A stretch of 64,000 nt of DNA from Convolutriloba macropyga (lineage: Eukaryota): assembly GCF_964194025.1 (NCBI RefSeq), contig NC_134469.1:79422001-79486000 (forward strand), written 5' to 3'. This document shows, one piece after another, positions 1 to 64,000 of this stretch. The position numbers and the translations under genes are program-made. Every line of letters begins with the position of its first letter. The stretch's first letter is position 1. The notes below the pieces were generated by a model. The model saw only the letters and a list, made by a program, of their open reading frames with translations. It was not told where the DNA came from and searched no databases.

Positions 1-967
1 TTGTGCCTTATTTGGAACGCTTATAATGTGATATGAGAACTGTCAATAATGTGATAATGTGACAAAACTAGAGAACGTGAAAAATTGGCAAATATCTAAA
101 AACAAAAAAAAATCTGAAATCTAGTAGTATCAAAGCCAGAAAACAATAACTTCAGGCTTAAAACCGCAACCGAGACTGAACTTTAAATCAATAGAATGAA
201 GAAGCTTTCTTTCTTTGCTGACACTAAGCTAGAACTTGAACAAATTAAGAAAAAAAATAGAGGAAAAGTTAATTAAGCCATTATTTATTTAAAAATCAAT
301 TTTTTCTAAAAGTCCAAAAAGGACCATTCAAGTAAAAAAATAAGCTTGGAGCTGCTTAGGAAGCCAATTAGACCTATCACTCCTGAGCTTTGGTTTGATG
401 TGTTCTGTTCTTTATTATTTAAAAAAGGTCTTTTTTTTCAAAAAAGACCGACTGATTACAATCCGATTTCTTTTTGGATTGTAACAGTCCAAAATTGGCC
501 CAAAACTAGCCCTGCTAATGCCTTTTGTGCGCTAGGACAATTGAAATTTCGAGTGTTGTAGATATAGATAATTTGTTAGTTGAGAACTCAAAAATAAAAT
601 CAGCCTTTTTGATAATCAACGAATAAAGTTAGCAAAAAACGGCGAAGTTTTATTTACAGAGCACTCGCAGCGGACGCTGAAGCAGGAGTAGCCCTTTTTT
701 GAGTCTACAAAGGTTCTGTTGTTGTTGTTTGGGAGTGTACTGCCGGCTTTTCTAATCAAAGTGGGCTAAAGTAACTTTTTTCGCGCTGTTTTTGACGAAA
801 AAGGCTGAATTTTGAAAAATTTATCCAGAATTTTTTACCACAAAAATTCAATCAAAACAATCAACAATGCTTGTTTGTCTTTAAAAAAAAATCAACGACA
901 CTATTCTTAAAAATTTTAATAAATTTTAGCAAAATTGGCGAAATTTTAGTCAAAAATTCCGGAAAAT

Positions 968-1484
968 GTGAATAAAAACAATGTGAATTCACTAATTTTC
1001 TCAGAAGTTTAAACCTCGATAACTCCCTGTAGAAAACGGAAATTAAAAAAATCTTTTTAATTCCGTTTCCTACGCTGGACGCGCTTTCTGATGATACCAG
1101 TCTCAACTCTCTACGATGAATATATCGATCGGCGAATATTCACGGAACAAAAAACATATTTGAGTGTATAGTTCCTCCCCCCTCAAGAGGGTCGGAACAA
1201 TGATAATTGTATTTTAGATTTTTTTGTTTGATTCTTTTAAGTATCTTGTTGTTCCGACCCCACTTGTCGGGGGAGGAACTATATACTCAAATGGGTTTTT
1301 TTGTTCAGTCAATTTTGGCCGATCGATACATTCATCGTAGAGAAATGTGAGTGATATTAATATAAAACTCGTCCAGCGTAGAATTCAAAATTTGAAAAAT
1401 GTTTTTAAATTTCGTTTTATTTCAAGGAGTTGTTGAGTTTCAAAGTTTTGTAGGAACACGTGATATTTGCATGATTTTGTTCAC
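968..1484. repeat. About 520-bp imperfect palindrome (fold-back/MITE-like)
   Basis: tatagttcctcccc..ggggtcggaacaa / ttgttccgacccc..ggggaggaactata, ctctacgatgaat / attcatcgtagag, and ctacgctggacg / cgtccagcgtag. Centre near 1225. Confidence 0.88.
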
Positions 1485-1969
1485 GTTTAGCGTAATTTTT
1501 GTTCAAATAAAGGCTTTTCTATAAAAAATTTTATTTCAAAATTACTTTTCACGCTACAAAATGAAACAGTTTTGTGTTACCCGAAAACCGATAAAAAGGC
1601 TAGTTCTGGTCTCGTGAGAAAATTTACTATGAAAAATCCTCGAATTCAATTTGAGAGCTGTTTTTTTAAGAAAATGTTTCCTTTTTTTATTGTTTTTTTA
1701 GTCACTTAGAGAATAGTCATTTTCAAATCGAGGTTCTTTTAATGACAGCTTTCACTTACAGTTATTTGATAACCAATGAACAAAAGGTTCAACTTCAAGG
1801 AAACGCTCGTTTTTTTCGTCTTCGACTCGAAATTTTTAATGAAATTTTGATTTTCTTTTTGAGATGTAACTAAATTTTGGGAGCTCAAGGGCATAAACTC
1901 GCTATCTAAAAGTGCAATCGGATTTCTAGTGTGTATTAGGTAAACCTTTATAGTGCTCTGAGTGGACAG

Positions 1970-3540
1970 CTAATGGCTGTCAAGACTAAAAAAAATTTCA
2001 AAATTTTTTTGAACAATAAACAATATTAAACATTTTTTCATGAAAAGTAAGTCAGTTTTAGTATTGACAGGAGACAGGACCCCAGTCATTTTTACGGAAA
2101 TCAAAATTAGTCTGGTAAGCAGTTTCATCTGCTAACAATTGGTTTTCTGACTTCGATAACACGAATTTTTGTGCAATTTCAAAAGAACATCGGATTTCTT
2201 TTTAATTTTGGCTCCTTTTGAAACCTTATCTACTTATGTTCGCATTGGCAGTCCCCATTGGTTTCATAGAGACCTCTAATGGATCCTAGATAAAATTTTC
2301 AGAACAAAAAATTTGGTTTAAATGACTTTGACACTTTCTTCTCAAATATCCGCTGAATTTTTTTGTCTTTGCCTGTTTTTAACTCGTTTTCATAATCATG
2401 GGGCTTGTTGTGATGTCTTATTGCTGACATATTGATGGTAAACATCCTGTTCTGCGCATCGAGGCATAACATAGTGTATTTGTTTAACTTTCTTTGGAAG
2501 CTCTTGAATTTAATGGCTATTGAAACTTTAACAAATTATTTTTTAGAATTTTTTTGGACATTAACTAATCATAAACTTTTTTTTCGTGATCTTGAAGTTA
2601 GTATCAGTAATGACATGACCTCCTTACTTAATGCAATTAAATTGAATCTTGCTAATGGGTTTATCTTCTAACTACTGATTTTATGACTTCGAGGACTCGA
2701 GTTTTCATAGTTTTTTTTAATTTTTCGTATATATTTTTTGTAATTTTGTTCTCTTTGAATATTCATCAACCTAATATCGATAGTCCTCAGTGACTTAAGG
2801 GAGGCGTTCAATGGAACATGGATAAAGTTGCAGAGAAAAATTTTTGGTTTAAATGGCTGCGTCACTTTCTCGCACTTTTCCACTGATTTTTTGGTCTTTG
2901 CCTGCTATTGTTGTTGTTTTCATAATCATAAGACTTATTTTGATTACCTAAAAATGATAAACACTCCTATCTCCTCGTTGAGGCATAACGTTGCATTTAT
3001 TGACTTCCGTTGAGAGCTAATGATTTTAGTTGCTATTAGGACTTAAAAAAACATTTTCGAACACTAAGCATTATTAAAACATTTTTCATGAACTATAAGT
3101 TACTCTCAGTAATGACAGGACCACCCTCCTTTCTACCGCATCGGAAGCGATTTTATCTGCTAAAAATTTGTTTTATGACTTCGATATCACGAGTTCTCAT
3201 AATTTCAAACAAAAAGTTTCGGATTTTTTATTTGTAATTTTGGTTCCTTTTGACATTTTATCTCATTATCTTAATTTTGATAGTTCTCATTGGCTTATAA
3301 AAGACGTCCAAAGAATCATAGATAAAGAGTCCAGAGAAACGACTTTGGTTTAAACGGCTTTGACACTTGCTTCTCGGACTTTTGTTCTGAGTTTTCGGTT
3401 TTTGCATATTTTTAATGTTTTTTTTCATAACCATAAGACTTATTGTGATGTCTTGTTATTGACTTTTGATTGACAAACGTCCCTGCTTTCTCATTAAGGC
3501 TTAACTGAGCGTATTTGTAGTCTTCTAGTCAAAGCCATTG
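1970..3540. repeat. Old tandem repeat, three diverged units of about 500-545 bp
   Basis: Recurring tttggtttaaa.ggct..gacactt (about 2312, 2843, 3343), ttttcataatcat..gacttatt (about 2387, 2917, 3421) and cagtaatgaca (about 2060, 2605, 3108). Confidence 0.75.
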
Positions 3541-6378
3541 AAATTAACGGCGTTGATATAACGGGTTTTCTCAAAAATTTCGTGGTTTTATTATATTTGT
3601 TTACACTTGTTTTTATATTTGTTTTTGAAAGCATTTGTTAAAAATTAGAGGAACCCCATGTCCGCTAAAAGTTTATATAAGATTACGAATTTTTTACTAT
3701 TTTTTTTTCTTTTCACGGCTTCGACACTTTTCCTAGCTCGTTTTTTTAAATTTGCTGTTGTTTTTGAGTTTGATGTTGCCAATGCACTTAATTTATAGCA
3801 AATAGTAGTAAAGTTTACGATGCTGTTCGTTCTAAGAGTTTTTGTACTTTTCAGTTTTTGTTCTTTTCGTCAACTTGTAATATATTCTCATTGTTGTGAG
3901 TTTCCATCCAATTTTTGTTTAAATTCAAAAATTATTTTTCCATTGATATCACGTCGTAACGGATGTTTTGTTTGTTGGACAATAAGTGTTTTCATAAAAG
4001 TTTTGTGAGTGGTCAATATTTGTGTTTCTTTTTCTCTTATTTTATCATATTCACTGAAAAATTTTGATTTTTGCTTATTTTGTTGTTTTTTTTTCTCATA
4101 GTCTTTCTAATGGCAGATCTTGTGAGCGCTGTATTGAGACTTGGTATTATGCAACTCCTTTAGTAGTTCGATTTTGTAACGGTTGTTTAAGTTTCAAACG
4201 TTTTTTTGATTATCTCTTCATTAGGTTGACAATTAAGTCAAAAATGTAGATGAACTCGGGTCGGAACATGATGCCCGGGTCGGCGCACACCACATTAACG
4301 AGCATCCTTGTTTGTTTTTGATTTAAATTCTTTTCTAATAGAAAGAGTGTTTCTGTTCACCGTCGGAGATTTTAAGTTCATATTTTGATAATTTACAAAT
4401 GTTTCAAATCTTTGTTTTCTCATATCACTTTCTTTACAGGAGTATGTCTATGTAAATTTACAAAATTCCTAAGAGTAAATAACGGAATAGAAATGCTTTT
4501 CTTTTGAAGTTTCCTCAATTTGATTTTCTACTTTCTATATTGCCTTAAGTTTTTACTGTAAGCTATAAATTTATTTGCTCTGTTAGAAATTTTACTTTTT
4601 GTTTACACTTTTTCCGATTTTTGTTCGCAGTTGTTTTTGTTTAACATACTGCAGCTCTGTTAGTTTTTTTGTAGTGATAATTTGGATATAAATGGCTATA
4701 TAATTTTCATGGGATTTCCCCAGCCTATGTTTTAGCGGTGAAAGTTTTTTAAAGCTTTTGAGGTTTAATCTGTTTTCTTAGTTTTTCTCTTGATAAATTT
4801 AAATTCTTCAAGGGTTGGAATTCATTTTTAGAAATATTTGCAACAGTAGACAATTCTCTGTTGACTTGCAATGGGCCTCGTACTTTGGCAAAGTTTCCTT
4901 CGGGTTTTAGAGTTTGTTGGCGTTCTCTGATTTTCAAAGCCAGGTCTCTCGTGACAAATAGGAGCCCGATCAATTTTTAGCGGAACAGTATTTGTCCATC
5001 TTAAGGATTTCGGCTTTTTTCAACGTAATCAGGTTTGTTTTCGATAAAACAAAATATTTTTCTGCCTTCAGGATTTCAGTGTTTTTGTTGTCAGATTGTT
5101 TGATATCCGATTTAAAACGGTTTCTACCTGAGGTTCTCATTGCTGTTGTTTGCTCGCTTCAAAGATATCAACGCTCAGATGTTTCTGGTTGCAACAGGCG
5201 TTTAAATATTTGGCAAAATTTTTTTTTGGTAAAAATTTTTTTGGGATAATTTCATTGACAAATTTACGCACAAGCTACCCAAATCTACAGTTTTTTATAG
5301 ATGCCGACAGCAAAATGCAGTAGAAAGTTGACGATGTTTCATATGTTTGCGCACAGCAGATGTTGATATTGTTTCTAGTTAGCTCTCATCTGAGGGACAA
5401 AAAAAATGAAAAATAGTTTTCACAGATCTACTGGAACTGTTAACTGTTGGCCATTTGTTGAGGTTTGAAAGCTGAATTTTGCAATCGTTTTTCCGAAAAA
5501 GTGCGCGCAAAGATTGACGATAGAAAATGACAAATTTATTGTTGACATTAAGTTCAGAATTTTTCTCCGAATGCTTCGACGAAATGTCTAATAGGGGCCA
5601 TTTTCGGAACTATGGTCATAGAAATTTTCATGATTCAGTAGTGAAATATTATGAGACTCAGATCCGGGTTGTTCATTTTGCAGACAATGCGCTCATTCAT
5701 TGTTGTTTCTGCCTACCCAGCTCCACAGTCTCTGGAATTGACAAAACGCTTTCTGGCTATACCGTTTCTTATGAACGTTCTCGTTGAAATGCTGCATCTA
5801 GGGTATCTGTTTTTCAGATAATTAATACAAAAGTATGGTCCTCTTGTTTTTGTTTGACAAAGGATGCCTTCTTTGCCATCTATAGTTTCTCCTCTTGTAA
5901 GTTTTCGCTGCTAAGGTGAGCTAAGGTGAGCTAAGATGACCGCGCTAGTATACAAAACAGTGCCGTCTTTCACACTTTGACCTTTTGTCTTTCGATTTAA
6001 AAATGGTGTTATCGTCAGGAGATATATTGCGACACAAACTGACCGACAATACTAGCGAAATATTTGATATATAGATCGCATATAATGATCGAACTAGATT
6101 TAGAAATTGGTTGCTAGATTCCATTCATAGTGAGTATATATGTTCTCATAAAACAGCCAGAGAACAAAAGAACGTCTTTGAAGCCACAACAAAACATATG
6201 CATACAAAACGATGCTCTTGGCAACTACACACTGAACAAAAGTTGATATTTTGGTATAATTTTTTGAAGCTGCATATTTCTCATAGGTTTGATTAGTGCA
6301 GAGACAAATCAGTATTTTTATTCATGACGGACGCTTTTTTCTTTACTATTTTGTGATCTGAGAAAGTTTAATCAAAAA

Positions 6379-7630
6379 TTAAACAATCAGTAATGCTTTT
6401 GGACTCATTAAGGAGTTTTTTGCACGATTTTCTCGACCTTAGTTGAAAAGGCTCAGTGGTTTAACTTTATCATTGATTCTGATCAATGTTTCAAAAAAAA
6501 TTTTTTTTGAAATTTTAGTTTATCTGCAAATATATTTTCAGTTTATTAAATGTAAATCAGTTTTTTTGCAATGAATTTAGAAAACAAATTAGCGTAAATT
6601 TTTTAGCCAACTTTTTATGAAATTAGTTTTAAAAATGCGTTATAACTCTTGAAGATTCCATTGTCCTGTTCTATATCGCTGCATTTTCTGGATTCTCACA
6701 GCAAATTTCAGTATTCTGAGTTCACCTTCCTGTTACCGTATAGGAAAAGAAAGAATCAAATTTAATTTTTTTCTCGCTTAAAGTTTTTGTATCAAATAAA
6801 AAACAAGACCTCCAAAATTCTTCTTTTTTATTAGCTAATTTTGTTTGATGTGAAATAAAAAATGACACAGCCTGTTTTGAATTGCTTTCAAATAAAAAAG
6901 GCCAATCGAAGTTTTTTGTAATTTGGTTTTTAGATTGATATATGCCAAATTGCAAAGAAAATTTGAGTGCTTCTGTTAACCAGAAACACTGTGAGGTTCT
7001 CATTGATGTCGCGTTTTGATCAATTTGGAGATCGTTAGAAGTGTATTGGCTGCATTGTTTGGAAAACAAGGATTCTAATGGTTGATAAACCATCATAAGA
7101 AAGCAATACGACAAAAGATTGGGGGAAAGTTTGCAAGTTTTTCCAAAGCAGAAGCTGCGTATTTCTCAATAGGCTCTCTATCCTAATTTTGATTTGAGAT
7201 ACATTGGTTAAACAATTAGATATGCTTTTGGGCTCATTAAAAAGCGTTTGCAGAATTTTCTTGACTTTATTTGTTAAATGCAAAGCGATTCAACTTTATT
7301 ATTGATTCTGAGCAAAATTTCCACAATATAATTTTTTTGCTTTTTCCTGCAAAAAATTTTTAATTAATTTAATGTAAATCAGTTCACTGCAATCAACTTA
7401 GAATAGAAACCAGCAAATCACGTTAAATTTTTGAACGTCCTAAATTTAAGTCAACACTTCATGAGATTGATTTTAAAAATGTGGGAATAATTCTTGAAAA
7501 TTTTAATAATGCCGTGGTCTTTAGCGCCACGTTTTCCGGAGTCTTAATATAAATTTGGGTATTCAGAAACATCTTCCGATTACCGCTTTGAAAGATAAAG
7601 AATCAAATTTAGTTTTCTCTGTCTAAAAAG
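6379..7630. repeat. Diverged direct repeat, about 420 bp at 6379-6790 and 7208-7630
   Basis: ttaaacaat.ag..atgcttttgg.ctcattaa, aactttat.attgattctga, aatgtaaatcagtt and aaagaatcaaattta occur in both. Confidence 0.75.
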
Positions 7631-9120
7631 AAGTTGAAATCACTACACTTTGTTCCAAATGGACAAACTTCTCTGAAACTTGTTTAAGAAATTTTAAAAC
7701 TTTTTAAAAAAGTTTTATGAAACTTTTTTAAAAAGTTTCATAAAACTTTTTTAAAACTGAAATTGTTCGTGTAGCTGAAATTGTTCGAAAATCATTCGGA
7801 TGCAGAATCTTAGCAAGCTGCTGAATGATGACTTCAATGTCATCAGAACTTTTTAGATCGAATATGCAACCACGCCAACACATTGTCTCATACAAAATAT
7901 TAGCCAACAAAATCTAAACTGAAAATTCTTATCTCAAAATTAATATAAATCGAATGAGCCCAAAAATTGCATACCTATTTTCAATTTTTTGTTTTCATCT
8001 TTTTGCATTGAAATTTGCATATCGGACTTTATTGATACTATGAGCGGTATTTTATTTGTATTAACTCTCAAATGACTAAATGGCTGGATATTGGAAAGTT
8101 TTCTACGAAATGTTTTACTGAAAACATAAAAAATCTTTCAAGAAAAGATAACTTTACTTATCCAGTTAGGCTTAATTTTCCTACCCACCAAATATACTTT
8201 TCTTGTGCTATTAATTGGTTTCCTTTATGTCTCTAAGCTTTTCCAAAGAAAGTTGGACAGTTTGCAGAAAAAGCTTATCTTTAATAGCTTTGAAAGGATG
8301 TGAAGCTTCTGTCCAAATTTATTCTCCGGTAGCTACAGGGATCATTCAAGAGTTCAGAGTTGCTAATTTCCTTTTTTAACAATTCAGCATTTGACAGTTT
8401 CAGCTGTTTAGAACATTTCAGTAAAATACGAAAGTTTTTGTTTTATGTTCACTTTGAAGTTCTAAGTTGCTGAATTTGAAACCTATAAATAAGTTGAAAA
8501 TTAAAGTAAATATGATTAATTCTTTTTGCAGATCTCAGGAAGAGTTTTCTGAAACATTTTGCTCAAAAGTGGTACATTTTGATTTAATTTTCTAGATTTT
8601 CGCATTTCCGGTATCACAATATGTGAATGTTTGCAAACTAGAACAGCTACGGATTTTGTCAACTTCGATACAAAAAATGCAAAATTAAAAGATGTAAGAA
8701 CGATTTAAAATGATGCTTCAAAACAGAATTGAGAGGGGTTTGAATCAGTCGGAGTAGAAAAAAGTAGCAAAAAGTAGAACTGGAAAAACCAATCTTTCAC
8801 TTCAACAAGAGGTTTTCCAAAGTAACAAATCAGGTCGCTTTTAAATGCTTCAGTGATAAATAATTGACATGCAATAACTTTCATCACTCGAGTTTTTCTG
8901 ATGTTCGAAATCAACGTTTTCAGTCTTCGAATTGATAACACTGCTGAATTTTGTCCAAAAATAGGTAGGTTTATTTTTAGGACTGCTGGGTCTATTTTTA
9001 GGAAATAAATCACCACGGAACAAACACCCCACGTAATTTTAGATAGGAAAGAAACCCCGAAGAAAAAAAACGCCCCCCAAAAAAAATTGAAATTTTAGTC
9101 ATGATAATTTGCTCGGTTGT

Positions 9121-9907
9121 AATAGTTTCATATCAAGTCCCACGGGCCTCTAAGGCATGGCCATGACTCGCGACGCATGGCCAAACGCACTAAATGCACA
9201 GCTCTTTAATAGTCAACTGGGGGTTTATTTCCGTCGGGTTTTACAACTGCAGTGAAATACTAAAAGGACAATGAGACCACATAAGTTATTGAAACAAAAT
9301 TGGTTCTCCTTCAACTGATATAGACTTTTCTACTTTAAACATTGGCTCACACAACTTTAACTTAGAGTAGGATACTCTTTTTATCTAAACTTTCCTATTA
9401 TAGTAGCAAAAGTTAATATGGGAGAAATCATTTGAGGCTAGGATAACTCACGAGTGACATTGAACAAAAATTGCGTTCACATTAAAACAGTAAAACACCA
9501 GTCTAAAATCAAACCAACTACAACAAAATCACTAAACGCACAAAAAGGCAAATACGTTTTTTTGTTCGCAAAAAGCAAATAATTAGCAAATTGTTAAAAT
9601 TTAATAAACGATACACCCATTTGCTAGTGTTGAAAAAAAATCAAAGACAGCTATAATGGCTAGCAATTTGCAAAATAACTCATCCGAAATTCAAGAAGCC
9701 ATTTAGAAAAATAAAACAACCAGCCATAGTCGCACGATTTGCTTTGTTTTGAGTTAAAGGTTTCCAAAAGTGTCAGCACAAAATACCCTAAAAATTCATG
9801 ATCTGTTTAGGCATAATTAGCAAAATTTAAAAGAATAATTTATTCGGGCATGCTTCGCGGGCCGTGGAGCCGCGGCAGCGACCAGTGGGACTGGATATAA
9901 AACTACC
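9121..9907. mobile_element. Possible old MITE bounded by imperfect 22-bp inverted repeats
   Basis: atagtttcatatcaagtcccac (9122) vs gtgggactggatataaaactac (9885-9906). Confidence 0.35.
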
Positions 9908-10735
9908 AGAGCCGAAGATGAGATCAAAATTATCTCTGAGATCTAAGTATGAAGAATTGTGATAAAAAGTGAGATCTAAGTGTAATAAATAATGAGATCT
10001 AAGTTTGATAGAAATCATACTTTTAATACTAGCTACTAATTTTGATTGGATCATTCAACGAACAGATCGAAGGGAATCAAATGGGTTCTACGTTATAGGG
10101 TATTTTGGCATAGTTAAATTTTGGCATAATTTTGAGTGTAAGTTTCCGATCATTATTGATCCTAATTCCGCTCTATTAAACAGGCTTTCGAGAATTAGTC
10201 TCGAACAACAGGCTGTAACCGACTTTATATTAGCAACAAGCTTTACTTCGGAGTGAGCACTAGAGATCACTCAAAAATGAATAACGAAAGCGTGAAAAAG
10301 TCAATCGAGAATGTTCTAGAAGAAAAGCGCAAAAAGGTCAAGCAAAAAATTTGCAAAAAAAGACCAACACGTTTACAATAATTGCTATGAACTTTGTTCA
10401 AGAGCAATTAAAAACGTGAAACAGTCACTCGAGAAGTGAAATCGAAAGAATGTTGTAACAGGAAACGGTCAAGCAAAAATTTTGCATAAGACACACTTTT
10501 ACAATAATTGCTTCAAACTTCGTTCGAGAGCAATTAATAACGTCAATTGGCTTCTAGGCTTCACTCAATTTGTAGATTCTCAACTTCCTTTTCCGCGTAC
10601 ATCATACTCATCTCCACAACTGCGAAAAACACTTAACACTGAAGAGTCAAATTTGCATAAGTTTTTCAACAACTTCACAAAACTGATAAACAAAGTTGAC
10701 TTGTTTCAGAGTTAATGAGAAGTGAAATTGTTCGT

Positions 10736-11071
10736 TCACTTCTTCTTCTTCGCCTGCAGATATTTCTTAACATTCTTCATTTCCTCTTGTAGATAAGCTC
10801 GCAGGATTTTGTTCTGTACAGCTCTACAACACAAGACACCTCCATAAGGCCGGGAAATGGTTCGGTGCTTTTTGGCAATTCTCGACTTCTCTCCGGGTCT
10901 GGCTGGCTTGATTCCGTGCAGCTTCTGCTTGGTCGCTGCACACCTGGGCACTCGGCCCATTTTGTTTCGGTGTAGGTAGACGAGTTTGTTACCGGGAGTC
11001 TTCACCAGTCGCCTCTTGTTGGACTTAGTGTTGTAAGTGTTCTGTCGTCGGTAACAGAGTCGTTGCACCAT
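10736..11071 (-). CDS. RPL34: 60S ribosomal protein L34 (eL34), intronless CDS, 111 aa
   Basis: MVQRLCYRRQNTYNTKSNKRRLVKTPGNKLVY...LHGI...ISRPYGGVLC...ILRAYLQEE matches the conserved eL34 sequence. Acceptor tttttcAG lies 11 nt before the ATG. Confidence 0.97.
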   Translation of the reverse strand: MVQRLCYRRQNTYNTKSNKRRLVKTPGNKLVYLHRNKMGRVPRCAATKQKLHGIKPARPGEKSRIAKKHRTISRPYGGVLCCRAVQNKILRAYLQEEMKNVKKYLQAKKKK

Positions 11072-11755
11072 TTTGAATCAATCTGAAAAAGGTGTTAACG
11101 TTATTATTCAACATTTACATCCTTGTTCAGCACGCTTTTTTCAGCGTTTTATTACTCTTGTTGACCCTGAAATCTGATACGTATTATGATTGCTTAGGTC
11201 AAGGTCACCACCATGTGCAAAACAAGACTCCTACTTTCTGAGGGGCAGGATATTTATTAGTGGATTGAATAGAAAAAGTTACTAACTAGTATCAAAAGCA
11301 GTAGTCTAATGTGCTCGAATTTAGATTGTGCGCGGTTTTTTCCATGTCAACTATCTAATAATATTGATAGATAATTTTGACCTAATAGGCAGCAGTATTA
11401 ATGGCATTTTGTCGTTAGTTTTTGTTCACATTTCCAGTAGATAAACGACTGCAAAATCACGAATATTTGAAAATTAATTAATATTCAGTCATGTCAACTA
11501 CGAAAGAACTTGGGAAAATATCAGACTTCAAACGCTAAAGAAAAATGTAGTACAAAGACATTTTCAACTATATTTTAACGACTATTTAGAATAAACTCCG
11601 AACATCATATGCAAGAAATCAGAGTTTCAACTTAAAAGACAGCACCATTCGTAGATGAAATTATACACGTCCAAATTTGAGACAATCACTTCCGTATCCA
11701 CTCCAAAGGTTCCTCAGAACAACTTCTCACAGCCTATTCACTCTTGTACATCTTC

Positions 11756-14700
11756 AAGCCTCTCGAAGGCGGGCATTGAGTGCTTCCCCCAAATGGTCAG
11801 ACTCCGGTCAATTCTCGGTGAAAGCTTTTGAGTAGAGACTACCTTCTTCGTGACCTTTCCCATCTTCCGGCGTTGGAGTTGCATTGCAGTTTGAAGCTGA
11901 CTCAAGTTTCCTCTTTTTGAAAGGATTCATGCCTACAATAGACTTGGGAGGTTCTGGAGTTTTCGGCGGAAATGAAGAAGAGGTGGATTGATTGCCATCT
12001 TCATCACTGTCGGCGTCTTCAGCTTTGGCACCTTTGACAAATTTTTTCGGTACTCCTCGTAACTCGACTAGGTTCTCAACTTTGAGTCCGTCAGCAAGTT
12101 CTTTTACTCTTTCAATTGTAGCTTTTGGATACCTTAAACATAGAGGTCACTTAATGATACCTGATAGACAATAAAAATAATTTTTAATGTCTCAAGGCTG
12201 CTTTTACTCTTTCCCAGTACAAGGACAAAATATAAAACATACGACTAACGTCGGACAAAATGCTCTCGAACCACTGGTGGGGACTCAATTATATTATAGC
12301 CTACTGCAGTCAGGCGGTGGATATGACTTTCAGTTGCAATAAATTCACCAAGGGGTTTCAAATCACGCCATCAGAAGTTATCAAAGACCTCAACATTTCA
12401 AGTGAAAAAATGAAACCAATTTTGGGGTAATTTTCGGTTGACGTTTATTTGTAAACCGCCGTATATTGTGTTCAGCTGTTCAAAACTGTGAATGAAACAG
12501 TATTTTAGATCACGTAAAACTCGGAATGTCAACGATATAATTGTCACCTGAGAATTCAAAAACAGGCAAAAATTTTGAATAAAAGCTTCGAAGATTTAGA
12601 TTACAGATACAAATAACATTTAACCATTGCTTCGCCCAGAAAAAAATAGTTGTTACTGCAAAAGCACCAACTATAGGAGCAAAAATAACGAAAACATAGC
12701 TCGCAGATTGCCAAAAAACAGCCGCAATAGCTTCGTAGATCTGCAAAAGATAGTAAAGAAACAGACCAAAAGAAGTTTCTATTAAATAATGAGATGTTAT
12801 ATTTTAATAATGATTTTGTTTATATTATTGCTGCTTCTAATAGCTGCTCTCGAATACCTTTCAATTAAAGTGACACTAAATCACTTGACCTTATCTCTTT
12901 GCAATAAAGCAAAACAGTCAATTTCAAAGTGAGGAAGTCATTTTTGAGAGCGAGGTAAGCCTCTCGAAGGCGGGCATTGAGTGCTTCCCCCAAATGGTCA
13001 GACTCCGGTCAATTCTCGGTGAAAGCTTTTGAGTAGAGACTACCTTCTTCGTGACCTTTCCCATCTTCCGGCGTTGGAGTTGCATTGCAGTTTGAAGCTG
13101 ACTCAAGTTTCCTCTTTTTGAAAGGATTCATGCCTACAATAGACTTGGGAGGTTCTGGAGTTTTCGGCGGAAATGAAGAAGAGGTGGATTGATTGCCATC
13201 TTCATCACTGTCGGCGTCTTCAGCTTTGGCACCTTTGACAAATTTTTTCGGTACTCCTCGTAACTCGACTAGGTTCTCAACTTTGAGTCCGTCAGCAAGT
13301 TCTTTTACTCTTTCAATTGTAGCTTTTGGATACCTTAAACATAGAGGTCACTTAATGATACCTGATAGACAATAAAAATAATTTTTAATGTCTCAAGGCT
13401 GCTTTTACTCTTTCCCAGTACAAGGACAAAATATAAAACATACGACTAACGTCGGACAAAATGCTCTCGAACCACTGGTGGGGACTCAATTATATTATAG
13501 CCTACTGCAGTCAGGCGGTGGATATGACTTTCAGTTGCAATAAATTCACCAAGGGGTTTCAAATCACGCCATCAGAAGTTATCAAAGACCTCAACATTTC
13601 AAGTGAAAAAATGAAACCAATTTTGGGGTAATTTTCGGTTGACGTTTATTTGTAAACCGCCGTATATTGTGTTCAGCTGTTCAAAACTGTGAATGAAACA
13701 GTATTTTAGATCACGTAAAACTCGGAATGTCAACGATATAATTGTCACCTGAGAATTCAAAAACAGGCAAAAATTTTGAATAAAAGCTTCGAAGATTTAG
13801 ATTACAGATACAAATAACATTTAACCATTGCTTCGCCCAGAAAAAAATAGTTGTTACTGCAAAAGCACCAACTATAGGAGCAAAAATAACGAAAACATAG
13901 CTCGCAGATTGCCAAAAAACAGCCGCAATAGCTTCGTAGATCTGCAAAAGATAGTAAAGAAACAGACCAAAAGAAGTTTCTATTAAATAATGAGATGTTA
14001 TATTTTAATAATGATTTTGTTTATATTATTGCTGCTTCTAATAGCTGCTCTCGAATACCTTTCAATTAAAGTGACACTAAATCACTTGACCTTATCTCTT
14101 TGCAATAAAGCAAAACAGTCAATTTCAAAGTGAGGAAGTCATTTTTGAGAGCGAGGTAAGCCTCTCGAAGGCGGGCATTGAGTGCTTCCCCCAAATGGTC
14201 AGACTCCGGTCAATTCTCGGTGAAAGCTTTTGAGTAGAGACTACCTTCTTCGTGACCTTTCCCATCTTCCGGCGTTGGAGTTGCATTGCAGTTTGAAGCT
14301 GACTCAAGTTTCCTCTTTTTGAAAGGATTCATGCCTACAATAGACTTGGGAGGTTCTGGAGTTTTCGGCGGAAATGAAGAAGAGGTGGATTGATTGCCAT
14401 CTTCATCACTGTCGGCGTCTTCCGCTTTGGCACCTTTGACAAATTTTTTCGGTACTCCTCGTAACTCGACTAGGTTCTCAACTTTGAGTCCGTCAGCAAG
14501 TTCTTTTACTCTTTCAATTGTAGCTTTTGGATACCTTAAACATAGAGGTCACTTAATGATACCTGATAGACAATAAAAATAATTTTGAATATCTCAAGGC
14601 TGCTTTTACTCTTTCCCAGTACAAGGACAAAATATAAAACATACGACTAACGTCGGACAAAATGCTCTCGAACCACTGTGGGGACTCAATTATATTATAG

Positions 14701-15360
14701 CCTACTGCAGTCAGGCGGTGGATATGACTTTCAGTTGCAATAAATTCACCAAGGGGTTTCAAATCACGCCATCAGAAGTTATCAAAGACCTCAATATTTC
14801 AAGTGAAAAAATGAAACCAATTTTGGGGTAATTTTCGGTTGACGTTTATTTGTAAACCGCCGTATATTGTGTTCAGCTGTTCAAAACTGTGAATGAAACA
14901 GTATTTTAGATCACGTAAAACTCGGAATGTCAACGATATAATTGTCACCTGAGAATTCAAAAACAGGCAAAAATTTTGAATAAAAGCTTCGAAGATTTAG
15001 ATTACAGATACAAATAACATTTAACCATTGCCTCGCCCAGAAAAAAATAGTTGTGACTGCAAAAGCACCAACTATAGGAGCAAAAATAACGAAAACATAG
15101 CTCGCAGATTGCCAAAAAACAGCCGCAATAGCTTCGTAGATCTGCAAAAGATAGTAAAGAAACAGACCAAAAGAAGTTTCTATTAAATAATGAGATGTTA
15201 TATTTTAATAATGATTTTGTTTATATTATTGCTGCTTCTAATAGCTGCTCTCGAATACCTTTCAATTAAAGTGACACTAAAACACTTGACCTTATCTCTT
15301 TGCAATAAAGCAAAACAGTCAATTTCAAAGTGAGGAAGTCATTTTTGAGAGCGAGGTAAG
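11756..15360. repeat. Tandem triplication, units of 1201, 1201 and 1200 bp, each carrying XTBD exon 2
   Basis: Units start at 11756, 12957 and 14158 (aagcctctcgaagg) with 3-nt AAG microhomology at the junctions. Units 1 and 2 appear identical. Unit 3 has a few substitutions and a 1-bp deletion. Confidence 0.97.
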
Positions 15361-17871
15361 TCACGCGTGACCAAAAACTTAATCACGCGAATGAACAAAA
15401 AAACTCATCCACGCAATTCAGTTGATATTGCATGAATGATTTGAAGTGATTGTGACGTCATACGGTTGCAACAAAAATCTTGACAAAATAAAAAGCCAAG
15501 AGAAGGCCAATAATAGCCCCAGCTATCGCAGACGTTAAAATTTAAAAGAAGTCACCAAAAAAGATTTGGAATAAAGACAAACACAGCAAAATCAATTGCC
15601 CGACTATCTGCCGCAAACCAACCAACAAAGCAATCAAATAATAATCTACATGAGTAGCTACAAAATGTCGGCCATAAACAATCTTACATATTTACATTTT
15701 CTATGAAAACACAGCTGGCAGATCACAAGAAAATAGCTACAAAAGTTTCATAAAACTGTAGTCTCATAATTCAAATGAAAAAATTTAAGCCTAAAACATT
15801 TTTAAAACATTTTACACTGTTGCATGGTGTGTAATTAATTGAGACTGAGGTTCTGTTGGATGCCCACAAACAAACTTTAAGTAGAGCAATCTCTATTTGA
15901 ATCCTCCGACTAAATTAAGCGAAAATCAATTTGAGAGAGAGAGAAGGAAAATCAATTTGAGAGAGGAAAAGTAAATTTGGGAGTTAAGTTTCTAAAACAT
16001 AGCTGGCAGATTGCCAGAAAATAGCCGCCATAGATTTGTAGATCTGCACTCTCAAAAAAAACATTAAATAAGACAGACCAAGTCTTTTAAAAATCGTATT
16101 TTCATTGAAGGCTGATCTGTTATATTTTGATTAAAAATCTGTATAAGCTATTGCGGCCTCTATTAGCTGATCTCAAATAACCTTCATTTAGAGTGACACA
16201 CCATTTGACCTTATCTCTTTGAATTAAAGTAAATAAAAGTCAATTTCAAAGTGAGGAAGTCATTTTTGAGAGAGGTAAGTCAAGTGTGACCAAAAATTTA
16301 ATCACGCGAATGAACAAAAATAAACTCGCTGCACTAAGAACGAAAAATGACGTCACACATGCAATTCAGTTGAAATTGCATGAACGAATGATCAAAAAGT
16401 AGCTGTGACGTCATATGGTCGTAACAAAAATCTTGACGACGAAATAAAAAAAAACAAGAGAAGGCCAATAATAGCCCCAGCTATCGCTGTGCGGCTATTA
16501 ATAACTAAGGTCTCAATATTCTAAATCTACTCGAATCTATACCGCAGTTATTTTGACAATACACTGATTAATGGCTGCGATGGCTTAGAGGAGCTATTAT
16601 CTGCCTTCTCTTGGTTTCATATTTCGTCGCCAATTATTTGATACCATTGAAGTCACGCTCACTATATTTTAACTTTCTTCAGTCATTCTAGCAATTGTTT
16701 GACAGCATTACATGCGTGCTGTTCTTTTTCAAATTGATTGGAGTGAAGTTTTCGTTGATTCGCGTGAATAATTTTGGCACTCATGATTTACTTAAAAGTC
16801 AAATTGAGTTTTCCTGAGTGTAAAAAATTATTCACGCAAATTAACGATAACCTCACTCCAATCAATGGGAAAATGGGATTATGTAATGCTGTCAAACAAT
16901 TGCAAGAATGACTGATGAAAGCTGATTTGTAGTGAGCGCGACGTCAATGTTAACAAAAAAGTTGACGAAATATAAAAACCAAGAGAAAGCCGATAATAGC
17001 TCCGCTAAGCCATCGCAGCCATTAATCGTGTACTGTCAAAATAGCTACGAAATAGATTCCATAGATTTAGAGTATTCATCAACTTGCTGAGCAGAAAATG
17101 TCAAAATTGTGCTCTCAAGTCAATACATTGGTCAGTGTAGCAGTATTCGGATACATGCCGTGGACGTTTATCACTGAGTAGTCCGCTACAAAGACTTGCA
17201 ACTGTACGGCCAATCCATTACTAGATTTCACGGAATCTACTGAGTTTAAGCTCTGAGGGCTTATGAGGGGACTGAAATTAATTTGGACAAAAATAAACGA
17301 GAGAAATTCTGAGCAAGATGTTTTTCCTATAATAGACAGTTTGCTTTTATTAAGGCACTTTCCAGCGGCACTTACCCGTGAGAGCCATGTAATAACTATC
17401 TTTAATGCCAAGAAGTAAATCTTCTCCGACCGTTTCGATCAAACTTAGAGACTAGTAAAGCTCTGAACGAATTTGGTTGAGAGCCATTAATTAAAGACGC
17501 TTTATTGTTTATCCGTCTAGTATGACCTACTGTACTGCTTTTATAACCCGATCCTTTCAATAATCTAACCATCTCAATAAATAACCTGATGTTCTTAAGA
17601 TTTTCGCATTAGATTTAATCAACTACAGGTGAAAATCTGATTAAGAGACTCCGCAGTTTGATATATACCTGCATCCTAGCACTAAATTGTTCATCCATAC
17701 AGACGAGAGTGAATCCAGTTCGAATGGTGGCATGTCTTCTCTGCCCCAGTGTCTCTCCAGGAACTGTCTCCTCGACTGCCACTCCCTTTCCCCCTCCCAG
17801 ATCTTCCTCAGCTCATCTATAGTCTCGACTGGACGCCTCTCGGGCGCCACAAAGCCATGTTTGCTCATCAT
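11808..17871 (-). CDS. XRN2-binding-domain (XTBD) protein, CDKN2AIPNL/CDKN2AIP/PAXT-1-like, about 175 aa, 2 coding exons, exon 2 present in 3 tandem copies
   Basis: Exon 1 is 17871-17669 (IDELRKIWEGEREWQSRRQFLERH...LSSVWMNNLVLGC, donor AG|gtatat). Exon 2 follows tgtttaag| at 14534-14210, 13333-13009 or 12132-11808. The phase-2 join gives GCRYPKATIERVKELADGLKV, which completes the XTBD motif, followed by a disordered tail with KKRK. Confidence 0.88.
15994..16501 (-). mobile_element. Helentron/HINE-like non-autonomous element, family A (other copies 15091-15530, 49295-51543 interrupted, truncated copies in the 1.2-kb repeat)
   Basis: On the plus strand: aaaacatag, hairpin ctggca-gat-tgccag, aatagccgc ... 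gcggctatt-aa (asymmetric sub-terminal inverted repeat). Repeated at several loci. Confidence 0.6.
16515..17076. repeat. About 560-bp imperfect palindrome (fold-back/MITE-like) in the XTBD intron
   Basis: Arms e.g. gattaatggctgcgatggcttag / ctaagccatcgcagccattaatc and gcaattgtttgacagcattacat / atgtaatgctgtcaaacaattgc. Centre near 16795. Confidence 0.9.
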
Positions 17872-19664
17872 TTTCGAAACTGGAACTAAAGTTCAACATT
17901 CTTAACATTTCCATTTTACTTTTTACCGTTTACATTTTTAACATGACATTTTCAAAGAAAAAAATTTACATTCTACCCTTGTTTAAAAATTCAGTTAGTT
18001 AATTACTTCAGCAGATTTTTACAATTTTAACTAAGAAACCTCGACGACGTTTCAGACTGGCAAGGGAACTAATTTGCTTCATTTAATAAGGCGTGTCGAA
18101 AACTACGCTAACATTTGAACTAACATTTTATAATTTTAAAGAGCCAAAAGCAACCAGTTCAGCCGAAAAATTTTATGAATGTGAAAAACACCCAAAAGTA
18201 TGAATTAGACAAATCCTCAATAGCACGATTTGAGTCTGACTCTAAGAAGGCAACAAGCTAAAAACGGGAAAAAAACATACAGGACTCAAATAACCACTCA
18301 TCCAGTTTTGAAACTAAAAGAAAAAAATTTAGGAACCTCCCTTCACGTCATAAGTCTCCAAAACAGTCTCTGTGAATCTTATACTTGGAGACTGGTGAGC
18401 TGGAAGGCTCTACGAGAACTTAATGCCCACTGTTCGCTGCCTGTTTATCCCGTTTTTGAGGACGAAAAGTCAAATGGGTCAGACGAAAAATCGGTCAAGC
18501 GAAAAATCGCATTAAAAAAAGACAAACAGGACAAATATAATCACTACAAATTTCTTTTGAGAGCAATTAAACAGGGCTAAAAATCATTCATGTAGCTGTT
18601 TCGTACAGTGTTTAAAATTGTAGAGCGCAATTCTATATATTTCAAATTATTTTTCAATTATCATGCGAAAGTTTAATGTTCGCCTGATCTCATTCGAAAG
18701 CTCAAAACACCACAAATTGAACATATGCAGAAAAAGAAACCCATGCCCGCCAATTGATCAAAATCATTTAAAAACTTAAACAACTATAGATTCAGATCTA
18801 TTCAGCATTCTAAAACATGCATTTTAAAAAATATTACATTGTTAAAAAAGTTTTAAGGACAGTTATTGTTAAATTTTGTCACTTCGAGATTGGGTGTTAT
18901 TCTTGCATGAACATCATTACCACATCTACAAATTTCTGAAAAATGGTTAAAATATAGGTACAATTGCTTTTGTTGTCCTATGCAAATCCAAGAGTCTCAA
19001 GGGCCAATAACATTTGAATTATGCAGCTCTACATCCAAATTGTCACATCCTAAATCAGGCACTGCAAAAACGTTCAGAAGTGATGTATGCATGCAGAAGT
19101 GAATCGCAATGGAACACTTGCAGAAAAAGACAAAAAGTAGATAAATAATATTATTTAAGGACATGACAAAAAAACAAGGTGCCAAAAAAACACCAACGCG
19201 TAATATTCATATTCAAATTTATGGTCAGTTTATCACAGAGCAAAACAATTGATGGTACAAAAGTCTGAAAATTCAAAGACTACAGAACCGAAAACTACTA
19301 TCCTTAGTTTACAGGATAATACAATTATAATACGTTTTCTCCTTATTTCCACAACCAGAATATATGCAAGAAGATTTTGATAGAAAAACTGGACTTTGGT
19401 TGAACTCTTAATAGCTGGTGATAAAAGCTTAATGTATGCTTCTTGCTTTCGAAAATTTTCAGTTGATAGTTGAAATATCTGAGGCATATTTAAGGTAAAT
19501 TCACCTGTATTTGAAAAGCTGGTCTGAAAAAATTTTTCATAAACAAACAAAAGTTTTCTTCGTCGCAAAATTTATCGACTAAAAGCTAATTGGCTATAAG
19601 CCAGGCTTGCTTGAAGTTTTTAACCCCAATCATGGAGGGAATCATCAGATTACATTTCATCTGC

Positions 19665-20058
19665 TGTTACGAAGTAAATAAAACAACGAATTTTAGCCAA
19701 TCAGATTCGAGTATTTCTAAACTTTAAAATAAGAATTAAATACGTTCTAATATACGTAGAATGTTCCGAAAAAGTTCATTTAACCTAATTCTAAGTAAAT
19801 AGAACCATGATATGTATCGATTAAGCTGGTTTTCGGCTTAATATTTTTAGGTTTTCTAGACAATTGCCGATTGAACACGAACTGATTTTGACGTCAATGA
19901 CATCAGACAAAAAACCAGTAAAAGAGCATCGAAAAAACCTTGCCGTCTAAGTTTTCACTTGTTGCTTTGTACATTACTAATGTTAAAACGTTGTTGCTAT
20001 AAAGGAGCTTACACGAATCAATTGAAAATATCGAACTTCTGTTTTATCAGAGTTAATA
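19665..20058 (+). repeat. 5' LTR of BEL/Pao element
   Basis: tgttacgaag...agagttaata. 3 mismatches to the 3' LTR by visual comparison. Confidence 0.96.
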
Positions 20059-21348
20059 TTGGTACCGCTCCGTTAACGAGCCACCTATAGCCTAAATAGT
20101 GTGTCAGGCCGATCAAATAGAATTTGCTCATATTTTAATCTCAATTATACAGTGGGAGACGTGTTTGGATATAACAGCAGAAGCAGGTTGCACAACTCCT
20201 TCAGACCCGAGTACCCGAAGCCTCTCGTAGACCATGATGTTGCGTGTAGCATTGGTCTATTTACAAGGCAAATTGCACCTTACATCGAGAGGACAATTGG
20301 ATTGGATCAGAGTGACTTGAAGCTGGAAATAGCCATCTGCTAACTGGACCTCTACCAGAACATCACTATCCCAACACTTGAGCTTATCTACAGCTACAGA
20401 GACGCGAGAAGGAATGAGATGAAAAGAGGACTACTGAGATGTCTCAGAGCATCTACAGAGGTCAAACTGAAATCGAAAAAAAAAAAAAACTGTAAGACAG
20501 AAGCTTCAAATTTTTTATTGAAATGTAGTAAATTGATAAAATGTTAGACGGCAAGAAACCCAACCCGTAATTTTTTTGACATTGGTGTAGTAGAATTAAA
20601 CTAATATTTGTAGAAAACATTAGTAAGGGGGCCCACAAAAAAAAAACAATTTTAAAGACGAAAAAACATCGATTTTGAAAATTTTTGGTAGATTTACAGA
20701 AAAATTCGAGAAAAATGATATAGTCAGTTAATATATCAAAAAATAACCTCTGATATAGAAAAAATTGAGAGAAAATAATGCTAAATCGTTCAATTTTGAA
20801 AATTTTTGGTCAATTTTGAGGCAAATCAAAAAAATTAGAAAATTATTACCGAGTATTGATAAACCTTATTTCCGAGCATAAAGTTGTCGAGTTTAGTGGA
20901 TTACCGTTCCGTATTCAAGAAATTGCAACAAAAATTGACCAAAAATAGAAAAATTGGACAAAAGCATAAAATTTTGACAAATTTGTCAAAAAAATCATTT
21001 TCTCCAGCAAGAAGGTTCGTAAATTGAGTGAAACTCAATAAACACAAAAAGTTTTGAAAATTTTCACAACCTCCGGCCTACAGAAAAAATTTACCGAATT
21101 CCTATATTTTTTTTTCATCGCTGGTTTTTGTGCCGTTTCGCCCGCGTTCTTTTCGTCCTTTAACTTTCAGTCCTCCGTGTTCCGTTTTTCAATAACGTCG
21201 CTCTCCCAAAACTTCGCTTTTCGTTTTCTTCCGCTGCTTTTCTAGAATTCAGTGTAGTATGTCATATGTGATGAAGTATGTTGTTGTTTTTGCTGTAGTA
21301 TGTTGAGTATGCTAGTATGCTGGTTTGTTGTTTAGTTCTTATAGCTTT

Positions 21349-21876
21349 CTAGGGTGTGACTTAAGTTTATTCTCGAGTTACGGCTGGATTGTCCTTCGAC
21401 TTTTCAACATTACTAATTTACTAGCCTTCCTGTTGTAGTATATTGATTTTGCTGCTGTATGTTTGTGTGTAACTGTATGATTGCTAGTTGGTTTGGTCTT
21501 GTTGCATGCTAGGGTGTGACTTAAGTTTATTCTCGAGTTACGGCTGGGTTGTCTCTTGACTTTTCCAACAGTCTTAGTCTACAAACACACTATCGTAGTT
21601 TATTCACTTTTGCTGTAGTTTGTTTAATACCGTTAGTATGCTGATTGTTTGTTGTGGTTGGGGTTTTGCTAAGATGTGACTTAAGTTTATTCTGGAGTTA
21701 CGGCTAGTAAATTTCTCGACCTTTTCATCCTTTTAGTGTACTACTGCATTGCCGTAAAATAGTTTGTCGTTAAATTTGTCGTCATAGACCCATTATGAAC
21801 TATATTAGATTGTCTTGCAGTAGCTTCTCTCCTTCTTCCTAGGGTGTGACTTAAGTTTGTTCTGGAGTTACGGCTA
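21349..21876 (+). repeat. Array of four conserved 38-nt motifs separated by diverged 122-132-nt spacers, inside the BEL leader
   Basis: ctagggtgtgacttaagtttattctcgagttacggctg (or near variant) at 21349, 21509, 21669 and 21839. Period is 160/160/170. Confidence 0.92.
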
Positions 21877-22004
21877 GGTTGTTTGCTTGAGTTTTTGCTG
21901 TGGTCTGCTAACATAGTTCTTTCCGAACTCATTTCCCGCCCGTTCTTCCCCACCGTCCCGTTTCGTTCGTTTTCCCGCACGTCCCGTTTCCGTTCTGTCG
22001 CGCA

Positions 22005-22111
22005 TTGCTCGCTCGACTTCTCGTCTGTCCCGTTTCCGTCGCGTTGCGCGTTGCTCGCTCGACTTTCCGTCCGTAACGTCTCCGTTTCGTCGCGCGTTGC
22101 TCGCTCGACTT
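22005..22111 (+). repeat. Three ttgctcgctcgactt motifs at 46-bp period in a pyrimidine/CpG-rich tract of the BEL leader
   Basis: Motif at 22005, 22051 and 22097. Confidence 0.85.
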
Positions 22112-22366
22112 CCCGTGTGTCCTTTGCCTCCCTCCGCGTTGAGCGCATAGCGTTCAGCGCTCCACTTCTGTTTTTGTCGGGCACAGTGTGCTCGACGACC
22201 TTATTTGCTCTTTGGGTGGTTTGTTTTACAGACTGTCTACAGTGTGCTGTGTTTGGTGTCTTTTGAGTTGGGTTCGTTTTGCGTGTATTAGGTTTGTTCG
22301 GAGTGTGCATATGAAATATAACTGTGTCCAGTGGTAGGATTGCTGGTCTTTGGAAATAATAACATC

Positions 22367-25300
22367 ATGATGTCTAATAGTCTTGATCAAAAAATCAAAA
22401 AGTTGTACGCTGCCAGGTCAAAGCGTGAGGCTGAATTGCATGCTATACATGAAGATATCCTTCATTGTATAAATAGTCAAAGTAGGCGAGTGAAAGTTGA
22501 ACGCCTAGTAACAAAGTGCAACGAAGCATTTATGACCGTTGTAGACAAAAATGAGGACCTGATTGCATTTGCTGGAAAAACAGAAGATCCAAGTGCACTT
22601 GTTCCTTCACTAGAGTCTTACTTAGAGGCAATGACAACCAAGAACGACAAGATCCTCACTTCAGCACGAAACTACATCAATTCTGCTGATGATAAAGTGA
22701 GTGAGTTTCAGGAACCGAGGGCTTCCATTCATTCTAGACTTCCCTCAATTATGACATCGTCAAAAACATCTAGTCAGCGTAAACATGATTACGTAATTGC
22801 TAAGATGAAGCGTGAAGAAATTGAAAAACAAAATGAAGCAGCCATTCGCCTTGCTAAACAGAAAAAGCAAATGGAATTGGATGAACTGGAGGAAAACAAC
22901 AGGAAACGGTTGGCAGAGGCAACTCTGCAAGAATTTGAATTGCTGGACGCCGTTTCCAAAGGTAGCCAATCTGAAACAACTGCAAGTGCTAGGAGCTCAA
23001 TGAGAAGTGAAAAGGCTGTCCAAGATTGGATCAACACCTCACTTGCTTTAAGTTTTCACAATGAGGAGAAAACTAGCGAACCAAAGGTTATGATTGACCC
23101 TCCAGAATGTCCTAGCCACAACAACGGCAAAACAGTGGAAGATCAGAACACTGAAAATTCAAGGCATTCCATTCCAAAAAATTGTCGAGGCAATTACATT
23201 TTAAGCAATGAGACCTTGCAGCAACTCGACCCCTATTATACTCCACCTGAAAATTTTTTGGCTGCTGCTAACACACAGGCGTTGTACCAGGCGCACCTAA
23301 GGGCGCAAATGAATCAAACAGGCCAGCAAGGCACGGCGCTCCCAAGCATTATTAACCAAGGAACCGCGGATAGTCAGCCGCCTTCTGTACACGCCCCAGG
23401 GGCTTCTTCACCGCCCATTCAACAGCCCATTCCACCACAGACGTCCGCACCACAAGGAAATCAGAATATTGCAACCGAGGTTTTTCCCAACGCACAACTT
23501 CAAATTTTGCAATCCAGGGGACCTGAAACATCAAGTCTGCCCGAAAATAATTCGGCCCAGCGTATATGCTTACGACAACAATATAATTTTGTCCCCCGAG
23601 CACCAAACGCCACTCTTCCTCCTTTTCCGACAACAAATCATCCAGCCCCCGCAATAAACGTTCCCCTGCACCCAAGCCCCCCACCAAGTCAAAACACACA
23701 ACAGCACATCTCCGAACCCGCTCATCATAACTCCCTTCCCATCCCGAACCCAGTATTTGCACCTAACCTCACTGCTCCCATTCCACACGCCCCTTTGGTC
23801 AATCAGCCACCCGCTCACAACAACTTTCAAAATAATACTAGTCAAGTACACAAAGTTGTACGTTCCGTTGCTCCTCGTTTCCCAGATATGCCCAATATCC
23901 CTCTTGGCCAAAACTTTGTGCCAAATATGAGCCATTGGCGTTTTCCACAGCACAGACCGTCATTAGTCAACCAAGACGCTACCACCGTAAATAATGTTGC
24001 TCCAAATGTACAGGCACACATCGCACCATCAGTTACTAATTTTCCACAACAAACATATTCGAATTCACCCCTTTTGATTGATATGCAATCACCATCCGGC
24101 ACACATCAAGAAAACCCGATTGCAACTACAAGTAATATTGTACCTGGTCTGGCCACTCCGGTTTTTCAGCCAACATACCCTTATGTTGGGCCCACTCCGT
24201 TGAGTTGGAGTGGTCCGCAGGTGTCTGCACCTGCCCCTCCGATACCGGACAATGCGTCATTGATTAGGGAATTAGCTGACGCAATAAACAGCAAGAAAAA
24301 TGACCCTTTGCCAGAATGGAAACTTGCTCAGTATAATGGCGATCCATTACAATGGCACGAGTGGTATGGTCAATTCAAAAGCGCGATTGACTCGCAAACG
24401 CTCACTGATGACGTTAAATTGACATGCCTTAAGACACTCGTCACTGGTAAAGCAAAGATTGCAATCGCCGAGTTTGCTTACTGTGGTTTAATGTACAAGG
24501 ATGCACTAAGGACTTTGGAACGTAAATTTGGCCAGCCACAGGCAGTCGTAAGTGCACACTTGGATAAACTAAGCAACTTTCCGCCTCTTAAAATGCACAA
24601 TAGTGATAACATCATTAACTATTCTGCAGCCATATCCAGCCTCGTTGGGGTTTTCAAGTCACTATCATATGATGCTGACCTGAAGAGCGCTTCCCTACTT
24701 AACCCAGCGGTACAGAAGTTACCACCAAACATGAAAGAGTCATGGTCACTCTTTACGGTTAAGAAGCACTGGGTTAAGCTTACCCTCCTTGACTTTAACG
24801 ACTGGCTTAAAGAAAAGGCTGAGGCCCACGATCTTATGAAACAAAGCGCAACCAAGGCAAGGCCTGAAGATAACAGCACTTCAGTAACCAAGACCAAAAC
24901 AGCCTCAAAAGTGTTTGCATCAAATTCACAACAAAGGGAAACAAAGAAGCAAATGCCATCTTCTTCCACAAACACTTACTCTCGCTGCATTGTATGCAAA
25001 GGTAACCACCGGCTATGGGAGTGTCGAGTTTTCAAGGAAAAGACTCCAACCCAGAGAGCTAAGTTGGTGGCGGATAATAAACTTTGCTTTTCGTGCTTAC
25101 GGGACAAGCACACATTCCGCCAGTGCCCTCAACCAAGAAAGTGCCGAGCAGAAGGGTGCAATAGTTCGCATAACACACTATTGCATGGAGCAGATAGGGT
25201 TTTCCCAACAAAACAGTCGACAAATTCCAATACCATTCAACCTTCTGGCAACACAGGGCAAAGTAAAGCAGCTTCTAGTCAACTCCAGCCTAATAAGACC

Positions 25301-28300
25301 ACAACAATGTCATCTGTTACTGATGTTAAGGGGCTCCTTCAGGTGACTGAATTGCAGTTGGTCAATTCGTCCGGTTTAGATACCAAGGCTTTAGTTTTGT
25401 GTGACACCGCCTGCAGTAACTCTTGGGTGGCCGGTAGTCTCGCAGATAGACTTGGTTTGCACGGTAAAGCACTAAAGCTAACTGTCAAGGGTATTAATAC
25501 CGAAGAAGTAGTTGATACTAGGGTTGTTGAAGTTACTGTGAAACCAAAAGAACAACAAGATTTCGAACCATTCACCGTCAACCCTTTCGTTAAAGAGAGT
25601 CTGAACGTCGGCTCAGATATAGTTAATGTACAGGCCCTGCAAGAGACTTACCCACACTTAGCAGTCCTTGATCCCGTAACATATTCCTATAAAAACATTG
25701 AGATGATACTCGGACAAGATGTCTATCATGCCATCCGCCCGTTAGAATACTTCTCTGCCGATGAGAAGCGTTCACCCGTTGCCGTACGCTTGCCCATAGG
25801 TTGGGTCTTAAGCGGTCCGTTACCATCAAGTTCGTGTTTAACCTCAACGTGCTTTAAAGTGAATATCGAACAAGACAATGAGTTAGCAAGTCAAGTAAAG
25901 TCATGGTACGACATTGAATCCTTCGGGGCAAACAAGCAGGTCGACTCAAGATCTGCAGCAGACGCAAGGGCTCACGAAGTCCTTGAGAGTACCACCATAC
26001 ACAATGGCCTGAGATACGATGTCGGAATGCTGTGGGCAGCAGACAACATCCAGCTCCCAAATAATTACTTCTCCTCCCTTGTGCAACTAAAATCGCTCGA
26101 AAAACGTTTGGCCAAGGATGAGGTTCTCAGAGAGAAGTATACTAGTACCATCAAGGAAGACCTAAATAAGGGGTATGTAATTGAGGTTCCGGACGCTCAC
26201 AAGGTTGAGAGTCGGTCTGATAAAGAGTGGTACCTACCCCACCATCCGGTTTTAAACCCGAACAAACCAGGTAAGGTGCGTAGGGTGCTCAATGGAGCAG
26301 CAAAATTTCATGGCGCCTCACTGAATAAATCTCTGCTCACTGGCCCTGATCTGCTCCAAAATCTTATTTACGTACTTCTTCGCTTCCGACAACATCCATA
26401 TGCCGTGTCCGCCGACATCGAGGGAATGTTTCTACAGGTTGGCGTGTTACCATCAGATCAACCATCACTTCGCTTTTTGTGGCGGGAGGACCCCACAACA
26501 AACGTTGTAGTGTATCAATATACGCGCCATATATTCGGGGCTAAAGACTCGCCCACATGCGCCAACTATGCATTACAACGCACTGCGAGAGACAATGCCA
26601 AGTTTTACCCCGAAGCTGCAAAAACCGTCCTTGAAAACTTCTACATGGACGATTATCTTGACTCAGTGGAGTCTCCCGAGAAAGCCATCAATAGATCGAA
26701 GGAATTGGTACATCTTCTCCATCTCGGTGGGTTCAAGCTTACAAAGTTCGTAAGCAATGTACCAAATCTGGCTGACCGAATTGATGGTTCCCCTCAATCT
26801 ACTGAGCCTAAGGTTATTGTTTCATGTCAGGAGGATTCATCGCATGTGCTAGGGTTAAAGTGGGATCACACTAATGACACTTTAGTTGTGAGTCGGGGTA
26901 CAAGTTGCGCTATCACCAAGTCCCTCACGCAACGCTTGGTACTAAGTCTTGTCTCGAAAGTCTTTGACCCCATTGGTCTTGTCGCACCGTTTACCGTCGG
27001 TGCCCGATTGCTCTTAAAAGACATCTGGCGTGTCACAGGACAACAATGGGATGACGAGCTCCCACAGGACATGGTTCAAAGATTTTTGGCATGGAGTGCT
27101 GACTTACCAAAGCTTGAAAACATCAAAATTCCTCGAAGTTACTTTAGTGGACCCTTTCATAATACAGAGTTGCATATGTTCGGTGACAGTTCCCAGGATA
27201 TTTTTAGTGCCGTCGCATTTCTTCGAGCCCGAGTAACAACCCCTACGGGCAAGATAAAAACAGAGCTTACGTTTGTTTTGGGGAAAGCGCGCGTGGCGCC
27301 AATGAAAGTAATGACTGTCCCTAAACTGGAATTGCAAGCAGCTCTACTTGCCGCTCGGCTGAAGAACGAAATTATTCAGGCACTTACTGTAACTGTTAAC
27401 CAAGTATTCATGTGGACAGACAGCACGACCGTTCTTCAGTGGATAAACTCTAATGAAAAGCAACCAATCTTTGTAGCAAACCGCGTTTGTGAAATTTTGG
27501 AATATACCAGCGTTGACCAATGGAACCACGTCGCAACTAAGGATAATCCAGCTGACGCTGGCACGCGTGGAATGTCCGCTGAGGTTTTGCAACTAAGCAG
27601 TTGGGTCAATGGTCCACATTTCTTATCTAACTCAAGTTTCCCTTTCGTACCGAACAAAGACGTCATTAATAACATCAAACTTGGCGTCAACAAAGCAGTC
27701 ATCATAGAAGACACTGTATCTTTGACTACATCTGTCAAAAAACAGACAACTCCTGTTCCTTCATTGTTTCCGTTTGATAAGTTTAGTTCTTATCAAAAGT
27801 ACTTGCGCATTGCCGCATACGTTCTCCGGCTTTTGCCGAAACATGCCGGCTACCGTAACCCCGATGGTAGCATTACCGACCCTACTGAGCTTGACGAAGC
27901 CGAGCGTCATCTACAGTATTTGGTGCAAGGAGAGTCTTTTGAAGCCGAAAGAAAAGATCTTCTTGGCAATAATTTCGTTAAACGGAGTAGCCGAATTGCT
28001 CCACATTCACCGTTTATTAGTCCAAATGGGCTAATCCGTTCCTCGGGCCGCATCAAGCGGTTAATTGAAGTTGGGTTTAATGTAAAGTACCAAATCATCT
28101 TAGATGCACGTCATCCGTTTGTAAAACTGTTCCTTGAACACACGCACATAAAGCATTACCATCAGGGCGTTGAATACCTAAGATCAATTGTGCAGGAACA
28201 CTACACAGTACTGAAACTAAGATCATCCTTGCGTTCCATCAAATTACACTGCCAGAGATGCCGAGAATTCCAAGCTGTAACTATGCAACCAATCATGTCT

Positions 28301-29260
28301 GACTTACCTAAGGAGAGACTTGCTTACCAGTCTCCTCCCTTCACGAACACTGGCGTTGACTACTTTGGGCCATTCTATGTTACTGTCCGCCGAACTACTG
28401 AGAAAAGGTGGGGCTTCCTCTTCACCTGTCTCACTACTCGCGCTGTCCATGTCGAGATAGTTACATCCATGGACACCAGTTCTTGTGTTATGGGAGTTGA
28501 GCGGTTTGTGTCACGTAGGGGTACACCTGCCATGATTTGGTCGGACAATGGCACTAACTTTATTGGGGCGGAGAAAGAACTCCGAGAAAGTATTGAAACG
28601 TGGAACGTTGTCAACATTGCAGCTGAGCTCGCTCACAAAGGTATAAAGTGGAGGTTCAATCCACCCAGTGCACCACATCAAGGTGGTATCTGGGAGAGGT
28701 TGGTACGCAGCTTCAAACGCGTGTTGTACACTATTCTTGGCACGCGTCGCCTCACGGATGAGGTACTGCATACTACCTTTTGTCTCGTGGAGAATGCTCT
28801 CAATTCGCGTCCTTTAACACCCGTAAGCGCCGACCCGTGCGATTTGAACGCTTTAACGCCCAACCACTTTCTTTTAGGAGAATACTCTACCGGTATTCCG
28901 ACTGTTGTCGGCAATAATGAGCTTGACCACCGTAAACGCTACGCCCGTGCGCAGTCGTACGCTAATGCGATCTGGTCCCGTTGGATCAGAGAGTACGTAC
29001 CGACACTGAACCGACGCTCTAAGTGGCAGACGCCTGCCGCGCAACACCTTAAGACCGGTGACTTGGTTTGGATAGTTGAAGAAACCAACCCTAGGGGTTA
29101 CTACCCAACCGCTCGGATTGTGGAACTCCGTTACGGCTCCGATAGCGTCGCGCGCTCCGCCGTTTTACGTACGTCGACTGGTTCACTTGTCCGCCCGCTT
29201 GTAAAACTTGTACCAGTTTTCCCAACATCTTCTTCCGGGCCGGAGGATGTTACGAAGTAA
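22367..29260 (+). CDS. BEL/Pao Gag-Pol polyprotein (about 2,297 aa from the first ATG)
   Basis: DUF1759-like Gag (LPEWKLAQYNGDPLQWHEWYGQFKSAI) and three Cys/His knuckles (CIVCKGNHRLWEC, CFSCLRDKHTFRQC, CRAEGCNSSHNTLLH). Then protease LCDTACS, RT (YLPHHPV...ADIEGMFLQV...FYMDD), Pao RNase H (LHMFGDSS...VPKLELQAA...NPADAGTRG) and integrase (HHCC, GVDYFGP, SDNGTNF, GGIWERLV). Order is PR-RT-RH-IN with no internal stops. Confidence 0.97.
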   Translation: MMSNSLDQKIKKLYAARSKREAELHAIHEDILHCINSQSRRVKVERLVTKCNEAFMTVVDKNEDLIAFAGKTEDPSALVPSLESYLEAMTTKNDKILTSARNYINSADDKVSEFQEPRASIHSRLPSIMTSSKTSSQRKHDYVIAKMKREEIEKQNEAAIRLAKQKKQMELDELEENNRKRLAEATLQEFELLDAVSKGSQSETTASARSSMRSEKAVQDWINTSLALSFHNEEKTSEPKVMIDPPECPSHNNGKTVEDQNTENSRHSIPKNCRGNYILSNETLQQLDPYYTPPENFLAAANTQALYQAHLRAQMNQTGQQGTALPSIINQGTADSQPPSVHAPGASSPPIQQPIPPQTSAPQGNQNIATEVFPNAQLQILQSRGPETSSLPENNSAQRICLRQQYNFVPRAPNATLPPFPTTNHPAPAINVPLHPSPPPSQNTQQHISEPAHHNSLPIPNPVFAPNLTAPIPHAPLVNQPPAHNNFQNNTSQVHKVVRSVAPRFPDMPNIPLGQNFVPNMSHWRFPQHRPSLVNQDATTVNNVAPNVQAHIAPSVTNFPQQTYSNSPLLIDMQSPSGTHQENPIATTSNIVPGLATPVFQPTYPYVGPTPLSWSGPQVSAPAPPIPDNASLIRELADAINSKKNDPLPEWKLAQYNGDPLQWHEWYGQFKSAIDSQTLTDDVKLTCLKTLVTGKAKIAIAEFAYCGLMYKDALRTLERKFGQPQAVVSAHLDKLSNFPPLKMHNSDNIINYSAAISSLVGVFKSLSYDADLKSASLLNPAVQKLPPNMKESWSLFTVKKHWVKLTLLDFNDWLKEKAEAHDLMKQSATKARPEDNSTSVTKTKTASKVFASNSQQRETKKQMPSSSTNTYSRCIVCKGNHRLWECRVFKEKTPTQRAKLVADNKLCFSCLRDKHTFRQCPQPRKCRAEGCNSSHNTLLHGADRVFPTKQSTNSNTIQPSGNTGQSKAASSQLQPNKTTTMSSVTDVKGLLQVTELQLVNSSGLDTKALVLCDTACSNSWVAGSLADRLGLHGKALKLTVKGINTEEVVDTRVVEVTVKPKEQQDFEPFTVNPFVKESLNVGSDIVNVQALQETYPHLAVLDPVTYSYKNIEMILGQDVYHAIRPLEYFSADEKRSPVAVRLPIGWVLSGPLPSSSCLTSTCFKVNIEQDNELASQVKSWYDIESFGANKQVDSRSAADARAHEVLESTTIHNGLRYDVGMLWAADNIQLPNNYFSSLVQLKSLEKRLAKDEVLREKYTSTIKEDLNKGYVIEVPDAHKVESRSDKEWYLPHHPVLNPNKPGKVRRVLNGAAKFHGASLNKSLLTGPDLLQNLIYVLLRFRQHPYAVSADIEGMFLQVGVLPSDQPSLRFLWREDPTTNVVVYQYTRHIFGAKDSPTCANYALQRTARDNAKFYPEAAKTVLENFYMDDYLDSVESPEKAINRSKELVHLLHLGGFKLTKFVSNVPNLADRIDGSPQSTEPKVIVSCQEDSSHVLGLKWDHTNDTLVVSRGTSCAITKSLTQRLVLSLVSKVFDPIGLVAPFTVGARLLLKDIWRVTGQQWDDELPQDMVQRFLAWSADLPKLENIKIPRSYFSGPFHNTELHMFGDSSQDIFSAVAFLRARVTTPTGKIKTELTFVLGKARVAPMKVMTVPKLELQAALLAARLKNEIIQALTVTVNQVFMWTDSTTVLQWINSNEKQPIFVANRVCEILEYTSVDQWNHVATKDNPADAGTRGMSAEVLQLSSWVNGPHFLSNSSFPFVPNKDVINNIKLGVNKAVIIEDTVSLTTSVKKQTTPVPSLFPFDKFSSYQKYLRIAAYVLRLLPKHAGYRNPDGSITDPTELDEAERHLQYLVQGESFEAERKDLLGNNFVKRSSRIAPHSPFISPNGLIRSSGRIKRLIEVGFNVKYQIILDARHPFVKLFLEHTHIKHYHQGVEYLRSIVQEHYTVLKLRSSLRSIKLHCQRCREFQAVTMQPIMSDLPKERLAYQSPPFTNTGVDYFGPFYVTVRRTTEKRWGFLFTCLTTRAVHVEIVTSMDTSSCVMGVERFVSRRGTPAMIWSDNGTNFIGAEKELRESIETWNVVNIAAELAHKGIKWRFNPPSAPHQGGIWERLVRSFKRVLYTILGTRRLTDEVLHTTFCLVENALNSRPLTPVSADPCDLNALTPNHFLLGEYSTGIPTVVGNNELDHRKRYARAQSYANAIWSRWIREYVPTLNRRSKWQTPAAQHLKTGDLVWIVEETNPRGYYPTARIVELRYGSDSVARSAVLRTSTGSLVRPLVKLVPVFPTSSSGPEDVTK

Positions 29261-29641
29261 ATAAAACAACGAATTTTAGCCAATCAGATTCGAGTATTTC
29301 TAAACTTTAAAATAAGAATTAAATACGTTCTAATATACGTAGAATGTTCCGAAAAAGTTCATTTAACCTAATTCTAAGTAAATAGAACCATGATATGTAT
29401 CGATTAAGCTGGTTTTCGGCTTAATATTTTTAGGTTTTCTAGACAATTGCCGATTGAACACGAACTGATTCTGACGTCAATGACATCAGACAAAAAACCA
29501 GTAAAAGAGCATCGAAAAAACCTTGCCGTCTAAGTTTTCACTTGTTGCTTTGTACATTACTAATGTTAAAACGTTGTTGCTATAAAGGAGCTGACACGAA
29601 TCAATTCAAAATATCGAACTTCTGTTTTATCAGAGTTAATA
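29248..29641 (+). repeat. 3' LTR of BEL/Pao element
   Basis: Same 394-bp sequence. The gag-pol stop codon falls within its first 13 nt. Confidence 0.96.
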
Positions 29642-30090
29642 TCTGCTTAAAAACAACTTCAAATAAAATTTTTAAGCCATTCAACTCGGAGGCTGTTTTA
29701 TGTAACCATTTTGTCGCAACAATTACAATTGACAAAATTTGAAACAGATCATGAACAATTTATGGCTTCGAATTTTGCTAAGTCATCTACAATTTACAGT
29801 CACATGAATGAGGCATTATAAATTAGTCATTTGGTATTAAATGAAATCAATATAGTTTTCACTGATATTACTGAGCTGGAAATTATGCTGGTCGGCACTG
29901 TTAGCTTGTATTGAGATTACTTATTGCAAGAAGTTGTAAGTGAAAAGAGACATCAGAATGCATATCGACATCGACATTTTTATCAAATTAAAACGCGGCG
30001 TTGTCAACTGAGTGAAAATTTGAAGCCATTAGAAGTCTTTTAACCGCCTTAAAAACAATTTTTGTTTTCATAAGCCTGTTTGAACAACCG

Positions 30091-31394
30091 GATCTATTTT
30101 GGCCCCTCTCCCCCTCCAAGCTCACGTGCTATTTTTTTTTTACATAGTAACGTGCTATATAACAACACATAATTTGAAACTGGGGGTATAAAAAAACACT
30201 GCGGGGGCAGAATAGATCCCATCAAACTAACTTCAAATTGATAATGATCTATGAAGCCTTAAAAGCGGCGGGGTAGCCGAGACACCATCAATTTTAATGT
30301 TGATATACCATTATAGGGGCGTGAAATGTCGATTATAAGATTGTAATGTTCTAAGGAACGCTGAAAAGTATGTTGACAACGCCTCGTTACTCGTTAATCA
30401 GAAATCACATCAGCCTATGTAACTATTCTAAATTAGTTCATCTAAACTCACATCAAATATAAAATGGAAAACAGAGCATTAGTTATGCGCTCACAACAGT
30501 ACAGTTGAATGCCTGTGGCAATTACAAATAGAGACTGTCCCGGTCCGAGTCCAGTTGTCCACTGGATGGCACGTGCCTGTTGGTCTGGTTTGAGGAAGAA
30601 GGGGGCTTCACACTCCCCCCAGACACCCCATACCTTTGTTGTGGGGGAGGGGCGGACACCGTCATTGAGCTCTGGCTGTGGTGGTGGGGGATGTGGGGGT
30701 AGTTGGGGTTTTTGGACGAGTGGAGAGGGGGAGGGGGTCCGAAATTGCGTCGGACCGATGGAGGGGTCAATGAGAAGTTGACATTTTCCAGACTAGCCAG
30801 AAATGACTCGTTGTCAATTTCGGCCATGTTGTCCAAGGAGTCTTGCTAAAAAAACGTGTCAAATCCAAGCCACAAGGTTTCAAAAAATTTCTGCCATTCA
30901 ATAAATTGACATGATAACAGACATCATCGCACTCATTGCGCGGAGTGGTTTTAATTGAGATACACTGAATTAATTACAAAGTAAACCGAAATGCGGACAA
31001 AATTTTTGATCTTTTCCGTTCGTGCCCCGATAATATGCGCCCACTAAGCGGGGGGGGGGGGTGCACAAGCACAAACGGAACAGATCCAAATCTTTTCCGC
31101 CAAAAATGCGCATTGTAGAAAACAAGTAATTTTTGCCTGATATGATATACAAAAATGACCAATAAATGAGAGATTTAATGTTGGCTCGATAAACTCTAGT
31201 AGCTCTAAGTTTCTGCAGCTAACGAAATTCAGATCTATTCCGTTATCAATTGCCCCCCCAGTGTTTTTTGTGACCCCCAGTTACAAATAATATGTTGTTA
31301 TATAGCACGTTACTGTGTAAGAAAATAACACGTGCGCCTGGGGGTCATAAAAGATTTATGCTCACTAAGCTGGAGGGCCAAAACATAATAGATC
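30091..31394. repeat. Two inverted copies of a short MITE-like repeat (30091-30218 and 31232-31394) bracketing the last exon of the membrane-protein gene
   Basis: agtaacgtgctatataacaaca / tgttgttatatagcacgttact. Each copy is bounded by gatctatt...aatagatc. Confidence 0.75.
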
Positions 31395-34300
31395 CCGCCA
31401 TTGCCCCTTCCAGATACAGAGCACGTGCCATTACATAGTAAATCATTGTGGAAAAATGGCACGTTAGTTTGGGGGTTGCAAATAAAATAAACCACTAAGC
31501 CCCGGGGGGTACAAACGGAAAACATCCAAAATCAAAATAGAGCCAATTTCAAATATCTATATAAGAGAGGCGAAAAAATATATTTTCGTCACTTGAAAAC
31601 TACAGAACTGAATAATAATAATTGCGTATCAAAATTGTGACAGAATTCAATACTTACGAATAAGTACGAATGGTCTGACGAATAAAGCTTCAATACCGAA
31701 TAAACGTAATTAGATCGTTTTGAGGGCAACATTTGAACACAGCCTTAAATTTCGGTAACGGTTTATATTGAGTACTTGGAGAAATTAATTCTTTCTTTCT
31801 TTCTTTCATTGGATGCAATTTGGTTGTAATGATAACGGTTTTACCAATAAAAATGCAATTGAAATCTACAATTGATACCAACTTGTCGAAAGCTTTGCTG
31901 CAAACATTAAACCGTGAGACAATCATGAGTCATTTGACTGCAAAAAAAATTGATATCAGTTTGAGGAAACGTACTTGCACAATTTCGGCGCCAGTCTTAA
32001 AGCAATACAAAAGGCAAATGAGATAAGGTGAGGTTGCGCAGATTCAGTTAAAGCCGGGCTTACTTCATAACGAAAGGATTCCAACAGTCTGTCGTAAGCC
32101 TAACAAGGAACAAATTAAAACCTCGAAGATTTTCGGGCTCAATTTCTGCAGACCAACACTGCTGGAAATTTCATGTTAAGAATGTCACCAGATTTTTTAA
32201 GGTCTCAAAACTGCAAAACTTTAACAAAGGAGGAGTAGAGCCGTGCAAAGCGCGTTTAAGGTTCGATTCCAGGGCATTAAAAGTATATTTTCAGCATTAA
32301 ACAGAACATCAATTTTCGTGCAATCTTGCATCAACTTCATGAAAAACATTTGTAGCCATCTTGTTTTAACACAATGATAAAAAAGATCGGTCGGAAAATT
32401 GCGTAAACACATCATATTCTCAGCCTTCAACTGCAACCTTCAACCGTTCTTGCCAAACAGACAAAAGGCAAAATTTTCAGACAAAACATCAAAGGAGAAA
32501 AAAAATGTCTGTAATTTTACTTAATTGGTCAACAACAGTTAGCAATTAATTGGTCATCAAATTTCATCGGATGACAAATCAGTACTTTCTTGAGCAATTT
32601 TTTTGTATGCAGTACGGTGGCGCTCAACTCGGCCTCTCCAACTGTGCAGTATAGAAGTCCTTTACGAAATATCGTTTTAAATTTGCCAATCACAGCATTA
32701 GAACCTGCTTGCTCATTTTACGTAACCTAACGGCCATATTTCTCATTTTTGTATGTCTGATTAAATAACTTTTGTCCAATAAAGCGTCCAGCCAAGAGGC
32801 CAAGCAAATTGAGAACGCCTTTAAGAATGGATGCCAATTTTCCGGCAAAATTTTGTTGCAAAAAATTTTTCAATTGTTTGAAAAACCATTAGGAAAGAAA
32901 AAATAAGCCAATTAAATTTCAAATTAAAGCTAAATTGACATGACGTCGAACTACAAATTGTGAGTAGCCATCATTATGAAATAAATGCTCTACTCAGAAC
33001 TAAAGGAGAACTCGTATCGTTCTCCTTTAGTTCTGAAATAGAGCTCTGAATGAAAACCTCAGAAATATTGCCTATTGTCTCAAAACTGATGATGTATCAT
33101 ATTTACATTCGTAAATTTTTGAGCTTCAAAACCTGCTATAATTCCGTTTTGTGCTATATGATTTTCTGGATGCCCACCGTCACCACAGTTTATAGCTTGT
33201 AATGGCAGGTTTTACAAATATCTTCCCATCTTTTTTGTTTCCAACTTCTAAATTTAGGTTTCAATTTTTGAGGAAAGTTTTTTGATCACCGGAATTCGAA
33301 CCAACGCCGTATTTTTCGTTGCATGCATTAACCACTGATACAATTGCCCTTTGAACCAAGTTGGAAATTCGCAGTAATATTTTGAGTTATCTTCCATGAG
33401 TAAAGCTTTCAAGAAATTTGACCAAAAGGCGGTTTGACCGAAAAGCGGCATTTCAATTGTTGATCTTTTTTGCTCTCTTTACATTTTTGTATGCAATCGT
33501 TATAACAGTTGACGTCATTTCGTGTTCCTTTTTTCTTTATTTCTACAATTATGCTTTGAACATTAAGTGAGCATTCTAAATCAACGTTAGCATCAAAGTG
33601 ATTATTCTTCATACTACAGTTGGGTACATAGGCTTGGTTATTTTGGCATAATAGGTATAATGGCATTTTGGAATTGTGTAGACTGGAATTTTTTATATTG
33701 TCATGTAACCTCGAAATTTCTCTATCAAATTGCACACAAGAAAGTTATAACTTTTAATGGTTAAGATCACTGGAAAAATTAATTTAACATTTTTGTTCAA
33801 CTGTCTACAACAGGTTCATTTTCAGAAAATTTTTGCGCCGATTTTTCTTACGACATGGAACGTCAACAAAAAGCAGACAAGAGAGGAAAGTTCATGAGTA
33901 GTCATTTGTTAATGTTTATTCCCCAAATACATACTTTCTTATCAATGTTTATTCCCCGTTGCTCGTTTTCAAAATTACCCACATGCTTTGAGTTCAAATC
34001 TAACTCAGACCGTATTAACTATGATCGTTTTGAAACTTTTTTTCCTGTGAAATGCTCTATTATAAACTTACTTTTGAGCAAGCTTTAATAACTAGTCTAG
34101 CAGCAATCATGCACCTATTTATGCCAGTGAAAGAACTCGGACCTTTTCAATTATATCCCTCCTAAAGTGCATATACGTATAGCCTCCCCATTAACTGAAA
34201 TATACTATTACGGGGGCAGTAATGAGAAAGAGCCGGCAATTCTAACCAACCTTTGGCAGCTCCAAGTGGCTCTCAGTTGCACTGTGTCTTCGCCTGTGGC

Positions 34301-35485
34301 TGCTCTTGCCCCTGCCCATCTCCGCCTTCTTCCTCCTTCCTCCCCTTCCCATTCTAGAGGTCAGAGTAGCAAATTGAGGCAGGTAGCCTCTCAGGTTGGG
34401 GTGAGAGTCGTACCACTGTTTGTAGCGGGGACAAGCCCAAGAACGCATGCCAATCACAACACACACTGAAAAACGAAGCAACACTCAGAATTATTGGGAA
34501 ACAAAGATCTCTTTCGACCACCAGCCACCTTTTTCAACAAAAATATTGTTTTATAGGACGCAATGTTTTTTAGCAGGCAAGCTTTTAAAATGGGGCAGTA
34601 TTGGATTCCAATCAATCTCTCGTGAGCTTAATGCATATTGCCTTACCAACTAGTACTATTTACTTGAAGTTGGGATTTAATTTTTTCTTGCTACTCAAGG
34701 CTCCATCTCACTAGCGAAGTTTATAATGAAGAAGTAGAGCTTCCTGTCAAGTCACTTCAAGCTTACCTTGAGCGCAAATTATAAATGATTGTTTTTAACC
34801 TACCACCCAAAAAATCTCGTTGATGAATACTTTCAACAAAAAGTCCTACATGTCTTCAAATCTTAATCTGCACTCAATTTAGAGTTTTATTTGTTATCTG
34901 ACAAAGTAACTTCACATTACTTTGAAATCGTAATCAGGCTTGAAAACAATCAAAAAATCCAAAAAAAATCTAATTGACTGAAACCTTCAAACTTCAATGA
35001 GAAGTCTTTTAATTCTTCAAATTTTACCATTTTGACAATAAAGTAGGAAATTTGCGCTCACTTGAGATTTTTCATCTAACGAAGTAATTCTAGATTACTT
35101 ACAACTCACACTGAAGTTTGAAACAAATCTGACAATACTTACATACGATCGCCATCATCACGAATGCGCCCACAATTATGACTACGATCACAACTCCCTT
35201 TGGTTCATAGCTGAAAGGATTCCGATAGTTCTTCTTTTCTTCCTTGTCTTTTCCATGTTCGCCACCACCATGTGAATCAGCGTGGGGTTCTCTGTTGCCA
35301 CTGGGGTTTGTGCCGTTGTTACCCGCGGCCCCTTGTCCATCGGATGACACGCGAGGAGGGGGTTGTTGCGGTTGACCTCCACTTGAGTCACCATCCGATC
35401 CCTCCGAACTGGCAAAGCCTACCTCACATAGCACACCCAACAAAACAGAAGTTATCAGCAGCGCCTTTGACCGTAACAACTTCAT
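30522..35485 (-). CDS. Uncharacterised single-pass type-I membrane protein, about 293 aa, 3 exons
   Basis: Exon 35485-35143 carries the signal peptide MKLLRSKALLITSVLLGVLCEVGFA and ends at donor gtaagt. Exon 34465-34251 has acceptor ttttcag and donor gttggt. Exon 30845-30522 has acceptor tttttag. Phases 1 and 0 join in frame, and the TM helix VVIVVIIVGAFVMMAIV|LCVVIGM is completed across intron 1. Confidence 0.8.
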
Positions 35486-35867
35486 TCAGGTATCTAAAAT
35501 AAAATCATCTTCAATCTTCTAAATTTATCGTCTTCAATATTTCTAATTTTTCACTTCAACAATTCAAATCCGTCTAATGTTAAGTTATCTACAGCTAATT
35601 CATTCAATCTTAAGAGAAATGGCTGAACTTTGAATCCCATCAAAGTTTAGGCATTTCAATTAACTCATGATATTCTCATATAACAATTCTGGAAAATCAT
35701 AATTCCAAAACCAATTCAACAACGCAAATTTCATCAATGTATACTCTTTCTTCACAACTAAAAATTGGGAAATAAATTTTTGGTGTAAATTTTTCAAAGC
35801 TTACTCATTCTTCAATGAAAATTAGGAAATATAAATAAATCTCAGCTCTAAATTTAAGTAATATAAA

Positions 35868-36833
35868 CTATTTGACAGGGTGTTTGTGTGAATAATCCAG
35901 GGCCATGTAGTACAAAATGCCTAAAATCATTCCCAAAATATGCGCCTCGTGGGCTATTGGGTTTCTTTTCATGGCTGTTTTCGAGTACTTAGCAATCAGT
36001 AGAAATCCTTCAAAAGCACACACCATCAATGGTAAGCTCTTCAACTTGAATCTGAGCTGCGGAATCATATCTGATATAAGAATAAATCCCACTTCCAGTT
36101 GGGGCTCCGCCTGGGAGAGATAACCGAACAAACCATAAATAGCCGCTGATGCTCCAACTGCCGCGTAAGTGTAAGAACCAGCCAACGTTTTGAAGGCTAC
36201 CATGAAGAAATTTGTCAGGATCCCTGTTTCCAAATATAATTCCAGGAACTGATCGGGACTCAGGGATTTAGCACAGACATTTGAGGCGTTTATGAGCACA
36301 TAGTTGTTGATGAGAAAATGCAGTCCACCGATATGTGAAAACATTGCAAGTGGAATTGCAAACACGCTGAATCGAGGACCAGTTACAAATAGATTCGACA
36401 TCATAGGCAGAAAAGAAGGAAAAAGCCTGAATGACATAAAAACGCAACCATTTATGAAAGCAAAACCACACGCTAATTTTGATACATCAGATTTACGCGC
36501 CCACCAATCGGAAAACGCTGTTGGTCTTCTTGTCCGAGAATTACTGAAGAAATCGTCAAATATATCAATCTGTTTAGTCGGAAACAGATAGGCACTGATG
36601 TCTTTAGACCACCTCTCAATACCCGAACAGCACCCTACAGTTAAGATAGTAGGCGCTATTAAGTGCTTTAATCGGGTAGATATCGAATACTGTTGGCGAT
36701 TTTTCTGATCAGTTTTTGGTTTCTGTTGGTGTTGTTTCTTTAACTTAAGACTTCCCGACTTGGAGCGGAAAGACACAAATTGGTTGTAGCTACACAACGG
36801 CGTATTTCTGCACAAAGATCTAAAGCCATACAT
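35868..36833 (-). CDS. PARL: Mitochondrial rhomboid protease PARL-like, intronless (321 aa from ATG 36833; ORF open to ATG 36854)
   Basis: FSHIGGLHFLINNY (HxxxxHxxxN), catalytic GASAA and AHEAHILGMILG, several TM helices, and a basic/hydroxylated N-terminus resembling a mitochondrial presequence. Confidence 0.9.
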   Translation of the reverse strand: MYGFRSLCRNTPLCSYNQFVSFRSKSGSLKLKKQHQQKPKTDQKNRQQYSISTRLKHLIAPTILTVGCCSGIERWSKDISAYLFPTKQIDIFDDFFSNSRTRRPTAFSDWWARKSDVSKLACGFAFINGCVFMSFRLFPSFLPMMSNLFVTGPRFSVFAIPLAMFSHIGGLHFLINNYVLINASNVCAKSLSPDQFLELYLETGILTNFFMVAFKTLAGSYTYAAVGASAAIYGLFGYLSQAEPQLEVGFILISDMIPQLRFKLKSLPLMVCAFEGFLLIAKYSKTAMKRNPIAHEAHILGMILGILYYMALDYSHKHPVK

Positions 36834-37738
36834 TATATCTAAAAATTCGCACATTTTTCTGTAGATTTTTCAAATAAAAATGCACTTGAATTTGACAAAT
36901 TATAGAATTTCTACTCTGCTCAATTCACAACATTCAGCTCAAAAAATGTCGAACCAAGTTGTTCTCAGATCAATTGACGGGCTAGTTCAGTGGCAGAGCG
37001 ACGAGTTAAAAAATCAGGAAAAGGCTCTGCAAAATGATTCTTTTTCTTTTCACTCCCATTCATCTACTTGACCCCTATATCTTTTCACCCCAAAATCCTT
37101 CTCCAAACCCCGCGAATCACTAAGTTTGACTATATTAATTCTCCCACTTTACCATTAATTGTAACAACTATATAATGAATCAAATCCGGGTGAAATAATT
37201 GGGGTTAAGCGATAAAAGGTGAAAATGACAAGGCTAAGAAAAGAGATACCCTGATAAATGCACAACAATGTGCTTCAAACTGCGAAAATAGCCCGGATAA
37301 TATCTGGACTTCAGTTAAGCGCAATTTCTATGCACACCAAATTATAACAGCTATGATTGCCAACTTATCATTACTTTGATTAGGTGCCAAGGTTACTCTG
37401 AATTTCTTTTACACAATTTACAACCAGCAGCTTATATACAAAAATCAGTTTTGGGAGCTCTAAATTAAATGCTGACTATTGTCTCGTACACGATACCTTG
37501 GCTGCAAAACATTCAGCAAGCCAACAAATAGGACAACTTCTGTATCAGGACTACACACGTAGCACGCCTCCCATTTGAATTCCTGATCCTACCATACACA
37601 CTGCAATTTCACCAAATCAATCAGATTAAACTCATTAAGTAGCCCTAATACAAGGATTTATTCGATTCGACAAGTTAATTATCGTTTTGCGATCTTAAAA
37701 CCAGGAAATCTATCGTACAGCAATGTCGTTATACCGTT

Positions 37739-40700
37739 TCACGAGGAGGAACTGAGGAAAAATTTGGCCATTGCCGTGGCTGTGACGTCATCATGCTCTT
37801 GTCGTTTCTTCTTCAACAGTTTCCTCTGCTCCAGTACAGCTTGGTTAGCGGGATCCAATGCAAACGCCTTTTCAAGGTCATTCTCCGCGAATTCGAATTT
37901 GTTCACAGACAGGTAATGCTTGCCCCGTCGGAAAAGCGCTTTCACGTTATTCGGTTCTAAAGAACAAAGGTTGATTATAACGTGAATAGCTGCGCAAAAA
38001 ACAGCTAATCATGAAAGCAGTTTGACGTTTAACAGTAAAAACAGGGAGTCCTCGGATATAAAAAAAATCAAAATTGAGCAAACAGATCTGAAACTAAATT
38101 CGACTAACACTGAGAACTAAAACTTTTAGACTAACAAAATTAATGAATTACGAAATAAAAATCTCAATAAACATGGTTCGTTACATGCAACAAATTATCA
38201 CACATAGGAAACAGAAAGTTTTCGATTAAACTCGAGATGTTGATCTTTTGCCAGTCAGGCATTGGGGGTATAAACTATGAGTTCAATCAATGGTTCGACA
38301 TTTTCTGGCAGCAGATCAATGTCCATTTTATTTCATAATACAACTAATAAACAAATTGGCTATCGTATGACCAAATAGTATATATTTTTTCAACAAGCAG
38401 TCAAAAAGAAGGTCGAAGCATAGGAACACTCAAAAATGCTACAACTCCAATATCTCTCAACTCCAATCAAGATGAACCTCTGTTTCCAAAATTAGCTATT
38501 AACTGCAGGGTCACAACCTTATCACCAAGTATAAGTAAAACCCAAATTTTGACACAAACGAATTAAACAAAAATGACGTCAAGAAGTTCTGAAGAACAGC
38601 AATCAAGAGATCATGCAAAAATCAAGACGTCAAGTGTGAAAAATTCACGTCGAAAGTCACATCGGTAAGATGAAAAACGACTGGGTAAAAATTATACTGA
38701 ACGGCAAAAATAAGTTAGCACAACCAGTTTTCACAAAGTAAAACTCAAACCTTGAGGCAATAATACTACGACTTAAAATCAAACTTCAAACAGTTTTTAC
38801 ACAATTGATCCCCTACACTAGTCCTCTCCTCTATCTATGAAACTCAAATAAAAAGCAGCGTTCACTTACAAGAAATTCAGTTAACATAACCGACTAACGT
38901 CGGGCGACTTGCTCTCAAACGACCGGCGAGCGGTTGTCTTCGTCAGCAGCTAGCCACGGCTTAGAAATCTCTGGGCGCTACCTCTTTATCTAGTTTCTGA
39001 AGACGAAAGTCAAGTGGGTCAGACGAAAAATCGGTGAAGCAAAAAATTGCAAAAAAGAGACAAACAGGTTTAATATATTTGCTACAAATTGCTTTCGAGA
39101 GCAATTAACAATGATTTCCTAAAAAGTGCCTGTTAGATCGTTTATGCTTAAAAAACACGTTCTACTAAAACTCATTGCTAATGAGGATCAGAGATGATAA
39201 CATTACGCCACATAACAGCAGCTGAAGTGCGGCATCAACAAAAAGAGAGAGAGATAGAGTGAGAGAGATAAAAAGTGAGCAAGAAAGAAAAGGAAAGAAA
39301 CCCTAACGGACAGAGAAAAAGAGACAGGAATATTTTCAATGATTGGATTCGACTCTGCAACTTCTAGTTTTCTAGCCTTGCTAATTAAAAAAATCATACA
39401 GAAAAGAACTGAAAAAGGCAAAATCCAAAAACAATTTTTGCAGTAAAAAAGGGTTTAAAACCTTTTTTGTCTCGAAAGTTCTGTGAAATAACCCATCTTC
39501 GAGAATTGAAAAGTTTTATTGGCCAGTAATGGTCGTCGAAAAGGACAAAAATATTGATAAATTTTGAAAATTGAAAATTTTAACAAAATCTTGCTAAAAT
39601 TCAATATAATATCTTAAGAAGCATTTCATTGTCCCCAGAGACTATCCGATATCTCTGCTTCAAGCCCGAAAACGTTTCACAGGCTCATAAAGATCCATAC
39701 ACTTGGAACAAAAAACGTTACCAAAAATTTGAAAAGCTTAAATCTTATCCAAAAATTACTAAAACTGGAGTAATCGAAAATGTTGATCACCATCCCATTA
39801 ACTCTGGAAATTATCCAGCAGCTTATTATCAGACCTTGGAGGAGGTCCCAGTGCCTCTGTTACCGGAAAATTTTCAATGTATTAATTGTAAAAATGTACA
39901 AAAAATTGCAAATATTTAAAATTGCCTAAATTCGTGATATTAAAATCTTGAAGAACATTCCATTACAACTTGTGATATTAAAAAGTTAAAATTAATCCAT
40001 GACCAAAAAGATTTTTCCAGTAACTTATTATCAAACCCTAACGGAGGTTTTCTGACCCATAAGGTTCAAAAAACCTTAATAATGATTATAAATGTCAAAA
40101 AATTTAAAAAAAAAGGGCAAAAATTTTACAAAAAATATGCAAAAATTTTTGATGTTAAAATCTTGCAAGAAATTCCATTTAATCTAAAAATCATACAGTA
40201 AACTATTTTCAAACCCTAGAAGGGGTTTCTTGGCTCTTGAGGCTTAAAAAAACCTAAAAAACGACAAACATTTTCAAAAAAACTGAAAAAAAGCAAGTTT
40301 TATCAAAAAATTGCTAAAAATTGTGACATTAAAAAGTTGAAAAACTATTCCATGGCCAATAAAATTTTGTCAGTAACCTATTATCAAACCCCTTAGGATG
40401 TTTTCTGGCTGGCCCCTGGGTCTGGAAAGACCCTAATAAAAAAAAATGTCAAAATTTAAAAAAAACTGCACATTTTGTCAAAAAATTGCTTAAATTCGTG
40501 ACGTTAAAATGATGAAACCATTCCACCGGGGGCTGATGGGGAGAGAGGGCGTGGTGGGGCAACACTGGGGTGGGGGCAACTGCGCGGTGGGGGTGGTTGG
40601 GGGGGGAATAAAGGGGGGTTCAATAGTGGGGGGTCATCAGTGGGGGTGTCTTCAACCTCTACGAACCGCCCTTTACACCATAAGTATAAGTCTCCAAAAC

Positions 40701-42436
40701 AGTTTGAGCTGAAACAGAGCTGAAAGGCTCTGAGAGCACTTAATGCCCGCTGGGCGCTGCCTGTTCATCCCGTTTTTGAGGACAAAAAGTCAAAGGCGTC
40801 AGACGAAAAATCGCTCCCGCGAAAAGTCGCATCAAAAAAAGACCGACAGGACTAATATAATTGCTACAAACTTTGTTTGAGAGCAATTGAATATATCTCA
40901 ATGCACCGTGGTCTTTGAAATAACTTAAAACCCACTATGATCTTTCGCTAGTTCTTCTCTGCGTTACCTAGATGCTTTGTAATACCTAGATGCAATTAAT
41001 AACGTTAAAGCTGATGAACTACATCCAAATTTCACAGTCAAAAGAAAGTTGCCATGTGATTACAGTTTATTCAAATCATTTCTCTCTGCGTTTATCACAA
41101 ATGCAAACTTCATCATAGTCGAACAAACTTTAAAACTTTCGTTTTACTGTGAAACTTCAATGAAGTTGGTCAACTTGACATAAGGATTTCTGGTAAGTGA
41201 ACTTTTGCGTTTTATCTGAACGATATAGGCGGACGAGAGGACTATTGCAGGGTATCAATGGTAAAACGTTGTTTTCAAATTCAAGTCGGCGTAATATTGG
41301 CTCAAAATTTGTCGTAATAATACAAAGGCGCTAAATTACTTTTGACGTTCAGAATAGCACAAAAATGGCAATAGACCCAAATACTCAACTTAATTTGAGA
41401 GCAATTATGCGTCCAAAATTTTAACAACTTAACTGGATCCTTAAGCAGAAAATTGGCGATGTTTACAATGCGGTCACTATTGTTGAAAACCTAAATTTTC
41501 ATTATAATTCACTTAAAGTAGAATCAAAACAAACTATTGTGTCACCGAATCTCAATAATTGGAAGCCTGCGATCTGCCTAGGACACAAATTTGCAATTGA
41601 CATTCTAAATTCAAAACCTCCTTATATACAAACCCTTATGTTGCCCTAAGATGACTAAGAAATTAAATCCAAATAAATATACGTTGACAATGAATTTGTT
41701 CACTTAGCTTACCACCCTGCAAAACAGTTTAAAACAAAAACAAATTTCAAACTGAGCTCAAATGGTTGCAGCTCAGAATAGATAATCTTCCAATGAATGC
41801 AAAATGAGACGCAGAAAAATGCGTAGCATGATTAGAACAACTTCTTTCGAAAGTTCGATTGATAATCTTTGGCTATCGTAACGTAAAAAGAAGCCAATTA
41901 AATCATTTTTAACCCACCATTTTTCGCGGTGCGCACCTTTTGTTCCACTTTAACTTCTGATACAAGTAAAAAGGTTAATCTATTTCAAAATTTGAACTAT
42001 TTCTCTTTGCATTCGGGGTTACATTGCAGCAACATAGCAGTTAATGGCAATTGGAACGTTTAAAACTGCTTTAACAAAAAACGGTAAACGGGCTATTTGA
42101 ACATCTGTTTTCATTAGGACTGAAAAATTATTCTTTTTAGCGTAACCAACTATCATTTATTTAATATATCGCGTCATGTGTTGTTTTTTGCGCTTTTCAC
42201 CTTCACATTTACTACAATGAATTCCAAACACAGTTTAGTAGAAAAAGTGAGTTAAGAAATATTGAAATGTTAGGTGGATTGGTTAAGTGTGATTGGTGGA
42301 AAAGAAATGTGCACAGAAAAAAAGCCAAAATATGAAACTCTAGCAGCTACATAATAGCCCTTTGAGAAGATGAGTTGACGACCATTGACCAAGAAGCAAC
42401 AAATTGGACAAAACAATTGAGTTAGACACAATAAAA

Positions 42437-42489
<53 letters not shown>

Positions 42490-44510
42490 GCTGCAGAAAG
42501 GTCAAAATCAGCAGAAAGTCGCTCTTCGCTTGATCAAATACAGAAGTGAGTGGAAAAAATATCGTCGCGGCATAAAAAAAACTTTTACCGATAAATTCAT
42601 ATGGCTTGTTCAAATTCACTCCACACACACTTTTAATTAGTTACCTTAGTTCCATATCAGTTTTTTTGACCTCAAACTAACTCAAGATAAACAAGTGCAA
42701 AGTCATTTTCTTGTGACGTAGGATCTGAGCTAGTCACGTATGATCAAAACCTATCCAAGTAAAAGACTTAAAAGATTGTCGAAAATTAAGTGACAAATGA
42801 CGTCAGCCGCGCCAAATCCGTTAGTTAGATGAGGTGATTCCGGAAATTGTTCACCTTTATTGTGTCAACAAATGTAAAACGAAAAGAGCATCAGAACATT
42901 ATACAAAAAATCAGGAACACCGCAGTAAGGCTACACTCCGTTTACAGCTTTGCAGTTAGAAAATCAAAACTAATCTCTAGACGTAGCCGGTGACAACCTA
43001 GATCAAATGCTGAAATGAAAATGTATAGGGAAATTTTGAAGCCAACATTTTGCGCGACAGATTTTTCCAAAACAAAAATAGCTGAAAGCTTGAATGACGA
43101 AACTACTCCTTTCTCACGCCAATGTCAAATGGCGCACAGCGCCTCACAAATCCAGCGCTTCTACAAAACCCAGACCCCATTTTGTTCATAATAATAATTA
43201 TGGTCATGAACACGGCCTTACATTCAATAACTGACGTCTAAGAACTTGATAAAAACGCTCAGTTTAATTGGTTTTATCCGCTAAAAAATTGTCCCAAAAT
43301 GTTAACTAAAGACAAAAGCTAAATTACCCATAAAGTCTAGTAGAAGATATAGAATTTCAAATAAATTTAAATAAACCCATTTTTTTTTCTATTTGACTCC
43401 GAATTAAAATTTCCTCGCAATCTATAAAAAAATTATCCCATGTATTTGCTCATTTTGACAAACCAATTCAATCACATTTGACACGAAACTGAGAGAAAAG
43501 TGCGTCATAAAAAAGCACTTATAAATGTAAGCTCACATAAGATCCATTTCAATGTAAGTAACAGTTAGTAAAATTTGAAGTTCTTTCGCAGAAAATTTTG
43601 AACATAAGCAAAAACGTCGGACTAATTACTCTCAAATAACAGGCGAGCGGTTAGCTTCGTCAGTAGTTAGTTGGGGCTTCGGGAGGCTCCTGGGTTTACC
43701 TATTTTGTCAAATGGTCAGACAAGTCCTTTGTACGAAAAATCACATTACAAAGACAAACAAGAGTAAATTAATCGCTATAGATTTCATTTTGTATCAATT
43801 AATAATGCTAAATCTCGAATTACAAGCAAGTAATCAAAAAGGCTGTACATATTAACAGGTGTTTAGAAATCTTAAAAATATGAAAAAATCTCACCTATTT
43901 CGAGAACTCTGCTCAAATTTTGAATAGGTTTTTCGACATCCTTTGTGTTCAAATTGGACTGACATAGAGCAATATTCGAAATCAGCTGCGCCTTCGTCTC
44001 AATCAACGAACCATCTTTCTCGTCTGATAAAGCAAGAAAAATGAGAGATCGGTGATAATTATGGTGTGCCCAAAAGAATTCACTCTTTTTGAACAATTCG
44101 GTCGCCAATGATTTCAACTTGTAGCATACATCCAATCTTTCCTCCCGTCCCCACTTGTAAACCTCATCTTTCTCTTCAAAATCGAGCAGCACCAGGTCAA
44201 AAGCAATAACATTGCCGTCAATTTGGATTTTGTATTTTGATTTTTCATTCAAAGTCATAGTCTGCAAGGCTCGGCTTATTACGTAACTCGGAAACGAGGT
44301 ATGGAACCCAATTCTAATCGGTGACTTGGGAAATACAATTGGGGTCATATTTTCTCCAATATCCGCTACTGTACATGTGAACACGCATTCGGAATTGTCT
44401 ACCGGAGTGACGTAAGGACTTAACCCGGGAGTGACCACTTGTTTCTGGAATAAATCGTCATGTGCTCGGATAAAGCCTTGAAATTTATCACTGTCAGAAT
44501 TTTCAACCAT
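37739..44510 (-). CDS. FKBP-like/TPR co-chaperone (FKBPL/FKBP6-type: degenerate PPIase domain plus TPRs), about 277 aa, 2 exons
   Basis: Exon 1 is 44510-43895 (RALQTMTLNEKS...FDLVLLDFE...W...LKSLATELFK...YHRSL...SNIALCQ, donor G|gtgaga). Exon 2 is 37956-37739 (acceptor ctttag). The join reads VLEIEPNNVKALFRRGK...DLEKAFALDPAN, a canonical immunophilin TPR. Confidence 0.85.
38883..39108 (-). mobile_element. Helentron/HINE-like short element, family B (related pieces near 10270-10540, 12235, 18350-18570, 40680-40890, 43600-43800, 46750-46915, 48040-48720, 48960-49185, 51650-51745)
   Basis: aacataac, hairpin ccgac-taac-gtcgg, ttgctctcaaa ... ttcgagagcaa-ttaa. Shared core gacgaaaagtcaa..gggtcagacgaaaaatcg. 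Confidence 0.6.
39540..40525. repeat. A-rich degenerate satellite with about 175-bp period, in the FKBP-like intron
   Basis: Recurring gtga.attaaaa..ttg.a.aa..ttccat and aac.tattatcaaaccct (e.g. 39935, 40150, 40323, 40499). Confidence 0.6.
42442..42486. repeat. (TA)n microsatellite
   Basis: About 22 TA units. Confidence 0.97.
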
Positions 44511-45612
44511 ATCCCTCTTAAAATAGCAAAACAGCCATGCGTAACACGGTCTAAAAGTTTAATAAATGCGGAAATCCACAAATGCAGCTCACAGGATAGA
44601 GAAAAAAATTAAATTAGAGATTAATTTTGTCTTCATACGTAAGGGAACGTTGAGAAAAATATATACGTTTATATAAGAATGGCTCGCTCAAATGCCAAAT
44701 TAATTTGAGACTATTAAATCAAAGGAAGAAATTGGCAAAATTCATTTTGGAGTATTTGCTTTGAGCGAGGTGATTTTAGGCCGCTACATTTATTGGAAGA
44801 AATGTAAAATCAAAAAGAGAACAGTGAATTGTACCTCATTGTCTCAAAACAATTAAGATAATTATCAAGACAAATTGAATGTTCGAAAATGGATAACTGA
44901 GACAACAATAGTACAGCATATAGTCAATCCGACTAAATTCAACGTCCACACACACACATGAAAGGAACGAGAGTAAAAGTTTCAAAGTTACCATAAAAGT
45001 CAACTTTCTTATTTGGACATTACAGGATCATAAAAGGTTTTCAGAAGCTGAAATTCCTCTTCTTAACTAATTATCAGTCAAATTAAAAAGTTTTACATTA
45101 CCATTGCATGGTTAGCAAGTTTGGGAGTTTTATGATTAGTAACTTTCTCTTACGGAGATTATCTCAGTTAAGTTTCAAGTAAAAATTCTCAAGTTGAATA
45201 TCGAATCTTTTCACTCTCAATAGACCTCTGACGGACGAGCCAAAATATAACATATTGACATGATATATATACTTTTGTAACAAATTTTAGTAATACAAGT
45301 TCATATGCGCGCACAAACAACATCCAGAAGACAACTTAAATTGATTCGCATCTGAGCTAATTAACCAAAAGAATTACTTGACAATGACTAATAACATGAA
45401 ATAAATTCTAAATATCGTTCAACATCGGGCTTCTAGTTTATTTTGCAAGTTTTATGCCCATCTCCTCGAAGTGAGTTTTATTTGGAACAATAGTAAATGA
45501 AATTTAAATTTGAATTCTAGTTTGTTTCTTCGCCAGTTAGAAGGCAAGTCCAGCTGGCTTGGAAATAATATAAATCTCTATTAGTTCCTCTTCCATCGTC
45601 CTCTAATTCCAT

Positions 45613-48600
45613 TCACACTTGCAGCACACTCATCCCTGCCTCCAAGTGCTGGACATTGGGGGAGGGGTGGCTCTGTTGTCCTTCATAGTTAAAGCCGTCC
45701 TCACTGCGGAAGCCAGAGTCACTGTGGTCGTTGGCATCGGGGGGTTTGGCCTCTTCCTCCTCTCCGTAAGGGGTGGAGAAGGAGTGAGGTGCGGTGACGA
45801 GGGCTTCACTGCCTGGGGAGCTGCCGTGGCCAGAGGAGGAGGAGAGCTGCGAGTTCTCTGCTATGTTCTCACTCGATTTAGCTGCTGGTAGATGGGGCGT
45901 AGCTGATATAACTAAATACATCACAGAGAGACACAAAATCAGTCAGTTTTCAGACATTTTCAAACTGATTGTCTACAGTAAAACTCGCAGCATTTTTAAC
46001 TTATTTTACAAAGATAAGAGTGGAACCCTGTTCACCCATCTTGAAGAATTGATTTCAATTCTATTTTTTTACTGAACATTGAGTATGATCTAATCCGGGT
46101 ACGGGGTAAAAACCGACCAAAACATGATACAGTTCGGTGAATACGAGGGTGCTCACGGATTAATTTGACACGTAAAGGGGTTACGCCAACAACGAGAATC
46201 TAAGCCGACGCATAGCAATTGGAAGGGTATTTCGACCAATCAGATTTGCAGGTCGATCAGCAATAAGCTGTCCGACAAAATTCATGAAATATCGAATTCA
46301 CGTTGGTGCTTATACACAAGAACAGAGTTGAAAAACTCAACCCAAAATAATTTTTTAGTTACATTTTTTGTCCGATTTCGGTTTATTTTTAAGATTATGG
46401 TGATTTTATACTTGATACTTTACCGGTTTTGCTTTCAATCGTGAAATTGAATTGCAATCCAATGGTTAATTACACTAATTTACAGCATCCAACTGTTGCA
46501 TTTGTGATATATCTAATTAACAGCGTGTATCAAATTTAGCGTACAAAACAACAAATGCAACAAAACGTTAATCGCCCAAGCAATATTTCTCTACAAATAA
46601 TTGCACTCGAAAATTGTTGGCTAGAAAAGAATATTCTGGTACTTTGGAAAAGTTTTTAAAAAAAGTTGAACACAACACAATAATAACAACAATAGCAATT
46701 AAAAACGATGGTTTTTGCACTAATGCAGCAATTCGGACAAAATTCTGAGCTCTTAACTCTAAGAGAGCTGCTCGGTCACCTAATGCCCTCCGAACTCTAC
46801 ATGTTTATCCCGTTTTTAAAGACGAAAAATCAAATGGGTCAGACAAGAAATTGGTCAATCGAAAAATTGCAAAAAAAAGACTACATAATTGCTACAATTT
46901 TGTTTGAGGGCAAGTAAAAAATACACCACGCCCGATAGTCAGCAGTAAAAGCAATACAACATAATAATGTCACAATATTGATTCATTTGAACTGAATGCC
47001 AGAAGAAAATAGTAACGGCAATAATAAACAAAGACCAGTAAAGAATCTGTCTCTGTGCTGGTCTTTATATTTTAAAAAAAAACTTTACTGAAGTTGACGA
47101 CGAACAACTCGACAAGGAATAAATAACAATTCAGTATGCATTTTGAATTGCAGCTTAAAGCAATAATTAGTTTGCAATGGACTTCAAGTATTAAATATTC
47201 TAAAACAAAAATTAAAACAATTGTGAATTCAGAAGACGAATTCACGATAATGCTGATACATGAGAACATAGATTTGGAAAAATCATCTCACAATAATTTT
47301 TTCGTTAGATATTTTGTCCGATTCCGTTTGATTTTTAAGTTTAAAGTGATTTAAAACCTGAATCTTTATCGGTTTTTTTTTCAACCGTGAAATTGCATTG
47401 CAATCCAAAGGTAAATTGCAATAATTTACAGCATCCAACTGTTGCGTTCGTGATATATCTAATTAACCCCAAGTATCAACTTTAGCGTACAAAATTGAAT
47501 ATAAATGCAACAAAAAACCGTTAATCGCCACAGCAATATTTTTTACAACGAACAATTGCACTCAAAAACTTTCAACTAGAAAACAATATTCTGGTACTGT
47601 AGAGAATTTTGTTTAAAAGTTGAACATTACACAATGATAACAGAGATCGGTCGGTAATCTGCGTTAGAGAGCAATTAAAAAGTTAGCAGGAAAATTCCGG
47701 TTTATTTTAAACTAACACTGATATATGCATTAGTCAATTTGGACAAGATGGACGATGGTTTTTGCACTAACGCAGCAATTCGGACAAAATACTGAGCTCC
47801 CAGCTCTATTTTTCTAACATGAAGTCGCATCTCGCTAGCAGCGGTTATTTAAAACTCAGTTCAAAAGTAATGCCCCGCGAAGTGTTGAATAATAGCAGAA
47901 ATTTCAGACCTGCGATATCCGAAACTTGCAAAAACAAGACTGTTCAGGTTGACGCCGAATACAGAAACACCAGCCACCTTTATTGATAACAAGTTTTCTT
48001 AAGGACAAAAGAACGACTAAAATCAATTCCAAACATAAATTAAACCATACTACCGGACAAATTGCTCTCGAACGACAGCCGAAGTTTGGTTTTAACTGTA
48101 GCAACCTTCAGCATATAGAGGTTAGCTTTAGAGGGCAAAAAAGCGCGGGAGGAAGTCCAAAATTGTATTTCAAATTTTGAAACTACGCGTCTTCAAAAGT
48201 TCCTCCACAGCTTCGGTGATCCATACACTTAGACCTCAAGCAAGCTCTTAAAGAACAGCTCAGAGACTCAATTCCCTCAAATTATCTGGTTCTTTCAACG
48301 TGAAGTCAAACCAAATTTTTCGTTAAAAACGCTCAAGTTTACAATAATTGCTTCAAATTTCTCCCAGGAGCAAATAAACGACCAACTAACGTCGGGCGAA
48401 ATGCTCTCAAGTGAGGAAAAAAGCGCGGGAGGAAGTCCAAAATTGTCTTTCAAATTTTGAAACTATGCATCTTCAAAAAATCCTCCACAGCTTCGGTGAT
48501 CCATACACTTAGACCTCAAGCAAGCTCTTAAAGAACAGCTCAGAGACTCAATTCCCTCAAAGTATTCTGGTTCTTTCAACGTGAAGTCAAACCAAATTTT

Positions 48601-51600
48601 TCGTTAAAAACGCTCACGTTTACAATAATTGCTTCAAATTTCTCCCAGGAGCAAATAAACGACCAACTAACGTCGGGCGAAATGCTCTCAAGTGACTGGC
48701 GATCAGTCGCCTTCGTTTGTACTTAGCTGGTGCTTATGTATGAATCAGTGAGTGTGAGCGAAGGGGAGGGCGGCGATGATGGTGGAGGGGAGGGGGGGGG
48801 GGGGGGGGGTGGGTCAAGTAATGAGGGACAGGGTTGACGGAGAGCTGGACAAGAGGGGGTCAAAATACCTGGGTTGGAGTAGGGTGGACGGTGGTTTCGG
48901 GGTGGGTAACAGAGGGCGTCAAACTTTGAAGACTGAGAACCACCACTTACACCTTAATATTGTCTCCTCAAAACAGTTTTGATGAAAAGCATACTTAGAG
49001 ACTAGTAAAGAGTGATGCTCTAAGAGAGCTGCTCGGCCACCTAATGCACTCCGAGCGCTCCATGTTATCCTGTTTTTGAAGACGAAAAGTCAAATATGTC
49101 AGACAATAAATCCGTCGAGCGAAAAATTGCATAAAGATTACCACAGGATTATACGATCGCTACAATTTTGTTTGAAGCCAATTATAAAGATACACCACGA
49201 CCAAAAGTCAGCAGTAAAAGCAATACAACATAATAATGTCTTATTATTGATTCATTTGGACTAAATGCAACAAGAAAATATTGACGGCAATATTAAATAT
49301 AGCTGGCAGATTGCCAGAAAATAGCCGCAATAGCTTTGTAGAACTGCAGTCTAAAAAAAAACAGTAAAAAAATGACAGACCAAAAAATGGTTTCTTCATT
49401 GAAGGCTGAGATGGTATATTTTGACCAGGAATCTGTATAAGTTATTGCTTCCTCTATTAGCTTCTCTCAAACAACCTTCATTTAGAGTGACACACATTCA
49501 CCTGACCTTATCTTTTTTAAAAAAAAACCATCAATTTCAAAGTGACGAAGTCATTTTTGAGAGCGAGGTAAGCCACGTGTGAAAAACGATTTAATCACGC
49601 GACTGAACAAAAAACTCACCCCAATAAGAGAGAAAAATGACGTCACGCACGCACTTCAAATGAAATTGCATGAACGAATGAACAAAAAGCAGATTTGAAG
49701 TGGCTGTGACCACATATGGTCGTAACAAGAATCTTTCCGACGAAATAAAAAACATAGCCGGAAGAACTCCGGAAGCGACTCGAAACGTCAGAAAAAACTT
49801 TAACTGTAGCCATTACCTTTTGTATTAAACCATTAACTCATTACCTCCCCACGACAGTGAAATTTAAATCACTGTCACTAAGAAAAACATAATGCAGCAA
49901 AATTTTATATTGAAACCAATTGGTAAGGTTAAAAAAGTCTGGAAAAATTAATATGGTCAAAAAGCTGACAGGGCTATCAATTGCCCTCAAATAATTCATG
50001 ATTCTAATCTCAAAAGTATTGCAAAATCAAACGGCAGATAATAATCATAGAAACTAAGTTAAAATTTTTCAAAAAAGAATGCTCAAATTTATGAATCAGA
50101 AAACCACTACAATTAAATTTCTAATAAATGCAATTAAGACAAAAACAACACGTACTTCTTCCTTACTCTGTATTCTAGACAAGATTTCATACGAATTCAA
50201 AAATTGAATTAATAATAGAAAAGAAATTCAAATGCAAAAAATCGTTTAAAAACAATACCAAGGCCGGAAGAAAATTGCAATAAATGGTAATAAGAGGAAA
50301 ATTTCGAAAAGGCTTCCTAGCAAACTTTCAGTACTGCCTTATGTTGAATGAAATCAATTGCAAACAAAAGAAATCACGACAATCTAAGAAAAAGCTGAAA
50401 TCAATCATTTTTTTGACAATAATCTTCGAGTCGTAACAACTCAAAAAATCAATATAACGAATATAAATGTAGGTGCCAGGACGAAGCTCGAATGGTATAA
50501 TCTAGAATGTGAAAAGCATGGACACAAAGTATCCTTACTTAAAAAGACCGTAAAAAGACATTCTTGATTTTTGAAAAATATATATCAAAATAAAAATTAA
50601 GAAAAACGAATTTAATTCATTGTTCAGCATTCGGGAAACAGAAAAGACAGTGAATCATCGGAGACAAGGATCCATACTCCTGAACAGAATAAAAAAGAAA
50701 CTGCAGAATTCAAAAATACTAAACATTTTGCAAAAATGATCAAAAAATTTAAGGGCCTGCATTTACAAGGATTTAACTGTTTTTCAAAAGTTATTGCCAA
50801 AAAAGCTTGATTTTTTGCTAAGAAGAAATTAAAATCACTCAAGTTGCACAAAAGGACTACTTCTAATAATTAAAACCAAAATACAAACTGAGAAATATTG
50901 GAAAAAACTACCAAAACCGGAGTAGCATAAGTACAATTTTATAAAACAAAATTACATCGAGGAAGAAAGAAGCGTTGAGTATATGAATTATCAAAGGGAA
51001 GTTGCCATATCAAGTGATTTTTGACAAAAAGACGGCTGAACGATCCAAAAATGAAAAAATTATCAGAAAAAAGCCGAAAATTAATTTTAAAAAAAAAAGA
51101 AAAATATGTGCCAATTTTGATCTTCAAACGCATTTTCCAGCTCTTAAAAACACTGTGGTATCACTTTCCGAGGGTAAGATTTCAATACAGCACCAAATAA
51201 AAATTAATTCTATAAAAAACCAAACTACAGGCAAAAAAACTGGGCCACTTAGACAAAAAAACGGCTAAAAACGGTTATTTATATGTTCCATTCAGTCAAA
51301 ACTACTTTTCAAGTCAAAAAGTCATTCACTAAACGCAGCGCATGATCAAAAAACTTATCTCGCTCAGAAACAATTAGTTCACGCTACAATTTTACTCACT
51401 TTCACTTTTAGGTCAAGACATTGTCTGAAGGAAAAGTACTTCCGGTAAAAAAAAACCTTAAGGAAACCAATACTCCTCTTCGAGTCGTAAAAAAACCAAG
51501 AGAAGGCCACTAATAGCCCCAGCTGTCGCTGTGCGGCTATTAAACAAAGACCAGTAAATAATTTCTCTCTGAGTTGGTCTTTATATTTTTAAAAAATTGT

Positions 51601-54600
51601 TTCAATGAAGTCGACAAAAATCAAGAAGCCAATCGTTAAAAAGTTACATAAACGTTGTCAGACGAAAAACCGATAGAATCAAAAATCACATTCAAAAGAC
51701 CGGCAGAACTAAAAATAATTGTTAAACTTTGTTTGAGAGCAATTAGACACGAGTCCAGTAAACCTTAACGAGTGTTTGAGCAGTGATTTAATGAAAAAGA
51801 TTTCTCGTGAGCAGCTTAATATTGAAGCTCTATTGATTAAATAAGATGTTTCCAATATTACTCCGCGATAAGTTCAGCTGCTAAATTTTGTGAATGAGCG
51901 CAATTCAGCTCATAAAAATTCAATGCATCATTGTCAAGAAAAAAGGCGTCAAATTGCATGGACAAAAAATGGATTAAATACGATCCAAATAATTGCTAAA
52001 AAGAATTCTTTTCAGGCCAGTCAGCTACCATAAATTGACTTTGAATCCAAAATAGGAAACAAATACTTGACTGGTTAGTCGAAATAACACTTACTTGCTG
52101 GATCAGCCATGGTAGTGGTGGGAGATGGTTCAAGTGAACTATTGGCACTTCGGGTAATGGACTTTCCAAATATCGCGACGTTTCGCTCCGTCATCACAAA
52201 CGAATTTTTATTGTCCGACTCATTATTAGCACCAACAGATCTCGGCAGCAAATTGAGCCTAGGCCGATTCGCTCTCTCTTCTGAAACGGCGTCAACAACC
52301 ATCAGTTAAAAATCAATTTAATAAGCCGCGCAAAAATCGTAAAATGATGATGCATAACATCGACCCACTCTTGGATAACATTTTTTTTAATGATTGAGTA
52401 AGTTGTCAACGTTTGGTTCACAAAATTCACGCAGGTTAGATAACCACTCTTACTTCTCAAACTCCTTCAAGTATAACAACGTGCAGCCTAATGCAGGCGA
52501 GTACTAACCCTCAGATAATGGTTGAAGAGGAGGGTCATTGTTGCGGCTGCTGGTTGAGGTGACTCTACTTCTCTGTGGGTTGGGGTGGTACTGGTGAGGT
52601 GGGTATTGATGATATGAGTTGTTGTGGTTCCAGCCGCCCCTTCCACCTTGGTTGCTCCCCCAGTTTCCTCCTCCCGTATTATTGTATCCTCCTCTTGGGG
52701 CACCGTAATTTCCTCCTCCTCCTCTTTGCATCCCTCTGGAGCTACCTAAAATTGATAGGAACGTTTGTATTTCCTGAAATTTCGCCTTTTTTGCAGACAA
52801 AGGACAGCCTGACTGATCTTATAGAACTAAAGACATGATTATAAAGCCAAAGCCGGCTGGTACACAATTTTACAATTAAGACAGTATAACTTCATTGTTA
52901 GGTTGTTACAGATAACTGCATTGTAGTTTAAAAGCAGGAAAAGTCATTGTAACAGCACGATGTATTTATCAAGTAAACAATTGATAACGAAAAGAACAGA
53001 ACATGTCCAGCACGTTGCCGGAAAATAGCTGCATCCGACATTTTGCATTTGCTCAGAAATCATTAACACAGAACCAAAGCGGGTACCAGGGGAGTACTTA
53101 ATGTTATCCAACTAAAAATTGCGAATGAATAACATGAGGCCAAAACTGAAATTTTTAGAGGCGTTTCGAAATTAATGTTCTCTTCATCTCTGCATTTGTT
53201 CGGCAATTGTACAACAATTTTTGTTTCAGTTGAGTTCCATGGGATATTTCTTGCGAAAACTAACAACCAAGAGAACCGCAATAACATCTACACTCAAATA
53301 TAGCAGCTATTAATAATTTAAAAGATTGCACTACCTGTACCTCTAGCTCGCATGGGATACCCACGCGGAAATCGACCTAATCAAACACCGAACTTCAACA
53401 TGCTAGGGATTTTATCATACTCTCATTACTAAATTATTAAATAGTTGCTCTCTTCCTTTTTTTTTCACATAACAGTTCAAATGTTCTACGTTTCCCTGCG
53501 TAATAGCTAAATTCACTAATATCAGAAAACTTGAATTGAGGTTCATTTATAGCTGAAACGGCAAAAGTTTTACGTTATTGTTCCAGCTCAGTTGTACGAT
53601 ACATTAATACACGCACCCGCAAGTTGTAAAACTCCGAAAGTTTGGTAGAATTTAAAATACTAGAAATACTTAGCTAGTGACTTCTGTAAACTTTCGGCAT
53701 TTTCAAACTTGCGATTTGCGTGTCCTAACAAAGTTTACGCGACTCTTTAGAAGTCACTTCAAAACTCTGGCTTAACATGTTAAATCTCTACGCGAATCTC
53801 CACAAACGCCAGAAGTTCTCAGTGACTTCAAGCAGAGTCACGTAACCTAAATAAATTATTCCAGGATTTTTCAAACATATTCTTTCCAAATTCATAGAAA
53901 TTTCCACCAAACAGTCAGAAAGTAATCTCGAAATTGGCTGCTGTGATAATTTTATCTGTAGCATTTGCAAGAAAATTCAAGTAATATGGCTAAACTCCCT
54001 TCATCACTACTAACTCGGTCGATTTTGATGCTGATGACTTGGTCTCTGTGGCTGGAAGTTTTGGTAATTGTGATAGTCGTCATATCCTTGGTGGACTCCA
54101 GTGGAATTGCTACGGTGATTATTAGTATAATATGATCCTCGGGGGTGATTAAAACCACCTCTCTGAGGGGCACCCCTTTGGAAATTTCCACCAGCTCCAC
54201 GTGGTGCGCCTCCACCACGGTTATAACCACCTCGTTGAAAATTATTATTATTATTATTGGGATATTGTTGATTGTTTCCACCTCCGCCTCTTCTTCCGCC
54301 TCGGCTACCACCCCGGTTGCCATCAGCCAAGTTGACTCGCAACTTATTTTCGTCCAGCAGCTGTTAAAAAAAATAACTTTAAACATGGTCGATTTGACTA
54401 AATTAAATTAAGAACGGATGTTTAAATACCGCGTCATTTAGATCCAAAGCTTTTTCCAGAGACTCGTCGCTCAAAATGTCAACATAGGCAAATCCTACAA
54501 AACGACAAAGATGATATTCTAAATAGCTATGTTGATTAACTCACCTAAATGGGGTGACTTACCTTTAAATTCATCTGTCTCTTTAGTTTTAATGAGACGG

Positions 54601-54798
54601 ACTCTATCATACTAAAAAATAAATGTTTTTAATTAATTATGCATAAACACATATGAGGCAGAGTCTGACAAAACGTACTTCAATTCCCTGCAGAATCATT
54701 TCCAGATCACACTCCAGTGCGTATTTGGGCAGATTTCCAATAAAAATTGTGTACGGTGGCCCACCGTTAGGCACGTTCTGAGCATTTTCTGGTCGCAT
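45613..54798 (-). CDS. EIF4H: Eukaryotic translation initiation factor 4H (eIF4B/4H family), about 433 aa, 7 exons
   Basis: Exons 54798-54679 (PPYTIFIGNLP, RNP2), 54611-54563 (RVRLIKTKETDEFK), 54494-54430 (GFAYVDI, RNP1), 54360-54015 (LRVNLADG then RGG), 52745-52509, 52280-52095 (SEEERANRPRLNLLPRS...AIFG, eIF4H C-terminal motif) and 45911-45613. All GT-AG, total 1302 nt in frame. The last exon is the least certain. Confidence 0.9.
46315..47800. repeat. Diverged direct repeat (about 46315-46760 vs 47260-47800)
   Basis: ttttgtccgatt, gtgaaattg.attgcaatccaa, aatttacagcatccaactgttgc, aatattctggtact and acgatggtttttgcactaa.gcagcaattcggacaaaa occur in both. Confidence 0.8.
48137..48695. repeat. 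Near-perfect 280-bp tandem duplication in the last eIF4H intron
   Basis: aaaaaagcgcgggaggaagtcc...aatgctctcaagtga starting at 48137 and 48417. Confidence 0.92.
49751..51490 (-). mobile_element. Helentron-like 1.74-kb element (family C) nested inside a family A copy
   Basis: aacatag, hairpin ccgga-agaac-tccgg, cgactcgaa (49776) ... ttcgagtcg (51479). It splits family A at its A-run (gacgaaataaaaa | aaaaccaagagaaggcc). Confidence 0.6.
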
Positions 54799-55258
54799 TC
54801 TCTCTTAAACAACATTAACACTTAAATGCACAAAGAACAATTATTGCGTCGTGCATATCCTACTGGGTAGTTTAGGTAGACCCAAATCCTTGGGTTGACA
54901 GTATTTTCAGAATAAAGATTACATCTCAAATAAAGTGCCTTTACTCAGTTGAGTTCCTTTCAATGTAAATCCACAAGAAATCTATAGGTTAATTTTTTCA
55001 TATGGACAAGGTTCTCTGTTTCAGAACCATATTAGCCCGGGCGTTCGATAAAGAAAGTTTGGGACTGCCATTAGATCTATGGACGACATAGTATTAAGCT
55101 TCAATTCTCATAACAGGACTGGCAACTTAAATAGATTGCCTTTTCCCTTCGTCAAATCATTCAATTTCAGATCTTTTTAGCTACGAACAAGAATCCCTTT
55201 CAAATTCAACGAGTTCTAAGTCCCGTCGTTCCTAGCTTCGACGGGTGAGATTGATGCT

Positions 55259-55888
55259 TTGATGCCCAACAGACGATTCCACACTCTAAGGACTTCTTCG
55301 AAGAACTTGCTCCTCGCAGATTCACAAGCGCGAAAAAACGAGTTCCCCAACTTCAACATCTTGTCCATTCCTGGAGCCCGCATTGCCCACGCTCAACAGT
55401 TCCTCCCCATCAGAGATAAGTTCAACATTATTGTTGTTTTTATTGGCGGCAACGACTTATACAACAGTACTCTCCCATCTTCACTGTCCGAGCAACAGGT
55501 AGTGGACGAGTTAGACCTTCTGCGCGAACAGCTGTACAAGCTAGCAAAAAAAGTTTTCATCCTTGGTATCCCCGACAGTGGTAGCTATCGTGAACGATCT
55601 CCGAAAGCTAATAAACTATTGGACAACAAAAATAAGACAAACAGAAACTGGAAATATCGTGGTCTGTCAGAAGGAATCTTCAGTGAGATACACCTCGGCG
55701 ACGACGACGTGCACCTTAGCAAGTCCGGGATCAGCTCCGTGAAAACGATCCTGAAGAATTACTCGAACAAGTGCAACGAGGAAGGACACTTAGACTACTT
55801 CGAGTGCCCATCAAGAACTGCAACTGCAACTACTAACTCCGTTTCCTCCGGCTCTCCCAGCAAGAACCACCCAGGTACCGATAGTTAG
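55259..55888 (+). CDS. SGNH/GDSL esterase-like ORF at the LINE 5' end
   Basis: Block I LLLADSQ, block II PGARI, block III FIGGNDL, block V DDVHLS, as in LINE ORF1 esterase domains. Confidence 0.75.
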   Translation: MMPNRRFHTLRTSSKNLLLADSQARKNEFPNFNILSIPGARIAHAQQFLPIRDKFNIIVVFIGGNDLYNSTLPSSLSEQQVVDELDLLREQLYKLAKKVFILGIPDSGSYRERSPKANKLLDNKNKTNRNWKYRGLSEGIFSEIHLGDDDVHLSKSGISSVKTILKNYSNKCNEEGHLDYFECPSRTATATTNSVSSGSPSKNHPGTDS

Positions 55889-56117
55889 TTTCTACTTAAC
55901 TGTTTGTTGTTATACCGCTGTCTCTCCTCGCGAGAAACAAAGGATAAGAGCAAGCAAGCGCTGCTTCACTACAATCTCTCCTAGCGAGAAACAACTAGTG
56001 AAACAGCTACGATCCTGACAACCCTCGAGTAGTAGCGAAGTAATACGAAAAAGCCTCAAACGAAAACCTGATCGAAAACGATAACAACAAAGAAGTAAGT
56101 TAAAGTCGAAATTTGCA

Positions 56118-56795
56118 ATGCGCCTTACAATCAACTGCAATACATGCAAGGCTGGCAATACCAAAAAGGATACAGTCTTTCGATGCGTATCATGTGAAAA
56201 CATTATGCATTTGACCACCAAATGTACTGAGCTATCTGGCACCATCATCAACGCTCTCCAGGAGATAAATTTGAACGTACTTCTACTATGCAACAACTGC
56301 GTAAAAACGAACAAACGGGACGTCGTCCTGGACGCTATCGGCAGCCAAAACAAAATCGGCAATAGCAACGAAAATCAGGAAGAAATGAAAACTTTTGTCA
56401 AAGAAACCGTCGGTAGTCAACTGAAAAATGAGATAACATCCTTTAACAGCGCTGTTGAAAGTGACCTCAACGACCTAGGAGGCATTGTGACCAAAACAGT
56501 CAAACCAAAAACCACACCTCCCACAAACGATCACCCCAGCAGCGTACGTGTAGGTGGAATACCCGAGTTAAAAGACACCAATGCTAGAAAACGTGCTGAA
56601 CATGACAAAACTGAGATTGAAAAAATACAAAAATTCCTAAAAGTCGATTCTAACATCGAAGACTGTAGGCGAATTGGAACATACAACAAAAACAAGGACA
56701 AAACAATCATAGTCAATTTCAGTAAGGACTGGAACAGAAATCTGCTCTTACTATCTCTTGGCAAATTGTGGAACTATGATAAAAAAGTACCTTAG
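56118..56795 (+). pseudogene. LINE ORF1 (PHD finger, coiled coil, RRM-like), prematurely terminated
   Basis: CNTC...CVSC...HLTTKC...LCNNC PHD-like spacing, plus SVRVGGIPE and CRRIG...IIVNF, typical of CR1/L2 ORF1. Confidence 0.8.
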
Positions 56796-56962
56796 CAGAG
56801 AACTATCAAAAGAAGAACAACTGTTTGAAAACGATCTACTTAAAAAAGACAAGAACACATCGAATCGGGAATATCAAGAAACAAAGTCAAGGTCCAAAAC
56901 CTGAAACTACTCCACTACGATTATCAAAGCAACACCTGGGATGAGGCCGCCCTGGATACTGG

Positions 56963-59400
56963 ATGGTGATTAAACACCAACGAAAACAGTACCGAACAAA
57001 TTACTCTATTCACTTTCAACGTACACAGCGTCCTCGACCTGCAAAGACGTTTCACTCTTGCAACTGCAAAAAATACGACGTCTTATGTCTCAGTGAGACA
57101 TGGCTAACAAAATCTGTCCCGAAAAAGTCTCTTTTTCCCAACAACTTCCAAATACTCAGAAATGACAGAACATCAACTGAAAATGTCTCCAAACACGGAG
57201 GAGTACTCATTGCGGTACGGAGAGACATCCACGCTAAACAACTGACACTTGACCATACGTTTGAAGACACGATAACTGTTTTACTAACTGGCAAAACCAA
57301 CGCACAAAAATTGCTGATCAGCTGTATCTATAATCCTCCAAAAAACAGTAGTCCCTACAGATGGCCGCCTGAAAAATGCGTACAATTCCTTACAAGTATC
57401 AAAACCAAACGTAAACAGTTGAAAGTCTCAAGCTCTATAATAATTGGAGATATTATTTTTGTGCATACATCTTGGGGGTCAATGCATTCCACAGACGAAT
57501 ATTAAAACACAGTCACTGATCAACTAGCGAATCTCAAATATGAACAAATTTGACTTCCAAGGCATACTTGGCAGCAAACCGCAGTTAGGCGTCTTCCTAA
57601 TAGATGAACCTGAGTATTGGTTCAACTCAACAAATGACACCACACTTAATGATAATTACTCAATCAATTTAAAAAAGTGCTTAGACCACCCAGCATTCTC
57701 CTCCTTGTTAACCTTCAGTAATGCAAAGGAGAACCACCATAAAATTGTCAAATATGCAATCTCTCGGACTAACTGGGAGAATTTTAATCAAACAATCGTC
57801 GATAATCCCTTCGAACATTACTGTTACAGCAATGTAGACGAAGTCACCAATCAATTGTACCTATGGTTCAACAAACTGTTTACCGAAAACGTACCAAGAA
57901 TTACTAGCCACCGATCTGACCTCCCTCCATGGATCTCGAAACCTACCTCTCACCTGATCAACCAACTCAACACACTCAAACGCAAAGAAGCCAGAAAAGC
58001 CCCAACCCCAAACTTGCACAAAAATTGTTGATCTTGAAAGCAAAATTGAAATCGAATCCTCTAACGACCAAGCCGACAACGAAAACGAGATTATCAGAAC
58101 AAGGGAATTCAGTAAGATCCACGCCTATCTGAAATCCATTAAAAAGCGCCATAGCACCCACATGAAATGCATTTACAAAACAAAGTAGCAGAAAATGATG
58201 AAAGAAAGGCAAACCTGTTTAACCAATACTTCCAAGGTGTTTTTAACTTATAAACGAACAATACAAACGTTGACTTCGCGCCAAATAAATTCAACAAAAT
58301 AATTTGATGAGAAAAACAGGTCACGGAAATACTCATTTCTCTTAAATCAAAAAAGGCGTTAGGACCGGATCGAATGAGAAACAAGACCCTAAAACAACAT
58401 GCAACCACACTGGCTAAATCATTAACTGTCATCTTTCAAACCTGCTTCAACAAAGGTGTATACCCACAAAACTGGAAAGAAAGCGAAATAACTCCAATCT
58501 ACAAAGACGGTGATAAAAGCGACGTAACCAAATATAGACCCATTACTGCCTCTGTTGCCCGTCGAAAGTCCTAGAAAAATTTATCTTCGATTGGTTATAC
58601 CCAGTAGTAAGGCAAAAGTTCACGACTCTAAATTTGGGTTTAGATACGGTCGTTCAGCCGTTGTACAACTTATCTGTTTCCTCAATAAAGTATACCTGCT
58701 CAACGATTCGTCGGCAATTGATGAACTAACGAATTTCTACTTAGATTTCGAAAAATCCTTCGACAAGGTTCCTCACGATCTCCTGCTTTTGAAAATTCAC
58801 AAAATGAAGTAGGTGGAACAGCCCTACTAAAACAACCCTACTAGGTGGAAAACCACACTAAACGCATACACAGGATACGTGGTACCCGTCATGTCTTACG
58901 CATGTGAGTTCTGTTAACCCACCAAAACAGACTTATCAAACATAGAAATAATAGAGAAAAGTGCAACACAGTGGATTCTAAACAACACAATTCCCTATAA
59001 AGAAAGACTCAAAGAACTCAACTTATTGCCACTCTCAATGTACTTTGAACTTCACAGTCTCCTACACTTCTGTGTCATCACTGACCACAAGTATGACATA
59101 CAAAAATCAGACTACATATCCCGTAATACCAACGAACGAACCAGACAAGGCTCCAACTCCGAATTCAACATTCCCAAAACCAGACTCAAAAGTACCGACG
59201 ATAACTTCTGGACACGAAACGGAACACTGCACAACATTCTGAGTAAACATATTGACTTAACAACGAAAGAAAACAAAAAAGCACGAATAACACAGCAAGG
59301 TTGGAAATTCTTCGAAAAGTTCAACGAAGCCAATCTATGTAACTGGAGGATACTCTGCCAATGCACGAACTGTAACCAACATTTCAAACCTACTCACTAA
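56963..59400 (+). pseudogene. LINE ORF2 (APE endonuclease-RT) fragments with internal deletion of the RT core
   Basis: Fragments at 56963-57505, 57540-58031, 58374-58574, 58555-58812 and 59026-59400. The PQGS/YADD region is absent. Confidence 0.85.
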
Positions 59401-59444
59401 TGTCATAAAGGGTGAAAACCCATGGTATATCCCTAAAGACTTCG

Positions 59445-59462
59445 CTACTACTACTAATACTT

Positions 59463-59525
<63 letters not shown>
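59445..59525 (+). repeat. (TAC)n microsatellite, LINE 3' tail
   Basis: Long tac run directly after the ORF2 end and a short 3' UTR. Confidence 0.95.
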
Positions 59526-59989
59526 ATAAATAAATAAAAACAAGCATTAAGACAACTCAGAGCGACAATAAAGTACGTATTACAGTATAACAATTTAAAA
59601 AACGTTAGTATTAGCACCAACGTGGACCTTCCAAAGTCTAAAAGAGCAAATATCGAGCGCACTGTCAGTAAAATAGCTTCTCAAAAATGTTATTCCCAAT
59701 AAATTTCTTGTTCATTAAATTCTCACCCAACTTCTGAATGCCTTGGTCGGTGTTTTTTTCTCGCTCATCTTAGGTATTGTGTTTTTAATATAAAGATAAT
59801 TATTAGGTGCAGCTCTCCGGAATGTCCAAGAACTCAGTTGCAAATTTTTAAAAATTCAAGAATTTGCTGAACTTTTGCTGCGTGTGGTTAACAGAATTCT
59901 CCAAAACTTTCATTGCAAACAACGTTGACTTACTCTATTATGCTGTTGACTAATAGTGTTCTAAAAAAACTTAACAATCTTTAACACTT

Positions 59990-62962
59990 CTCTGACTCAC
60001 ATTTCTCTGAGTCACAACCAGCCAGCAAAAGCTACGCAAGCAAAGTCAGTGCTGCGACAGCCGGCAGAAGGTCTTTTAATAATACTCCGAAGGTCACTGG
60101 GAATCAGAATCAAGGGCGTGCCCGAAACACCTGATGATACAACAGACTGGCTCCAGGATGACAAGAAGAATGTTCTCGACATAATGTATCAGCTAGGCGT
60201 TGAAGCAAAGATAACCAATTTGACCAGACTCGGTCAAAAAGACCCGACGAAAGGGCCCCGAACCATCATAATCAATATTGAGAACGAACTCGAGAAATAA
60301 GTAATGGTGAAATCAGCCCAAAAGCTGAAAGATTATTCCACAATCCCAAACCCTGTCTTCATGAGTCACGAACTGAGCAAAAAAAATATGAAATAGGAGA
60401 ACGAGGCTCTCATCCTCAGACGCAAAAAGATTGCAGATGATTTCAATTCAAAACATCTAAGGAGCAGGAAACTTAAACTTCAGAATCTAGTGGGCAAAAC
60501 CTGGAAATAGTCTCTACCGTAGAAGAACAAAAGTGACTATACTCGTGTAACACCGAAACATCAAAACGAAACATGGAGGTGTCCTGATAGGCATTAAGCC
60601 CTCAATCTCAATTGAACTAGTACAATTGTATGCCATCTTCGAGGAATATCTTGTCATTAGAGTAAACGCTTCCCAACATTTTCTCATATGTTGCCTCTAC
60701 AATTCCCTTGTAAATAGTCCCTTCCGATGGAAACGTGATAAAAAATTGCTCTTCTTAACGAACTGAAAAGTAAACAAGCACTTCCAGATTGCAGGTTTGT
60801 CGTCATTTCCGGAGACATTAATTTCTCTAAGTTCTCATGGGACAGCATGGACTCAACCGACAACTACGAACAAAATATCTTGGACATTCTCTGTGAGCAT
60901 GGTTTCAAGCAGACTCTGGAACTCAACAACGAAAAGTCAATATCCGACCAAGCAGACTCTGGATCTCAATATCCGACCACCCTGCATACGCCAACACTAT
61001 CCAACTGACTGTCAATAGATGGACCCTTGTAAAACTCCAGCAAGTTAGCAGCCTTAAATCAGCGAATTGGGTATCCTTTGTCACTGCAACTCTTGAAAAG
61101 CCCTTCCAGCCATACTGCTATAGCAATGTCAATGTTCTCCTCCAAACTTGGTACCCATGGTTCCATTGCATCATGGAGGACAATTTGATGAAAGTCATTA
61201 AAAACAGAATGTCCCAGCCACCCTGGATTACAGGCAAAACATCCCACCTGCAAAACCTTCTTAAGACAAAGAAAAATAAGAAGAAGAACACCTTCAATGT
61301 GTCACAAGCTCTCAAAACTAAGAAACTGGAGAAACTGTTAAGCGAATCAATAGAGGATGATCTACTTGGTTCGGTGGTATAAGTAACATCATGTTGAAAA
61401 AGGCCGCCGATTGCATCTCTAAACCACTCATCTTTGTGTTTCAAACCATTGTAAATAACCCAGTGGATGTTTTGCCACTTTTTCCAACCCAATGGATGTC
61501 TTGCCACGTGTGCCCAGTTTTTAAAGATGGAAACCAAAAAGATGTGTGCTTCTATAGACCCATTAGCCTCTTAAGCTGCGTATCCAAGGTATTCGAAAGA
61601 ATGCTGTTTGATCACATCTATTCCTTTGTACATTCCTTTCTCCATGCTCAACAATTTGGATTTCGAAAAAAGCGATCAGCTATATTACAGCTTTTAGTTT
61701 TTCTTGACAGAATCCATCAGTACAACGACGACAAAGAACTGGAAAACTTGAGTGTCCTATATCTTGATTTTTTCTAAGCATTTGACACAGTTCCGCACAA
61801 TATTCTCATGAGAGAAGTGAGAAATTTCGGTAAAAGTGGAAAATTGCTGAAACTAATCAACAGCTTTTCATCGGGTCGTTTCAAATCTGTCAAACTAAAC
61901 AACGCAGTGTTGTCGCCGCTCCGAATAACAAGTGGAGTCCCTCAGGGCTCCATACGCGGTCCCATACTGTTTCTCATGTATATGAACGACTAATCAGTTT
62001 CTTTCCAAGAGCGTTTTGACTACGCAGATGACTGCACAATCCTCTTCAGAAATCAAGAAGAAATTGATGCAGGCACGAAAAAACTAGAATCGTGGTGGAT
62101 TCTTAACAACATAAAATTAAATACCAAAAAAATATAGTCTGGTTGTAATCAAAGGTGAAATGACTGCTACACTACAAAACCAAGAAGTTACCAGATCTTG
62201 TGTACAAAAGGATCTGGGTCTACTAGTATATAACTCGTTGTGATGGACTGAAAACTTTACTACTAGATCGAACAAATCCCTATGAGCCCTATATAAAATC
62301 AGAAGGAATGTCTCGGCACATTGTAACACTCAACTCAAAATCCATGCGTACATAGATTATGTCATGCCAATCCTCACTTTCTGCTCTCAAGCCTTTTATC
62401 CCAGCGTCAGCTCTCTGAAAATGTTAGAAATAATCCAAAAGCACTTTACAGTTTGGTTCTATGGGTACATTGACCACTACAAAGACAAGCTAATTCGCTG
62501 CAACCTCCTACCAGTATCCCCTTACATGGAGTTGCATGATGTATTTTACCTGTAATTGACATTTAACGGCAGAGTTGATATTAAACCCTGACTATAAATG
62601 AAAACGAGTAAACCACACAAGGTCAACGTAAAAAACTAGCAGTGAACAGCACCCGACAAAAAAAATCAGACGAGAACTTTGTCAGACGTGCCAGTTTTTT
62701 CGACAATATCCTATCTCAACACGCACAGTACACCAATGTAAACCTGAACAGGAGCTCCCTGACAAACATCTGTCCGCAATATTTTGTTGAATGTTACAAA
62801 GAATCTTGCACTTGGAGAATCTTGTGCCTGTATGGCTCATGCAACCCCTACGGAAAACTCACTAATAGATTTCACCAGAACTGTGCAAACAAATGAAATC
62901 TCAATCGCGATGAAAGCTGCCCCTGGAACTCCAAAATCCTATTACTATTACTACTACTACTA
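59990..62962 (+). mobile_element. Second, more decayed CR1/L2-group LINE of a related family; 5' boundary approximate
   Basis: ORF1 remnant LGIRIKGVPE...TRLG...PRTIII. RT motifs PVFKDG...YRPISLLSCVSKVFER, QFGFR, YLDF, SGVPQGSIRGPILFLMYMND, YADD near 62020. C-terminal CTWRILCLYGSC. Short (TAC/TAT)n tail at 62940-62962. Confidence 0.88.
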
Positions 62963-64000
62963 AATACCATAATTTTCAAACAAAACGATGAGTGTTTGGC
63001 GAGATTTTTTTAGCTCACTTACTTTATTGTACAAATTTATTTATTTTTTTAAGTATTTTAGTATTTCAGATTAAGTATTTTTTTATTAATTAAGCCAAAC
63101 AGTGTTTATGATATCACCGTTACTTTGTAGCTTTGTCAAAACCTGCTTGTACCACCATTAAAAGCTCTGCCGTGCAAGAGCGGAGGACAGAGAAAAGAGG
63201 AATGGACATAAGAAAACCATCACACAATTAATTACAAAATAAATGAAAAACAAATATTCAAGTAGAAAATAATTATAAAATCAATCTTAAAAACTAAAAA
63301 AAAGAACAAACACGTCAATGCCCCGGTTTTTCAAGAATATTAGTTTGAAATAGTAAAGGAGTTGAATGTGAACGATGCAAAAATTCTTTTCATGTGCCAA
63401 AAAATCAGCAACGAAGAATAAAAAATAATGAAGGATATTGTATGATTCTGTACTCACTGCAACAATTTACCAAAAAGAGAACTCAAGACACAGAGGTTTT
63501 TTGCTTGATATGTTGACAACTTAACGAACTGGAAGAGCACTTCATTTTACATTAAAAAAATGTAGATGCAAACGGCTTTTCCCGCCAGGAATTTGCGTTA
63601 AAAAGAAAAAAAAGGCATGCAAGTGATAAAGTAAGCTTACTGATACCTCTACAATTCCGATGTTTCGTAGTTGTGCACCATTGAATTACATGAACAATAT
63701 AATAAAACACATTTGGCGTAGTTTTATTTGTTGCACGAGTAATTGGAAAGGTTTTGACGAGACACATAAAATAATTCAGAATATATGGTTAAAAAATCAT
63801 TAGTACTCTGCAATTCGGACCGCACAAAATTCCAAACGAAACTCTGGAAACAATTTTGGCAGGGAAACAGAAAACCTCAAATACCGAGAAGAAATTATGT
63901 CATTGGCGAAAAATAATCGAAAGGAAAAAATAAACAATTTATTACACAGGCAATACTCAGAAAAAGAAAGCTTGCTTGCCTTCGCTTAAGTCCTTTCAAC

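Follow-up and report, generated by a model that had tools for sequence, protein, structure and literature searches.

Candidate spliced-leader acceptors at the start codons of a same-strand six-gene cluster in the acoel Convolutriloba macropyga

Spliced-leader (SL) trans-splicing is in itself already known acoel biology. Symsagittifera roscoffensis resembles the system considered here in its family (Convolutidae), its leader and the position of its acceptors just 5' of the ATG, and 30.2% of its genes are SL trans-spliced (Martinez et al. 2022, G3; PMC9911081); the same study maps trans-splice sites, while operons and intercistronic distances are nowhere mentioned in it. The original prediction for this locus suggested that operons might be undescribed in the lineage, and this holds for the literature searched, in which no paper describing acoel operons was found. 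In other animals, the median intercistronic distance is 99–105 nt in C. elegans, 1 nt in Ciona and 31–33 nt in Oikopleura, and chaetognath operons were defined at <250 bp, while monocistronic SL genes of Ciona and Oikopleura lie a median of ~2.2 kb from the upstream gene.

The DNA analysed in the current study, hereafter the window, is a 64-kb stretch of C. macropyga chromosome 2 with a base composition of 63% A+T. It contains six host genes, in the order eIF4H > FKBP-like > PARL > membrane protein > XTBD > RPL34, and the common strand anticipated for them was borne out, all six being on the minus strand; neither a plus-strand host gene nor any host gene beyond these six was found in the window. 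The functions represented in the cluster are of a housekeeping nature. Nothing on C. macropyga was found to be published past the genome note, which is itself without annotation, and directional poly(A) RNA-seq data for the species are publicly deposited (PRJEB75559).

With the SL operons of C. elegans, Ciona, Oikopleura and chaetognaths the locus shares co-oriented housekeeping genes, acceptors at the ATG and an SL-using lineage, but the medians in those animals are 1–105 nt whereas four of the five spacers here measure 0.7–12.6 kb, one of them with a retrotransposon, and linkage is only partly conserved. Trichuris muris, with its long spacers (median 517 nt), larger intergenic distances and internal promoters, renders a spacer of 373 nt at this locus plausible by comparison, although the 900-nt spacers are far above that median and long even for that type, and specialised SL2-type leaders, of which none are known in acoels, distinguish the operons of T. 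muris. Monocistronic SL genes with outrons (C. elegans SL1, tunicates) resemble the locus in having an acceptor a few nucleotides before the ATG and kb-scale spacing, which is 0.4–3 kb here; such genes have their own promoter. A spacer of only 373 nt sets the locus apart from them.

Genes, spacers and repeats of the cluster

The gene models, in order of transcription, are as follows:

45613–54798, minus strand: eIF4H-like gene, 433 aa; seven in-frame exons (54798–54679, 54611–54563, 54494–54430, 54360–54015, 52745–52509, 52280–52095 and 45911–45613), all introns GT..YAG
37739–44510, minus strand: FKBP-like/TPR gene, 277 aa; exons 44510–43895 and 37956–37739
35868–36833, minus strand: PARL-like rhomboid gene, 321 aa; single exon (Pfam Rhomboid, 8.8e-15)
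30522–35485, minus strand: single-pass membrane protein gene, 220 aa; exons 35485–35147 and 30845–30522
14210–17871, minus strand: XTBD-domain gene, 175 aa; exon 1 17871–17669 and last exon 14534–14210
10736–11071, minus strand: RPL34 (eL34) gene, 111 aa; single exon (Pfam Ribosomal_L34e, 3.8e-34)

The exon and splicing models of the original prediction hold, as in-frame splice models and orthologue junctions agree. Since the Pfam RRM_1 match of the first gene is weak (0.22, in exon 1), its eIF4H name relies on features read by eye, namely RNP2/RNP1 motifs, an RGG-rich region and an EERANRPRLNL motif; its last intron is 6183 nt in length. The FKBP-like gene (Pfam TPR_1, 1.7e-5; FKBP_N_2 weak, 0.013) has an intron of 5938 nt, and its exon junction is validated by the 276-aa protein encoded by an orthologous transcript (L009), which aligns at 61% identity over 269 aa. 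PARL orthologues were identified with 62% (P0014) and 40% (P0015) identity. For the membrane protein, both exons are present in the orthologue of a relative, here termed species B, where exon 2 starts at the same QDSLDN without an ATG, so that 30845–30522 represents an exon rather than a seventh gene. The XTBD match (3.4e-13) begins in exon 1 and runs on into exon 2, and GCA_964194025.3 includes an entry for an identical RPL34 protein. Of the nine cis acceptors in these models, seven are YAG; that of the XTBD intron is an AAG.

Stop-to-acceptor spacers measure, in order, 1095, 899, 373, 12641 (2660 without the BEL element) and 724–3126 nt, and the gaps from stop to ATG previously given as about 1.1, 0.9, 0.38, 2.7 (BEL removed) and 0.74 kb were reproduced. 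The following features lie between the genes:

35495–35867, minus strand: PARL stop to membrane-protein acceptor, the shortest spacer (373 nt)
19660–29640 (approximate), plus strand: BEL/Pao LTR retrotransposon, inside the membrane-protein/XTBD spacer and antisense to the genes
11750–15250 (approximate), no strand: tandem repeat of ~2.9 copies of a 1200–1201-bp unit, with near-100% self-identity at an offset of 1200–1201 nt

The BEL/Pao element has a 2309-aa ORF with Peptidase_A17, RVT_1, DUF1759 and DUF5641 domains and is young: the 300-nt core of its LTRs (19665–19964 and 29248–29547; start-to-start distance 9583 nt) is 100% identical, and the full LTRs of ~390 nt are near-identical. The tandem repeat has tripled the terminal exon of XTBD, identical spare copies being located at 13333–13009 and 12132–11808. 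The 175-aa gene call (in L001) stops at the first copy, from which the distance to RPL34 is 3.1 kb; the gap of 0.74 kb is measured from the third.

In length the spacers fall well below the introns of 4–6 kb in these genes, which are filled with repeats. On the gene strand, all six spacers exhibit the excess of T over A and of G over C that is seen in introns, the gene-free left flank being skewed in the opposite direction. An AATAAA occurs 134 and 174 nt past the eIF4H stop and 80 nt past the FKBP-like stop (~75 nt after the stop in the FKBP-like orthologue transcript), leaving 0.8–0.9 kb up to the next acceptor. The 373-nt PARL-membrane protein spacer contains neither AATAAA nor ATTAAA and has a G>C skew of +0.35 on the minus strand; this junction alone is within the known operon range. 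The AATAAA motifs predicted at ~65 and ~170 nt upstream of the RPL34 acceptor were seen at 69 and 174 nt. Operons are recognised by two or more consecutive same-strand genes, of which there are six here, and by a poly(A) signal within ~0–500 nt of the next acceptor, a distance that is exceeded in the cluster everywhere but at PARL > membrane protein, XTBD > RPL34 fitting only if the motifs at −69 and −174 belong to XTBD.

Acceptors at the start codons and the acoel leader

A T-rich AG 5–11 nt 5' of each ATG had been proposed, and all six were seen on the minus strand. In the list below, the A of the AG is at the position quoted and the G is one base lower.

54804–54811, minus strand: candidate eIF4H SL acceptor, tgtttaAG (A at 54805), 5 nt to the ATG (54798)
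44517–44524, minus strand: candidate FKBP-like SL acceptor, attttaAG (A at 44518), 6 nt to the ATG
36839–36846, minus strand: candidate PARL SL acceptor, atttttAG (A at 36840), 5 nt to the ATG
35494–35502, minus strand: candidate membrane-protein SL acceptor, ttattttAG (A at 35495), 8 nt to the ATG
17880–17890, minus strand: candidate XTBD SL acceptor, tttagttccAG (A at 17881), 8 nt to the ATG
11083–11090, minus strand: candidate RPL34 SL acceptor, tttttcAG (A at 11084), 11 nt to the ATG

These acceptors exist and are non-random. Their resemblance to cis acceptors extends to four of the six, which are YAG-like, while eIF4H and FKBP-like deviate from it with an AAG. Upstream ATGs accompany several of the sites: eIF4H has one out of frame 10 nt upstream, which splicing at the acceptor would remove, PARL has one in frame at 36854, 5' of its acceptor, and XTBD has three within 45 nt.

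The most direct evidence concerns the FKBP-like gene, whose orthologue mRNAs have the leader attached at the equivalent position. Seven marine metatranscriptome contigs of its orthologue all bear a leader, which corresponds to the first 31 nt of the 32-mer of S. roscoffensis. The three longest (L009, L012 and L014) read as the complete 31-nt leader followed by TCATTG and the ATG, and in the other four (L006, L010, L011 and L013) the 3' part of the leader is present at the same junction. The leader-to-ATG distance of 6 nt in these transcripts is also the AG-to-ATG spacing in the window and in species B, whose genomic orthologue reads gattttCAG, attgaa, ATG. Three further environmental contigs (L044, L058 and L072) display the leader followed by GTAAGT and then a stem-loop, the layout of an SL RNA gene; the leader sequence was found neither in the 64-kb window nor in the genomic loci that were searched.

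Among 98 leader-ended contigs, 77 had an ORF of 80 aa or more starting at the first ATG and were used to assess spacing; the leader-to-ATG distance in these acoel mRNAs has a median of 8 nt and is at most 12 nt in 47 of the 77 (61%), so that leader-bearing acoel mRNAs typically show spacing like the 5–11 nt found here. The proposal that these AGs are leader acceptors is supported by the published SL trans-splicing in the same family, by the FKBP-like orthologue transcripts, by the typical spacing and by the retention of the AGs in orthologues. It is most likely that the six genes each receive the acoel leader just before the start codon, orthologues and statistics pointing to probable use of these very AGs in C. 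macropyga.

Conservation of acceptors and gene order in relatives

An AG 5–11 nt before the ATG is conserved in orthologues of four of the six genes, being kept for PARL and RPL34 in three species each and for the membrane protein and the FKBP-like gene in two each. The PARL orthologues have gtttCAG 8 nt (L005) and ctgaaaAG 6 nt (L004) before the ATG, those of RPL34 have ctttCAG (L002) and tttttaAG (L128), both at 8 nt, and the membrane protein of species B has ttctAG at 8 nt. DNA similarity of RPL34 to L002 reaches 17 nt 5' of the ATG and no further. Unrelated neighbour genes in the relatives, ADH and STT3, likewise have an acceptor at the ATG.

Species B retains eIF4H > FKBP-like > membrane protein in the same order and orientation; protein identity there is 33–57% for the FKBP-like and membrane-protein genes, and exon 6 and the last exon of eIF4H occur in the same order (L007/L008). 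In species C (L005), too, the last exon of eIF4H was identified, at a distance of 2.8 kb upstream of PARL. The linkages FKBP-like > PARL, PARL > membrane protein and XTBD > RPL34 are not conserved in relatives: PARL and FKBP-like are on different contigs in species B, and XTBD is absent within 6–10 kb upstream of RPL34, which is there followed by ADH. The acceptors of PARL and RPL34 travel with their genes when neighbours change. The spacers yielded neither promoter motifs nor conserved upstream blocks, and the cross-species comparisons revealed no conserved exon 5' of the genes. The PARL-membrane protein spacer shares no conserved stretch with the DNA that precedes the membrane-protein gene in species B.

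Transcription of the cluster

The best explanation, which we consider probable, is a gene-dense cluster of same-strand, leader-spliced genes with promoters of their own. Each pre-mRNA would receive the 31-nt acoel leader at the AG 5–11 nt before its ATG, leaving a 5' UTR that consists of the leader and a few bases and removing the upstream ATGs that precede several sites. Transcription would most likely proceed mainly from each gene's own promoter, rather than from one upstream of eIF4H, with outrons no longer than the spacers permit, and one or two adjacent pairs may share a transcript. The positions of the transcription starts are presumed ones. Co-transcription is also compatible with the spacer skew, the conservation of the eIF4H block and the fact that spacers are shorter than introns.

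Of the alternatives, the one that survives best is co-transcription of one or more adjacent pairs, resolved by the leader, without the whole cluster forming one unit, which we regard as rather doubtful in that form. The best candidates would be PARL > membrane protein, which could be co-transcribed given its 373-nt, signal-free and strongly G>C-skewed spacer, and the eIF4H > FKBP-like > membrane-protein block retained in species B, together with the adjoining of the eIF4H last exon and PARL in species C; intron-like strand skew in all spacers and the T. muris precedent, in which median spacers of ~0.5 kb coexist with 'hybrid' operons containing internal promoters, point in the same direction. 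However, the eIF4H > FKBP-like spacer is at least 0.77 kb in both species, FKBP-like and membrane protein are 4.6 kb apart in species B, and PARL has left the block there with its acceptor retained. Skew and short spacers are equally expected from 3' UTRs plus outrons, and no dicistronic contig occurs among the 98 leader-bearing transcripts, mature mRNAs being a weak test.

It is improbable that the AGs serve as ordinary cis acceptors for introns in the 5' UTR, with short non-coding first exons and no leader. Ribosomal-protein genes of many animals possess a 5'-UTR intron, and four of the six sites resemble the YAG acceptors of introns within these genes. It may also be that some of the six are not trans-spliced, as only ~30% of S. 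roscoffensis genes are (PMC9911081). Against this, the leader sits precisely here in the FKBP-like orthologue mRNA, the distribution of distances from leader to ATG agrees, and a conserved upstream exon is missing from the cross-species comparisons.

The original prediction envisaged a single polycistronic unit of six genes with a promoter upstream of eIF4H, resolved by SL trans-splicing, and this is not supported and appears very unlikely. Co-orientation and acceptors at the ATG in all six genes, housekeeping functions, spacers below intron lengths and with intron-like skew, and the AATAAA motifs before the RPL34 acceptor would all suit it. Yet it demands a primary transcript of ~44 kb and read-through of both a 10-kb antisense BEL element with near-identical LTRs and a 3.5-kb tandem repeat, its spacers of 0.37–12.6 kb exceed those of every described animal operon 2–100-fold, AATAAA follows the eIF4H and FKBP-like stops, and PARL and RPL34 are relocated in relatives, where the XTBD > RPL34 and FKBP-like > PARL linkages are absent. 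Six same-strand genes are moreover a ~3% event, unremarkable amid the 731 windows of the genome that were read.

Chance, whereby AT-rich DNA supplies an AG by each ATG and the run of orientation is coincidental, is extremely improbable: T-rich AGs are common in such DNA, the background (an AG 3–12 nt before an ATG, preceded by at least 5/8 pyrimidines and at least 4 T) being 13% of 986 minus-strand and 7% of 878 plus-strand ATGs in the window, but six out of six against 7–13% gives p ~5e-6, and orthologues retain the position despite the saturation of neutral DNA.

Alongside own-promoter transcription of leader-spliced genes, we hold it possible, if clearly less probable, that part of the cluster is a true polycistronic unit, most plausibly the conserved block eIF4H > FKBP-like > (PARL) > membrane protein, or else just PARL > membrane protein. 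If true, Xenacoelomorpha would thereby have its first described operon, and its intercistronic spacers of 0.4–1 kb would be several times those of nematodes, tunicates and chaetognaths, scaled to a repeat-rich genome of 1.2 Gb.

Gene models and the AG sites preceding their start codons

The exact RPL34 protein of the window is recorded solely in assembly GCA_964194025.3 (OZ077300.1, at 79.43 Mb), which a Wellcome Open Research genome note attributes to the acoel Convolutriloba macropyga, chromosome 2. The window has a G+C content of 37% and contains zero N, and scans of its whole length for tRNAs and Rfam families returned no matches. The gene models of the original prediction were borne out by in-frame junctions and by comparison with orthologues, and are summarised below together with the distance from the AG to the ATG of each gene.

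Host genes of the cluster, all on the minus strand and in order of transcription, with AG-to-ATG distances in the window and in relatives
eIF4H-like: 7 exons, 433 aa, all junctions in frame, last intron 6183 nt; window 5 nt
FKBP-like/TPR: 2 exons, 277 aa; window 6 nt, relative (species B, genomic) 6 nt
PARL: one exon; window 5 nt, relatives 6 and 8 nt
Membrane protein: 2 exons; window 8 nt, relative 8 nt
XTBD: 2 exons; window 8 nt
RPL34: one exon; window 11 nt, relatives 8 and 8 nt

The junction between the two FKBP-like exons is confirmed by the 61% identity (over 269 aa) of the predicted protein to a transcript-encoded orthologue, while the last exon of the eIF4H-like gene and its splice phase are common to species B (the assembly holding loci L004 and L007/L008) and species C (the assembly holding L005), two relatives which, judging from protein similarity and common gene order, would be acoels. 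This C-terminal extra exon (window 45613-45911; L005:6719-7195; L007:8908-9222) has no Pfam match and shows an overall identity of 44-46% in species B and C; its motif KPPDANDHSDSGFRSEDG, identical in species C, bears what we take to be a likeness to a DSGxxS phosphodegron. The possibility of one more gene with its start codon at 30827 (MAEIDNE...) was considered and rejected, as the homologous exon in species B begins with the same residues at the acceptor and has no ATG, and it is therefore the second exon of the membrane protein. Exact-protein look-ups of RPL34 and the membrane protein retrieved genome assemblies only and no transcript records, and that of PARL retrieved no record.

All six genes possess the predicted AG immediately upstream of the ATG. 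Within the window, a T-rich AG is located 3-12 nt upstream of 13% of minus-strand and 7% of plus-strand ATGs, and its presence in 6/6 genes has a probability of ~5e-6. Several of these AGs are preceded by upstream ATGs within 50 nt and none is found between any AG and its ATG, a pattern that an outron or intron fits better than an exonic 5' UTR. The likeness to cis acceptors that had been claimed for these sites holds in part: the eIF4H and FKBP-like sites read AAG, whereas 7 of the 9 modelled cis acceptors read YAG. The AAG form is employed as a cis acceptor by the XTBD intron, and in one relative RPL34 and an alcohol dehydrogenase gene (ADH) have it at the corresponding site before the ATG. 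ADH and STT3, which neighbour these genes at the relatives' loci, also carry an AG near the ATG. The conservation of the AGs is meaningful because non-coding DNA is otherwise unalignable between these species.

Spliced leader on orthologous transcripts

A 2008 paper refers to unpublished spliced-leader (SL) trans-splicing in acoels (PMC2481426), which was documented in 2022 for Symsagittifera roscoffensis, a member of the same family, in which 30.2% of genes are trans-spliced to a 32-nt leader (PMC9911081). The FKBP-like exon, used as a protein query, identified a 276-aa orthologue on marine metatranscriptome contigs. In three JGI contigs its transcript reads GCCTAATTGTTGTGATAAACTTATTAAATAG, followed by TCATTG and the ATG; GCCTAATTGTTGTGATAAACTTATTAAATAG is the published leader minus its final A, joined 6 nt upstream of the FKBP-like ATG, and four shorter Logan contigs carry the 3' part of the leader at the identical junction. 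A second cistron in the 3' end of these transcripts was sought and rejected, the downstream ORF being 29 codons long with no homologue and both differences between its variants being non-synonymous.

Scanning the JGI contigs with the last 21 nt of the leader yielded 113 contigs, in 98 of which the leader is situated at the contig end. For the 77 of these with a first-ATG ORF no shorter than 80 aa, the median distance from leader to ATG is 8 nt, with 47 at 12 nt or less, and the six AG-to-ATG distances of the window lie inside that mode. Three more contigs represent SL RNA genes, in which the leader is followed by GTAAGT, thereby fixing its 3' end at ...AAATAG, so that the A with which the published 32-mer ends falls outside the leader exon. 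In the SL RNA genes L044, L058 and L072 the leader and GTAAGT are succeeded by a U-rich stretch and then a stem-loop. Directly 5' of the published 31-nt leader, GCTTTTA is present in L009, L012 and L014 (FKBP-like orthologue transcripts) and in L017, L024, L035, L059 and L072; as it is thus seen both on transcripts and in an SL RNA gene, the full leader may be ~38 nt in some acoels, as judged from these sequences. A DNA copy of the leader fused to ORF starts of the TTTCAG..ATG type was observed in environmental contigs L031, L040, L041, L050, L065, L074, L089 and L092, and likewise in L094, L098, L104 and L125.

No copy of the S. roscoffensis leader was found in the window, the 5' ends of its two LINE-like elements included, or in the subset of comparison genomic loci searched. 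The window likewise has no match to the leaders published for chaetognaths, and a chaetognath origin was rejected, the genome being that of an acoel. The leader combined with an RPL34 pattern gave 0 matches in the JGI contigs, the 113 leader-bearing contigs included no orthologue of the six genes and no dicistronic contig, and the last exon of the membrane protein found two weak matches and no usable transcript in the representative library.

The leader on orthologue mRNAs, the acoel-typical spacing and the retention of the AGs in relatives substantiate the trans-splicing part of the original prediction, and on this basis it is very likely that the six AGs of the window, taken overall, are leader acceptors; for the AG of the FKBP-like gene the likelihood is higher still.

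Spacers, gene order and the question of co-transcription

Features in and around the spacers
11750-15250: tandem repeat, unit 1200-1201 bp, ~2.9 copies, near-100% identity
14534-14210, 13333-13009 and 12132-11808 (minus): three identical copies of the XTBD terminal coding exon
19660-29640: BEL/Pao element, antisense to the six genes, whose 2309-aa ORF is intact
55259-63000 (plus): two degraded LINE-like elements, immediately 5' of eIF4H and oriented opposite to it; the first has an SGNH/GDSL esterase-like ORF and then an endonuclease domain

Measured from stop codon to next acceptor, the spacers are 1095, 899, 373, 12641 (2660 minus the BEL element) and 724 nt. The gaps originally proposed follow from the gene models, with the exception that 0.74 kb between XTBD and RPL34 is counted from the third terminal-exon copy; the gene call of L001 (a record matching window proteins) uses the first, which makes this gap 3.1 kb. 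The interval contains the 3.5-kb tandem repeat, which Tandem Repeats Finder missed because its period exceeds 500. The 10-kb BEL/Pao element sits in the spacer between the membrane protein and XTBD, and its near-identical LTRs (300-nt core 100% identical) indicate a recent insertion; it is also present in L003, from a second assembly encoding identical proteins.

AATAAA occurs 134 and 174 nt past the eIF4H stop and 80 nt past the FKBP-like stop, and ~75 nt past the stop in the FKBP-like orthologue transcript; the 0.8-0.9 kb left before the next acceptor is enough room for a promoter and an outron. These hexamers are weak evidence, since RPL34 and PARL have no canonical AATAAA nearby. No shared promoter motif emerged when the sequences preceding ten acceptors were compared by k-mers, an AATGTTG word near four acceptors being judged chance, and cross-species DNA footprinting detected no conservation 5' of RPL34, PARL or the membrane-protein gene. 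Footprinting of the spacers revealed only two conserved blocks, ~215-315 nt past the eIF4H stop and common to C. macropyga and species B amid otherwise unalignable DNA, which are probably eIF4H 3' UTR elements. The blocks, TTAGTCATTGTC.AGTAA and ATGAACTTGTA, are collinear (window ~45300-45400; L007 ~9390-9530).

In species B, eIF4H (exon 6 and last exon), FKBP-like and the membrane protein (both exons) retain their order and orientation, with 33-57% protein identity for the latter two and an eIF4H to FKBP-like spacer of 0.77 kb, while FKBP-like and PARL reside on separate large contigs. At the PARL locus of species B (L004:10001-14196), an STT3 gene of the same orientation comes 2.7 kb after PARL, with TTTTCAG ~20 nt before the likely ATG of STT3. 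In species C, 2.8 kb separates PARL from the last exon of eIF4H upstream of it, and this interval contains no FKBP-like gene. Two other related assemblies (L002:6376-10211; L128:10001-13632) possess RPL34 with ADH 2.2-2.4 kb downstream and no XTBD in the 6.3 kb or 10 kb that precede RPL34; ADH there is a co-oriented, single-exon zinc alcohol dehydrogenase whose ATG also has an AG 9 nt ahead of it. The window has no ADH and hence no RPL34-ADH pair. As the acceptors persist through such rearrangements, they are tied to the gene and not to a position in the cluster.

Co-transcription of one or more pairs within the cluster is unlikely, although several observations would fit it, namely the gene order kept in species B, the position of the eIF4H last exon upstream of PARL in species C, and the absence from every spacer of a shared promoter-like motif or, the two probable 3' UTR blocks aside, a conserved block. 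The repeat-filled introns of 4-6 kb in these genes also exceed the spacers by far in length (the genome is reported as 1.18 Gb in the genome note). In all six spacers T exceeds A and G exceeds C on the strand of the genes, as in the introns and opposite to the gene-free left flank, but the same pattern could come from 3' UTRs, outrons and antisense repeats. Known operons have median intercistronic distances of 99-105 nt (C. elegans), 517 (Trichuris muris), 1 (Ciona) and 31-33 (Oikopleura), while monocistronic leader-accepting genes of tunicates are ~2.2 kb apart (PMC7986045) and chaetognath operons are defined at <250 bp (PMC12460157); against the range of known animal operons, only the spacer from PARL to the membrane protein fits, its 373 nt taking in the 3' UTR as well. 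The single six-gene polycistronic unit originally envisaged is very unlikely: no result lends it support, and it is argued against by most spacer lengths, by AATAAA soon after the eIF4H and FKBP-like stops, by the recent BEL/Pao insertion and the tandem repeat inside spacers, and by the lack of FKBP-like/PARL and XTBD/RPL34 linkage in relatives, while a same-strand run of six is a ~3% event, which is unremarkable among 731 windows of this genome.

Implications for acoel gene expression

The secure part of this study, leader acceptance by these genes, is a new instance of a known phenomenon, SL trans-splicing; finding more genes that accept the leader in a second convolutid has annotation value and causes little surprise. 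The gene boundaries of this unannotated genome are best set at these AGs, and the joining of the leader a median of 8 nt upstream of the ATG provides a reusable rule for acoels. In agreement with the suggestion that operons are undescribed in this lineage, the literature yielded no report or test of operons for acoels or other xenacoelomorphs, and the word "operon" is absent from the S. roscoffensis papers. An operon in acoels is put forward as a hypothesis, new for the lineage yet not unexpected, and the question raised is whether acoels have operons as do other leader-bearing animal phyla in the cited work. This question can be tested directly with the cluster, its partly conserved counterpart in species B and the directional poly(A) RNA-seq that is public for C. 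macropyga (PRJEB75559). If true, Xenacoelomorpha would join the operon-bearing phyla and the known range of intercistronic distances would be stretched.
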